From contig OZ024741.1 in NCBI GenBank assembly GCA_964016885.1, forward strand, positions 361,832,001 through 361,896,000: 64,000 nt of DNA. Reading direction: 5' to 3'. The position numbers were made by a program, and so were the translations under genes. The notes under the pieces were generated by a model that was not told the DNA's origin, did no database searches, and worked only from the letters and a program-made list of their open reading frames with translations. This DNA comes from Eledone cirrhosa (Eukaryota). Of this stretch, positions 1 through 64,000 are shown piece by piece; position 1 is the stretch's first letter; each line of letters begins with the position of its first letter.

Positions 1-2183
1 TAAATGGGAGAAAGACAGTCTCCCCCACATCGACCCAATAGAGGGACCGGCAGTGTTAGTCGAAGGTAGTATAATAAGTAAGGCAATCAAAGATATGAAG
101 ATGGGTAAGGCGGCTGGGCCTTCGGAAATAGTTGCTGAGATGCTGAAAGCCTCTGGAACGGTGGGACACACCATGGTCACCCGGATAGTAAACCAAGTCA
201 TACAGAATGGGGTTGTTCCGAAGGACTGGCGTAGCAGCATCATCATTAACTGTTACAAGGGTAAAGGAGATGCCCTAGATAGGAGTAACTATAGAGGCAT
301 TAAATTAATCGATCAGGTCATGAAGGTCACGGAAAAAGTTATAGCGCGACTAATCAGAGAGAGAATTGATCTAGATGAAATGCAGTTCGGTTTTGTGTCA
401 GGCAAAAGTACCACAGACGCTCTTTTCATTGTACGACAACTACAGGAGAAGTACCTAGATAAAAGTAAACCCCTATACTTAGCTTTTGTTGACTTGGAGA
501 AAGCCTTCGACAGAGTCCCCCGTTCCATTATCTGGTGGGCTCTTAGAAAACTAGGTGTTGACGAATGGCTTGTGAGAGCTATACAAGCCATGTATAAAGA
601 AACAGTCAGCAAGGTTAGAATTAACAACAAATATAGTGAAGAGTTTAGTGTAAAAGTTGTTGTACATCAGGGCTCTATTCTTAGCCCCCTACTATTTATT
701 ATTGCCCTTCAGGCTATAACAGTGGAGTTCAAGACCGGCTGCCCATGGGAACTCCTATACGCAGATGATCTAACGCTCATAGCTGAATCAATGGCCGAGC
801 TAGAGAAGAAATTCCAAACATGGAAGCATGGCCTAGAATCAAAAGGGCTTAAAATTAACCTGGCTAAGACTAAAGTTCTAGTTTGTAGGAAAGAAAATAA
901 GGCGACGGTCCCTTCCGGGAAATGGCCATGCTCAGTGTGTAGGAAAGGCGTAGGTAGAAACTCCATTTTATGTCCCAAATGCAAAGTATGGGTGCATAAA
1001 AGATGTAGTGGGATCACAGGTAAGCTAACTAAGAACATAGATTTTACATGTGGCCGGTGCTCTGGTGCAATAAGTAGCAGCAAGTGCCCACAAAATACTA
1101 GCTCTTTCAATTGCGCAGATGGTTCTATAGAAATAGTGGACAGCTTCCGTTACCTGGGTGACAAAATCAGCAGTGGGGGAGGGTGCTCTGAAAGTACAGT
1201 AGCTAGAGTCAGAGCTGGATGGAAAAAGTTCAGAGAGCTTATACCACTATTAGCCACTAAAGGGTTCTCCCTAAAAATGAAAGGCAGGTTGTATGATGCC
1301 TGCATTGTGTGCAGAGGATATACGCAGACTAGAGAGGAACGAAGCTTGCATGCTCCGCTGGATGTGTAATAGTAACATACGTGAACGGCAAAGCTTAAGC
1401 GAACTAAGGAAAAAATTAGAAATAAGAGGGATCAGATGTTGTTTACTCGAGAGAAGGCTACATTGGTATGGTCACGTGATGCGCATGAAAGACGACAGCT
1501 GTATAACAAAGTGCAGAGCAATAAAGATAGACGGTAGCTACGGAGTAGGCAGACCCAGAAAAACCTGGGACGAGCTGATAAATTCCGACCTCACACACTT
1601 ACACCTCTCCAAGACAATGTCACTGGACCGAGACCTTTGGCGGTACTCAGTAATAGAGAAGACCCGCCTTACCTAAATACAAAGTAAAACCTACTACAGT
1701 CAGTAGGCATCTCTAACAAAATACACCCCCGTCCCACCACCCCCACCCCATCCACACCGCCCCTTTCAATGTAAAGTTATGTTGGTGCCACAACATCCAG
1801 GCCGAAACAAATGAGATCGTGTAGGTGTCACGACAAAAAAACACACAGTCTACGCTGTAATGAGGCCGTGTAGGCAACACGGTAAAAACCTCCCAGCCCC
1901 ACACTGTAAATGTGGTTGGTGTTAGGAAGGGCATCCAGCTGTAGAAAACCCGTCAGACAGTCCACGCTGTAATGTGGCCGTGTAGGCAACATGGTAAAAA
2001 CCTCCCAGTCCCACACTGTAAATGTGGTTGGTGTTAGGAAGGGCATCCAACTGTAGAAAACCTGCCAGACAGTCCTATGTGAGCAAGACAATCACTCTTG
2101 CCTCAAGTGGGAAAACCCCCGTCCAAACCCATGCAAGCGTGGAACACGGACGTTAAACGTTGATGATGATGATGATGATGATA
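1..2183 (+). mobile_element. RTE-clade LINE family A, starts before window; frameshifting deletion near 1303
   Basis: RT motifs FVDLEKAFD, QGSILSPLLF, YADD; PHD finger; C-terminal GRPRKTW; 3' UTR ends (GAT)n then (TA)n. Confidence 0.95.
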
Positions 2184-2399
2184 TATATATATTAGTTAAG
2201 CTTGTTCATATCATCTCGTTGCATCCTGTAGTGGCCTTGAATATCTTTTATAACTTTATGTAGGTGAGGGTAGTGGTATGAGGGCAAGAGAATATATTTG
2301 TTGGGGATTGAGAGGCATATTATTGTTCATATGTTGATTGGTCTACAAAAGCACACAACAACTAAAACAATAACTAAATGACCAACCCAGGCTCTCCAA

Positions 2400-2630
2400 C
2401 TATCGATTCGACTCTGACAGGTTTGTAGTTGAGCCCATAGCAGTGGAGACCTCTGGTGTCTTTGGCCCCAGGGCAACCTCCCTACTCACCACCATAGGTG
2501 CTGAACTGACTAACCGCAGGTGTGAGCCTTGCGAGATGGAATGGCTCTTCCAGCGCATCTCCCTTACAATCCTCCAGGGAAACGCCTTCTCTATTCTGTC
2601 CACCGGGGCCATGGGGCGGCCAGCACTTGG
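2400..2630 (+). mobile_element. CRE-like non-LTR retrotransposon 3' fragment (restriction-like endonuclease C-terminus)
   Basis: Peptide PIAVETSGVFGPRATSLL...WLFQRISLTILQGNAFSIL matches the ETxG...FQRIS...GNA signature of CRE-type elements. Confidence 0.65.
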
Positions 2631-2843
2631 GACCCTATTTGGTCATAATAGTGAGAGATGGGGAGGGCGAGAGAGATGGAGGCAATGACAGTGGGAGTTT
2701 GGTTCCTCTGTATTCAAACGTGGTGTACGTGTGTGTGTAATTTTACTTCTATTCATTCGTTGTCACTATATGCAATAATAACTTGTGATTGAAATTTGTA
2801 TACTAAAACATAGACATTCATCAGTACTGACTAATAAATTTAA

Positions 2844-3064
2844 CGCTTTAGCATTTAAACTGGCCATTTCCGGCCAGAATTCTCTCACCTTTTTCTATTC
2901 AAACCAGCTGTAACCAACCACTCATGCTGATGTTAAGGTATTGTTCTCAAAATAAATAATTTCAAAATCTCATAGATTCAATATTTTGTGAGATAATTAT
3001 GTAAGATAAAGCCTTTACTGCGAAAATACAATGGTAAATGTAGAGTAATGTAAATGCTAAAGGG
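2844..3064. mobile_element. piggyBac-type MITE
   Basis: TTAA on both sides; terminal inverted repeats c(g)ctttagcattta / taaatgctaaaggg. A related copy lies at 28268-28488. Confidence 0.65.
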
Positions 3065-3965
3065 TTAAATGAATTCGATCCATTATCAAGACTAAATATA
3101 TATTAAAATTATTCTTAGTATAACTAGCAAACACCTACAATAGCATGTTTTCAGAACCACTCTAAATACAAATGCCTTCCCTATAGATAGATTACTAAAA
3201 CTTTATACATGAACAACAACAACCACTGTCACCACTACTACCCCCACCACCACACCACTGTCACCACTACTACCCCCACCATCATACCACTATAACCAAC
3301 TATTCACTACACCCATTAAATATCTTTTAACCCCCAACACAAATACACTAGTAATGCACACACACACACACATGTACACATTCATATATATGCACATACA
3401 CTCACACAGAAATATAATACAGTAGTGGTGGAAGCATTTCTAAATGGGGGGGGGGGGAGCCAAATTTGGTCAATTTAGTTGTAGTGATCAGTTAAGCTGT
3501 TATTATCAAATATCAACCAAGATATAAAAAAACTTTGATATGCGATAAACATAACATGTACATAAATTGTAGCACTTGTACATATAGATGTGTGTTTTGG
3601 TAGTTTAGGGAGAAACATTTAATTATTGGGAGGGGTCTCTCCTAGTTCCACTGCCCCTGTAATATCCCAAAACAAAAAAACAAAGAGATTCTCCAATGCT
3701 ACCCATCACACCTCAGTTAATCCAAGGAGCTACCACAAACAGATTTTAGAACTAACTCAACCAGACATGCTTGCCTCTCACCAGAATACAATTAAATTAT
3801 TTGATTAAAGCACAACTCCAAACTGACATTTCTTAAATAATAAATTCTTTCTATAGAGATAAATTTCTATCTTTTACAAATATTCCTCCACCTCTCTATA
3901 TACATATCCTATAAACTAAAATTACCCATATACATACAAGCACACACACACATCATATGGCACCC

Positions 3966-4280
3966 TCATCATCATTATCATCACTGTTTTACGTTGATGT
4001 CTCCACGCTAGCATGGGTTAGATGGGTTGTCTTGTGGGCAGTGCCAGGTCAGGTGACTGTGTCTTGCTCATACAGGACCAATTTTGGCTCGGTTTCTACA
4101 GCTGGATGCCCTTCCTAACACCAACCTCATTTACAGTGAGTACTGGGTGCTTTTTACTGTGGCACCTATATAGCCACTTTACAGGGTGGACTGGGCGCTT
4201 TTTGCATGACACCTACATGACCACTTTACAGCGGGAGGGGCATATTGTCTATATGCTTCAGCTTCAGCTTGTACCTGAAG
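3966..4280 (-). mobile_element. RTE family B 3' UTR fragment
   Basis: Reverse complement of the family-B 3' UTR (aggaagggcatccagctgtagaaa...cccatgctagcgtgg) with a degenerate (GAT)n tail. Confidence 0.85.
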
Positions 4281-5407
4281 CATATAGACAATATGTTCCT
4301 ATCACAAACAAATAGATTCTACCTTGACCTATAGAAAGCTATATAAGACATTCAAGGCCACAACACTATGCAATCAGATGAAGCAATGAAGCTGAAACTT
4401 CGAAGTCACTGCCACTTTTCTAATAAGAAAACATTTCTACACTTTACCCACCACTATTGAATGTTCATTCAGTTAGTATTTGAAAGTTTTAAATACTACT
4501 GTGATATCCCGACTTATGTTTCTATTGTTCTTTCAGAGGTAGGTATTTTAAATATATATTCTTATATATATTGTAAAAAGTAAAAGTAAAAAAATTAGAA
4601 AATTAAGGAATTCTGTAAAAATCATGTTATATTGAAAAAATAAAATAATAAGGATTTGAAGATGCACCTAATGTTTTTATATACATTCAAATTTACAGTA
4701 CACAACGAAATGTAATTAGTCTATACAAAATAAATAATGTGGGTTTTCAAAAATAGTCATAATTATCTAATTAGTTTTTATATTAACCGGTTTCATTCTG
4801 AGTAGTCTTTCAAAGTTTCATTTTGATTTGACTGGTGTTGGATATATTTTTCACACGTTGCTATTTGCCTTGTTGAAAAAAAAAAAGCCACTGACCCAAC
4901 AAAGCTATCTTAGCCAGGTGAACATGGTAGAATGATATTAAAACAACAACAACAACAAAAGAAAATATTGTTGGAAACAATATTTAAACAATATTTAAAA
5001 CCAATATGACTGAAATATCAATATTTTTCCCTGTTGACCACCAAATAAATGTTTAGTGACCCTGTGCACCTTAAAATTAGGTAAATACCAGCAGGTAGAA
5101 GGCCACTGACTTAGATTCAATTGGAGTTTCAAACAATATGTAAAATGGCCATACGTTTATTTAAAAACATTTTTTTGTTCAAAAATAGTAGTGAATCTGT
5201 ACAAGAGTTATCATAATGCTGCTGCTGCTGCTGATGATGATGATGACTATCATCATCATCATCATCTCATTCATATTCATGTTCATACCCATCATATTCA
5301 TTTTAATGTCATTGGTAAGATGGACATACAGCATATCTTGGGGATTTCTAAACCTGACAGAGCCCATCCCCTCTCCAAGTTTGAACAAAGCTGATTTATT
5401 CTGGAGA

Positions 5408-5455
<48 letters not shown>

Positions 5456-5548
5456 AGAAGAATCAACCCTAGTACTGAACTGGTACTTTTTTTATCAACC
5501 TCAAAAGTATGAAAGGCATAGTTGACCTTGGTGGATTTTGAGTTCAGG

Positions 5549-6105
5549 AGAGGAGATTGCATTGGTATGGACATGTGATGCATATGAAGGATGACAGCTG
5601 CATAAAAAGGTGCAGAGTACTAAAAGTCGATGGAAGCCGCAGAGTGGCGAGACCCAAGAAGACCTGGAATAAGGTGATAAAAACTGACCGTGCCCAATTG
5701 CACCTCTCAAAGGCGATGAAACAGGACCGAGACCTCTGGCGTTACGCAGTAATACAGAAGACCCGACTTCCCATGGGTACAAGCTGGAATTGAAGCATAT
5801 AGACAATATGCCCCCATGCCCCACCTCCTGTAAAGTGGTCCTGTAGGTGTCATGACAAAAAGCACCCAGTCCACACTGTAAAGTGGTCGTGTAGGCACCA
5901 CGGTAAAAAAGCACCCAGTACTCACAGTAAATGAGGTTGGTGTTAGGAAGGGCATCCCACTGTAAAAATAAAGCCCAAATCAGTCCTGTATGAGCAAGAC
6001 ATGGTCACCTGACCTGGCATTACCCACAAGACAACCCGTCTAATGGATGTTAAATAGTGATGATGGTGGTGGTGGTGGTGATGGTGATGATGATGATGAT
6101 GATGA
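5549..6105 (+). mobile_element. RTE family B 3' fragment
   Basis: WYGHVMHMKDDSCIKRC...RPKKTW, followed by 3' UTR and (GAT)n tail. Confidence 0.88.
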
Positions 6106-7171
6106 CGACTGACTGACTGACTGACTGAGTTTCAGTAATTATAATTGATTAATTGCTAGATCCAGAGGTAATCTATATCAGTGTGGTACATGATATCCAA
6201 GAATCCAGGTAAGACATGAGCAAAAACCAGGCAATAAAACAACTGAATCAACTAACAAGTGTACAATGTTAATGTGTACATTATGAAGGAAAGAAAAAGA
6301 AGAAAAATCAACATTTCGGACAGTTGTTTTTGTCAGGAACAAATGTTCAAAACATCGATTTTTCTTCAATTTCTATAATGTCAACTATTGTTCATCATTT
6401 TTTCTGTTGGTTCTTTATTTATTGCCTTGCTTTTGTCCACATCTTTATCTTTCCTGGATTGATTGGTTTTAGGGATTATTCCCTTTAGTTTACTACAGTA
6501 TTTAACATTATCTCTTAGGTATAATTGAAATCCACCTGATATCTTGAAAATAAAACCCAGTATAATTGCATTCACTCTGTTGAACACCTTCCAACATTAG
6601 TATTATGCTTTTGGAAGAAACTTGTTTTCACTAATCAAATATGTAACTCATCATGGGATGAAGATAATTACTGTTTTATGGTGTCAAGATATAATTTGAG
6701 TTTAGGTACACTGAATCCCTGCATGTTGTAAGATCCATCAAAATTAGTTGGTTAACTCCTACTTTGGTAGAGAAATTGAATCTAATACACTTGTGATTCT
6801 TGTACGTTCTCAGGTCTAACAATTAATGAAAAATTTTCTTTGAAAAAGATTTGTTTAAATTTAGAGGTTTTAAAAGCTTTATTGTTAAAATAAAGTCGAT
6901 AATGCGTGCATATTTGTGCATGTTTGTATGTATTTGTCAATGTGTTTATATATATCTATTTATATATATATAAATATAAAGCTTACAAATTGGTTCTTAT
7001 TAGTGTGGGGATATGCAGTTTACAATATTCCAAGGAATGTTGGTATGAATGTGATATTTGATATTCAGTGTGATATTGATACAAATGGCTTTATGTGAAT
7101 ATATGATATTACTAAATGATAGCAGTCAAATAAATGTTAAGATATATATTGAGTAGGAATTATTTCATTAT

Positions 7172-7339
7172 TTAGTTAATTGGTTCAACTTTGAAGTCTC
7201 TGCTTGGAAGGAACTTCAGTAATGTTATACCATTTTCTTGCATTGACTTCTTCTCTTCATTTGTCATCTGCACTTCAGTACTATTGGATTTTTCACCCTT
7301 TGTCAGTGCTTTCTCTCGATGGAGGTTTTCCATGCTGGT
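7172..7339 (-). CDS. Probable terminal coding exon of the K2P channel
   Basis: Strong acceptor ttatctttgtttctctttcag|ACC, phase 0 matching the donor at 30366. Non-repetitive hydrophilic peptide TSMENLHREK...DFKVEPIN*, followed by unique AT-rich UTR-like DNA with AATAAA on the minus strand near 6880 and 6415. Linkage across the 23-kb intron is inferred. Confidence 0.65.
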   Translation of the reverse strand, partial: TSMENLHREKALTKGEKSNSTEVQMTNEEKKSMQENGITLLKFLPSRDFKVEPIN

Positions 7340-7539
7340 CTGAAAGAGAAACAAAGATAAACTGTATTATATTAAGGTTATAGTTATAAATTTTGATAGC
7401 ACTTTGCATGAAGGTCAAATGTTTAGCAGAAATTGGTTCCAGGTTTTAAAAAAGGTACCTTTCATTTTTATTCACTTTTGTTTTGTTAACTGCAATTTTA
7501 TATATCCAAAGCAAAATACCCCAATATATATATATATAT

Positions 7540-10500
7540 ATCATCATCATCACCATTTTACGTCCATTCTTCCATGCTAGCATGGGTTAGACAGGTTGTC
7601 CTGTTGTGAGCAGTGTCCAGTCGGCTGACCTTGTCTTGCTCATACGGGAACTGATTCTGGCTTGATTTCTACAGCTAGATGTCCTTCCTAACACCAACCT
7701 CATTTGCAGTGAGTGCAGGGTGCTTTTTTTCTGTGGCACCTACACGTCCACTCTACAGTGTAGGCTGGGTGCTTTTTTGCCATGGCACCTCCACGACCAC
7801 TTTGCAGTGGGAGGGGGTGGGGACATATTGTCTATATGCGTCAGCTTCGGCTTGTACCCGTGGGAAGTCGGGTCTTCTGTATTATTGCATTACGCCAGAG
7901 GTCATGGTCATGTGTCATCGCCTTTAAGAGGTGCAATTGGGTAAGGTAGGCTTTTATCACCTCATCCCAGGTCTTCTTGGGTCTCCCCACTCTGTGGCTT
8001 TCATCGACTTTTAGTGCTCTGCACCTTTTTATGCAGCTGTCATCCTTCATACGCATCACATGTCCATACCAACTCAACTTCCTCTCCTGCACACAGCATT
8101 TGATTCCTCTTATGCTCAGTCTCTCTCTCAATTGGTTTATGCTTTGCTGTTTGTGTATATTACTATTACACATCCATCATAGCAAGCAAGCTTTGTTTCT
8201 TTCTAATCTATGCAAGTCTTCTACAGACAGCGCCCAGGTCTCACTACCATGTAACATTGCTGTTCGTATACACGCATCATACAGTCTGCCTTTCATTTTG
8301 AGAGAAAAGCCTTTTGCAGCTAGCAGTGGCTCCCTGAACTTCTTCCATCCCGTTCTTACCCTAGTTATTGTATTTTCCGAACATCCACCTCCACTGCTAA
8401 TTCGATCACCTACGTAGCAAAAGCTGTCTACTGTTTCTACAGAGCTCTCCCAGAGTTTGGTGGTGCTTGTTTCCTGTGGTTGTTTGCTGCTTGCTGTCCC
8501 AGCGCAGCTGCTACATGTGAAGCCTACATTCTTAGTTAAGCTTCCTGAGATCCCACTACATCTCTTGTGTACCCATTGTTTGCATTTGGGGCAGAGGATG
8601 GAGTTCCTACCTACACCTTTCCTACATACTGAGCAAGGCCATTTCCCTGAGGGGATCTGGGTTCTATTTTCTCATCTACTTACAAGGACCTTAGTCTTTG
8701 TCAGGTTGACTTTGAGACCCTTTCTTTCAAGTCCATGCTTAGATATTTGAAATTTCTTCTCTAGTTCCACCATAGATTCAGCTATAAGTGTGAGATCATC
8801 TGCATATATGAGTTCCCATGGGCATCCTGTCATAAACTCCTCCATTATTGCCTGCAAAACTATAATGAACAGGAGAGGGCTAAGAACAGAGCCCTGGTGG
8901 ACACCGACCTGTATGCTAAATTCCTTGCTATACTCATTGCTAACCCTAACTTTGCTGACTGCTCCTCTATACATGGCTTGTACAGCTTTCACAAGCCATT
9001 CATCTACTCCTAGTTTTCTAAGAGCCGACCAGATTATAGCACGGGGGACTCTGTTGAAGGCTTTTTCCAGATTAACGAATGCCAAGTAGAGCGGCTTACT
9101 TTTAGCTAGGTACTTTTCCTGTAACTGCCTCACAAGAGGGCATCATGACCTGGTCCATCAGCTTTATACCTCTATGGGTTCCTCTATCTAGTGCATCACA
9201 TTTACCCTTGTAGCAGTTGACAATGCTGCTGCTGCACCAATCCTTTGGTATGACACCTTCTAGTATTACCTGGTTAACAATACGTGTGGTTATGGTGTGA
9301 CCTATTGACCCAGATGCCTTCAGCATCTCAGCAGCTATACCCGATGGACCGGTTGCCTTCCCCGTCTTCATATCTTTGATTGTCTTACTTACTACACTGC
9401 TGCTGACTTGTACTGCTGGCCCCTCTATAGGGTCCACTTGGGGTAGGGTATCTTTTTCCCATGCATTCTCCTCATTTAGTAATCTTTCATAATGGCTCTT
9501 CCAAGCATCTTTCTTCTCAGCACTTGTAAGGGCAAGCTCACCTTTATCATTCCGGATACACTTCTCTCCAATGACATCACAATTCTCTCTGACACACTGC
9601 CTCGCAATCTTGAACACCTCCTGTTTCTGGTCCTCACATTGCAAGACGTTTGAATTTTCTATCCTCCGCTTTCCTCCTAGCTAAGTATACTTGTCGCCTA
9701 GCTTCCCTCCTGGTCTCTATGTAATGTACTCTGCTTCCGCCGTTCTTCCATTCTTTCCATGCCTGTCTCTTGGCCTTAACTGCCTCATCTACCTTATTGT
9801 TCCACCACCAAGTCACTCTCCTCCTGCCTCTGGTCTTACTCCAACCACAGATCTCATCCGTCGCCTTTAGTAAGTTATTTTTTAGGAACTCCCAGTGCTC
9901 TTCTACATTGAATGTCTTTATCTGTTCTTCTTTACTGTCATAGGCGTTGAGTAAAATATCTTTAAATCTGTTACTGGCTGAGGCGTCTTTCAGCTTCCAG
10001 ATCTTTCTTCTCCAGGTTGCCTTCTGTTTCCAAGTTCGTCTAGTTTTGACAATGAGGTTGCTGTCAATTAAGCTATGTTGGGAGGTACATTCCTCACCAA
10101 GGAAGGCTTTTGTGTTTACGACTGTCCATCTATCACGTCCTCTGATGAGGATAAAATCTATCTGACTAGACTGCTCCCTTGATCTATAGGTGATCAGGTG
10201 GCTGTCGGGTGTTTTGAAGTTTGTGTTACATATCAACATGTCATTGGCGTCGCAGAATTCTGGAAGCTTGAAGCCTTCTTCATTTCTTGTGCCAAACCCG
10301 TGGCCTCCATGGACTTTATAGAAGCCGTCACAGTGTTTACCAATGTGTCCGTTAAAATCTCCTGCAATGATTAGGATGTCATTGTTGTTTGTTAGGGCAG
10401 TAGTGTGCATTAGGGACTCATAAACCCTATCCTTAACTTCGTCTGGCAACCCCGATTAGGGTGCGTAAGCTGATATTATTGTGGCAATTGTTTTATTCAG

Positions 10501-11160
10501 GACTAGTCTGAGTTTAATGATTCTTGTGTTTACCCTGTTCACTGAGATTACCTTATCTACCCATTTGTCAGCTAATAGTATACCTACACCACCCATCCTG
10601 TTGCCATTTCCCCACCCAGAAAAATTTGTAACACTGACTTTTGCCTACAAGGACTCTAGCGGACTCTCCTCTCCATCTAGTCTCTTGCACACAGCATACA
10701 TTAATTTCCTTTCACTCCAGCACTCTATAATTTCTCCTGCTCTTCCTTTCATTGTGCTTACATTGATGGTTCCAACTCGGAGTTTTGAACATTTGCCAAC
10801 ATTTGTGGGAAAGGGTGAATTTTTGCGGGGGTGTATTTATGATTCCTGTCTCTGAATTAAAGCTTTGCATGGGTGCTTGGTAACTCACGGATTCATATTC
10901 ATTTATTAATTCGAGGTTGCTCCATTTATCCTCAACTCATCCATACATAACGGTAAAAGAATTCAGGGCTAGAAGGACAGTAGTAGTAATAATGGCAAGG
11001 TTTGTTGGGGCTGGTAAGGGCTAGAAGAAAAGTAGTAGTAATAGTAGTAATGGCAGAGTTTGTTGGGGTTGGTAATGGGTGGAGGACATGTTGCTGAGGT
11101 TTGATTGGTCGAATAGACTATGGTGGTGTGAGGGAAATTGTGAGATAGGTAGCCATCATG
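7540..11160 (-). mobile_element. RTE family B, near full length, decayed (APE + RT, several frameshifts and stops)
   Basis: APE motifs IIAGDFNGHIG and SQIDFIL, RT YADD, PHD finger; (GAT)n tail abuts (TA)n at about 7523-7540. The 5' boundary is approximate. Confidence 0.92.
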
Positions 11161-11661
11161 GCTTATAGCATCCCAGGAGAATTGGGTGAAATAATCAGAT
11201 ACAAGTACGCACGCATATTAGACAAAGTGAACATGCGAGGATTTCGAAGATGTTCATCTAGTTTCGTAAACCTCATAAAGACAGAGGAAGGGAGGTAATG
11301 GGTAAGGGGATAGATGACTTTCATAGAGAGAGAGAGAGTGAGAGAGAGAGAGAGAGTCATAATAGCCAAAACAGGGTAAAAGTATATATGTGTTGTGAAG
11401 GCAAGCGAAATGATAAATAACAACAATAATAATATGCGCGGAACATTTGCAATTGGGGAAGAGAGATACCTGGAAATAATGTATGTATGGATGTCTGGGA
11501 TATGGTTTGGGAGTTTTAGTAATCCATTTTAGTCTTTCAGAAGTCAAGTCTGTGTCTGACTTCGTTAAAACCTCGAAATGAATGAAAAATGAATGGAAGA
11601 GAGAAGGGAGATAATGGCTAATGTATATATATATATATATATCTACGCACACACACATATA

Positions 11662-12125
11662 CATCATCATCATCATTTTACGTCCACTTTTCCCTGCTTG
11701 CAAGGGTGGGATGGGTCCTATTAAGCACAGCATCTCTCCATTCATCAAGGTCCTTCGTCATCTCTGTGAGCTTCAGCGATCTGAGGTCAGCTCTCACCAC
11801 CTCTGCCCATGATTTTTGTGGTCTTCCTCTACAGCGTCTTCCTTCAACTGCGATTTCTTATCACTTCTTTACCCAGCGGTCATCCTCCATGCACATCACA
11901 TGTCCATACCAATGCAGTCTTCTCTCTTGCACACCACAACTTATCCCTCTTATACACACTTTCTCTCTCAACTCGTCTATGCTTGGTCATTCATGCACAT
12001 TGACATTGCACATCCATCAGAGCATGCTTGCTTCATTTCTCTCCAGCCGTCACATATCCTCTGCAACTGCTGCCCATGTCTCACTACCATGCAACAATGC
12101 ACATCTCACACATGCATCATATAGC
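11662..12125 (-). mobile_element. RTE family C 3' fragment
   Basis: Diverged RT C-terminus (MLHGSETW, LHWYGHVM); short 3' end cccacccttgcaagcagggaa...ggacgtaaaa(tga)n shared with 24570-25316. Confidence 0.82.
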
Positions 12126-12134
12126 CGGAGATGT

Positions 12135-12275
12135 CGCAGCTCATTTCTACAGCTGAATAAACTGGAGCAAAGTGAACTAAAGAGTTTTGCTCAAGAACAC
12201 AACGCAAACCCAGTCTGAGAATCAAACTCACAACCTCACGATTGTAAGCTCTAACCACTAAGCCATGCGCCTTCC
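12135..12275 (-). mobile_element. tRNA-derived SINE (family S1)
   Basis: A box tggcttagtgg, B-box-like gagtttgattc, central ttcttgagcaaaactcttt block. Related copies at 25318-25460 (+), 27470-27595 (-) and about 28880-28980 (-). Confidence 0.7.
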
Positions 12276-12359
12276 AGTCTTTTACAGCCATGGACATTCT
12301 ATATTACTACAACCACTCTATATTATTATGACCACTCTATATTATTAAGATTGTTCTTA

Positions 12360-13513
12360 CATCACTATGACCACTCTTACATAGAAATGACCACTGTATA
12401 TCGCTATGACTATCCTTACATAGCTATTTCCATTCTTACATTACTATGACCACCCTTACATAGCAATGACCACTGTATATTGCTATGACTATCCTTACAT
12501 AGCTATTTCCATTCTTACATCACTATGACCACTCTTACATAGAAATGACCACTGTATATCGCTATGACTATCCTTACATAGCTATTTCCATTCTTACATC
12601 ACTATGACCACCCTTACATAGCAATTACCACTGTATATCGCTATGACTATCCTTACATAGCTATTTCCATTCTTACATCACTCTGACCACCCTTACATAG
12701 AAATGACCACTGTATATCGCTATGACTATCCTTACATAGCTATTTCCATTCTTACATCACTATGACCACTCTTACATAGCAATGACCACTGTATATCGCT
12801 ATGACTATCCTTACATAGCTATTTCCATTCTTACATCACTATGACCACTCTTACATAGAAATGACCACTGTATATCGCTATGACTATCCTTACATAGCTA
12901 TTTCCATTCTTACATCACTATGACCCCTCTTACATAGCAATGACCACTGTATATCGCTATGACTATCCTTACATAGCTATTTCCATTCTTACATCACTAT
13001 GACCACTCTTACATAGAAATGACCACTGTATATCGCTATGACTATCCTTACATAGCTATTTCCATTCTTACATCACTATGACCACTCTTACATAGCAATG
13101 ACCACTGTATATCGCTATGACTATCTTTACATAGCTATTTCCATTCTTACATCACTATGACCACTCTTACATAGAAATGACCACTGTATATCGCTATGAC
13201 TATCCTTACATAGCTATTTCCATTCTTACATTACTATGACCACCCTTACATAGCAATGACCACTGTATATCGCTATGACTATCCTTACATAGCTATTTCC
13301 ATTCTTACATTACTATGACCACCCTTACATAGCAATGACCACTGTATATCGCTATGACTATCCTTACATAGCTATTTCCATTCTTACATCACTCTGACCA
13401 CCCTTACATAGCAATGACCACTGTATATCGCTATGACTATCCTTACATAGCTATTTCCATTCTTACATCACTATGACCACTCTTACATAGCAATGACCAT
13501 TGTATATCGCTAT
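12360..13513. repeat. 79-bp minisatellite, about 14.6 copies, higher-order repeat of four 19-20 bp subunits
   Basis: Unit catcactatgaccactctta|catagaaatgaccactgta|tatcgctatgactatcctta|catagctatttccattctta; period 79 (12360 to 12439). Confidence 0.97.
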
Positions 13514-14271
13514 GTTCATCACCACAGGAATATATTCCTTAACATGCAACAATGTCCACTTCCACACTTCCATGTGTAACTATCTATACAACTCCGTTGT
13601 CTACTCATCTCACCGCCCATGTAACTCTAATCTGGGGCTTTATCAAACTGATGCTCTGCCCCACACCTCACATCTCACACAAAGTTTCTCATCAAAACAA
13701 TGCCAATTTAAATGTAATTATCTAAAATGTCAAATATGTAATTAATTTGTCTCTCACATTTAGAATTAAACCTAATCACACATCACCTTCCCTCTTTCTA
13801 CTTTTATTTCATAATTTCTGTTGTATTTCTGACTAAACTACCACCATCATTGCTACTACCACAGTCACCACCACCACCACCACCATCACCATCACTTCTA
13901 CTGCCGCAGTCACTACCACCACCACCACCACTTATAATTAGATAGTGTATCTCGGACTACTTTATCCTATGTGTCCTGTTTTTTTATGGTAGATAAGGTG
14001 TCATTTGTAAGAGATTTGGCTGCTATTTCTAACATGATGTATGACTGTATAAAGACTGTTTTATTGTACAAAATATGAAGAGATTGTAGATATCTTGTCC
14101 CATCATCCTTTGCACCTCTGAATTATTTTTATTATTTTTATTTTATTTTATATTTCTCATCTTCCTCTCAACACTTTTGTGACTATATTTCTAACAAGAA
14201 TATACAGTTTTTCTCTTTAATGTTTATAACAGCAAACTGTCTGAAACCACCCCTAATTCTACAAAGTGTTT

Positions 14272-16170
14272 ATCATCATCATCATCATCATCAACGTTTA
14301 ACGTCCGTGTTCCACGCTTGCATGGGTTTGGACGGGGGTAGTCCCACTTGAGGCAAGAGTGATTGTCTTGCTCGCATAGGACTGTCTGGCAGGTTTTCTA
14401 CAGTTGGATGCCCTTCCTAACACCAACCACATTTACAGTGTGGGTCTGGGAGGTTTTTACCGTGTTGCCTACACGGCCACATTACAGCGTGGACTGTGTG
14501 TTTTTTTGTCGTGACACCTACACGATCTCATTTGTTTCGGCCTGGATGGCGCGGCACCAACATAACTTTACATAGAACGGGGTGGTGTGGATCGGGTGGG
14601 GGTGGTGGTGGTGGGACGGGGTGTATTTTGTTAGAGATGCCTACTGGCTGGAGTAGGTTTTACTATATATTTAGGTAAGGCGGGTCTTCTCTGTTACTGA
14701 GTACCGCCAAAGGTCTCGGTCCAGTGACATTGTCTTGGAGAGGTGTAAGTGTGTGATGTCGGAGTTTATCAGCTCGTCCCAGGTTTTTCTAGGTCTGCCT
14801 ATTCCGTGACTACCGTCTATCTTTATTGCCCTGCACTTTGTTATACAGCTATCGACTTTCATGCGCATCACGTGTCCATACCAACGTAGCCTTCTCTCGA
14901 GTAAACAACATCTGATCCCTCTTATCTCTAATTTTTTCCTTAGTTCGTTTATGCTTTGCCGTTCACGTATATTACTGTTACACATCCAGCGGAGCATGCA
15001 AGCTTCGTTCCTCTCTAGTCTGCGTATATCCTCTGCACACAATGCCCAGGTCTCACTGCCATGCAGCATTACTGTTCGTATGCAGGCATCGTACAACCTG
15101 CCTTTCATTTTTAGTGAGAACCCTTTAGCAGCTAATAGTGGTATAAGCTCTCTGAACTTTTTCCAACCAGTTCTGACTCTAGCTACAGTACTTTCAGAGC
15201 ACCCTCCCCCACTGCTGATTTTATCGCCCAGGTAACGGAAGCTGTCCACTATTTCTATAGAACCCTCTGCGCAATTGAAAGAGCTAGTAGTTTGTGGGCA
15301 CTTGCTGCTACTTATTGCACCAGAGCACCGGCCACATGTAAAATCTATGTTCTTAGTTAGCTTACCTGTGATCCCACTACATCTTTTATGCACCCATACT
15401 TTGCATTTAGGACATAAAATGGAGTTTCTACCTACGCCTTTCCTACACACCGAGCACGACCATTTCTCAGAAGGGACCGCCGCCTTGTTTTCTTTCCTAC
15501 AAACTAGAACTTTGGTCTTAGCCAGGTTAATTTTAAGTCCTTTTGACTCTAGGCCGTGCTTCCATGTTTGGAATTTCTTCTCTAGCTCGGCCATTGATTC
15601 CGCTATGAGTGTCAGGTCGTCTGCGTATAGGAGTTCCCATGGGCAGCCTGTCTTGAACTCCTCTGTTATAGCCTGAAGGGCAATAATAAATAGTAGTGGG
15701 CTGAGAACAGAGCCCTGATGGACGCCAACTTTTACGCTAAACTCTTCACTATATTCGTTGTTAATTCTAACCTTGCTGACTGTTTCTTTATACATGGCTT
15801 GTATAGCCCTCACAAGCCATTCGTCAACGCCTAGTTTTCTAAGAGCCCACCAGATAATGGAGCGGGGGACTCTGTCGAAGGCTTTCTCCAAGTCGACAAA
15901 AGCTAAGTAGAGGGGTTTACCTTTAGCTAGGTACTTCTCCTGTAGTTGTCGTACAATGAAAAGAGCGTCTGTGGTACTTTTGCCTGACACAAACCCGAAC
16001 TGCATTTCATCTAGGTCAATTCTCTCTCTGATTAGTTGCGCTATTACTTTTTCCGTGACCTTCATGACCTGGTCGATTAATTTAATGCCTCTATAGTTAC
16101 TCCTATCTAGGGCGTCTCCTTTACCCTTATAACAGTTAACGATGATGCTGCTATGCCAGTCCTTCGGAAC
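14272..16170 (-). mobile_element. RTE family A, 5'-truncated; uninterrupted 464-aa RT/PHD/C-terminal ORF (14671-16065)
   Basis: ORF track; complete 3' UTR and (GAT)n tail. Confidence 0.95.
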
Positions 16171-16614
16171 AAGATATATTTATCGGATATATTTATCTAA
16201 AAACTTTCCATCATAATTTTATGTAAGAACCATTTTAAAATTATACTTCAAACACCGGCTTAATAATGCAGATCTGCCAACCTCTAAAAATCCAAACGGA
16301 GAATACCATGAAAAAAACAGTGCCTCAAAACGGGGAGAAATGAGGCAAAATGGGGGAGATTTTACATAATGAAAGCTATACCCATTTTCACAAGAGAAAA
16401 CATCTCTCACCCAGCTCAAAGTGGGTGGGAGATCTCAATGTCGGACGGGGAAAGTTGGCAGGTATGATAATGAAAAAAATATTTTACTAAACCTTTCAAA
16501 TTTCTGATTATTTTCATTAGAAATATGGTAATAAAAGGGTAAGCTTTTGAAATGATAAAAAATACTAAAAGATTTTGTAGAATAACAAATTTTCAACTCA
16601 ATAATAATTTCATA

Positions 16615-17215
16615 AGTACAAAGCAAGGAATTTAGGGCTGAGAACACTTGATTATATAATCCTACCCCAGTATTTGACTGGTACATTATTTCATTAGCCT
16701 CAGCAGGATTTGAACTCAGAATGTAAAGAGCTAGAACAAATATTGCAAGGCATTTTTATCCAATGTTCTAATGATTCTGCTAATCCATTGTACTTGTTTC
16801 TAAAACAGGTACAAAGCAAGAAATATAGAGGAAGGGAGCAGAAGATTATATCAATCTTTAGAATTTGACTGGTATTTTATTTTATTGATCTCAAAAGGAT
16901 GGAAGGCAAAGTTGACTGTGGCAAAATTTGAACTTAGAACACAATGAACTGGAACAAATACAAGGCATTTTCATGATCTGATGATTCTTCTTTCTCACAT
17001 AAGCACAAAACCAAGAATTGTGGGGAGGGAACAATTGATTATATCACCTCTTCCTGCCCAATACTTGGCTAGTTCTTTATTTTATTGAGCTCGGAAGGAT
17101 GAAGGACAATGTTGACCATAGCCAGATTTGAACTCAGAAAGTAAAAAGTTGGAACAAGTACCATTAGGTATTTTTGTCTGATACTCTAACGATTTTTCGT
17201 ACCCACCAGCCCAAC
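16615..17215 (-). mobile_element. Three tandem decayed tRNA-derived SINEs (family S2)
   Basis: Repeated ccagt..tgactggta..ttattga..aaggatgaaggc..gttgac..gatttgaactcagaa; the minus strand gives B box gagttcaaatc. Confidence 0.7.
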
Positions 17216-17509
17216 TTTCAACTTAATAATAGAAGACATATGTTTAACCTATTGGAATCAAATATTATCTTTCATATAATAATTAGATTTCAGTCCAAGA
17301 TTTGAATTTACGTTTGAACAACGGATATATAAGGATGATTGGATTGTGATAGAGTTAATACTTCTTTTTACCATATTTCTAATGAAAGACACTGCCAATG
17401 ATTTTCAAATTGTTTTGAAAATAATAAAGAATTTGTAAGGATTAGTAAATACTAGCAGAATGGCCCGGCGTTGCTCGGGATTTGCTCTAGGGTTCTTATA
17501 TATTTGATA

Positions 17510-20500
17510 TATCATCATCATCATCATCGTTTAACATCCATATTCCACGCTTGCATGGGTTTGGACGGGAGTTTTCCCACTTGAGGCAAGAGTGGTTGTC
17601 TTGCTCACATAGGACTGTCTGGCGGGTTTTCTACAGCTGGATGCCCTTCCTAACACCAACCACATTTATAGTGTGGAAGTGGGAGGTTTTTACCGTGTTA
17701 CCTACACGGCCACATTACAGCGTGGACTGTGTGTTTTTTTGTCGTGACACCTACACGACCTCATTTGTTTCGGGCTGGATGTTGTGGTACCAACATAACT
17801 TTACATTGAAAGGGGTGGTGTAGATGGGGTGGGGGTAGTGGGACGGGGTGTATTTTGTTAGAGGTGCCTACTGACTGTAGTAGGTTTCACTTTGTACTTA
17901 GGTAAGGAGAGGTGTAAGTGTGTGAGGTCGGAATTTATCAAGTCGTCCCAGGTTTTTCTGGGTCTGCCTAATCCGTGGCTACCGTCTATTTTTATTGCCC
18001 TGCACTTTTTTATACAGCTGTCATCTTTCATGTGCATCATGTGACCATACCAACGTAGTCTTCTCTCGAGTAAACAACATCTGATCCCTCTTATTTTTAA
18101 TTTTTCCCTTAGTTCGTTTATGCTTTGCCGTTCACGTATATTACTATTACACATCCAGCGGAGCATGCAAGCTTCGTTCCTCTCCAGTCTGCGTATATCC
18201 TCTGCACACAATGCCCAGGTCTCACTGCCATGCAACATTGCTGTTCATATGCAGGCATCATACAGCCTGCCTTTCATTTTTAGGGAGAACCCTTTAGCGG
18301 CTAATAGTGGTATAAGCTCTCTGAACTTTTTCCATCCAGTTCTGACTCTAGCTACTGTACTTTCAGAGCACCCTCCCCCACTGCTGATTATGTCACCCAG
18401 GTAACGGAAGCTGTCCACTATTTCTATAGAACCATCTGTGCAATGGAGTGAGCTAGTATTTGTGGGCACTTGCTGCTGCTAATTGCACCAGAGCACCGGC
18501 CACATATAAAATCTATGTTCTTAGTTAGCTTACCTGTGATCCCACTACATCTTTTATGCACCCATACTTTGCATTTGGGACATAAAATGGAGTTTCTACC
18601 TACTCCTTTCCTACACACTGAGCATGGCCATTTCCCGGATGGGACCGGCACCCTATTTTGCTTCCTACAAACTAGAACTTTAGTCTTAGACAGGTTAATT
18701 TTAAGGCCTTTTGATTCTAGGCCATGCTTCCATGTTTGGAATTTCTTCTCTAGTTCGGCCATTGATTCAGCTATGAGCGTTAGATCATCTTCGTATAGGA
18801 GTTCCCATGAGCAGCCAGTCTTGAACTCCACTGTTATAGCCTGAAGGGCAATAATAAATAGTAGGGGGCTAAGAACGGAGCCCTGATCAACACCGACTTT
18901 TACGCTAAACTCTTCACTATATTCATTGTTAATTCTAACCTTGCTGACTGTTTCTTTATACATGGCTTGTATAGCTCTCACAAGCCATTCATCAACACCT
19001 AGTTTTCTAAGAGCCCACCAGATAATGGAACGGAGGACTCTGTCGAAGGCTTTCTCCAAGTCGACAAAAGCTAAGTATAGGGGTTTACTTTTAGCTAGGT
19101 ACTTCTTCTGCAGTTGTCGTACAATGAAAAGAGCGTCTGTGGTACTTTTACCTGACACAAACCCGAACTGCATTTCATCCAGATCAATTTGCTCTCTGGT
19201 TAGTTGCGCTATTACTTTTTCTGTGACCTTCATGACCTGGTCGATTAATTTAATGCCTCTATAGTTACTCCTATCTAGGGCATCTCCTTTACCCTTGTAG
19301 CAGTTAATGATGATGCTGCTACGCCAGTCCTTCGGAACAACCCCATTCTGTATGGCTTGGTTTACTATACGGGTGACCATGGTGTGACCCACAGCTCCAG
19401 AAGCTTTCAGCATTTCAGCAACTATTTCCGAAGGCCCAGCTGCCTTACCCGTCTTCATATCTTTGATTGCCTTACTTATTATACGACCTTTGACTAACAC
19501 TGCTGGTCCCTCTATTGGGTCGATGTGGGGGAGACTGTCTTTCTCCCATTTATTCTCCTCATTTAGTAGCCTTTCGTAGTGACACTTCCAAGCTACCTTC
19601 TTATCAGCGTCAGTGATGACAAGTACACCATCATCATTAAGGACACACTTCTCCCCGACAATATCACGGTTTTCCTTGACACATTGCCTAGCAATCCTGA
19701 ACACCTCACGTTGTAGAACATGCTTGAACTTTCTTTCCTCTGCTTTCCTTCTTGTGAAGTACACTTGTCTTCTAGCTTCCCTCCTGGCCACTTGATAGTC
19801 TTTTCTACTTCCCCCATCCCACCATACTTTCCAAGCCTGCTTTTTGGCCTTAATTGACTCCTCCACCTTACTATTCCACCACCATGTTACTCTCCTCCTG
19901 CCTATAGGCCTGCTCCAGCCACAGACTTCGTCTACCGCCATCAGCAGGTTTGCTTTCAGGAATTCCCACTGTTCCTCTATATTGTACGACTCTAAATGCT
20001 CTTCCTTACTGTCGAAAGCATCAAGTAATATGCTTTTAAATTTATTTCTGGCTGTGGGGTCCTTTAGCTTCCATATTTTTCTCCTGAGGATAGTCCTCTT
20101 CTGCTGTCGAGTACGTCTCGTCCTGACTATGAGGTCGCTAATTATCAGTCTATGTTGGGAGGTGCATTCTTCATGGGGGAGGGATTTAGTGTTTACAACA
20201 GACACTCTGTCACGTCTTCTGGTAAGGATATAATCTACCTGGCTGGTCCCCCGATCTGTAGGTGATCAAGTGATTGTCTCGTTTTTTGAAGTTAGTGTTA
20301 CAGATAGTTAGGTTATTTGCATCACAGAATTCCAGGATTCTGGATCCTTCCTCATTTCTAGTACCAAACCCATAGCCTCCGTGGATTCCGTCATAACCGT
20401 CACAATGTTGTCCAACGTGACCATTTAGGTCGCCAGCAATAATTATATAGTCACTGTCGGTTATTTGGGAGGTAGTGAGCATCAGTGTCTCATAGAATCT

Positions 20501-20978
20501 ATCTTTTATAGCGCCAGGCAGTCCGGATTGGGGTGCGTACGCAGATATTACTGTCACAGTAGTTCTATTTAGAACAAGTCTTATTTTAATTATTCTGTCA
20601 TTCACTCTATTTAGGTCTATTATCTTATCCACCCATTTTTCTGCTAACATGATTCCTACCCCACCTATCCCATTGTCCTTTCCCACCCAGAAAAGCTTAT
20701 AGCATCGTTGTTTTACCCACAATGAATCTAGCAGACCCGCCCCTCCACCTGGTCTCTTGGATACAGCAAACATCAACCTCCTTACGTTCAAGCATTTCTA
20801 CAACCTCGTTAGAGCGGTCTTTTAAGGTGCCTACATTCATGGTACCAACTCTGAAGTTTTGGATTGCGTTTGGTGGGTGAGGCGCCGGAAGGGGTGAGGG
20901 GGATGGGGTTGGGGTTATGTTGGCCATCCGCGGCCGCAACAAAGAAGAGGGGGCCTTGCCCTTTCGTCCGGCAGCATG
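17510..20978 (-). mobile_element. RTE family A, near full length, frameshifted
   Basis: ORF pieces 20697-20942, 20210-20791, 18424-20205, 18245-18469 and 17858-18238 cover APE (CIQETRW, AGDLNGH), RT (here YEDD), PHD and C-terminus; (GAT)n tail. Confidence 0.95.
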
Positions 20979-21045
20979 AGGTGATATATTTATCCTTATC
21001 GAGTCTCGTGAAATAAATACGTTTGTTTATATTTTGTTATTGTGT

Positions 21046-22482
21046 CACACTATAACCACACATATTGTTAACCAGGTAATACTAGAAGGTGTCATACCAA
21101 AGGATTGGTGCAGTAGCATCATTGTCAACTACTACAAAGGTAAAGGTGATGCACTAGATAGAGGAAACTATACAGGTACAAACTATAGAAGTATAAAGCT
21201 GATGGACCAGGTCATGAAAGTAACAGAAAGAGTTATAGCACAGTTGATTAGGGACCGGGTGAAACTAGATGAGATGCAATTTGGGTTTGTACCAGGAAGA
21301 GGCACCACTGATGCCCTCTTCCTTGTGAGGCAGTTACAGGAAAAGTACCTAGCTAAAAGAAAGCCACTCTACCTGGCATTCGTCGATCTTGAGAAAGCCT
21401 TTGACAGAGTTCAACGTGCTATAATCTGGTGGGCTCTTAGAAAACTAGGAGTAGATGAATGGCTTGTGAAAGCTGTACAAGCCATGTATAAGGGAGCAGT
21501 CAGCAAAGTTAGGATTAGCAATGAGTATAACGAGGAATTTAGCGTACAGGTCGGTGTCCATCTGTTCATCATAGTCCTGTAGGCAATAACGGAGGAGTTT
21601 AAGACCGGATGCCCATGGGAACTCCTGTATGCAGATGACCTTGCACTTATAGCTGAATCTATGGTAGAACTAGAGAATAAATTCCAAACTTGGAAGCAGG
21701 AACTAGAAAGAAAGGGTCTCAAAGTCAACCTGACAAAGACTAAGGTCCTTGTAAGTAGATGAGAAAACAGAACCCAGATCCCCTCAGGGAAATGGCCTTG
21801 CTCAGTATGTAGGAAAGGTGTAGGTAGGAACTCTATTCTCTGCCCCAAATGCAAACAATGGGTACACAAGAGATGTAGTGGGATCTCAGGAAGCTTAACT
21901 AAGAATGTAGGCTTCACATGTAGCAGCTGTGCTGGTACAGCAAGCAGCAAACAGCCACAGGAAACAAGTACCACCAATCTCTAGGAGGGCGCTGTAGAAA
22001 CAGTAGACAGCTTCTGCTACCTAGGTGACCGAATTAGCAGCAGAGGTAGGTGTTCAGAAAGTACAATAACTAGGGTAAGAACGGGATGGAAGAAGTTCAG
22101 GGAGCTACTGCCACTGCTAGCTGCAAAAGGCTTTTCTCTCAAAATGAAAAGCAGACCGTATGATGCGTGTATACGAACAGCAATGTTACATGGTAGTGAG
22201 ACCTGGGCGCTGAAGGTGGAAGACTTACGTAGATTAGAAAGAAACGAAGCCTGCATGCTCCGATGGATGTGTAACAGTAATATATGCGAACGGCAACCAG
22301 CACTCACTGAGGTTGGTGTTAGGAAGGGCATCCAGCTGTAGAAATCAAGCCAGAATCAGTTCCTGTATGAACAAGACAAGGGCAGCTGACCTGACACTGC
22401 CCACAACAGGACAACCCGTCTAACCCATGCTAGCGTGGAAGAACAGACGTAAAACAGTGATGATGATGATGACGATGATGAT
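21046..22482 (+). mobile_element. RTE family B, 5'-truncated with internal deletions, nested in an unclassified repeat
   Basis: RT and PHD fragments, jump to the 3' UTR near 22295. The flanks rejoin as ttattgtgt|atgcaaaaatatctgtacacg, as seen uninterrupted at 24520-24555. Confidence 0.9.
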
Positions 22483-22513
22483 GTGAATGCAAAAATATCT
22501 GTACACGAATATA

Positions 22514-22562
<49 letters not shown>

Positions 22563-22564
<2 letters not shown>

Positions 22565-24285
22565 ATGGACCAGGTCATGAAAGTAACAGAAAGAGTTATA
22601 GCACAGCTGATTAGGGACCGGGTGAATATAGACGAGATGCAATTTGGGTTTGTACCAGGGAGAGGCACCACTGATGCCCTCTTCCTTGTGAGGCAATTAC
22701 AGGAAAAGTACCTAGCTAAAAGTAAGCCACTCTACTTGGCATTTGTCGACCTTGAGAAAGCCTTTGACAGAGTTCCACGTGCAGTAATCTGATGGGCTCT
22801 TAGAAAACTAGGAGTAGATGAATGGCTTGTGAAAGCGGTACAAGCCATGTATAGGGGAGCAGTCAGCAAAGTTAGGATTAGCAATGAGTATAGCGAGGAA
22901 TTTAGCGTACAGGTTGGGGTCCACCAGGGCTCTGTTCTTAGCCCTCTCCTGTTCATCATAGTCCTGCAGGCAATAACGGAGGAGTTTAAGACCGGATGCC
23001 CATGGGAACTCCTGTATGCTGATGACCTCACACTCATAGCTGAATCTATGGTAGAACTAGAGAATAAATTCCAAACCTGGAAGCAGGGACTAGAGAGAAA
23101 GGGCCTCAAAGTCAACATGACAAAGACTAAGGTCCTTGTACGTAGACGAGAAAACAGAACCCAGATCCCCTCAGGGAAATGGCCTTGCTCAGTATGTAGG
23201 AAAGGTGTAGGTAGGAACTCCATTCTCTGCCCCAAATGCAAACAATGGGTACACAAGAGATGTAGCGGGATCTCAGGAAGCTTAATTAAGAATGTAGGAT
23301 TCACATGCAGCAGCTGTGCTGAAACAGCAAGCAAACAGCCACAGGAAACAAGTACCACCAATCTCTGGGAGGGCCCTGTAGAAACAGTAGACAGCTTCTG
23401 CTACCTAGGTGACCGAATTAGCAACGGAGGTGGGTGCTCAGAAAGTACAATAACTAGGGTAAGAACGGGATGGAAGAAGTTTAGGGAACTACTACCACTG
23501 CTAGCTGCAAAAGGCTTCTCCCTCAGAATGAAAGGCAGACTGTATGATGCGTGTATCCGAACAGCAATGTTGCATGGTAGTGAGACCTGGGCGCTGAAGG
23601 TGGAAGACTTACGTAGATTAGAGAGAAACGAAGCCTGCATACTCCGATGGATGTGTAACAGTAATATACGTGAACGACAAAGCATAAAGGAATTGAGAGA
23701 GAGACTGAGCATAAGAGGAATCAAATGCTGCGTGCAGGAGAGGCGGTTACGCTGGTATGGACATGTGATGCGTATGAAGGATGACAGCTGCATAAAAAGG
23801 TGCAGAGCACTAGAAGTTGATGGAAACCGCGGAGTGGGGAGACCCAAGATGACTTGGGATGAGGTGATAAAAGCCGACCTTACCCAACTACACCTCTCAA
23901 AGACAATGACACACGACCGTGACTTCTGGCGTCACGCAGTAATACAGGGTACCCGACCTCCCATGGGTACATGCTGAAGCATATAAACAATATGCCCCCA
24001 CTCCCCCCACCGCAAGGTGGTCGTGGAGGTGCCACGGCAAAAAAGCACCCAGCCCACACTGTAAAGTGGACGTGTAGGCGCCACGAAAAAGCACCCAGCA
24101 CTCACTGTAAATGAGGTTGGTGTTAGGAGGGGCATCCAGCTGTAGAAATCAAGCCAAAATCAGTTCCTGTATGAGCAAGGCATGGTCAGCCGACCAGACA
24201 CTGCCCACAACAGGACAACCCGTCTAACCCATGCTAGCGTGGAAGAACGGACGTAAAACGGTGATGATGATGATGATGATGATGA
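22563..24285 (+). mobile_element. RTE family B, 5'-truncated, one premature TGA at about 22790
   Basis: ORFs 22562-22792 and 22829-23977 are in the same frame; (TA)n on both sides. Confidence 0.95.
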
Positions 24286-24295
24286 TATATATATA

Positions 24296-24568
24296 ACAGT
24301 ACAGAGAAGTACGGAATACCTTGGCCTCGGGATGGTGTCTACATTTTGTGCTTATAAGAAAAATTTGTCATAGATTACCAGAGTTTTTTTCCGTGCGAAG
24401 AAAATCAATACTTTATCGCGAAATAAATACTTTTGTTTATATTTTGTTATTGTGTATGCAAAAATGATATATAGTTATCCTTATTGAGCCGCGTGAAATA
24501 AATACGTTTGTTTATATTTTTGTTATTGTGTATGCAAAAATATCTGTACACGAATATATAATTATATA
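24296..24568. repeat. Unclassified TA-associated interspersed repeat
   Basis: aacagtacagagaagtacggaatacc...gaaataaatac..tgtttatattttgttattgtgtatgca recurs at 25679-25875, with pieces at 20980-21045 and 22484-22520. Confidence 0.75.
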
Positions 24569-24569
24569 T

Positions 24570-25316
24570 TCGCTCTTGTTCATTATAGTCCTCCAAGCCA
24601 TAACAGAGGAGTTTAAGACTCACTGTCCATGGGAACTTCTCTATGCTGACGATCTGGTTCTTATAGCAGAATCAGTAGAGGAGCTAGAGAATAAATTCTG
24701 GCTATGGAAACAGCAGTTGGAAGAAAGAGGACTGAGAGTGAACCTAGCTAAGACAAAAGTGTTGATGAGTAGAAAAGAGGACAAAACTCTGATTCCGCCA
24801 GGGAAATGGCCATGTTCGATATGCAGAAAAGGAACTGGCATAAATTCTATAAAATGCACACAATACAGATCCTGGGTACACAAGAGATGTAGCGGGATAG
24901 CAGGCAAACTAACAGGTAGGGAGAAATATGTATGCAGTAGATGTACAGGGAAATTAGACAGTAGAAGTCACATTGATAGACACATTTTTCAAATGCAGGA
25001 GAGTGCTACAGAAGTGGTGGATATCTTCTGGTACCTAGGAGATCAGATTATCATCTGCGGTGGTATGGACATGTGATGCGCATGGAGGATGACCGATGGG
25101 TGAAGAAGTGCCAGGAAATGCCAGTTGAAGGAAGACGTGGTAGAGGAAGACCACGAAAAACATGGGCGGAGGTGGTGAGAACAGACCTCAGATCGTTGAA
25201 GCTCACGGTGGAGATGACAAAGGACCGTGACGAGTGGAGATATGCTTTTTCTGAATAAGACCCGTCCCACCCTTGCAAGCAGGGAAGAGCGGACGTAAAA
25301 TGATGATGATGATGAT
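24570..25316 (+). mobile_element. RTE family C fragment with internal deletion
   Basis: CPWELLYADDLVLIAES, diverged PHD, jump to WYGHVMRMEDDRW...GRPRKTW, (GAT)n tail. Confidence 0.88.
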
Positions 25317-25317
25317 G

Positions 25318-25665
25318 GAGGCACATGGCTTAGTGGTTAGAGCATTGGCCTTGCAATCGAAAGGTTGTGAGTTCAATTCTCAGACTGGGTGATGTGTTGT
25401 TTCCTTGAGCAAGACACTTTATTTCACATTGCTCCAGTTTACTCAGCTGTAGAAATGAGATGATAGGGACTGGGGTCCCTATCATTCCACTGCAAAGTGG
25501 TTGTGGAGGTGCCACGGCAAAAAAGCACCCAGCACTCACTGTAAATGAAGTTGGTGTTAGGAAGAGCATCCAGCTGTAGAAATCAAGCCAGAATCAGTTC
25601 CCATCCCACCCTTGCAAGCAGGGAAAAAGCAGACGTAAAATGAAATGAAAAATGATGAAATGAAA
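25318..25665 (+). mobile_element. SINE S1 head joined to RTE-derived 3' tail
   Basis: A box tggcttagtggttag, B box gagttcaattc, ccttgagcaagacactt block; then family-B 3' UTR modules and the family-C terminal hairpin. Confidence 0.75.
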
Positions 25666-28267
25666 TATATATATATATAACAGTACAGAGAAGTACGGAA
25701 TACCTCGACCTTGGGATGGTGTCTACATTTTGTACTTATAAAAAAAATTTGTCATACATTACCATGGTTTTTTTCCGTGAGAAGAAAATCAATACTTTAT
25801 CACGAAATAAATACTTTTGTTTATATTTTGTTATTGTGTATGCACAAATATCTGTACACGAATACATAATTATATATATATATATATTAAAATAACAGAT
25901 TAAAGTTTAAGCAAAGAATCGCTGCTTTCACCCTTAACGGGATCTTCTGAAACTAAAATAAAAAAATCAATCTGTGAACGCAGATGTAAATATTTCGAAA
26001 AACGTTGCAACCGAAGGAAAACAGGAAGACGATACTTTGGTTCGTGAAGACGTTCCCTGGCATAAGAATATATATATATATACACACACAATATATACAT
26101 ATATAAACACACACACACTGATCGCGTCATAATGACGTAATGCAGACAGTCAGGCATACAGACAGATATTATAAGAGTGCGACGTCATATCTATGTATCT
26201 ATCTAAAAAGAGAAAGACTAAGAGAGAGAGAAAGAGATTGCTAAATCGCCTAATGCGGTCCCTAGGGCATTGAAAATTTGAAATTTCTTTTGCTCAGAAC
26301 CCTCAATAGGACCATAAGTATTACATGTGTAAAGTTTGAAAACAATCGGTTGGGTGGTTCTCGAGTTTTAGTGATTGGTCAGACAGACAAACAGACATTC
26401 TCTGTTTTAGTAATATAGATAAGTAACTTTCTCATTATTAAGCTGATGTTTCGAGCATAACAAATGTTCCTACATTAAAGTATGATGACAGGTTTTTAGA
26501 TTAATAAAATAAGTTTAGTATCAGAACCAGGGTTAGTTTTAGGTGGTTTGGTATCAAAAGGGTTAATGGGTTAACTTGATCTACAAGCCATATCTGTTGA
26601 CCCTTGTGAACCACTGGACCAATTATTATTGACCTTTAAACTTTATTTACACGAAAGAAAGAAAATGATAAGAATAGAAATATATATATTTAAGGAAGAG
26701 ATTGAAAGTTTGTACTTTAATATTTTAATGTCTCATCTAGAGCAATATAGTTGTCATGATGCCTGATAAAAGTCAGGTTGTTTTTCTTTTCTTACCAAAT
26801 AACCTAGTTCTGACTTAAAGTATTTTAATCTGTGGTACATCAACTCACTTAACCCTTCTGATACCAAATTAATTGAAACCACTTCTGGTTCTATGATGTG
26901 GTCTTGTCTGCAGGGCCCAGCCCCTTTACCATGCCATAGACCTAGAGCCCATCACCCTCACCCTTCCTCCTCTTCTGTAACACTAGAGCCCTTGCCTTGC
27001 CCTTTCTTTTTTTATATTTTCTTATTTTACATTCTATTCTTTCTTCTCAATCTATTTTTTTTTCTTTTTCTATTAAATACATTCATTACCCTGTCTGCTT
27101 GCAGAGTGCAGTTTAACATAACAAAAAACTGTTTGTTTGAAAGTGTTCATACTTGAATTCAATCATTCCATCATAATTTTATGTAAAACATTTTTTCTTA
27201 AGTAATGTTTCAAACATCAACTTAAAAATAACAAAGTTAGTTATATTACTTTATCCCAATAAATTTTTTTTTACTTTATCCCAATAAAGTTTTGATTATT
27301 TTCAAAATTAATTGAAAGTAATAATATGGTAATCTTACTCTGATCGATCGACAAGATCCCAAACCTCACTCGCTTGCCAAGTGGGGTGAACCTCGTTTAA
27401 TCGGACCAAGGAAACAATGTTTCCGTTGGTCTTTCCATTGGTGATACTATCTACCAGTTGCAACTCCTGGCAGAAGGAGCAACGTGAAATAAAGTGTCTT
27501 GCTCAAGGACACAATGCATCACCTGGTCTGAGAATTGAACTCGCAACCTCACGATTACGAATGCAACTCTCCAACCACTAAGCCCCATGCCTTCACAATA
27601 TGGTAATAAAAGGGTTACATTTTTTAAATTTTTAGTTGGTTCTTCCCTTGCCTTTGATTTAATTAAGCATAGTCTTGGTTAATTTTAAGTTACCTGTGTT
27701 TATTACATTAAGTATGTTAACTACTTATTTCACTAGAACAGAGGTTCTCAACCCCCCCCCCCCCCCCACCCACCACCACGGCCACGTAATATCCTCAGCG
27801 CCCCCCGCCACTCCTATTTCCAGAGAGACCTGCCTACACGCAAATTGTAAATAATATATAATAAATAAAATCATTAATTTATATATAATAAATAATATAA
27901 TATATACTATGTATAAATAAATATTATAGATTTTTTATTTTACTATATTTACATACAATATGTATCATTTGATATTTAGCATACTATTATATCATCTCTA
28001 CCACCCCCGCCCCAGTGCCCCCTGGACTTTCTCAATGCCCTCCAGGGGATGGTAGCACCCACTTTCAGAACTTCTTCACAAGAACAATATAGAATGGTCT
28101 GCCACCAGTTTCAACAATGAGTGTTCCAGTTGTTCAACCAATGGCGAAACCTGCTTATGAAATTAATATGTAAATGGCTAAGTATTCCATAGACACATGT
28201 GTGTTTAACCTTTAGCACACTGAATTTTTTAATGAATTGCTTCCCTTGACACTGCATTACGTATTAA

Positions 28268-28488
28268 CCCTTTAGCATATACATTACTCTATATTTACTA
28301 TTGTATTTTCATTGCAAAGGCTTTACCTTACATAATTATCTTATATAATATTGAATCTATAAGATTTTGATATTTCTTATTCTGAGAGCAATACCTTAAC
28401 ATCAGTATGAGCGGGTAGTTACAACCGGTTTGAACAGAAAGAGGTGAGAAAATTCTGGTTGGATATGGCTGGTTTAAATGCTAGAGGG
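28268..28488. mobile_element. piggyBac-type MITE (copy of 2844-3064, opposite orientation)
   Basis: TTAA-ccctttagcat ... atgctagaggg-TTAA. Confidence 0.68.
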
Positions 28489-29594
28489 TTAAGGTGTTGT
28501 GGGGAAAAAACCCTGAATACGTAACTAAAAGTGGACTAGACGAAACTCTATAAATAAGAACTGAAGTGAACTGTCAAGGGAACTGTGTGTACGAGTTCTT
28601 GTAGTCTCTCGTTGGTAGTTTGGAATTACGCCTGGTGAATACCTTGGGTTTTACTCTCGTTTCGTACAGATATACAAAATAGGTATGTCACACCATCATA
28701 ACATAAGGGGAAATTACACTATCGGCGACATAATGGGACTAGAGCACCCATAAGGTTAACATAATTCAGGGAGATTCTGCATGACACAGTGTGCGACAAG
28801 ACTGGCTCTTTAAAATTACAGATACAATCCATCTGATGGGCTTCCAAACAGTTACTATCTATTTCACTCACAAGGATTGGGACGTGAGGCAATGATGAAT
28901 GAGACTTGTTCAAAATGCTATGTAGTAGGATTGAACCTGGAATCTAATGATTGCAAAACAACCTTCTTAATCATTCAGTCATATTGTAGAACAGCATAGT
29001 CTTACATTATAAACTTCAGGCTTCACTGACTAGTCTATCTTTTCTATCTATACTTTGCTTCTTACTAACATTTTTAATAAATGTTTCATTAAAGGGGAGT
29101 GACCTACATTTTGGGGGGTTTATTTTGTTTTGTTGCTTTAAAACAAAATGTTTGTCACTTTCCAATGAGTGACATTTTGATATTTTTATTTCAAAAAATT
29201 ATATCTCTAATTGCTTAAGTTTCATCATCATCGTTGCCACCGCCCCCTCCTCCTCATCACTTCACTCATCTTTTTCACCATCACTACTGAAACCATTGTT
29301 ATTATCATCATTGTTTACCACTGCCACAAACTCCACCACGTCTGCCACCCTCACTTGAGTATTCATAAAAACTTTCCATCATAATTTTATGTAAGAACGT
29401 TTATGTTATGCTCCAAACACCAGCTAAATAATGAGAAAGTTAGTTATATTGCTAAATTCCATCAAATGATTTGAAAATTATAGTCAGTGTCTTCCATTAG
29501 AAATATGGTAACAAAATGGTTAACATATTAACATCTGTTTAGAGAGTGGTGTTTAAATACGATAGTCCACATCAAACATGTCTACCATAATGGT

Positions 29595-30330
29595 TTCTTA
29601 TATAGGCACAATTTTGGGGGAGGGGAAAGTCGATTTAATTGACCCCAGTGCGTGACTGGTACTTTATTTTATCGACCCCGTAAGGATGAAAGGCAAAGTT
29701 AACTTCGGCGGGATTTGAACTCAGAATGGCAAGGGCCGTAACTCTATGCATCAAAGCATGGTGTCCGACCCTCTACCAATACTGCCAATCCAAGGGTTTC
29801 TCATCTAGGCACAAGGCCTGCAATTTTGGGTGAAGGGAAGGTCGACTAAAGTGACTCCAGTGTGTGACTGGTACTTTATTTTATCGACCCCATAAAGATG
29901 AAAGGGAAAGTTAACCTCAGCAGGATTTGAACTCAGATCATAAAAGGCTGTAACTCTATGCTGCAAAGCATAGCGTCCGACCCTCTACCGATACTGCCAA
30001 TCCACCGCTCTAATAATAATAATAATTGTTTCTACTTTAGGCACAAGGCCAGCAATTACCCAGTGCATTACTGGTACTTTATTTTATCGACCCCGTAAGG
30101 ATGAAAGGCAAAGTTAACCTTGATGGGATTTGAACTCAGAATGGCAAGGGCCGTAACTCTATACATCAAAGCATGGCGTCCGACCCTCTACCAATACTGC
30201 CAATCCACCGCCCTAATGGTTTCTAATTTTGGCACTAGACAATTAGTTTTCATGGTAGGGAAAAGTTGATTAAATCAACCCCATTATTTGACTATTATTT
30301 TATTTTGACCTTAGTGGGATTTGAACGCCA
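29595..30330 (-). mobile_element. Three to four tandem tRNA-derived SINEs (family S2)
   Basis: Minus strand reads ggcggattggcagtattggtagagggtcggac (A box) ... ctgagttcaaatcc (B box) ... ctttgcctttcatcctt..ggggtcgataaaataaagtaccagt. Other copies near 5465-5548, 36280-36385 and 39165-39240. Confidence 0.8.
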
Positions 30331-30366
30331 CTGGACTTATAACAATATTAAATAAAGAAATTCTAC

Positions 30367-30536
30367 CTCAAATCTTTTCACGTGTTTCTGTACTTGTTGT
30401 CCCTTCTTTGCCAACATGCTACTGATATAGTTGATAATGAGAGCTATGTAAGACAAACCAATGACTATCCATACATAGGTGGCAATTCGGTATACATTTC
30501 CGCTGGCCTCATCAGATTCGCTTTCCTCTGCAATTC
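30367..30536 (-). CDS. K2P potassium channel, exon: M4 and proximal C-terminus
   Basis: Acceptor ttcttcttattgtag|GA (phase 1, matches upstream donor), donor GAG|gtagaa (phase 0). Encodes IAEESESDEASGNVYRIATYVWIVIGLSYIALIINYISSMLAKKGQQVQKHVKRFE. Confidence 0.92.
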
Positions 30537-30931
30537 CTACAATAAGAAGAAACAATGACTAGATAATTAGAACAACTCTTTTTTTTTTTTTTCAGAAAAT
30601 AAAACCACCACCACCACCAACAACGCAAAATTCAACAACCAGTGCCAGTTTCCACCACCACTACTAACAACAGTAACAGCAACTCTACTGCTACCACTGC
30701 CGCTTCCGCTGCCACCACCACCACCACCACCACCACCATACCCCCCTCCCCTCCACTAACAACAGTAACAGCAGTAGTAGCAGCAACAACTCTACTGCCA
30801 ACACCATCACCACCACTACTAACAACAGTAACAGCAGTAGTAACAGCAACAACTCTACAGCCACCACCACCACCACTACCCAACCACCAATAACAACAGC
30901 AAGAAGAACAAGAACATCAACAGGAACTTAC

Positions 30932-31264
30932 CCACAACATAATCCCCAAAACCTATGGTACTGAGTGTAATGAAGCAGAAATATATGGCATCTAGGATTG
31001 TCCAATGCTCCACTGATTGGAAAATAAGAGCAGGAGCTATAAACAACAATGTTAAGCCCAATATGATGATAATGGCCATGTTAGCAGCTTTGTTAATGAT
31101 TGGTTTACGGGAGAAGAGATTCAAATTGTTGATTTTGTTGGCAACATTTTTCAGTTTATCTCCAATGTGTCCCAACATGACCAAAGTCAAAGGGATGCCT
31201 ATCAGAGCATATATGATCACTACAATTTTCCCAATATCTGTGACTGGGACCATGACACCATAAC
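30932..31264 (-). CDS. K2P potassium channel, exon: end of P1 filter, M2, M3, P2
   Basis: Acceptor ttttcattttgcag|GT TAT GGT, donor G|gtaagtt. Encodes GYGVMVPVTDIGKIVVIIYALIGIPLTLVMLG...WTILDAIYFCFITLSTIGFGDYVVG; GIP in M2 and TIGFGD are K2P hallmarks. Confidence 0.95.
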
Positions 31265-31529
31265 CTGCAAAATGAAAAAAAAAAGGTTAAATATTTAATT
31301 ATAAATTATAAATTATAAATAGATAATAATAAATAAATTCACTCATCACTTTGGTATGTGAACGTTCGTTTGTAGGTCACACATGTAAGCACCTCAATAT
31401 ACACTCTTGGCAGGTGCAATGTGTCCGAACACGGAAGAGCCGAACTCCCACTGTCATTGCCCCCATCTCTCTTGCCCTTCCCATCTCTCTGTATAGTGAG
31501 CAAATGGGGTCCCACATGCTGGCTGCCTC

Positions 31530-31745
31530 ACAGCCTCGGTGGACAGAATGGAGAAGGAATTTCCCCAGAGGATGGTATGGGAGATGCGTTGGAAGAGCTA
31601 TTCCATCTCGCGATGCTCACAACTACGGCTGGCCAGCTCGGCACCTATGGTGGTGAATAGGGAGGTAGCCCTAGGGCCAAGGACACCAGAAGTTTCCACT
31701 ACTAAGGGTATGACTGCAAACCTGTTGGAGAGCAACCAGTACTTG
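31530..31745 (-). mobile_element. CRE-like non-LTR fragment (second copy)
   Basis: Reverse-complement homologue of 2400-2630 (VETSGVLGPRATSLFTTIGAEL...FQRIS). Confidence 0.65.
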
Positions 31746-31765
31746 GAGAATAAATAAATTTGTCA

Positions 31766-32610
31766 AAACTGTAGGAGGTTGAGATCTGAAGAGCATATTT
31801 TAATGTTTGTGACCTGTTCTCATTCATCCATTCTATTTCCTCTTTCCTATCTTCTCTTCTTTCTTTCGAGCCAACTCACATCGAGCCGCTCATCTCTGTC
31901 CTTCGAGGTAATATTTTACCCAATGTTGCTTCAATTATATTTTTCTGTTTTAACAGCATCCAGTTTTTTTTATTTTTTCCTGAGAATTCTAATACACTTA
32001 TGTATCAGAACTCTACCTTACCCTTCTAACGCGGACTGATATCATACCTGAGAGGTGAGTTTTTTCCCCTCTTTTTCCCTCTTCCTCTGTCCCCCATGAT
32101 TTCATTCTTTCTTTCTCTTCATTCTCTTTCACTGCTCCCTTTCTTTCCCCCTCTCACTCCCACTGTTACCCTTTTCCTTCCCCTCTCTCCCTTCTACAGG
32201 CCAGCTCTACGCCAATATTCTTCCTTTCTCGTGATGACTAGAGGTCGATTGGACGCACTTCATCTTTCTCTCTATCTCTCTAACCTGTCCCAACACAAAC
32301 ATTATCTGAACAAAGATATTTATTTCTCCATTACGAGCCTCCTATTCTTTGCAGTAATCTCATTAATTCGTTGAAACTGTAGGAGGTTGAGATCTGAAGA
32401 GCATATTTTAATGTTTGTGACCTGTTCTCATTCATCCATTCTATTTCCTCTTTCCTATCTTCTCTCCTTTCTTTTGAGTCAACTCACATCGAGCCGCTCA
32501 TCTCTGTCCTTCGAGGTAATATTTTGCCCACCACCGCTTCGATGGTATTTTGCTGTTTTAACCGCTTCCATACGCCGAGTTTTTCTTTTTTCCTTATTCT
32601 AATACACTCA
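31766..32610. repeat. Direct repeats of about 235 bp with 608-bp period
   Basis: aaactgtaggaggttgagatctgaagagc... starts at both 31766 and 32374. Confidence 0.9.
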
Positions 32611-32819
32611 CGTCTCAAAACTCAGTTTTCCAAGTTAATTTGTTTATAAATAAATAATCATTTTACTTAGTGTTAAGAAAATTTGAATTTTGAAAGTATG
32701 TCAGCTTAAACTGCTGCAATCAGCTGAGATGCTTCCAAAATTTAATTCATTATTCATGCAAAACACTCCTTGTCAAGTATATATGGTTTAAAGAAGGGGA
32801 CAGAGGTCAGGAATTGAAT

Positions 32820-34180
32820 TTTTAATTGTCTCTGATCTTTTAGATTCTGTGTTGTATGTTGGTGTTAAGAGAGGGGCTGAGCTGTCAACAGATCACTATT
32901 TAGTTATCTGCAACCTGAGACTACCTAAGGACAAGAAAATCCACAAAACTAATAGTTGAGGAGGTTTGCAAATCCTATTGCATCAAAATTTAGAGAACTC
33001 ACTGAACAAACTGAGGACATTGAAATGGAGTAGAGACTGCTAGGCTCAGTAGTTTCCACTTCAGTTGTAAAATGCTGCTGATAAAAGCAGCTCAGTGTGG
33101 TACCATGTCGTAGAAAGGCCACCTGATTGATTCAGAAGGTTAAAGATGTCATCTGATCAAAGAAGGAAGCTTGGTAATTAGTCTTCCTTCTTACACTTGC
33201 AGTACAAGCAGATGCAAAAAGTCACAGTAGAAACAGTAAAGGCATCCAAGGTTAAACTATGGGAGGACTTTGGGGTTAAGATGGAATCTAACTTCAGATC
33301 AGCAAATTATCCTGGTAGTTGATCCACCGACTTCGTAATAAGAAGTCTTCCTCCATTCCTACTATCAGGAACTTGTCTCGGGTTCTCCTCTCTGAAGGGT
33401 CATGAATCTTTGTTGGGTGGAGAGAATACTTTGCTGATCTCCAAACTCTGGTCATAACACCACCTTCTGGTGTACATTAGGTGCATCTAGGCTTGAAAAC
33501 TAATTTCTCGGAGGCTGAGGTCATCAGAGAAACTAAAGCACACAAATGTGGCAAGGTCTCTGTGGAGGATCAAATTTGGCCCATGGTGTTAAAACCCTTA
33601 AAAAGAGAAGGAATGCTCTGGTTGAATCATTGGTGCCAGGTGTTCTGGATACCTGGAAAGGCACCAAAGCAAAGGTAATAAGGAGTGATAATTCCAATTT
33701 TCAAAAAGTGAGACAAGAAAGATTGCTCTAATTATGGAAGAATCTTCTTGTTAAGCCTCCCAGGTAATGTGTATGGCAAAGACATGTAAGGATATTATCA
33801 ACTTCAAGCTAGCTGATGAACAGTGTACTTTTCACCCTGGATGCAGCCCAGGTGACCAAATATTTACTCTGTGACAGGTCCAAGAAATTTTGGGAGTATT
33901 GCAAAGAGGTGTGTGCTTGTTTTGTGGACCTCAAAAAGGCATATGACTGCATTCCATGGACTTGTAGAAGGTTCTGCAGGAGTATGAGATCAATGGACAA
34001 TTTCTTGATGCCTTGAAGTCCTGATATGAATGCCCTAGTATTTGAATTAGGATAAATGGTGTTAAATTGAAACTATTCAATGTGGGAGTCAGACTCCACC
34101 AAGGATGTGTATTTTCACCTCTCCTGTTCATAATCTTTATGAACAGGATTGACATGCACAGCTCGGTTAAAAGTAGTATC
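32820..34180 (+). mobile_element. Old, heavily decayed RTE-like LINE of a different family
   Basis: Remnant motifs STDHYLVIC, FVDLKKAYD, QGCVFSPLLFIIFM, with many stops. Confidence 0.75.
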
Positions 34181-34787
34181 AAGACGCAGGCGTAGGATCA
34201 GTTGGCAGGAATATATTAGTGAAAGTAAAGGATCTACTGCAAGCTTAGCGGTTTCAGGTACCAGTACCGTTGATTATTAATATATATATATATACTAGCC
34301 GAATTACCTGTGTCTTGCTGCGTTTTTTGTAAGAAAAGGATGATTGATTTTAAATCAGTGATATAATTTATGGAGAAAAACTCTGCATTTCAATATTACT
34401 CAATGTAAAATGTAATGCATAAAAAATTGGAAAACATTATTTTTTGTAATATATCAAATCTGAATTACATTATTAAATCTTATTCTTATTTGGTTTCTTG
34501 TAAATAATTTTTAACAAAATATCAATTCAAAATTTTTGTGAATAGGCATCATATCTTGTCATTTACCTATGGTTTAAATTTCATATAAATTGAAGGGAAA
34601 AAATTTTCAGCGGTGGTTTGTGCCCCCGGGGAATCCTTTGATTAAAATGGAATATACTTATCCAAGTACCCTGGGCAATGTAGTTTCAGAATATATATGG
34701 TTATGGGGGTCTATCTCCAAAACCATAGGAGGAGTTTGTGAACAAACAAACAAACAGACAGGAATACAACTTTATATATATATAGAT

Positions 34788-34845
34788 ACACCTGATGATG
34801 TCACCAGGTTCATACGCAATCTGGCCACTGAAATGTGCATAGCAT
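34788..34845 (+). ncRNA. Decayed type I hammerhead ribozyme motif
   Basis: acac CTGATGA t-gt..ccag/ctgg..ac-t GAAA tgtgca TA gcat. Stem III is ATGTGCAT; stem I only pairs if the ancestor was acgc/gcgt. Confidence 0.5.
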
Positions 34846-34914
34846 TTGCAGGAATAAATAATTAAGGGAATTCAACCTGTCTGGTCTCTGTCATTTTACT
34901 TTATAATATATATA

Positions 34915-35200
34915 CATTACTGTGTCCTTCTTAACCATCACCAAGAAACCATGCTGCTGATGATTTCCTCCGAATGAAACAGTCCTGTAGAAGCAATTTC
35001 TAGATTAAATATTTATACTCTGCTATGTATTGAGTACCATACTTACTGTGGTTACCCCCCCCCCCTATTGAACCCGGGGGACACACATCTTTTAGCACAT
35101 TACTGTGCCCTTCTTAACCATCACCAAGAAACCATACTACTGATGATTTCCTCCGAATGAAACAGTTCTAGTCCTGTAGAAGCCATTTCTATATTAAATA
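34915..35200 (+). mobile_element. Retrozyme-like element, 183-bp period, about 1.5 units, between TA tracts
   Basis: tactgtg.ccttcttaaccatcaccaagaaacc...CTGATGA..GAAA is duplicated (cores at 34957 and 35140). Confidence 0.6.
35136..35172 (+). ncRNA. Minimal type I hammerhead ribozyme motif
   Basis: acta CTGATGA t-ttc-ctcc-gaa-t GAAA cagt TC tagt: stem I acta/tagt, stem II ttc/gaa closed by U.U, 1-bp stem III. Confidence 0.55.
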
Positions 35201-35204
35201 TATA

Positions 35205-35362
35205 TTATCATCATCATCACCGTTTTACATCCATTCTTCCACACTAGTATGGGTTAGATGGGTTGTCCTGTTGTGGGTAATGCCAGGTCAGGTGATTATG
35301 TCTTGCTCATGCAGAACTGATTTTGGCTTGATTTCTACAGCTGGATGCCCTTCCTAACACCA
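35205..35362 (-). mobile_element. RTE family B extreme 3' fragment
   Basis: 3' UTR terminus with (GAT)n tail, between TA tracts. Confidence 0.8.
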
Positions 35363-35417
35363 TTTGTATATATATATATATATATTAGGATTGGTGCTCT
35401 GAAATAGCGATGTATAC

Positions 35418-35507
35418 ATGAATGTATGTATAGTATATTTGGCAATATACCGTATGTTTTTAATTAAACATACGGTATATTGCCAAATATACTATACATA
35501 CATTCAT
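35418..35507. repeat. Perfect inverted repeat, 42-bp arms, 6-nt spacer
   Basis: atgaatgtatgtatagtatatttggcaatataccgtatgttt-ttaatt-aaacatacggtatattgccaaatatactatacatacattcat. Confidence 0.95.
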
Positions 35508-35712
35508 ATATATATATAGTAATAATAATTAGAAAGACCAAAATCCGAAGAGCGCCTCGATAAGGATTGTATATATATAAAAAAGTATATATAAACCCAT
35601 AGAGCAAATATCTATTATTAGAACAGATTAAAGTTTAAGCAAAGAATCGCTGCTTTTTTACGGGATCTTCTGAAACTTAGAAGATCCTGTAATAGGGCGA
35701 AAGCAGCTAATA

Positions 35713-35752
<40 letters not shown>

Positions 35753-36069
35753 ATGTACACACACGCACAAAGATATATGCAGTGACTTGTAAATGGGACC
35801 ACATGAAATCCTTTAAGAGATTTTATGCAATATAAGACAGCAGGACATTTGGTATTTCAGCAATGAACCTAATTGGTGTTTATGGATTAGAGCTTAGCAA
35901 GAATTAAATTTCAAAACTAAAATCTAATTTTAGAAACACAAATTTCAGCTTAATGACTCAATAAATAAGAATGAATGAAAGGAAGAAAGGAAGTGGGAGT
36001 GGGTGCCTTCATGTGTGTCTGTGCATATGTTTGTGTGTATGTTTGCAAGTGAACACATATGAATATGTA

Positions 36070-36235
36070 CCGTATTTCCCGGCACCGAAGACGCTTCGTC
36101 CTCAAGGATGCACCCTAATTTTGACAACCAAAAATTTGAAAAAATAATAAACAATCTTCGCCCTCCAGGACGCATGGTAGATTTTTGAGACTTATTTTAG
36201 GAAAAAAGTAGCATCTTCGATGCTGGGAAATATGG
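36070..36235. mobile_element. Tc1/mariner-pogo type MITE
   Basis: TA flanks; TIRs of about 25 bp, ccgtatttcccggcaccgaagacgc / gcatcttcgatgctgggaaatatgg. Confidence 0.8.
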
Positions 36236-36871
36236 TATATGAGTATGAATGTGGTTCATTTAGCAAAGTTATTAGAGTGGGATATTTATTCTGAGTCTCT
36301 GCATTCTGTGTTCATATCCTGTAGAGGTCCACTTTGCCTTTCACCCTTTCATGGTCGATAAAAAATGCACCAATCCAGTGCTGGTACTGTCCTTCTCCAG
36401 ATCAACAAAAGCTAAGTATAGTGGTTTATACTAAGCTAGAAACTTCTTTTGTAGTTGTCTCCCTGTGGTGCTCCTCCCTAGCATGAAACCAAACTACATC
36501 TCATCTAATTAGTTTCCAAATTAGTTGAGCTAAAACTCTTTCTGTCATTTTCATTACTTGGTCCATTAGTTTTATGCCCCTGCAATTTCTCCTTTCTGGA
36601 GCATTACATTTTCCCTTGCAGCAATTAATGAGTATACTACTTGCACCTGTCATTGGGTATGACCCTAACATATACTACCTGATTGAGTGAGATGCAGATC
36701 TCTGACCTGCCTGGAAGGTCAGCAGTCCTACTTCAGTACTGACTTTGTCTATGTAGACCTGACCAACCCTTGCTAGCAGCGAAAGTAGATGATAAAATGA
36801 TGATGATGAAAAAGTCTGTCTGGCATATGTGCATGATTATGTGTATCATCATCATTTTCCCATGCTGGCAC

Positions 36872-37320
36872 AGGTGAGTTGAAGACCAGAACTTATCCTG
36901 ATTTTATGTGGCATTAAGCACCTGAGATTACAAGAGAAAATAACTATAGACAGGATGTAAGTCTGTCACTAATTTAATCAAAATTGCTGCTTGTAATTAT
37001 TTTCAGCTGATTGAATTGCAGAACCCATGACTTAATGATCATGAGACCTACACCTACCAACTAGGCAGGACACCTTCAATATTATTATATGTAATAATAA
37101 TCTTGAAGGCATGCTGTCTAGTTGGTAGGTGTAGGTAGGTCTCATGATCATGTATTCATTTCATATGCCTGCAATTCAATCAGCTGAAAATGAATACCCC
37201 AGCAGCAGTTTGGGTTAAATTAGTGACAGACTCACATCCTGTCGATTGCTATTTTTTCTTGTAATCTCAGGTGCTTAATGTCACATAAAACCAGGATAAG
37301 TTGTGATGTTCAACTCACCT
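36872..37320. repeat. Diverged inverted repeat, arms about 215-230 bp (head-to-head SINE-like copies)
   Basis: aggtgagttgaa...caccttcaatattatta and taataatcttgaagg...ttcaactcacct are imperfect reverse complements. Confidence 0.8.
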
Positions 37321-37876
37321 GGTCCTGCCTGAATCGCCTCCAAACAGCTGTTGGTCACTGCAGAGCCAACCTTCAGAAAAGGGGATATGCCACCGATGAT
37401 GATTCCAACTGCCAATGCAGGTGATTACAAACTATGGCACATCTTCTAGTTTGCTCCAATCTTGAAGATTCATGCACACCTAACAACCTTAAACCTTAAC
37501 ACCCCTGACAAGGCTCTGTGCACAACACTGGATGAGTGTGGTGTAGCGACTTGATAAGAAGATATGTAATGATTAAATATATATGGTGTTGTCATTGTCG
37601 TAATTATTATCATTACATCTGTTTTTCCACATATGTGTGTGTGTGTGTGTGCGTGTATGTGCGTGCACGTATGTGTGTGTGTATGTGCGCGTGCGTGTAT
37701 GCAGTGAAAATATAATGAAAAGAGCAAATTTATTATAACATTTATTATGCTATCATAGGTTTCAAGGTATAGGTGTGGAAATATCTGCAAACTGTACACA
37801 ATGGTGCAGAATACATAAAACAGACCCATTGGGTGTAGAGGCAATATTTATGTGTGTTTGTGTGTGTGTGTGTGTG

Positions 37877-37916
<40 letters not shown>

Positions 37917-38397
37917 CAGAAGTAATGAGTTTGTATGATGCTACTTAATTTGGGTTTTTGCTTGGCTAATAAGAAAGCCTCTACATAGTCACTTAGCCTG
38001 CAAGAACTTACAGAGAAGTCCTCTTCACTATCATCATTACTCTATTGCAGTTACTGATGGTCATCCATTGCAGCTTTCATAATCAGTTGTGGTCTAATGG
38101 TTGAGTGATTATCTCTTGCCATCAGTGGGATTTGAATTCCTAGGTTGTATATGAACATTCATAATGCTTGGTTTTCTATGGATGGATGCCCTTTTTAATG
38201 CCAACCACATTACAAGATTTCCTCGGTTATAAAATTAATATTCTGAAGTATAAAGTAGCTCAAATCAATGAAAATAGTGCTGAAAAATAGTGTAATCTGC
38301 TACTTGTAGACCAATCTAGAAACCCTAAGGGAACACTGGCTACATTGGTATAGAGAAAGTGAGTGTAATGACTGAAAAATATAGAAGTAATACTTAC

Positions 38398-38562
38398 CAA
38401 TTGTTGTTACTGTTGTAACAACGAAACAGAAAGATCCAGAAAAGGTCCATCGGTTTGTCACCTGCTTTCTCTCATGGATCACGTTGAGAGCATATTGTGG
38501 ATCACTAGCAATTGATTGTAGGAATGCGGAAAGTCTATTCTTGTCGATACATGTGTGGTTTG
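38398..38562 (-). CDS. K2P potassium channel (TREK/TALK-like), internal exon: cap loop + pore helix 1
   Basis: Acceptor ctcttcctctcattacag, donor G|gtaagta; 165 nt, phase 1-1. Translates xNHTCIDKNRLSAFLQSIASDPQYALNVIHERKQVTNRWTFSGSFCFVVTTVTTIG (cap Cys, P1 helix). Splices in frame to the next exon to give TIGYG. Confidence 0.92.
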
Positions 38563-39363
38563 CTGTAATGAGAGGAAGAGAGATTACATGCAGATAAACA
38601 ACAACAACACTGCTGCCGCCACCACTGCGACCACCACCACCACTAAATCAACAAACCAACTGCTTCTAAACTTTATTTTATTTATTCTGAAATGATGAAA
38701 GCCCTGGTGGAATTTGAATTCAGAGTGCAGATAACTTGGGGCATATTCCACATTTAAGCTCTTTTGTTACCATATTTCTAATGAAAATAATCAAAAATTT
38801 GAAAGTTTTAGTAAAATAACTTTTTCATTATTAAGCTGATGTTTAGAGCATAACCTAAAATTATGATGGAAGGTTTTTAGATAAATAGACACTTTAGAAT
38901 ACAAATTTGCATCATAGAACCAAATGTGGCTTCAAGTGATTCGATATCAAAATGGTTAATCTTCTTCAACTACAACTTCACCACCTTAAATAGGGATAAA
39001 AGGGGTAGTTTATTGCAGAGAGATTAAGGGACATCAAACAGGGTTCGTATAATTCATTGTGGCTCTTGTGTATTGTCTGTACACCATTATTGTTATTTTT
39101 ATCTCTTTCCAAATGTGATACCTATATGTGTGTACCATTTTGATTTTATTTGCTGTCACACTAAGGTGAACTTTGCCTTTCATCCTTTTGGCATCCATAA
39201 AAATAACATATCAGGATTAGTGGATTAGTGGGGTTGATAAGGAATCAGAAGAGATGTTTCGTTGGTCCAATATAATGATTGATACCTTTCCTTTTCACTA
39301 TGTCTTCACTGTATATTATGAACGTGGTGGGTGTGGGGATAGAGGTAGTCAATGTATTTCTTA

Positions 39364-39530
39364 CCGTATTTCCCGGCACCGAAGACGCTTCGTCCTCGAG
39401 GACACACCCTAATTTTGACAACCAAAAATTTGAAAAAAATTGTAAACAACCTTCAGCCTCCATGACGCAAGGTAGATTTTTGAGACTTATTTTAGGTAAA
39501 AAATAGCATCTTTGACGCCAGGAAATATGT
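39364..39530. mobile_element. Tc1/mariner-pogo type MITE (second copy)
   Basis: Highly similar to 36070-36235. Confidence 0.8.
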
Positions 39531-39759
39531 TAATTTTTTTTTATCTTATCCTCTGTGTATGTATGGTATGATTTTGTTATCGCATGTGATTGATTGTTGT
39601 TGTACATCTGTACCTGAAGAATAGTGGAGTTGGTGAATGATAAGGCTGAAAATAAGTGTGAAGTCAGCTGCATATGAGGATCTCTATATGGTTTGAGGAA
39701 ATGCGGAGGTCATTAAGAGTGGGTGAGAAGATGTATATACATACATACATATATATATA

Positions 39760-40830
39760 AGGAAAGGTGTAGGTAGGAACTCCATTTTCTGCCCCAAGTG
39801 CAAACAATGGGTACACAAGAGATGTAGCGGGATCTCAGGAAGCTTAATTAAGAATGTAGGCTTCACATGCAGCAGCTGTGCTGGTACAGCAAGCAGCAGA
39901 CAGCCACAGGAATCAAGTACCACCAATCTCTGGGAGGGCTCTGTAGAAACAGTAGACAGCTTCTGCTACCTAGGTGACCGAATTAGCAGCGGAGGTGGGT
40001 GTTCAGAAAGTACAATAACTAGGGTAAGAACGGGATGGAAGAAGTTCAGGGAGCTACTGCCACTGCTAGCTGCAAAAGGCTTCTCCCTCAAAATGAAAAG
40101 CAGACCGTATGATGCGTGTATACGAACAGCAATGTTACATGGTAGTGAGACCTGGGCGCTGTCTGTGGAAGACTTATGTAGATTAGAAAGAAATGAAGCC
40201 TGCATGCTCCGATGGATGTGTAATAGTAATATATGCGAATGGCAAAGCATAAATGAATTGAGAGAGAGACTGAGCATAAGAGGAATTAAATGCTGTGTGC
40301 AGGAGAGGTGGTTGCGTTGGTATGGACATGTGATGCGTATGAAGGATGACAGCTGCATAAAAAGTAGCTAAGCACTAGAAGTCAATGGAAACCGCGGAGT
40401 GGGATGAGGTGATAAAAACCGACCTTACCCAATTACACCTCTCAAAGGCGATGACACACGATCGTGACCTCTGGCATCACGCAGTAATACAGAGTACCCG
40501 ACCTCCCATGGGTACAAGCCGAAGCTGAAGCATATAGACAATATGCCCCCACACCCTCCCACTGCAAAGTGGTCGTGGAGGTGCCACGGCAAAAAAGCAC
40601 CCAGCCCACACTGTAAAGTGGACGTGTAGGTGCCATGGAAAAAAAGCACCCAGCACTCACTGTAAATGAGGTTGGTGTTAGGAAGGGCATCCAACTGTAG
40701 AAATCAAGCCAAAATCAGTTCCTGTATGAGCAAGGCAGGGTCAGCCGACCAGACACTGCCCACAACAGGACAACCCGTCTAACCCATGCTAGCGTGGAAG
40801 AACGGACGTAAAACGGTGATGATGATGATG
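39760..40830 (+). mobile_element. RTE family B 3' fragment
   Basis: Starts within the PHD finger after a TA tract; ends (GAT)n(TA)n. Confidence 0.92.
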
Positions 40831-40887
40831 ATATATATAAATATATATATAACTATAAATATATATATATAAATATATATATGAATA

Positions 40888-41002
40888 TAAGTTGAAAAAA
40901 ATGAAAACGAAATTTCATTTCTCACTCTTAGTATGGCACTTACTTAAATGTAAGTATGTATGTATACGTACATACATATATGTATACAGACGTACAGTAG
41001 CA

Positions 41003-41048
<46 letters not shown>

Positions 41049-41469
41049 CAGGTACACATACATATATGCACGCATCAGTTTAGCGAACGCTTATTATAAC
41101 GCCGCTTTGTTCGTTTGTAAACAAACTGAACAGCCCGAATTTATGCCATACGGTGTTAAGGCAACCACGTCACCTTTTTGTTCAACACTGACACAGGAAC
41201 GATGTACTAGTTTCAAGCTTGTTAGCTATCATCAGCACCGTATACCCATCTACCAGATAGTTGAACGTTCGAAAGTATATACTTTCCTTATGAAAATTAA
41301 CGGCTGAGCAGCTTAATTTGCATATTGAGTGAGTTAAATCGGTCAGGCATACCGAAAACGATAAGTTGAAAAAAATGAAAACGAAATTTCATTTCTCACT
41401 CTTAGTATGGCACTTACTTAAATGTAAGTATGTATGTATACGTACATACATATATGTATACAGACATGT

Positions 41470-41470
<1 letters not shown>
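40888..41470 (-). mobile_element. Hammerhead-bearing non-coding element (474-bp unit + partial repeat), continued at 45170-45362 beyond a nested RTE
   Basis: taagttgaaaaaaatgaaaacg recurs at offset 474. Beyond the RTE the direct copy resumes (tacatacaggtacac...catcagttta) and then inverts. Confidence 0.8.
41199..41241 (-). ncRNA. Type I hammerhead ribozyme
   Basis: Minus strand acggtg CTGATGA t-agct-aaca-agct-t GAAA ctag TA catcgt: 6-bp stem I, palindromic stem III ACTAGT, GUA cleavage triplet. Confidence 0.8.
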
Positions 41471-41529
<59 letters not shown>

Positions 41530-41532
<3 letters not shown>

Positions 41533-44500
41533 CGGTTGCCTTCGATATATGATGGATGGATGGATGGACTGCGGAATCCTGGAGAGTGGAAAGGAGAGAA
41601 AAATCTGGACGCTCAGCGAAAATGCCAAAGTTAAAGTCAAATTCACCTCGTGGACGAGAATGTGAGCACTCCTCTTTGTTTCGTCCGCGGATGGCTAACA
41701 TAACCCCATCTCTCCCCGCCCCCACCGACCCCACCTTCCAAACACAATCCAAAACTTCAGAGTTGGTACCATAAATGTAGGAACCCTAAAGGGTCGCACT
41801 AACGAGGTTGTAGAAATGCTTGAACGTAAGGAGGTCGATGTATGTTGTATTCAAGAGACCAGGTGGAGGGGTGGGTCTGCTAGATTCATTGAGGGTAAAA
41901 AACGATGTTATAAGCTTTTCTGGGTGGGAAACGACGATGGGCTGGGTGGAGTAGGAATCATGGTTGCAGAAAAGTGGGCAGATAAGATAATAGACGTAAA
42001 TAGAGTGAACGTCAGAATAATTAAAATACGACTTGTCCTCAATAGAACTACGGTGACAGTAATATCTGCGTACGCACCCCAATCCGGACTGCCCGGCACT
42101 ATAAAAGACAGATTCTATGAGACACTAATGCTAACTACCTCCCAAATATCCGACAGTGACTATATAATTATTGCAGGCGACCTAAATGGTCACGTTGGAC
42201 AACATTGTGACGGCTACGACGAAATCCATGGAGGCTATGGGTTTGGTACTAGAAATGAGGAAGGCTCCAGAATCCTGGAATTCTGTGATGCAAATAACCT
42301 AACTATCTGTAACACTAACTTCAAAAAACGTGACAATCACCTGATCACCTATAGATCCGGGGAACACACAAGCCAGGTAGATTATATCCTTACCAGAAGA
42401 CGTGACAGTGTGTCTGTCGTAAACACTAAATCCCTCCCCCATGAAGAATGCACCTCCCAACATAGACTGATAATTAGCGACCTCATAGTCAGGACGAGAC
42501 GTACTCGACAGCAGAAGAGGACTATCCTCAGGAGAAAAATATGGAAGCTAAAGGACCCCACAGCCAGAAATAAATTTCAAAGCATATTACTTGATGCTTT
42601 CGACAGTAAGGAAGAACATTTACAGTCGGACAATATAGAGGGACAGTGGGAATTTCTGAAAGCAAACCTGCTGATGGCGACGGACGAAGTCTGTGGCTGG
42701 AGCAGGCCTGTAGGCAGGAGGAGAGTAACATGGTGGTGGAACAGTATAGTGGAGGGGTCAATTAAGGCCAAAAAGCAGGCTTGGAAAGTATGGCGGGATG
42801 GGGGAAGTAGAGAAGACAATCAAGTGGCCAGGAGGGAAGCTAGAAGACAAGTGTACTTATCAAGAAGGGAAGCAGAGGAAAGAAAGTTCAAGCATGTTCT
42901 ACAACGTGAGGACCAAAAACGTGAGGTGTTCAGGATTGCTAGGCAATGCGTCAAGGAAAACCGTGATATTGTCGGGGAGAAGTGTGTACTAAACGATGAT
43001 GGCACACTTGCCATCACCGACGCTCATAAGAAGGTAGCTTGGAAGTGTCACTATGAAAGGCTACTAAATGAGGAGAATAAATGGGAGAAAGACAGTCTCT
43101 CCCATATCGACCCAATAGAGGGACCAGCAGTGTTAGTCGAGGGGAGTATAATAAGTAAGGCAATCAAGGATATGAAGACGGGTAAGGTGGCTGGGCCTTC
43201 GGAAATAGTTGCTGAGATGCTGAAGGCATCTGGCACGGTGGGACACACCATGGTCACCCGGATAGTTAACCAAGTCGTACAGAATGGGGTTGTTCCGAAG
43301 GACTGGCATAGCAGCATCATCGTTAACTGTTATAAGGGTAAAGGAGATGCCCTAGATAGGAGTAACTATAGAGGCATTAAATTAATCGACCAGGTCATGA
43401 AGGTCACGGAAAAAGTAATAGCGCAACTAATCAGAGAGAGAATTGACCTAGATGAAATGCAGTTCAGGTTTGTGTCAGGCAAAAGTACCACAGACGCTCT
43501 TTTCATAGTACGACAACTACAGGAGAAGTACCTAGCTAAAGGTAAACCCCTCTACTTAGCTTTTGTCGACTTGGAGAAAGCCTTCGACAGAGTCCCCCGC
43601 TCCATTATCTGATGGGCTCTTAGAAAACTAGGCGTTGACGAATGGCTTGTGAGGGCTATACAAGCCATGTATAAAGAAACAGTCAGCAAGGTTAGAATTA
43701 ACAACGAATATAGTGAAGAGTTTAGCGTAAAAGTTGGCGTCCATCAGGGCTCTGTTCTCAGCCCCCTACTATTTATTATTGCCCTTCAGGCTATAACAGA
43801 GAAGTTCAAGACCGGCTGCCCATGGGAACTCCTATACGCAGACGACCTGACACTCATAGCGGAATCAATGGCCGAGCTAGAGAAGAAATTCCAAACATGG
43901 AAGCACGGCCTAGAGTCAAAAGGACTTAAAATTAACCTGGTTAAGACTAAAGTTCTAGTTTGTAGGAAAGAAAACAAAGCGGCGGTCCCTTCTGGGAAAT
44001 GGTCGTGCTCGGTGTGTAGGAAAGGCGTAGGTAGAAACTCCATTTTATGTCCTAAATGCAAAGTATGGGTGCATAAAAGATGTAGTGGGATCACAGGTAA
44101 GCTAACTAAGAACATAGATTTTACATGTGGCCGGTGTTCTGGTGCAATAAGTAGCAGCAAGTGCCCACAAAATACTAGCTCTTTCAATTACGCAGAGGGT
44201 TCTATAGAAATAGTGGACAGCTTCCGTTACCTGGGCGATAAAATCAGCAGTGGGGGAGGGTGCTCTGAAAGTACAGTAGCTAGAGTCAGAACTGGTTGGA
44301 AAAAGTTCAGAGAGCTTATACCACTATTAGCTGCTAAAGGGTTCTCCCTAAAAATGAAAGGCAGGTTGTACGATGCCTGCATACGAACAGCAATGTTGCA
44401 TGGCAGTGAGACCTGAGTATTGTGTGCAGAGGATATACGCAGACTAGAGAGGAACGAAGCTTGCATGCTCCGCTGGATGTGCAACAGTAATATACGTGAA

Positions 44501-45158
44501 CGGCAAAGCATAAACGAACTAAGGAAAAAATTAGAAATAAGAGGGATCAGATGTTGTTTACTCGAGAGAAGGCTACGTTGGTATGGACACGTGATGCGCA
44601 TGAAAGTCGATAGCTGTATAACAAAGTGCAGGGCAATAAAGATAGACGGTAGCCACGGAATAGGCAGACCTAGAAAAACCTGGGACGAGCTGATAAACTC
44701 CGACCTCACACACTTACACCTCTCCAAGACAATGTCACTGGACCGAGACCTTTGGCGGTACTCAGTAACAGAGAAGACCCGCCTTGCCAGTAGGCATCTC
44801 TAACAAAATACACCCCGTCCCACCACCCCCACCCCCACCCCATCCACACCACCCCGTTCTATGTAAAGTTATGTTGGTGCCGCGGCATCCAGGCCGAAAC
44901 AAATGAGATCGTGTAGGTGCCACGACAAAAAAACACACAGTCCACGCTATAATGTGGCCGTGTAGGCAACACGGTAAAAACCTCCCAGACCCACACTGTA
45001 AATGTGGTTGGTGTTAGGAAGGGCATCCAACTGTAGAAAACCTGCCAGACAGTCCTATGCGAGCAAGACAATCACTCTTGCCTCAAGTGGGAATACCCCC
45101 GTCCAAACCCATGCAAGCGTGGAACACGGACGTTAAACGTTGATGATGATGATGATGA
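41530..45158 (+). mobile_element. RTE family A, nearly full length; APE-RT-PHD ORF broken only by two TGG>TGA stops
   Basis: ORFs 41816-43612, 43649-44416 and 44420-44803 are in one frame; (TA)n on both sides. Confidence 0.97.
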
Positions 45159-45484
45159 TATATATATATATACATACAGGTACACATACATATATGCACG
45201 CATCAGTTTACAAACGAACAAAGCGGCGTTATAATAAGCGTTCGCTAAACTGATGCATGCATATATGTATGTGTACCTGTATGTATATATATATATATAT
45301 ATGCATGCTACTGTACGTCTGTATACATATATGTATGTACGTATACATACATACTTACATTTATATAAATATAAATATAAATATAAATATATATATATAA
45401 ATATATATATACATATGAATGGCGTAGACATTACAAAACAATACAATACATTACAGTACAATACAATAGGAGGGAATATAATAG

Positions 45485-45528
45485 TACCACTGATGATGTT
45501 GCAGATGTGCAACGAAAGAATTTTGATA
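45485..45528 (+). ncRNA. Degenerate hammerhead-like motif
   Basis: tacca CTGATGA t gttgca-gatg-tgcaac GAAA gaattt tgata. Perfect 6-bp stem II; stems I and III are imperfect. Lies in a fragment of about 115 bp between TA tracts. Confidence 0.4.
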
Positions 45529-45729
45529 GACTATATATATATATAAATATATATATAAATATATATATATATAAATATATAAATATATATATATATAAAT
45601 ATATATATAAATATATATATATATATAAATATATATAACCAAATGTTAAACAAGATTCATTGATTATTCAATGAATAGATTTTTACATAGATTAAAAGCA
45701 CTCAACAGTAACATTTTCTGAAGTTATTA

Positions 45730-46080
45730 ATATTATTCAAAATATTAATAAATGGATACATTCACATAATCAAAATATATGTTTTATTATATATATTTCT
45801 GAGGTACTGTACTGTTTTTTCAGCATGTCCTCATCAGATAAAATACATAAATTGATGCATGACATACCTCAACTGTGGTGATGGTTCAATTTCAGTCTTC
45901 AATTACTGCCAAGAGTGAAATTGAACCATCAGCACAGTTGAGGTATGTCATGCATCAATTTATGTATTTTATCTGATGAGGACATGCTGAAAAAACAGTA
46001 CAGTACCTCAGAAATATATATAATAAAACATATATTTTGATTATGTGAATGTATCCATTTATTAATATTTTGAATAATAT
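45730..46080. repeat. Near-perfect inverted repeat, arms about 165 bp, 21-nt spacer, between TA tracts
   Basis: 45730-45894 is the reverse complement of 45916-46080. Confidence 0.95.
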
Positions 46081-46164
46081 AAATATATATATAAATATAT
46101 ATATAAATATATATATATATAAATATATATATAAATATATATATATATAAATATATATATAAAT

Positions 46165-46217
<53 letters not shown>

Positions 46218-46252
46218 AATATATAAATATATATAAATATATATATATATAA

Positions 46253-46303
<51 letters not shown>

Positions 46304-46314
46304 TATATAAATAT

Positions 46315-49300
46315 ACAAATCTTGTATTTTTGTTTACGTTCGTTAAATACGGGGATCTCACCTAAACAAATCCTTCTCGCTAACAACTCAACACCCCTCC
46401 CTCCCGCCCCCACACACCACCATTATTATTACGTGGACCAATCATAAGCCAGAGGCCTATACTATCGCTTACCTGGTCGCCTTCGATATGTAGGATGGAA
46501 GGATTACGGAGTTCCGGAGAGTTGAAGAGAGAAAAATCTGGACGCTCAGCGACAATGCCAAAGTTAAAGACAATCACACCTCGTGGACGAGAATGCGAGC
46601 ATGCCTCTTTGTTTCGGCCGCGGATGGCTAACATAACCCCATCTCCCCCCGCTCCCCACCTTTCCAACCCCCCAAACGCAATCCAAAACTTCAGATTTGG
46701 TACCTTGAATGTAGGCACCTTAAAGGGTCGCTCTAACGAGGTTGTAGAAATGCTTGAACGTAAGGAGGTCGATGTTTGTTGTATTCAAGAGACCAGGTGG
46801 AGGGGTGGATCTGCTAGATTCATTGTGGGTAGAAAACGATGCTATAAGCTTTTCTGGGTGGGAAACGACAATGGGCTGGGTGGAGTAGGAATCATGGTAG
46901 CAGAAAAGTGGGCAGATAAGATAATAGACGTAAATAGAGTGAACGACAGAATAATTAAAATAAGACTTGTCCTCAATAGAACTACGGTGACAGTAATATC
47001 CGCGTACGCACCCCAATCCGGACTGCCCGGCACTATAAAAGACAGATTCTATGAGACACTGATGCTCACTACCTCCCAAATAACCAACAGTGACTATATA
47101 ATTATTGCAGGCGACCTAAACGGTCACGTTGGACAACATTGTGACGGCTACGACGAAATCCATGGAGGCTATGGGTTTGGTACTAGAAATGAGGAAGGCT
47201 CCAGAATCCTGGAATTCTGCAACGCAAATAACCTAACTATCTGCAACACTAACTTCAAAAAACGAGACAATCACTTGATCACCTACAGATCAGGGGAACA
47301 TACCAGCCAGGTAGATTATATCCTTACCAGAAGACGTGACAAAGTGACTGTCGTAAACACTAAATCCCTCCCCCATGAAGAATGCACCTCCCAACATAGC
47401 CTGATAATTAGCGACCTAATAGTCAGGACGAGACGTACTAGACAACAGAAGAGGACTATCCTCAGGAGAAAAATATGGAAGCTAAAGGACCCCACAGCCA
47501 TAAATAAATTCCAAAGCATATTACTTGATGCTTTCGACAGTAAGGAAGAGCAATTAGAGACGTACAAGGTAGAGGAACAGTGGGAATTCCTGAAAGCAAA
47601 CCTGCTGACGGCGGCAGACGAAGTCTGTGGCTGAAGCAGGCCTGTAGGCAGGAGGAAAGTAACATGGTGGTGGAACAGTAAGGTGGAGGGGTCAATTAAG
47701 GCCAAAAAGCAGGCTTGGAAAGTATGGCGGGATGGGGGAAGCAGAGAAGACTATCAAGTGGCCAGGAGGGAAGCTAGGAGACAAGTGTACTTCGCAAGAA
47801 GGGAAGCAGAGGAAAGAAAGTTCAAGCATGTTCTACAACGTGAGGACCAAAAACGTGAGGTGTTCAGGATTGCTAGGCAATGTGTCAAGGAAAACAGTGA
47901 TATTGTCGGGGAGAAGTGTGTACTTAACGATGACGGCGTACTTGCCATCACCGACGCCGATAAGAAGGTAGCTTGGAAGTGTCACTATGAAAGGCTACTA
48001 AATGAGGAGAATAAATGGGAGAAAGACAGTCTCCCCCACATTGACCCAATAGAGGGACCAGCAGTGTTAGTCGAGGGTAGTATAATAAGTAAGGCAATCA
48101 AAGATATGAAGACAGGCAAGGCGGCTGGGCCTTCGGAAATAGTTGCCGAGATGCTGAAAGCATCTGGTACGGTGGGACATACCATGGTCACCCGGATAGT
48201 CAACCAAGTCATACAGAATGGGGTTGTTCCGAAGGACTGGCGTAGCAGCATTATCGTTAACTGTTATAAGGGTAAAGGAGATGCCCTAGATAGGAGTAAC
48301 TATAGAGGCATTAAATTAATCGACCAGGTCATGAAGATCACGGAAAAAGTAATAGCGCAACTAATCAGAGAGCGAATTGATCTAGATGAAATGCAGTTCG
48401 GGTTTGTGTCAGGAAAAAGTACCACAGACGCTCTTTTCATTGTGCGACAACTACAGGAGAAGTACCTAGCTAAAAGTAAACCCCTATACTTAGCTTTCGT
48501 CGACTTGGAGAAGGCCTTCGACAGAGTCCCCCGCTCCATTATCTGGTGGGCTCTTAGAAAACTAGGTGTTGATGAATGGCTTGTGAGAGCTATACAAGCC
48601 ATGTATAAAGAAACAGTCAGCAAGGTTAGAATTAACAACGAATATAGTGAAAAGTTTAGTGTAAAAGTTGGTGTTCATGAGGGCTCTGTTCTTAGCCCCC
48701 TACTATTTATTATTGCCCTCCAGGCTATAAAAGTGGAGTTCAAGACCGGCTGCCCATGGGAACTCCTATACGCAGATGATCTAACGCTCATAGCTGAATC
48801 AATGGCCGAGCTAGAGAAGAAATTCCAAACATGGAAGCACGGCCTAGAATCAAAAGGCCTTAAAATTAACCTGGCTAAGACTAAAGTTCTAGTTTGTAAG
48901 AAAGAAAATAAGGGGGCTGTCCCCTCCGGGAAGTGGCCATGCGCAGAGTGTAGGAAAGGCGTAGGTAGAAATTCCATTTTGTGTCCCAAATACAAAGTTT
49001 GGGTGCATAAAAGATGTAGTGGGATCACAGGTAAGCTAACTAAGAACATAGATTTTACATGTGGCCGGTGTTCTGGGGCAATAAGTAGCAGCAAGTGCCC
49101 ACAAAATACTAGCTCTTTCAACTGCGCAGAGGGTTCTATAGAAATAGTGGACAGCTTCTGTTACCTGGGTGACAAAATCAGCAGTGGGGGAGGGTGCTCT
49201 GAAAGTACAGTAGCTAGAGTCAGAACTGGGTGGAAAAAGTTCAGAGAGCTTATACCACTATTAGCCGCTAAAGGGTTCTCCCTAAAAATGAAAGGCAGGT

Positions 49301-50114
49301 TGTATGATGCCTGCATATGAACAGCAATGTTGCATGGCAGTGAAACCTGGGCATTGTGTGCAGAGGATATACGCAGACTAGAGAGAAACGAAGCTTGCAT
49401 GCTCCGCTGGATGTGTAATAGTAATATACGTGAACGACAAAGCATAAACGAACTAAGGAAAAAATTAGAAATAAGAGGGATCAGATGTTGTTTACTAGAG
49501 AGAAGGCTACGTTGGTATGGTCACGTGATGCGCATGAAGGACGATAGCTGTATAACAAAGTGCAGGGCAATAAAGATAGACGGTAGCCACGGAATAGGCA
49601 GACCCAGAAAAACCTGGGACGAGCTGATAAACTCCGACCTCACACACTTACACCTCACCAAGACAATGTCACTGGACCGAGACCTTTGGCGGTACTCAGT
49701 AATAGAGAAGACCCGCCTTACCTAAATACAAAGTAAAACCTACTACAGTCAGTAGGCATCTCTAACAAAATACACCCCCGTCCCACCACCCCACCCCATC
49801 CACACCGCCCCCTTCTATGTAAAGTTATGTTGGTGCCACACGATCCAGGCCGAAACAAATGAGATCGTGTAGGTGTCACGACAAAAAAACACACAGTCCA
49901 CGCTGTAATGTGGCCGTGTAGGCAACACGGTAAAAACCTCTCAGACCCACACTGTAAATGTGGTTGGTGTTAGGAAGGGCATCCAACTGTAGAAAACCTG
50001 TCAGACAGTCCTATGCGAGCAAGACAATCACTCTTGCCTCAAGTGGGAAAACCCCCGTCCAAACCAACCCATGCAAGCGTGGAACACGGACGTTAAACGT
50101 TGATGATGATGATG
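46315..50114 (+). mobile_element. RTE family A, longest copy with 5' UTR; single ORF 46495-49725 broken by two TGA stops
   Basis: ORFs 46495-47634, 47683-49320 and 49327-49725 are in frame; APE, RT YADD; PHD with one Cys>Tyr; (TA)n on both sides. Confidence 0.97.
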
Positions 50115-50214
50115 ATATATATATATATATATATATATAAAGAAAGAAAAAGGGATGAAATCGAAAATGCAACTGAAGTCTTATTTTTTTAAAAATATAT
50201 ATATTTATTTGGTT

Positions 50215-50252
50215 CCTTTACCGGTTTCGCAGTTCTTCTGCTTTTCAAAAGG
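50215..50252 (-). ncRNA. Type I hammerhead ribozyme, U3-A8 core variant
   Basis: Minus strand cctt TTGAAAA gcag-aagaa-ctgc GAAA ccgg TA aagg: perfect stems I and II, palindromic stem III ACCGGT. Confidence 0.85.
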
Positions 50253-50760
50253 TGAGTTGAGATGGAGGGTCTGTGGTTTTTCTCACATCTGGTTGGTCTC
50301 TAAATGTTACTTGTTTTATATGGAAAAACTGGCTCGAAAACCAGGTTTTTCGAGAAGTAATTTGATTGGTTTGTCAATAATTATAATAAATTTCGCGCCA
50401 GTTCGCGTTACAATAGTTCTTCAAATAAGAGAGGGGGGGTTGTCACAGGTTGTTTTTTCATATATGAGTGTTTGAATTTCTTTTTACTTGAAAAAATGAG
50501 GCTCACGAAGGCTTTTTTTTGGTTGGTTATAAATGAAATTTGGCTGTCACGTCAACAAGTTTTCATTACATTTTTGCGCCCTTATTTGGAAAACTATTCT
50601 GTAGTCTATAGTGAATGTTATGACAATGGAGAGATAGTGGTCAAGGGAAAAGGGATTGGGAGAAATGTTCTGGTTCAGTGAATATGGCCAGCTGTCAGAG
50701 TTCAGGTGTCAGAGTTCAGATTTTCTATTGAGACTGAAGATATGTGTTTATTTGTGTGCT

Positions 50761-50793
<33 letters not shown>

Positions 50794-51286
50794 ATGTGTG
50801 TATTGGAAGATGATTCTATTAGTAGAGATGGGGGAGGGAGTTGTGTGTGTGTGTATATGGGTGTTATGTGTGTGTGTGCGAGTATGTTAGATAGAGAGAA
50901 TATATATTTTTTGTGTGTGTGTATATATATATGTGTGTAGGAAAGTGGTTCTATTAGTAGAAATGGGGAGGGTGTTGTAGGTGTGGGGGTTTTTATGTGT
51001 GTGTATGGGTGTTATGTGTGTGGGAGTATGGTTAGCATGTTAAGATGAAGAGAATATATATATATATATATATATATATTGTGTGTGTGTATGTGTGTGT
51101 GTAGGAAAATGATTCCTTTAGTAGGAATATTTTTGAATGAACATATTTTCCTGACTTTTTCGTGTTTGCTGTTGTATTGCCAGTGCAAACGTATGTTTAA
51201 GGTTTATTTAGTTCGGGTTTTTATTTTCTAAAGTAGGTGTTATGTGTGTGTGTGTATGTCATATTGTGGTGTTGACATAATGTATA

Positions 51287-53557
51287 TTAAACCTTATTTA
51301 ATGTTGGTCTATATTTTTGAATAAACATATTTTCCTTATTTATTCGCATTTGTTCTGTTGTATTGTTAGCGCAAAGGTAAAATGGGAAGACTTGGAATTT
51401 GGGTGTCTTATTACTTGCGCAAATGTCTAGATGTGCACTTAGTGGTATTTGTCTCGTGGTTGGATCTCGTAATTGTTGGCGATGAACTGTCATTCTGTTT
51501 CTGAGTGTGAGTTTAGTTTGTCCTATATAATCTTCATTGCATCCTTTACATTTAATGGCATAAATTAGATTTTTTGATGAGCAAGTGAAGTGATTTTTTA
51601 CAGTAAAATTTTGTCCTGATTTAAATGTATACGTGTTGCCTTCAATGAGGTGAGTGCAGGTTCCACAATTAGAGCGACCACATTTTTTGATACTTGGTTG
51701 TGGGTTTGTGGTAGGTAATTTGGCATTGGTGAGTAATGTTTTCAGTGATTTTGGTTGTCTTTTGCTTTTGATTATTTTGTGTGTTTCAAGGGCTTTTTTC
51801 ATTCTTGGGTTTTGTTTTAGTAGTGGGATGTTATTGTGAATAGTGTTGTAAGCTTCCGCATTTCTTGGGTTGTGTGTTGAGATATATGATAGAATATTGG
51901 ACGTACCTTGAATTTGTTTCTGTTTCCGTAATTCATCAATGCCTATTGCTTTAGCCCTTTCTATTCCATTATTTATTAGTAATAGTGGGTACTCTCTCTC
52001 AAGTAGAATTTCCTTTAATTCTTGAAGTCTTTTATTTCGCGTTTCATAATTGGAGACAATTGTGCAAATTCTTCTTGCTAGGTTAAAAGGAATGTTCGTC
52101 TTCGTGTGCTTTGGATGGTTGGAGGTGAATAGCAGATATTGTTTGGAATCTGTTGGTTTGTAGTGTATGTCAGTTTCGATATTTGTGTCTTTTTTTGTGA
52201 TTAAGATGTCCAGAAATGGGAGTTGATCTTGGCTGTATTCCATTGTGAATTGGATGTGCTTATTGATGCCGTTTATTAAGTTTTTGAAATCCTTCAGTTG
52301 GTCGAGTGTGTGGGACCAAAGAATGAGGCAATCATCCAAGTAGCGTTTCCAATTCTCTGATAAATATTTGTGGAAGTTCAATCCGTATTTTGATTTGGAC
52401 TGTTCATATATCTGGACTTCTAAGTATGCCATGACTAAGTTGGCATAAGTTGGAGCGGCTTTTGTGCCCATCGCAGTCCCCGATATTTGCTTGTAAGTAT
52501 TGCCATCGAAATCAAAAAAGTTGTTCTGTAGGATGAATTTTAATCCCTCGGTGATGAAGCTTTTTTCTATTCTGTCAGGTATCTCATTGGGATATTTCTC
52601 TAGCCAGAATCCTATTGCTTCTAGTCCGTATTGGTGTGGGATCGTTGTGTAGAGATTCACTACATCGAAAGACACAATAATAGTGTCGTTGTTGACATGT
52701 TTGGGGAGGTGGTTTAAGAGGTCCAGATCGTCTCTTACAAGGCTTGGTATGTGTTTCAGTATTGGTTTCAGTAGTATGTCTATAAAGTTGCTCAATCTGT
52801 GTGTTTCACATTGTGGGCCCGCTACAATTGGTCTTAATTTAAGGTCTGTGGGGTATTGTGTGTTCACGCAGGCTGAGGTGGATTGTTTACAGGCATCGTT
52901 GATTATTTTACATTTGTGGATCTTCGGAAGTCCGTAAAGGTTGCTGGTTTTGTATTCAAAATTTGTTAAATAATCGCGTTCCTTTTTAGTTAGGTCTTCC
53001 TGGTATCGATAAATCAGTGTGTTTAATTTGGTCATTATTTTTGATTGCTGGTAGTTTTTTACTCTTTCATAGTAATTAGCATTTTGTAAGAGAGAGAACA
53101 TAGAATTTTTATATTTTTCAGCCTCCATAATGACAACAGTACTTCCCTTGTCCACTTCCTTAATTACAATGTCCGGATTGTTTTTTAGTTCATGGATAAT
53201 CTCCCATTCCCTTCGACTTGTGTTGGGTTTGGGTTTAGGTTGCGGTAGTTCATGGTATGGGAAGGTAGCTATGTGGTCACAAAATTTGTCCAGAACTCTG
53301 TTTCTACCTTTTGTTGGGTTGTAGCTGCTTTTATTCCGTACAATTGATTCGTCGTTATTCTCCTTGTCAAAGAATTCCTCTGTGAGACGTAATTTTCTAC
53401 AGAAGTGTGAGATATCGTCATTTATCTCGTTGGGGTTAGGATATTGTGGTGTTGGTGTGAATTTCAGACCTTTGGAGAGAATTTTTACTTGTTGGGCTGA
53501 GAGGTTTGTATTTGAAATGTTAATTATTTTCGGTTTTTCAAAATCGGTTTGTGCCAC
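51287..53557 (-). CDS. Penelope-like reverse transcriptase + GIY-YIG endonuclease (756 aa, uninterrupted)
   Basis: LSKGLKFTP, DKGS, YGLPKIHK, RPIV, SFDVVNLYT, GTAMG..AP.YANL, RYLDD, HYKPT, Cys-rich linker CGRSNCGTC, NLIYAIKC..C...YIGQT. Confidence 0.95.
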   Translation of the reverse strand: MAQTDFEKPKIINISNTNLSAQQVKILSKGLKFTPTPQYPNPNEINDDISHFCRKLRLTEEFFDKENNDESIVRNKSSYNPTKGRNRVLDKFCDHIATFPYHELPQPKPKPNTSRREWEIIHELKNNPDIVIKEVDKGSTVVIMEAEKYKNSMFSLLQNANYYERVKNYQQSKIMTKLNTLIYRYQEDLTKKERDYLTNFEYKTSNLYGLPKIHKCKIINDACKQSTSACVNTQYPTDLKLRPIVAGPQCETHRLSNFIDILLKPILKHIPSLVRDDLDLLNHLPKHVNNDTIIVSFDVVNLYTTIPHQYGLEAIGFWLEKYPNEIPDRIEKSFITEGLKFILQNNFFDFDGNTYKQISGTAMGTKAAPTYANLVMAYLEVQIYEQSKSKYGLNFHKYLSENWKRYLDDCLILWSHTLDQLKDFKNLINGINKHIQFTMEYSQDQLPFLDILITKKDTNIETDIHYKPTDSKQYLLFTSNHPKHTKTNIPFNLARRICTIVSNYETRNKRLQELKEILLEREYPLLLINNGIERAKAIGIDELRKQKQIQGTSNILSYISTHNPRNAEAYNTIHNNIPLLKQNPRMKKALETHKIIKSKRQPKSLKTLLTNAKLPTTNPQPSIKKCGRSNCGTCTHLIEGNTYTFKSGQNFTVKNHFTCSSKNLIYAIKCKGCNEDYIGQTKLTLRNRMTVHRQQLRDPTTRQIPLSAHLDICASNKTPKFQVFPFYLCANNTTEQMRINKENMFIQKYRPTLNKV

Positions 53558-54516
53558 CGGGTGTCGTGAGTCCTGTAGCCTTGGTCTAAAAAATGATTTT
53601 TCTGGAATGTTTTTTCATTGGTATTATTATATCTAATGGTATTTCCCCTGTTGTTGTGTGGTCTTGTATAGAAGTTTCGGACGTATTGAGGTTCGGTTTG
53701 TTGATAGTCCGGGTTGTAGATTTGGTTCCTTTGTGTGGGTTGGGATCTATGGTTTTGGAACAGGCTCTGTGTGGGCAGGGGTCTACGGTTTTGGAATAGG
53801 TTTTGTGTGGGTTGTGATCTGCGGATCAGGTCCTGCCTTGTGTTCGGGGATCTTTGGTTTTTGTTAGTAGGGTTATAGTTTTGTCTATGGTTTCTGGGAT
53901 TATCGTTATAGTTTTGCTGGGGGTATGTTGGACGTTTTGTTACTTTTTTTGTTATTTGTTGTGCATGTGGTGTGTGAGTTTTAGTTTGTTTTAAAAATGG
54001 GTTACCTGTATGTTGTTCATTTTTGAAGTCCATTTCGTAGTTGTTGAACCAGGTGGCGTTTTTTTCCCATCGCTGGAGGGATGTGAGTTCTTCATCCTCA
54101 CAGTTTTCTTTCCAAAGTTTTAGGGTTTTTTTGTAGAGTAGGCCTTCAGAGTGCTTTGAGATTTCTGTGTCCATCTGTTGGTCGAGTGACTTGAATTTTT
54201 CTTCGTTGGAGTTGGCTCTTAATCGCAACAGTTCTATTTCTGTTTTAAATTTTTCCAATGCCATCTTTTCCCTAAGTCTTTGTTGGTTTTCTGGTTCATT
54301 CGGGATGGGTTTTATTTGGAGTTTTTTGGGGAGGATGATTGGGGTAGAGTTTAGCCACTTTTCATATATGTCTGCCTTGCCATTATTTTTTAGGAGATTC
54401 CAAAGGGCGAATTTGCGGGCTGTGAGCTTTTGAGTCCATATGTTGATTAGGGTGTTTTTCACTGAGTGGACATCTCGTAGATTGGGTTCTAACGGTTGTT
54501 CAAGCTTTTGGAGCAT
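53524..54516 (-). CDS. Upstream ORF of the Penelope-like element (coiled-coil-like plus Q/N/R-rich), 5'-truncated
   Basis: 330-aa open frame overlapping the RT ORF, which lies in the -1 frame; charged helical segment QQRLREKMALEKFKTEIELLRLRANSNEEKFKSLDQQM. Confidence 0.75.
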   Translation of the reverse strand: MLQKLEQPLEPNLRDVHSVKNTLINIWTQKLTARKFALWNLLKNNGKADIYEKWLNSTPIILPKKLQIKPIPNEPENQQRLREKMALEKFKTEIELLRLRANSNEEKFKSLDQQMDTEISKHSEGLLYKKTLKLWKENCEDEELTSLQRWEKNATWFNNYEMDFKNEQHTGNPFLKQTKTHTPHAQQITKKVTKRPTYPQQNYNDNPRNHRQNYNPTNKNQRSPNTRQDLIRRSQPTQNLFQNRRPLPTQSLFQNHRSQPTQRNQIYNPDYQQTEPQYVRNFYTRPHNNRGNTIRYNNTNEKTFQKNHFLDQGYRTHDTRWHKPILKNRK

Positions 54517-54611
54517 TGTTGTTTCAATGGTTTCGATTAGCTTAGTTAATACTGGAGTAATATTCGTCTCTTGGGTATTTTCTGTTTCTTCGTATATTTA
54601 TATATATATAT

Positions 54612-54704
<93 letters not shown>

Positions 54705-54740
54705 TATATATAAATATATATATAAATATATATATATATA

Positions 54741-55660
54741 TTAAGACAGGGGGGAAGAAAAAATGGCTTCACTTGTGCTTTCAACAAATTTATTTTCTTC
54801 ACAAAATCCAAAAAGAATTTTTTTCCGGATTAGAAAAAATTTTTTTGTTAAAAAAAATTATTTTATAAATTAAGTTGTTGGTTGTTGGTTAGGTCTTAGG
54901 AGTTCTTGGTTAACGTAGGGGGTATTGTTTCGTTTTTAGAACGACCTTTCACGCTGAGGTGCGCTTGTCAAACTGATGTGTATGTGGTGTGTTGTTCTAT
55001 ATATAGGGATTTAACATGTCTGTGGTGTGGTGGGGGTTTCTTTTCTCCCCCTTTAATAAGTGCATGGGTGTAGGTGTGTTGAAAAAGTGTTGAAGTGTTG
55101 AAAAAGTGTTAATAGCAGTAATGAGTTGCCTGTGACCATTCTCAACACAAAAGGAATACTAAAAGCTTTTTCCCCTGAACAAAGGAATTTTTCGAGAATG
55201 ACCGGGGCAGGCCGCACTTGCTACATTTCTCCCCACCCAACCCTACTCACCGTCTCAACTCATTACTGCTATTAACACTTTTTCAACACACCTACACCCA
55301 TGCACTTATTAAAGGGGGAGAAAAGAAACCCCCACCACACCACAGACATGTTAAATCCCTATATATAGAACAACACACCACATACACATCAGTTTGACAA
55401 GCGCACCTCAGCGTGAAAGGTCGTTCTAAAAACGAAACAATACCCCCTACATTAACCAAGAACTCCTAAGACCTAACCAACAACCAACAACTTAATTTAT
55501 AAAATAATTTTTTTTAATAAAAATTTTTTTCTAATCCGGAAAAAAATTCTTTTTGGATTTTGTGAAGAAAATAAATTTGTTGAAAGCACAAGTGAAGCCA
55601 TTTTTTCTTACCCCCTGTCTTAATATACCTAACTGTACCAAGGATTACACACATTTTCCA
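54741..55660. mobile_element. Non-coding pLTR-like element with inverted arms of about 370-390 bp, between TA tracts
   Basis: 54741-55129 is the reverse complement of 55256-55625. Each arm has a TATA-like tatatatag and a TTGACAA-gcgc/gcgt-GAAA motif. Confidence 0.75.
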
Positions 55661-55900
55661 ATATATATATATATATATCTGTATTTCTAACCGTTGGTCA
55701 ATCAATGATAAACGTTGATTGCCAAATAAATTAACTATGGAGATATAAAAGATACAGAAGCGAAAACCAACCAACAGTGAGTGTGTTCTGTTATCATTTC
55801 TGGCAATATTATTACAACAATAAGACCCTCCCCAAGTATAACAATGTTTGTTTCGACACACGATTTCATATCAAAAACCTTGCAAAACAAATATATAGAT

Positions 55901-56500
55901 ATATATAAGAAAGTAAGTCCATAGAATCATTTGATAAATATATATAGTATTTCTTCTCCCAATCAGCATAATTAACCACACAAAAAATCAATTAAACGAG
56001 GCTATAAGTTTAAAATGTACTTATGAAGAAACAATAGATAAATAAATGATAGCTATTTCATCCGTGATCAACAGCCACAGAAGATTTACCTAGTATTTCT
56101 AATAGCCGTAGAAATCGCTTTTTGGAAATATCCGATTATGGATAAATTCACGAGTTTCGTAATCATCAGGAAACAAACTCAAACCTTACGGGGTAGAGAC
56201 ATCATTTTGGTATGTTTATGTACATTTTTTCTTCTAACTTTGATTTTGTACCTAATTGTGTATGGTTGGCTATATGTCTAATCAATTTCTACGGCTATTA
56301 GAAATACTAGGTAAATCTTCTGTGGCTGTTGATCGCGGATAAAATAGCTATCATTTATTTATCTATTGTTTCTTCATAGGTACATTTTAAACTTATAGCC
56401 TCATTTAATTGATTTTTTGTGTGGTTAATTATGCTGATTGGGAGAAGAAATACTGTATATATTTTATCAAATGATTCTATGGACTTACTTTCTTATATAT
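55901..56500. repeat. Inverted repeat, arms about 215 bp, spacer about 170 bp
   Basis: 55901-56115 versus 56285-56500, slightly diverged. Confidence 0.92.
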
Positions 56501-56589
56501 TGCTCTGATTGTTGATTATTTAATTAATTAATTCGTCATTGAGCCACACCATGAATAGTTGCCAAAAACACATATATATATCTATGGCT

Positions 56590-57900
56590 CTGTCTAGTTT
56601 ATGTATATGTAAATCTATATATTTACACTATGTACATTCACGCTCTAACCACCCTGGTTCTATACTCAAAAACTTAGTATATAACATATCTCTTAGACTT
56701 TCTAAATTATCTTCCAATGATGATATATTTTATAAAAATACACCCTTCTACAACGAGGCCCTAACTAGAAGTATATATAAAGAAAAAATTTCATATATTC
56801 CCAACACTACTATGGACCATACTACAAAACCTAGCAAAAACTACAAACACCAAAAAATACCATCGAAACAAATGCCTAATGGGGTCATTCTTATCACACC
56901 AAACAACCGAAAAACCACAACTATTACTACACGATCTATGACCAATGTTAACAACTTACATATGACTACCAAACATTCAACCTCTCATAATCTACCCAAT
57001 AATAACACCAAATAAAACCACTGCAATTTACCAAAATCCACAAATAAAAAATACCAAACATAGGAACTCTTCTAGAACACAGCACATTAATATAAGTGAG
57101 AATAAGAACTTAACTAAAAACCGCAAAAGAAACATAACATGGTACAACGCACCCTTCAACCTGCAAACTATTGGACAAATCCCCAAAACATTCTTCGAAA
57201 TTCTACACAAACATTTTCCACCAAACCACAGATACCATCAAATATTTAACAGGTATACTGTTAAATTCTCATACTCTATATCAAACAATCTCCAACAGAA
57301 AATAAGCAACTACAACATTTATAAATTTAAAAATAATATGACCACACCACCACAACATAATTTAAATAAGACTTCACCTTTTAAAAGGACAAATAATACA
57401 ATTCTTCAACTGGAAAACACAACCACCGAAATCACCAACACAAAAATAACATAACACAAAATCACAATACAACCCCAGTACTAAATCAGCCACAAAGCAG
57501 CACTCATTCTCTCTCTAGCATTAATTACAATAAGAATAGCTCCAGGATTAATGAGAATTATGTAGGTACTTCCAACAACCATCTTACGTATGGTTGTAAT
57601 TGCAGAAATAGAAGCGTTTGCCCCTTAAATGGCAACTGTTTGATTAATAATGTAATATATAAATGCACTGTGTCTACTACTGACTCCAACAAATCGTATA
57701 TAGGATCTACATCGAACACATTTAAGAAAAGATATTACGCACACTCCAGTAGCTTTAACAATACTAAACTAGCTAACACCACATCTTTAGTTGAAGCAGT
57801 AAATAACTATAAAAAGAAAAAAATAGATTTCAAGCTATCGTGGGATACCATTCTACAAAGAACTCCATATCCTGGGAACAGGAGAGAATGTAGATTATGT
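56590..57900 (+). mobile_element. Second Penelope-like element (Nematis-like), decayed 3' half
   Basis: YVHSRSNHP, RLSKLSS, RKRNITWYNAPF, KHFPPNHRYHQIFNR, CNCR..CPLNGNC, VIYKC...YIGST (GIY-YIG), CRLC. Clade name is from memory of these motifs. Confidence 0.85.
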
Positions 57901-57954
57901 GGTTTTTCTCACATCTGATGTGAGAAAAATCACAGACACTCCATCTCAACTCTA

Positions 57955-57991
57955 CTTTTGAAAAGCAGAAGAACTGCGAAACCGGTAAAGG
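57955..57991 (+). ncRNA. Type I hammerhead ribozyme, U3-A8 variant (copy of 50215-50252)
   Basis: ctt TTGAAAA gcag-aagaa-ctgc GAAA ccgg TA aag. Confidence 0.8.
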
Positions 57992-58052
57992 AACCAAATA
58001 AATATATATATTTTTTTAAAAATAAGATCCCAGTTGCATTTTTGATTTCATC

Positions 58053-58097
<45 letters not shown>

Positions 58098-58099
<2 letters not shown>

Positions 58100-58821
58100 G
58101 CAGACTAGAGAGGAACGAAGCTTGCATGCTCCGCTGGATGTGTAACAGTAATATACGTGAACGGCAAAGCATAAACGAACTAAGGAAAAAATTAGAGATA
58201 AGAGGGATCAGATGTTGTTTACTCGAGAGAAGGCTGCGTTGGTATGGACACGTGATGCGCATGAAAGTCGATAGCTGTATAACAAAGTGCAGGGCAATAA
58301 AGATAGACGGTAGCCACGGAATAGGCAGACCTAGAAAAACCTGGGATGAGCTGATAAACTCCGACCTCACACACTTACACCTCTCCAAGACAATGTCACT
58401 GGACCGAGACCTTTGGCGGTACTCAGTAACAGAGAAGACCCGCCTTGCCAGTAGGCATCTCCAACAAAATACACCCCGTCCCGCCACCACCCCCACTCCA
58501 TCCACACCACCCCGTTCTATGTAAAGTTATGTTGGTGCCGCGGCATCCAGGCCGAAACAAATGAGATCGTGTAGGTGTCACGACAAAAAACACACAGTCC
58601 ACGCTGTAATGTGGCCGTGTAGGCAACACGGTAAAAACCTCCCAGACCCACACTGTAAATGTGGTTGGTGTTAGGAAGGGCATCCAACTGTAGAAAACCT
58701 GCCAGACAGTCCTATGCGAGCAAGACAATCACTCTTGCCTCAAGTGGGACTACCCCCGTCCAAACCCATGTAAGCATGGAACACGGACGTTAAACGTTGA
58801 TGATGATGATGATGATGATGA
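58098..58821 (+). mobile_element. RTE family A 3' fragment
   Basis: RRLERNEACMLRWMC...GRPRKTW, 3' UTR, (GAT)n tail; TA tracts on both sides. Confidence 0.93.
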
Positions 58822-58916
58822 TATATAAATATATATATATAAATATATATAAATATATATATATAAACATATATAAATATATATATATAAACATATATAA
58901 ATATATATATATAAAT

Positions 58917-58949
<33 letters not shown>

Positions 58950-58964
58950 AATATATATAAATAT

Positions 58965-59873
58965 ATACTATATTATATTTAGAGATTAAACTCATAGTCG
59001 TTTACAATTAATCAGCTCAAAGAAAGAGGCATTTCTGAGCAGTGAAATACAAGTTATATATTAATATATATGATAAACACAAAACGTGTTTGTATTGTAA
59101 GAGACAAAGTTAGCTAGCATGAAATAAACTAATTAAAGTGAATACAATTTGTCTGTCTCGATATAAGTCAATAAAGACAAGCTTATATTGGCAAAATCTG
59201 TGATTCCTGGACAAATTTAAATTTCAAAATCCAAACCCGCTCCGTAGATGAATTTGAACTCCGAAACCCAAATATGTTTCACAACGATGGTACATGAATT
59301 GAAAAATAAAGAGAATCGAAATGGAATTGAAATAAAAAGTGAAATATCCAAATCTTCTGTGCTTATCAACAGGAATCCAGTAAAATTAGTACATTCCACC
59401 TTCAAAAATTTTGCAGGTCTGATTACACGTGGTGTAGCCAGCTATACTAGCCATCCCGTATTCCCGGTGCTAGAAATAACAGCCTTTTATACGGGATTAA
59501 AGATCAGCTCTACAGTTAAGGAGCAATATACTATATTATATTTAGAGATTAAACTCATAGTCGTTTACAATTAATCAGCTCAAAGAAAGAGGCATTTCTG
59601 AGCAGTGAAATACAAGTTATATATTAATATATATGATAAACACAAAACGTGTTTGTATTGTAAGAGACAAAGTTAGCTAGCATGAAATAAACTAATTAAA
59701 GTGAATACAATTTGTCTGTCTCTATATAAGTCAATAAAAACAAGCTTATATTGGCAAAAGCCATGATTCCTGGACAAATTTAAATTTCAAAATCCAAACC
59801 CACTCCGTAACTTTGTCTCTTACAATACAAACACGTTTTGTGTTTATCATATATATTAATATATAACTTGTAT
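58965..59873 (-). mobile_element. Non-coding element: 563-bp unit + direct repeat of about 280 bp + inverted piece of about 65 bp, in (TA)n
   Basis: ctatattatatttagagattaaac at 58968 and 59531; 59809-59873 is an inverted copy of internal sequence. Confidence 0.82.
59267..59373 (-). ncRNA. Possible decayed U3-A8 hammerhead with long stem II insert
   Basis: Minus strand cctg TTGATAA gca...(about 75 nt)...tgt GAAA cata TT tggg; the stems rely on G.U pairs. Confidence 0.4.
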
Positions 59874-59916
59874 AAATATATATATATAAATATATATATA
59901 AATATATATAAATATT

Positions 59917-59948
<32 letters not shown>

Positions 59949-59960
59949 AATATATATATA

Positions 59961-62568
59961 AAGCCTTCCCTAGAACTAGACGAACCTGGAAAAAGAGGCC
60001 AACCTGGAGAAGAAAGATCTGGAAGCTGAAAGATCCCTCAACCAGTAACAGATTTAAAGATATTTTACTCAACGCCTACGACAGTAAAGAAGAACAGATA
60101 GAGACATTCAATGTAGAAGAGAACTGGGAGTTCCTAAAAAATAATTTACTAGAGGCAACGGATGAGGTCTGTAGCTGGAGTAAGACCTCAAGCAGGAGGA
60201 GAGTGACTTGGTGGTGGAAAAATAAGGTAGATGAAGCAGTTAAGGCCAAGAGACAGGCATGGAAAGAATGGAAGAATGGGGGGAGCAGGGTACATTACAT
60301 AGAGACCAAGAGGGAAGCTAGGCGACAAGTATACTTAGCTAGGAGGGAAGCAGAGGATAGAAAATTCAAGCATGTTTTGCAACGTGAGGACCAGAAACAG
60401 GAGGTGTTCAAGATTGCGAGGAAGTGTGTCAGAGATAGTTGTGATGTCATTGGAGAGAAGTGTATCCGGAATGATAAAGGTGAGTTTGCCCTCACAAGTG
60501 CTGAGAAGAAAGATGCATGGAAGAGTCATTATGATAGATTACTAATGAGGAGAATGCATGGGAAGAAGAGACGCTACCCCAAGTAGACCCTATAGAGGGG
60601 CCAGCAGTACAAGTCAGCAGCAACGTAGTAAGTAAGGCAATCAAAGATATGAAGATGGGGAAGGCAACCGGTCCATCGGGTATAGCTGTCGAGATGCTGA
60701 AGGCATCTGGGTCTGTAGGTTGCACTATAACCACATGTATTGTTAACCAGGTAATACTAGAAGGTGTCATACCAAAAGATTGGTGCAGTAGCATCATTGT
60801 CAACTGCTACAAAGGTAAAGGTGATGCACTAGATAGAGGAAACTATAGAGGTATAAAGTTGATGGACCAGGTCATGAAAGTAACAGAAAGAGTTATAGCA
60901 CAGTTGATTAGGGACCGGGTGAAAATAGACGAGATGCAATTTGGGTTTGTACCAGGAAGAGGCACCACTGATGCCCTCTTCCTTGTGAGGCAGTTACAGG
61001 AAAAGTACCTAACTAAAAGTAAGCCACTCTACTTGGCATTTGTCGACCTTGAGAAAGCCTTTGACAGAGTTCCACGTGCTGTAATCTGGTGGGCTCTTAG
61101 AAAACTAGGAGTAGATGAATGGCTTGTGAAAGCGGTACAAGCCATGTATAGGGGAGCAGTCAGCAAAGTTAGGATTAGCAATGAGTATAGCGAGGAATTT
61201 AGCGTACAGGTTGGGGTCCACCAGGGCTCTGTTCTTAGCCCCCTCCTGTTCATGATAGTCCTGCAGGCAATAACGGAGGAGTTTAAGACCGGATGCCCAT
61301 GGGAACTCCTGTATGCAGATGACCTCACACTTATAGCTGAATCTATGGTAGAACTAGAGAATAAATTCCAAACTTGGAAGCAGGGACTAGAAAGAAAGGG
61401 TCTCAAAGTCAACATGACAAAGACTAAGGTCCTTGTAAGTAGACGAGAAAACAGAACCCAGATCCCCCCAGGGAAATGGCCTTGCTCAGTATGTAGGAAA
61501 GGTGTAGGTAGGAACTCCATTCTCTGCCCTAAATGCAAACAATGGGTACACAAGAGATGTAGCGGGATCTCAGGAAGCTTAATTAAGAATGTAGGCTTCA
61601 CATGCAGCAGCTGTGCTGGGACAGCAAGCAGCAAACAGCCACAGGAAACAAGTACCACCAATCTCTGGGAGGGCTCTGTAGAAACAGTAGACAGCTTCTG
61701 CTACCTAGGTGACCGAATTAGCAGCGAAGGTGGGTGTTCAGAAAGTACAATAACTAGGGTAAGAACGGAATGGAAGAAATTCAGGGAGCTACTGCCACTG
61801 CTAGCTGCAAAAGGCTTTTCCCTCAAAATGAAGAGCAGACCGTATGATGCGTGTATACGAACAGCAATGTTACATGGTAGTGAGACCTGGGCACTGAAGG
61901 TGGAAGACTTATGTAGATTAGAAAGAAACGAAGCCTGCATGCTCCGATGGATGTGTAATAGTAATATACGTGAACGGCAAAGCATAAATGAATTGAGAGA
62001 GAGACTGAGCATAAGAGGAATCAAATGCTGTGTGCAGGAGAGGTGGTTGCGTTGGTATGGACATGTGATGCATATGAAGGATGACAGCTGCATAAAAAGG
62101 TGCAAAGCACTAGAAGTCAATGGAAACCGTGCAGTGGGGAGACCCAAGATGACCTGGGATGAGGTGATAAAAGCCGACCTTACCCAATTACACCTCTCAA
62201 AGGCAATGACACACGACCGTGACCTCTGGCATCACGCAGTAATACAGAGTACCCGACCTCCCATGGGTACAAGCTGAAGCATATAGACAATATGCCCCCA
62301 CACCCCCCACCGCAAGGTGGTCGTGGAGGTGCCACGGCAAAAAAGCACCCAGCCACACTGTAAAGTGGACGTGTAGGCGCCACAAAAAAGCACCCAGCAC
62401 TCACTGTAAATGAGGTTGGTGTTAGGAAGGGTACCCAGCTGTAGAAATCAAGCCAAATCAGTTCCTGTATGAGCAAGGCAGACCAGACACTGCCCACAAC
62501 AGGACAACCCATCTAACCCATGCTAGCGTGGAAGAACGGACGTAAAACGGTGATGATGATGATGATGA
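59961..62568 (+). mobile_element. RTE family B, 5'-truncated; open 542-aa RT-PHD-C-terminal ORF (60649-62277)
   Basis: ORF track, complete 3' UTR, (GAT)n tail, TA tracts on both sides. Confidence 0.96.
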
Positions 62569-62670
62569 TATATATAAATATATATATATAAATATATATA
62601 TATAAATATATATATATAAATATATATATATAAATATATATATATAAATATATATATATAAATATATATA

Positions 62671-63231
62671 TAATCAAGGTTTAGCAAATAAGAAAAAGTT
62701 TCAAAATAAATTTTAAAAAATTAACTTTACTCACTATGGTTACCTTTACCGAATCGGTTTCGAGTCTCAAAAATAAATGGACAGTCCTTACGGCATCCAT
62801 TGCAAACATAAACTCTCGTCAGAAGGATCTTTTCACTCGGAGAATATAAAATTCCTGAGTTAAAATTACGAACTGGCGCTATTCAAAATTGTTCCCGAGA
62901 TGAGAATAAATGAAGTGGAAGCAATTCCTTCAAGTGCCGTGTGTAAAGATAGAAGCAAAGGCAGGGAGGTCAGTCTACTACCACTGTAACTAGCAGCAGT
63001 CCGAACGACCAAATTTTTTTCTCGACCAAGAGGAGAATAATAATAAAGTATATATCCCTACACGCACAAAGCGCTTAGGGACACATGTATTGTCCAACCA
63101 TATGCCAATGTGGTTCAATGGCAGGTTAATAAATTAACGAGCCAGAACATATATAATCAAGGTTTAGCAAATAAGAAAAAGTTTCAAAATAAATTTTTTT
63201 AAATTAACTTTACTCACTATGGTTACCTTTA

Positions 63232-63233
<2 letters not shown>
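62671..63233 (-). mobile_element. Retrozyme-like element: 483-bp unit + 80-bp terminal direct repeat, in (TA)n
   Basis: 62671-62750 repeats at 63154-63233; no ORF; contains a complete hammerhead. Confidence 0.85.
62743..62826 (-). ncRNA. Type I hammerhead ribozyme with extended stem II
   Basis: Minus strand cctt CTGACGA gagt...(internal atgga/tccat hairpin)...actc GAAA ccgattcgg TA aagg. Confidence 0.88.
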
Positions 63234-63269
<36 letters not shown>

Positions 63270-63283
63270 TTCACCATACCGAG

Positions 63284-63328
<45 letters not shown>

Positions 63329-63333
<5 letters not shown>

Positions 63334-63954
63334 ATTATGAAGAGAGAAGAAACATTAGATATAATTAGTAATAAGATGTATCATACCTAAACTGCTTCTA
63401 AATTCCTCGACTACGTAGTTTCGTGGCATAATCAAAAACAATACATCACAGAGATATATAATTTTTGTGAGGTCTGCCGACTTATCAAGTGTGTCCGCAT
63501 GTATCTGTGTGTTTCTCTATATATTGTTTATAACTCCCTTTGGTCGAGTAACCCTTGAAGTGTAGTGACTGCTGGAAAGCTGCCATTACTCATACTTCTT
63601 GCCTCCTTAACCACCTCTTCTACGGCCTCGATATAAATACCCCCTCCGCCTCCGTGGTATTTTTTTCAGGGTTATAAGAGGCTTAGCTCTGTTTCATGAC
63701 CGCTGTATCACGTGATTGACTCCCCCTCCGCCTTTTGGGATTCTATCTCGCATCTTACAGACGTGTTTATGAAATCCTTAATGAGGTATCCTCTTGATAA
63801 GTCGGCAGACCTCACAAAAGCTCTATATCTCTATGATGTATTGTTTTTGATTATGCCACGAAACTACGTAGTCGAGGAATTTAGAAGCAGTTTAGGTATG
63901 ATACATCTTATTACTAATTATATCTAAATGTTTCTTCTCTCTTAATAATGTACT
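63329..63954. mobile_element. Non-coding element with inverted arms of about 160 bp that contain a hammerhead
   Basis: 63329-63489 is the reverse complement of 63793-63954; starts at a TA tract; may continue past the window end. Confidence 0.82.
63789..63878 (+). ncRNA. Type I hammerhead ribozyme, U3-A8 variant with long stem II
   Basis: tcctc TTGATAA gt-c-ggca...tgcc-ac GAAA ctacgtag TC gagga: 5-bp stem I, palindromic stem III ACTACGTAGT, GUC cleavage triplet. Confidence 0.87.
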
Positions 63955-64000
63955 TTATAGCTCTGATACTGGTTCAGTCTAATCCATTCGGATTGGTTTG

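What the first reader, a model, noticed from the sequence alone, without database searches (positions are those of the whole stretch)
34780..63960. Cluster of unrelated, ORF-less, hammerhead-bearing mini-retroelements associated with (TA)n microsatellites
Seen: at least six non-coding inserts (34915, 40888, 54741, 58965, 62671, 63329) share no primary sequence that I can see but share an architecture: bounded by TA tracts, one unit plus a partial direct repeat (units of 183, 474, 563 and 483 bp) and/or an inverted arm, and a type I hammerhead motif of varying quality, usually with a tiny palindromic stem III. Established: Penelope-like elements carry minimal type I hammerheads in their pLTRs and insert as tandem or inverted structures; metazoan non-LTR retrozymes are short hammerhead repeats thought to be mobilised by PLEs through circular RNA. 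Inference: these are diverse non-autonomous ribozyme retroelements using the GIY-YIG/RT machinery of PLEs such as the one at 50139-54595. I cannot tell whether these families are already described.
Basis: partly seen in the sequence, partly recalled or inferred. Interest (0 to 1): 0.9.

Follow-up and report, generated by a model that had tools for sequence, protein, structure and literature searches.

The report
Hammerhead retrozymes bearing Penelope insertion signature
Four of the six inserts are abundant protein-less tandem repeats carrying a predicted self-cleaving hammerhead RNA, and their two-armed copies end at the same kind of paired sites as Penelope-like retrotransposons, so they are likely RNA circles copied into (TA)n tracts by Penelope enzymes; the other two are pieces of ordinary Penelope elements.

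Summary
The six inserts are real, mutually unrelated, and all belong to multi-copy families in a 3.0-Gb animal genome. Four (40888, 58965, 62671, 63329; units of 474, 563, 483, 593 bp) occur only as ORF-less tandem units with a type I hammerhead motif (clear in three, atypical in 58965): non-LTR retrozymes, a known kind.

What adds something: two-armed (inverted) insertions end at two fixed sites, one arm short and one with a 37-165 nt tail. This holds in 61 of 62 score-selected pairs over six families, two autonomous PLEs included, and 19 of 19 position-selected pairs. Units and arms of one insertion are near-clonal (0.2% versus 2.9% between loci). This is genomic evidence for PLE mobilisation from one, likely circular, template. 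Cleavage, expression and circles are untested.

The parts
40887..41465 (-). Family A retrozyme: one 474-bp unit plus partial upstream unit; start sites at unit 416 and 474
41199..41241 (-). Type I hammerhead of A (C3-G8, stem I 6 bp, palindromic stem III CUAG)
58963..59873 (-). Family C retrozyme: 1.5 units of 563 bp (end at 563) plus inverted arm 59808-59873 starting at unit 479
59267..59373 (-). Atypical minimal hammerhead of C (U3-A8, 82-nt stem II insert, stem I 4 bp with U.G/U-A variation, no stable stem III)
   Evidence: not the minimum-energy fold
62666..63233 (-). Family B retrozyme: one 483-bp unit plus 85 bp
62743..62826 (-). Type I hammerhead of B (54-nt stem II, stem III CCGAUUCGG); the minimum-energy fold matches
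63324..64000 (+). Family D retrozyme: inverted arm 63324-63489 (short end) plus 593-bp unit ending beyond the window at about 64119 (tail end)
63790..63877 (+). Type I hammerhead of D (U3-A8, 59-nt stem II, palindromic stem III CUACGUAG)
   Evidence: 7260 exact matches of its 3' 26 bases genome-wide
34914..35205 (+). 1.6 copies of a 183-bp deletion derivative of an autonomous PLE (pLTR joined to ORF start); cores at 34957 and 35140 lack stem I
54737..55662 (+). 5'-truncated 3' UTR of an autonomous Neptune-type PLE with inverted arm (short end left, 37-nt tail right); hammerhead-like core 55390-55425
50139..54597 (-). Young Neptune-type PLE (ORF1 53524-54597, 5'-truncated; RT-GIY-YIG ORF2 51287-53614; U3-A8 hammerhead 50215-50252): candidate helper
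57898..58057 (+). 5'-truncated 3' end of the same Neptune family, hammerhead 57954-57991

Best explanation
Families A-D are non-LTR retrozymes: ORF-less 474-593 nt units with a predicted type I hammerhead that are likely processed to monomeric RNA circles and likely reverse-transcribed into (TA)n tracts by the RT/GIY-YIG protein of Penelope-like elements. Shown: tandem whole units, fixed 3' ends and variable 5' ends, TA flanks, near-clonal units and arms within an insertion, and two recurrent end sites of which a two-armed insertion uses one on each arm, as in two autonomous PLE families here. Inferred: transcription through an array; hammerhead cleavage (as dimers, through palindromic stem III) and ligation; cutting of both strands of a (TA)n tract; each DNA end priming on the same RNA at a different start site (short and tail), helped by a few bases of TA match; rolling-circle synthesis of up to several units; end-to-end joining of the two cDNAs. 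When one end primes, a simple 5'-truncated tandem results. Units 34915 and 54741 are pieces of autonomous PLEs inserted by the same route; 34915 shows how a mini-unit can arise by deleting the ORF between ORF start and pLTR.
For: Tandem architecture and end maps; 73-87% relatives are also whole tandem units. No copy of A-D seen to run from unit into a PLE ORF in about 150 loci. Hammerheads above chance, with stem-preserving changes in diverged A and B copies. One short and one long end: A 12/12, C 22/22, B 4/5, D 12/12, 54741 family 5/5, Neptune PLE 6/6, position-selected D 19/19. Differences within an insertion are mostly private: alleles shared with other loci 0-0.36% within versus 1.1-5.8% between; 0.02-0.03% versus 1.54% in the position-selected D set, with up to 5.9+2.7 units. 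TATATA within 15 bases of the left end in 31/36 and right end in 34/36 versus 7.5% background. Circular folds of A, C, D are 5.8-8.2 SD below shuffles. Tail and two RT start sites are PLE-specific in vitro (PMC11167929).
Against: No RNA evidence of cleavage, expression or circles. 5' ends do not pile up at the cleavage site (B: 2 of about 28 within 4 nt; A: none). The anole PLE hammerhead was dispensable in vitro and its start sites had no target homology (PMC11167929); 8 of 9 frog retrozyme dimers did not cleave (bioRxiv 2026.07.22.740005). The C motif cannot form stem III even as a dimer. TA match at start sites is only 1-7 nt, 1-2 nt at three of ten sites. No sequence link from A-D to any PLE held here, so the helper is unidentified. 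Young homogeneous linear arrays would also give near-clonal units. One B copy (L046) lies 157 nt behind a decayed PLE ORF. Top-40 DNA searches favour whole units and could hide a parent PLE.
Confidence: 0.7

Rival explanations
1. PLE-mobilised but through linear, uncleaved read-through transcripts of existing arrays; the hammerheads are protein-binding or vestigial and no circle is made.
For: No 5' ends at the cleavage site; hammerhead dispensable for the anole PLE in vitro (PMC11167929); weak motif in C.
Against: Arrays of 4-7.6 units with near-zero inherited differences between units; 5' truncation would erode linear arrays each round (inference); 64 of 73 D motifs keep the whole core and stems.
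Confidence: 0.15
2. The two end sites are endonuclease cut sites, not RT start sites: a DNA intermediate of the element is resolved by staggered GIY-YIG cuts at TA-like motifs and then integrated. This concerns the end rule only and is compatible with the retrozyme identity.
For: Craig et al. ascribe the tail to EN-mediated resolution (PMC8557442, passages); both sites are TA-like, as the target is.
Against: In vitro the tail boundaries coincide with two RT start sites (PMC11167929); arms point outwards from the centre as expected if both target ends prime.
Confidence: 0.2
3. All six are only truncated or deleted pieces of autonomous PLEs, tandemised locally at the DNA level, with no mobility of their own.
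For: True for 54741 and for the origin of 34915, where several independent deletion junctions exist; top-40 searches are biased.
Against: A-D copies are dispersed, each with fresh ends and TA flanks; none of 36 position-selected D loci or 7 insertions in unselected stretches runs into an ORF; no PLE protein remnant in the units.
Confidence: 0.08
4. The units are SINE-like passengers of the abundant RTE LINEs of this region.
For: RTE LINEs are dense here and abut the same TA tracts.
Against: No (TGA)n tail as on the RTE copies; inverted arms start at fixed 3' sites as in the PLEs, not at internal twin-priming points; no tRNA-like head in Rfam.
Confidence: 0.04

Closest known systems
Metazoan non-LTR retrozymes (Cervera and de la Pena 2020, PMC7229834, passages seen; Li, Clavereau, Pollet 2026, bioRxiv 10.64898/2026.07.22.740005, parts 1-3 of 5 read)
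   Same: ORF-less low-GC tandem repeats, one type I hammerhead per unit, strongly self-paired, coexisting with PLEs; PLE mobilisation and circular template proposed there.
   Different: Units 474-593 nt (170-400 nt in the 2020 paper; within the 51-972 range of the preprint); PLE-type U3-A8 and long-stem-II motifs; (TA)n targeting, inverted second arms and two exclusive end sites, which I did not see described for retrozymes in the text read; estimated motif count about twice the axolotl's 126,247, under a different descriptor.
Penelope-like elements, Neptune clade (Cervera and de la Pena 2014, PMC4209133, parts 1-2 of 4; Craig et al. 2021, PMC8557442, passages)
   Same: Hammerhead near the 3' end, U3-A8 variant, partial tandems, inverted 5' copies, (TA)n targets, tail often at one end only, ORF1 frameshift.
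   Different: A-D have no ORF; tails are 58-165 nt rather than 30-40; one-end-only is near-absolute here.
Poseidon element PAc of green anole in vitro (Frangieh et al. 2024, PMC11167929, parts 1-2 of 4)
   Same: Two internal RT start sites bounding the tail; both DNA strands cut and extended; AT-rich target.
   Different: PAc start sites have no target homology and no strand preference was seen; here most sites carry short TA matches and the two arms use different sites.
Non-autonomous Chlamys elements such as MRC1 (PMC8557442, passage)
   Same: Non-autonomous PLE derivatives in multicopy head-to-tail insertions.
   Different: Those share 3' sequence with autonomous families and the clade lacks canonical hammerheads; no such parent was found for A-D.

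Membership tests
non-LTR retrozyme | Short tandem unit without ORF | tested here: met
   A-D; not met for 54741; 34915 carries an ORF start
non-LTR retrozyme | One type I hammerhead per unit, in at least two consecutive units | tested here: met
   A, B, D; C only under a loose descriptor
non-LTR retrozyme | Dispersed multi-copy insertions | tested here: met
non-LTR retrozyme | Self-cleavage in vitro | not testable with these tools
   Stem III can pair between copies for A, B, D, not C; no assay
non-LTR retrozyme | Expressed as linear and circular monomer RNA | tested here: inconclusive
   No RNA holder listed; only contigs of unknown library type
non-LTR retrozyme | Target-site duplication, when present, longer than 4 bp | not testable with these tools
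   Both flanks are (TA)n; empty sites not available
autonomous PLE (Neptune type), window 50139-54597 | RT plus C-terminal GIY-YIG with CxxxxCxxC linker | tested here: met
   Pfam RVT_1 (just under cut-off) and GIY-YIG; linker read from the translation; clade named from the motif, no tree built
autonomous PLE, units A-D | RT-EN ORF attached to the repeat | tested here: not met
   search not exhaustive
autonomous PLE, units 54741 and 34915 | Repeat continuous with an RT-EN ORF in longer copies | tested here: met
   54741: 4 of 4; 34915: 7 of 25 loci run into an ORF, 3 of them 40-50% like a divergent PLE protein
PLE-mobilised sequence | Partial tandems, inverted arm, tail at one end | tested here: met

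The most novel reading that the evidence does not exclude
PLE integration is an asymmetric two-ended reaction: one protein complex cuts a (TA)n tract and primes both DNA ends on one RNA circle at two different sites, each used once, so two rolling-circle cDNAs grow outwards and are joined. This would explain the PLE tail and inverted pLTR together and tie retrozymes mechanistically to PLEs, in a genome holding about a quarter-million hammerheads in dozens of families.
Probability: 0.4. Interest if true: 0.8.

Novelty: new member of a known kind. Interest (0 to 1): 0.58.

Why it matters
Which element mobilises animal retrozymes, whether the template is a circle, and how PLEs make their tail and inverted ends are open questions; the papers read offer co-occurrence, pLTR similarity and one in vitro system. 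These families supply thousands of young natural products with mapped start sites, a young intact candidate helper, and short RNAs suited to an in vitro priming assay. The window cluster itself is unremarkable.

Tried and rejected
Rfam: no ribozyme match in three scans; it also misses the clear hammerheads, so it is uninformative. RNA: no RNA holder listed; four contig sets laid on unit B show variants and the tandem junction only, one from a second organism. Enrichment of 5' ends at the cleavage site: not seen. Homology of A-D to PLE proteins or PLE-linked hammerhead flanks: none. First automated end count was invalid for A and C because the anchors matched microsatellites; redone. Cluster as a special locus: rejected. 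Phage collection: no match to ORF2. Earlier findings: none. Literature searches found no description of these families or of strict end exclusivity; Repbase, Dfam, subscription journals and bioRxiv supplements were not seen and may hold them. Organism not determined; an octopod is my guess from recalled features.

Full report
Setting. The window is G000:C2:361832001-361896000 of a 3.0-Gb animal assembly, rich in RTE LINEs and (TA)n tracts. The organism was not determined.

Observation. Self-comparison gives the stated direct repeats (183, 474, 563, 483 bp) and inverted arms. The units share no significant sequence. A strict type I hammerhead descriptor finds 6 motifs in the window against 0.17 in shuffles: in 40888 (A), 62671 (B), 63329 (D, U3-A8 core), the PLE 3' end, and a palindrome at 45782-46028. 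58965 (C) and 54741 (F) carry only minimal motifs with no stable stem III; both descriptors were loosened after inspection. In 34915 (E) the window cores lack stem I, which many relatives keep. Rfam finds none of these.

The cluster is background. Forty 10-kb stretches at round coordinates on large contigs hold 34 strict motifs of many types, 5.4 per 64 kb, extrapolating to about 2.5x10^5 genome-wide (bootstrap 1.4-3.7x10^5). A occurs in 5, D in 2, E in 6, B and C in 0 of the 40. The 3' 26 bases of the D ribozyme match exactly 7260 times.

Two units are PLE pieces. F copies share upstream sequence through a microsatellite-rich UTR, and 4 of 4 long copies followed reach a GIY-YIG ORF, one also an RT ORF. 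E relatives read hammerhead, TA junction, then an ORF start in 7 of 25 loci (output partly cut), 3 of which match a divergent PLE-type protein at 40-50%. The window copy joins that ORF start directly to the ribozyme core, and five other loci show four other junctions.

Four units are retrozymes. In 30 A, 30 B, 39 C and 25 D score-selected loci (some overlapping) and 36 position-selected D loci, copies are partial-plus-whole tandems, up to about 7.6 units, with fixed 3' ends and scattered 5' ends; none was seen to run into an ORF. One 5'-truncated B copy lies 157 nt behind a decayed PLE ORF, and one A copy behind another PLE's end and a TA tract; I read both as nested insertions. Relatives at 73-87% are still whole tandem units, and diverged A and B ribozymes keep their stems through changes. 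Top-40 searches favour whole units, so a rare parent PLE is not excluded; none of the PLE-linked ribozymes held resembles A-D.

The end rule. Each family has two recurrent 3' ends: A 416/474, B 483/+100-109, C 479/563, D 426-433/593, F short/+37, and the Neptune PLE short/+66. The tail is the sequence that follows in the tandem; in the PLE it leads into the 5' UTR and ORF1. In two-armed insertions the arms use different sites: A 12 of 12, C 22 of 22, B 4 of 5, D 12 of 12 after dropping one duplicate row, F 5 of 5, PLE 6 of 6 (its A and C rows were invalid and were redone). C is biased by the query, but A and D show both arrangements. To remove score bias I took 37 D loci from the first 100 position-ordered matches on C1, chosen by spacing, and dropped one near-duplicate. 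Of 22 two-armed insertions, 19 have both ends at a site and all 19 differ (one ends 12 nt short of the tail site); 3 have one end elsewhere (read by eye). TATATA lies within 15 bases of 31/36 left and 34/36 right ends against 7.5% background. Start sites match (TA)n over 1-7 bases, modest support for priming by pairing.

One template. Within an insertion, units and arms differ mostly by private changes; alleles shared with other loci make up 0-0.36% against 1.1-5.8% between loci, and 0.02-0.03% against 1.54% in the position-selected set. Both arms therefore come from one unit variant. A monomeric circle read by rolling circle is the simplest source; young homogeneous linear arrays remain possible. 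5' ends do not cluster at the cleavage site, which fits a ligated circle and also an uncleaved transcript.

Helper. The Neptune-type element at 50139-54597 has an open RT-GIY-YIG frame and copies 98-100% alike, and follows the same end rule. Other PLE families exist, so the helper is not assigned.

Comparison. Non-LTR retrozymes, their circles and proposed PLE dependence are published (PMC7229834, passages; bioRxiv 2026.07.22.740005, parts 1-3 of 5). Minimal and U3-A8 hammerheads in PLEs and more-than-unit copying from circles were proposed in PMC4209133 (parts 1-2 of 4). Tail at one end, inverted copies, (TA)n targets and the ORF1 frameshift are in PMC8557442 (passages). Two RT start sites bounding the tail are in PMC11167929 (parts 1-2 of 4). 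An octopus repeat paper does not mention ribozymes (PMC13282606, passages); PMC8969392 (passages) says retrozymes may rely on PLEs. Eight searches found no account of these families or of strict exclusivity; repeat databases were not available.

Verdict. New members of a known kind in an ordinary stretch of an extremely hammerhead-rich genome. The added value is a quantified PLE signature in ORF-less retrozymes and a testable two-start, one-template model. No RNA-level step was tested.

Noticed in passing
window 53524-53614 (-); L162:2215-2305: Neptune ORF1 and ORF2 overlap in the -1 frame, with a U UUU UUA heptamer in frame in two different elements; an ORF1 frameshift with pseudoknot is already noted in PMC8557442.
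   Followed up: partly
   Followed up: partly
window 25921-25953 (-), 35653-35676 (-); L003: PLE-linked hammerhead variant with A at core position 4 (CAGAAGA) and a long stem III, in 9 loci.
   Followed up: partly
window 45158-45363: Small palindromic fragment of family A without the ribozyme.
   Followed up: no
window 55670-57918: Decayed divergent PLE with an inverted 5' part (55901-56115 versus 56285-56500), ended by the Neptune 3' end at 57898.
   Followed up: no
L109, L069, L105, L006: Further tandem hammerhead families in flanks; 83 motif types among 346 hits in the loci held.
   Followed up: no
L270, L263, L269, L265, L259: In some two-armed D insertions the inner ends of both arms fall at nearly the same unit position, giving near-perfect palindromes.
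   Followed up: no
window 30876-31286 (-), 38300-38647 (-): Exon-like frames resembling a two-pore potassium channel (recalled likeness); the inserts may lie in or near its introns.
   Followed up: no
window 50100-50139, 58790-58965, 62560-62671: RTE LINE copies end in (TGA)n followed directly by (TA)n, and PLE-type inserts sit in those tracts.
   Followed up: no
window 12354-13514: 79-bp minisatellite, 14.7 copies.
   Followed up: no

Follow-up and report, generated by a model that had tools for sequence, protein, structure and literature searches.

A hammerhead retrozyme family of 483-nt units in Eledone cirrhosa, with insertion ends that suggest Penelope-type mobilization into (TA)n tracts

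The insertion described here lies near the end of a 64,000-nt stretch of Eledone cirrhosa DNA (assembly GCA_964016885.1, contig OZ024741.1, positions 361,832,001 to 361,896,000; hereafter the window) and is very probably a 5′-truncated, single-arm copy of a metazoan non-LTR retrozyme, placed into a (TA)n tract most likely by the reverse transcriptase (RT) and GIY-YIG endonuclease of a Penelope-like element (PLE). Six features are read directly from the sequence: the unit, its hammerhead motif, the TA targets, 3′ ends fixed at two sites, 5′ ends without a fixed position, and head-to-head arms with mixed ends. We regard the family as likely a new one of a known kind, namely a metazoan non-LTR retrozyme that is likely Penelope-mobilized via internal priming, and likely twin priming; our literature searches on hammerheads, Penelope elements and retrozymes found no published description of this 483-nt family.

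On the minus strand the focal insertion, a single 5′-truncated arm, reads from a (TA)n tract through GGTA, one 483-nt unit and ~81 nt of the next unit into a TA-rich microsatellite (Table 1). The unit has a GC content of 0.371 and no coding frame, the longest stop-free frame that overlaps it being 71 codons, and as it contains no RT or GIY-YIG open reading frame it is not an autonomous Penelope-like element. The 483-bp unit and 80-bp direct repeat reported in a first-pass annotation are both present, the repeat (62666–62750 and 63149–63233, spacing 483, 3 mismatches) reaching 85 nt if the TA overlap is counted; this ‘terminal repeat’ is a mere overlap of a 1.17-unit cDNA, and its length varies among copies. 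Also borne out were the minus-strand start at GGTA/AAGG (at 63233, 4 nt before the predicted cleavage site), an intact hammerhead one unit downstream, here a complete type I motif, and a 3′ end at an internal TA tract matching the target. This last tract is GATTATATAT, and the 3′ boundary is ambiguous over 62666–62672 because it merges with the TA-rich microsatellite. No target-site duplication is resolvable within (TA)n at the focal insertion, and the window holds no further copies of the unit.

Several other repeats share the window. A ~620-bp element at 63330–63950 adjoins the same (TA)n tract and has 135-nt inverted arms that are 97% complementary (locus L221, 2356–2490 and 2794–2928), as in a MITE or other two-armed insertion. 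The window also contains a 79-bp minisatellite of 14.7 copies (12354–13514) and a 203/212-bp tandem of a SINE-like repeat (29609–30217), and a tRNA-like match lies at 25324–25387.

Table 1. Coordinates, within the window, of the focal retrozyme insertion, its hammerhead and flanks, and the helper-family copy.
Feature	Position	Strand	Remark
Whole insertion	62666..63233	-	4 nt + one 483-nt unit + ~81 nt (1.17 units)
Non-coding unit, 483 nt	62747..63229	-	Cleavage site to cleavage site
5′ end, GGTA	63230..63233	-	Last 4 nt of preceding unit; upstream hammerhead incomplete
3′ end at site A	62666..62675	-	Unit +72..+81, GATTATATAT; inferred RT start, TA microhomology
Site A inside full unit	63149..63158	-	Predicted unpaired, just 3′ of hairpin 1
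Site B	63036..63049	-	Unit +181..+194; predicted unpaired, just 3′ of hairpin 2
Predicted hairpin 1	63159..63229	-	Unit 1–71
Complete type I hammerhead	62743..62826	-	Motif scan; one unit downstream of the insertion's 5′ start
Stem I, CCUU	62826–62823	-	4 bp (CCUU/AAGG)
Core, CUGACGA	62822–62816	-	
Stem II	62815–62762	-	6 bp, extended by internal loop and further hairpin
GAAA	62761–62758	-	
Stem III	to 62748	-	Near-palindromic, ACCG-AUU-CGGU (AUU loop)
A17	62747	-	Predicted cleavage after GUA, at 62747/62746
(TA)n target, 5′ flank	63234..63267	.	
Degenerate TA microsatellite, 3′ flank	62568..62665	.	14-nt period
Helper-family copy	50143..54593	-	98% identical, 5′-truncated, frameshifted, ends in (TA)n; outside retrozyme insertion

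The focal hammerhead is the sole canonical-core match of our motif scan in the 64-kb window, and since the insertion holds this one complete hammerhead, without two consecutive complete ones, it is probably unable to release unit-length RNA alone. Rfam, in gathering and E-value modes, returned no hammerhead match, probably because stem II carries a 42-nt structured insert. Across the family the motif retains its pairing: in a hammerhead alignment of 55 distinct rows, 95.1% of cells are paired. Both partners of a pair have changed in stem II (G-C to A-U in 15 rows) and in its extension (U-A to C-G in 25 rows), and the covariation score was reached by 0/500 shuffles, these changes being few independent events inherited by many copies. 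The minimum free energy fold of the isolated 121-nt motif lacks the hammerhead (z 0.39); the whole-unit fold has z −1.98. With the focal copy's fold as the model of the unit, pairing on the hammerhead strand (G-U allowed) survives in 30 of 40 common variant pair states, against 25% of rare ones, and in 22 of 40 under the antisense rule, the pair states not being independent of one another. An AAGGU/ACCUU pairing in hairpin 1 is predicted by this folding, and it would sequester hammerhead stem I in unit-length RNA. Self-cleavage of the retrozyme is a prediction from its motif; among predicted Xenopus dimers, only one of nine is reported to cleave in vitro (Li, Clavereau and Pollet, 2026, bioRxiv 10.64898/2026.07.22.740005).

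The host genome (~3.0 Gb) contains 975 exact matches to a 23-nt cleavage-site motif and 1,511 to a 22-nt tail motif, with 0 matches to either reversed control, so the unit (975 against 0) is not a chance sequence; the family numbers at least about 1,000 copies, and loci often hold more than one marker match. From the first 100 matches per motif on contig C1 we obtained 115 distinct loci, after dropping 6 overlapping cleavage-motif loci and 19 tail-motif duplicates, and a best-hit sample of 30 loci came to 26 once 4 duplicates were removed. Copies are ~74–99% similar to the window unit and group into subfamilies, and pieces of the unit occur in contigs of four sequencing runs from three organisms, where a 483-nt step back proved to be simply the tandem junction. 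Rare changes on the ribozyme strand (A>G 115, T>C 192) and the absence of any hyper-edited locus gave no sign of RNA-editing scars. These family data support the earlier description of a hammerhead-bearing retroposed unit of ~483 nt. A further retrozyme-like family was seen at L146 (5773–6682, plus strand), where a hammerhead repeat with a 5-bp stem I and long stem II is arranged in tandem, with a 459-bp period, in (TA)n.

The 3′ ends of the family are fixed at two internal U/A-rich tracts, +81 (site A) and +181..194 (site B, ~+190), both predicted to be unpaired and each just 3′ of a hairpin; site B is the family's second end site and is not used by the focal copy. Among 75 single-arm loci, 67 end at site A, 4 at site B and 4 elsewhere. 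The other 40 of the 115 loci carry a second arm, head-to-head with the first, and in 32 of these 40 both outer ends lie at the two sites, invariably one of each (32/32; chance 0.5^32 = 2e-10), a rule that already held for 26/26 in the first count. In the remaining 8, one or both ends lie elsewhere, which for three of these loci is probably an artefact of a reference ending at +154. Arms that end at site A or B run directly into TA repeat in 126 of 142 cases, which supports the RT priming by TA microhomology proposed in the first-pass annotation; that reading contains neither the second 3′ site nor the inverted arms, and makes no link to Penelope elements. The stretch from +81 to ~+190, present on one end only, is a Penelope-type ‘tail’, and the 5′ truncation, partial tandems and inverted 5′ arm of the Penelope-type footprint are all present in the family. 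An inverted truncated copy and a tail at one end are given as PLE hallmarks (PMC3846280; PMC8557442), and PLE insertions are described as mostly 5′-truncated and prone to form partial tandems (PMC8557442). For an anole PLE in vitro, two internal RT starts and extension of both strands are reported, with hammerhead cleavage dispensable, and a predicted dimer of the PLE protein is given in the same report (PMC11167929).

Comparison of segments within and between loci bears on the template. Divergence within a locus is 3.5% for segments of the same arm (115 pairs) and 4.1% for opposite arms (72 pairs), against a median of 8.4% between loci, and only 29 of the 115 same-arm pairs and 12 of the 72 opposite-arm pairs are as close as the nearest other locus. 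Among 137 loci, roughly a tenth of the family (4 loci with two separate insertions left out), 11 locus-private alleles are common to tandem units (8 loci) and 2 to opposite arms (2 loci), the latter a thin count; between-locus doubletons occur at rates ~35 (tandem) and ~12 (opposite arms) times lower. Indels within 3 nt of the cleavage site are absent from all 75 junctions at loci that were not selected on the junction, which shows an uninterrupted template at that point. Such data fit a single template for each insertion and a unit that is copied repeatedly, and the fit is not a unique one. We lean towards a circular template, a linear one being somewhat less probable; long rolling-circle runs are not seen because the arms are short (the longest of 155 is 1,148 nt).

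A linear template would allow a variant of the same general explanation, in which Penelope-driven insertion starts from an uncleaved linear multimer of tandem master loci and the hammerhead acts as a protein-binding or positioning element. The dispensability of hammerhead cleavage for insertion in vitro (PMC11167929) speaks for it, as do the short arms and the ~17–19 of 115 loci that are long enough for two hammerheads (a length-based count, two borderline); clean junctions fit linear and circular models alike, and with ~10% of the family sampled the ‘private’ alleles may come from masters outside the sample. However, a linear multimer offers several copies of each start site and would not by itself force the mixed ends (32/32), without long masters the family would lose length to 5′ truncation at every round, and in the loci sampled arrays do not exceed three units. 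We regard this variant as possible and rather unlikely.

As to the enzyme, the genome contains 10,596 GIY-YIG candidates, and among the 150 listed loci we examined 50. A young and abundant helper candidate (L145) has a 938-codon frame with RT and GIY-YIG, and the ribozyme motif of its family has 10,567 exact genomic matches; the copy in the window is broken into two overlapping frames of 357 and 775 codons. The helper pLTR carries a U3-A8 hammerhead variant (near 50215–50252 of the window copy) whose stem I is the same as that of the retrozyme. Copies of the helper show the layout of the retrozyme: they end at +82 or +150 from their own hammerhead, in (TA)n targets, and its two-armed loci with both ends exactly at these positions are mixed in 7/7; in two further two-armed loci one end lies at +77 or +48, and another locus is truncated at its edge. 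The helper endonuclease is preceded by a CxxxxCxxC motif, as is described for the Neptune and Nematis clades (PMC8557442), a likeness of motif. Similarity of the retrozyme to the best candidate's tail lies mostly in the ribozyme core and stem I (score 43; 4/500 shuffles as high), and because it is weak beyond the core, and several other hammerhead-bearing PLE families are present, the helper is a candidate only.

These other Penelope-like families (L116, L126, L137, L151, L157, L161, L162) have variants of the minimal hammerhead in which the core reads UUGANAA and stem III is palindromic; in one of them GCAA replaces GAAA. Helper-family pLTR pieces lie near several other retrozyme ends, which we take for nested insertions into a shared TA tract; at L107 a 5′-truncated piece of the helper pLTR abuts the site-A end of a retrozyme with no TA run between. 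The 11-mer CGAACTGGCGC occurs both in the retrozyme unit (window 62860–62870, plus strand) and in the helper pLTR (L145, ~2782–2792, minus strand), in opposite orientations relative to the ribozyme. It resembles an E2F-type site and may be a promoter element.

The search for a parent PLE in the 50 GIY-YIG loci gave no autonomous element with the unit as its pLTR, a point against the favoured explanation; matches to the unit were all short and either AT-rich or due to chance, and a 22-nt match in L150 and L154 is part of another small repeat. It is improbable that the copies are truncated pLTR stumps of an unsampled autonomous Penelope-like element, a reading that draws on the mostly 5′-truncated, partially tandem habit of PLE insertions (PMC8557442) and on the examined GIY-YIG loci being only 50. 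Against it, none of the arms in the 115 loci sampled by position or the 26 best-hit loci continues upstream into shared non-unit sequence; what lies upstream of a unit is the same unit again, up to ~2.4 units per arm.

The first-pass annotation had also tied the start of the element to ribozyme cleavage by mechanism, and this part mostly failed when copy ends were mapped relative to the cleavage site across the family: 5′ ends are mostly unrelated to the site and spread over the whole unit (155 arms of 115 loci, in eight bins round the unit: 27, 20, 12, 14, 19, 20, 17, 26). As 78 of the loci were selected on an intact junction, the count was repeated on 76 loci selected on the tail motif. There, 90 arms reach the first cleavage site, of which 86 run at least 6 nt past it, and none of 108 ends at +1..+3, while 8 of the 108 (~7%) end within 5 nt of the cleavage site (3.2 expected, 2.5-fold, P=0.016), six of them at −4..−1 (1.3 expected, P=0.002), a window that was suggested by the focal copy; enrichment is similar in other windows of the unit. 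Two sources could explain this small excess: a minority of templates may have been cut and used with short microhomology, or synthesis may pause at the stem III base. The 5′ ends also gather in another small cluster at −17..−14, the 3′ base of stem II (L080, L096, L104, L109, L021, L030), which hints at RT pausing at hairpin bases. The focal copy itself keeps 4 nt upstream of the scissile bond and so does not match a cleaved 5′ end, and given the scattered ends and small excess its −4 start is not a family rule; we consider it mostly coincidence.

The same counts bear on the reading that templates are ribozyme-cleaved linear units, with 5′ ends marking the cleavage site and extra units gained through jumps between cut RNAs. 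The 8 arms near the site, 6 of them at −4..−1, and a locus where both arms end at the cleavage site (L214) would agree with it; as the main route it is largely refuted and quite improbable, and it survives as a minor route for ~5% of arms. Least credible is a satellite or minisatellite spread by DNA-level duplication with the hammerhead as a passenger: local duplication would also explain private alleles common to tandem units, and local amplification is discussed by Li et al. (bioRxiv 10.64898/2026.07.22.740005), but the dispersal of copies, their inverted arms and TA junctions, and ends that are fixed at 3′ and random at 5′ are marks of retroposition, and the structure-keeping variation fits selection on an RNA.

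We return to Penelope-mediated copying of a retrozyme RNA, for which a plausible course can be outlined. Loci with two complete hammerheads would be transcribed and self-cleave into unit-length RNA, which would likely be ligated into a circle. A Penelope protein would then nick a (TA)n tract, and cDNA synthesis would be primed internally, by TA pairing with an unpaired UA tract of the RNA (+81 or ~+190); the RT would cross the cleavage junction, the template being continuous there, and would dissociate at a nearly random position. Were both target strands primed, two cDNAs from different sites would be joined 5′ to 5′. The focal copy would have started at +81 and stopped 4 nt after its second passage of the cleavage position, by chance or at a weak pause. 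More speculatively, and tentatively at best, a dimeric Penelope protein may copy one circular 483-nt RNA from both strands of the cut (TA)n, its subunits forced onto different start sites of the same molecule; the hammerhead fold would set the first start, at +81 nt from the cleavage site in the retrozyme and +82 nt in the U3-A8 helper, although the sequences in between have almost nothing in common.

The family shares with metazoan non-LTR retrozymes, as these are described, a non-coding low-GC unit with one type I hammerhead each, short tandems, and the co-existence of PLEs, by which mobilization has been proposed; circles have been shown for coral, mussel and axolotl retrozymes (Cervera and de la Pena, 2020, PMC7229834), and retrozymes have been linked to pLTRs by phylogeny (Li et al., 2026, bioRxiv 10.64898/2026.07.22.740005). 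The unit of 483 nt exceeds the 170–400 nt of the former report and falls within the 51–972 bp of the latter; in contrast to other metazoan retrozymes, stem II has a long structured insert and stem I is predicted to be blocked, and the focal copy does not have the two consecutive complete hammerheads that define an ‘active’ copy in Li et al. (2026). Two-site 3′ ends, inverted arms and (TA)n targeting, present here, were not found in those parts of the metazoan retrozyme descriptions that we draw on.

With PLE insertions the family has in common 5′ truncation, head-to-head arms, two RT starts with a one-end tail (PMC3846280; PMC8557442; PMC11167929), AT-rich targets, and a hammerhead just upstream of the 3′ end. 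Unlike PLE insertions as reported, the retrozyme lacks an open reading frame, its tail is ~110 nt where that of PLEs is 30–40 bp, its start sites have TA microhomology with the target, and its tandems are purely unit-after-unit. PLE minimal hammerheads, for which the U3-A8 core variant has been described, similarly combine a short stem I and long stem II, and their palindromic stem III lends itself to folding as a dimer (Cervera and de la Pena, 2014, PMC4209133); it is the helper candidate that carries U3-A8, whereas the retrozyme keeps a canonical C3-G8 core and 4-bp stem III. Plant LTR retrozymes, too, are non-autonomous hammerhead retroelements, and like the focal copy are flanked, here only apparently, by direct repeats, but they are described as having type III hammerheads in true LTRs, PBS and PPT, and 4-bp target-site duplications (bioRxiv 10.64898/2026.07.22.740005), where our family has a type I hammerhead and a repeat whose length varies by copy with 5′ truncation.

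In the accounts cited here, Penelope borrowing and circle copying by retrozymes have so far been backed by co-occurrence and pLTR similarity, not by insertion anatomy. The present family displays the Penelope tail signature in strict form beside a young helper candidate with a near-intact frame, and the two offer a concrete RNA–enzyme pair for work in vitro. If the dimer hypothesis were true, the genome would hold a record of the geometry of Penelope twin priming and of rolling-circle reverse transcription.
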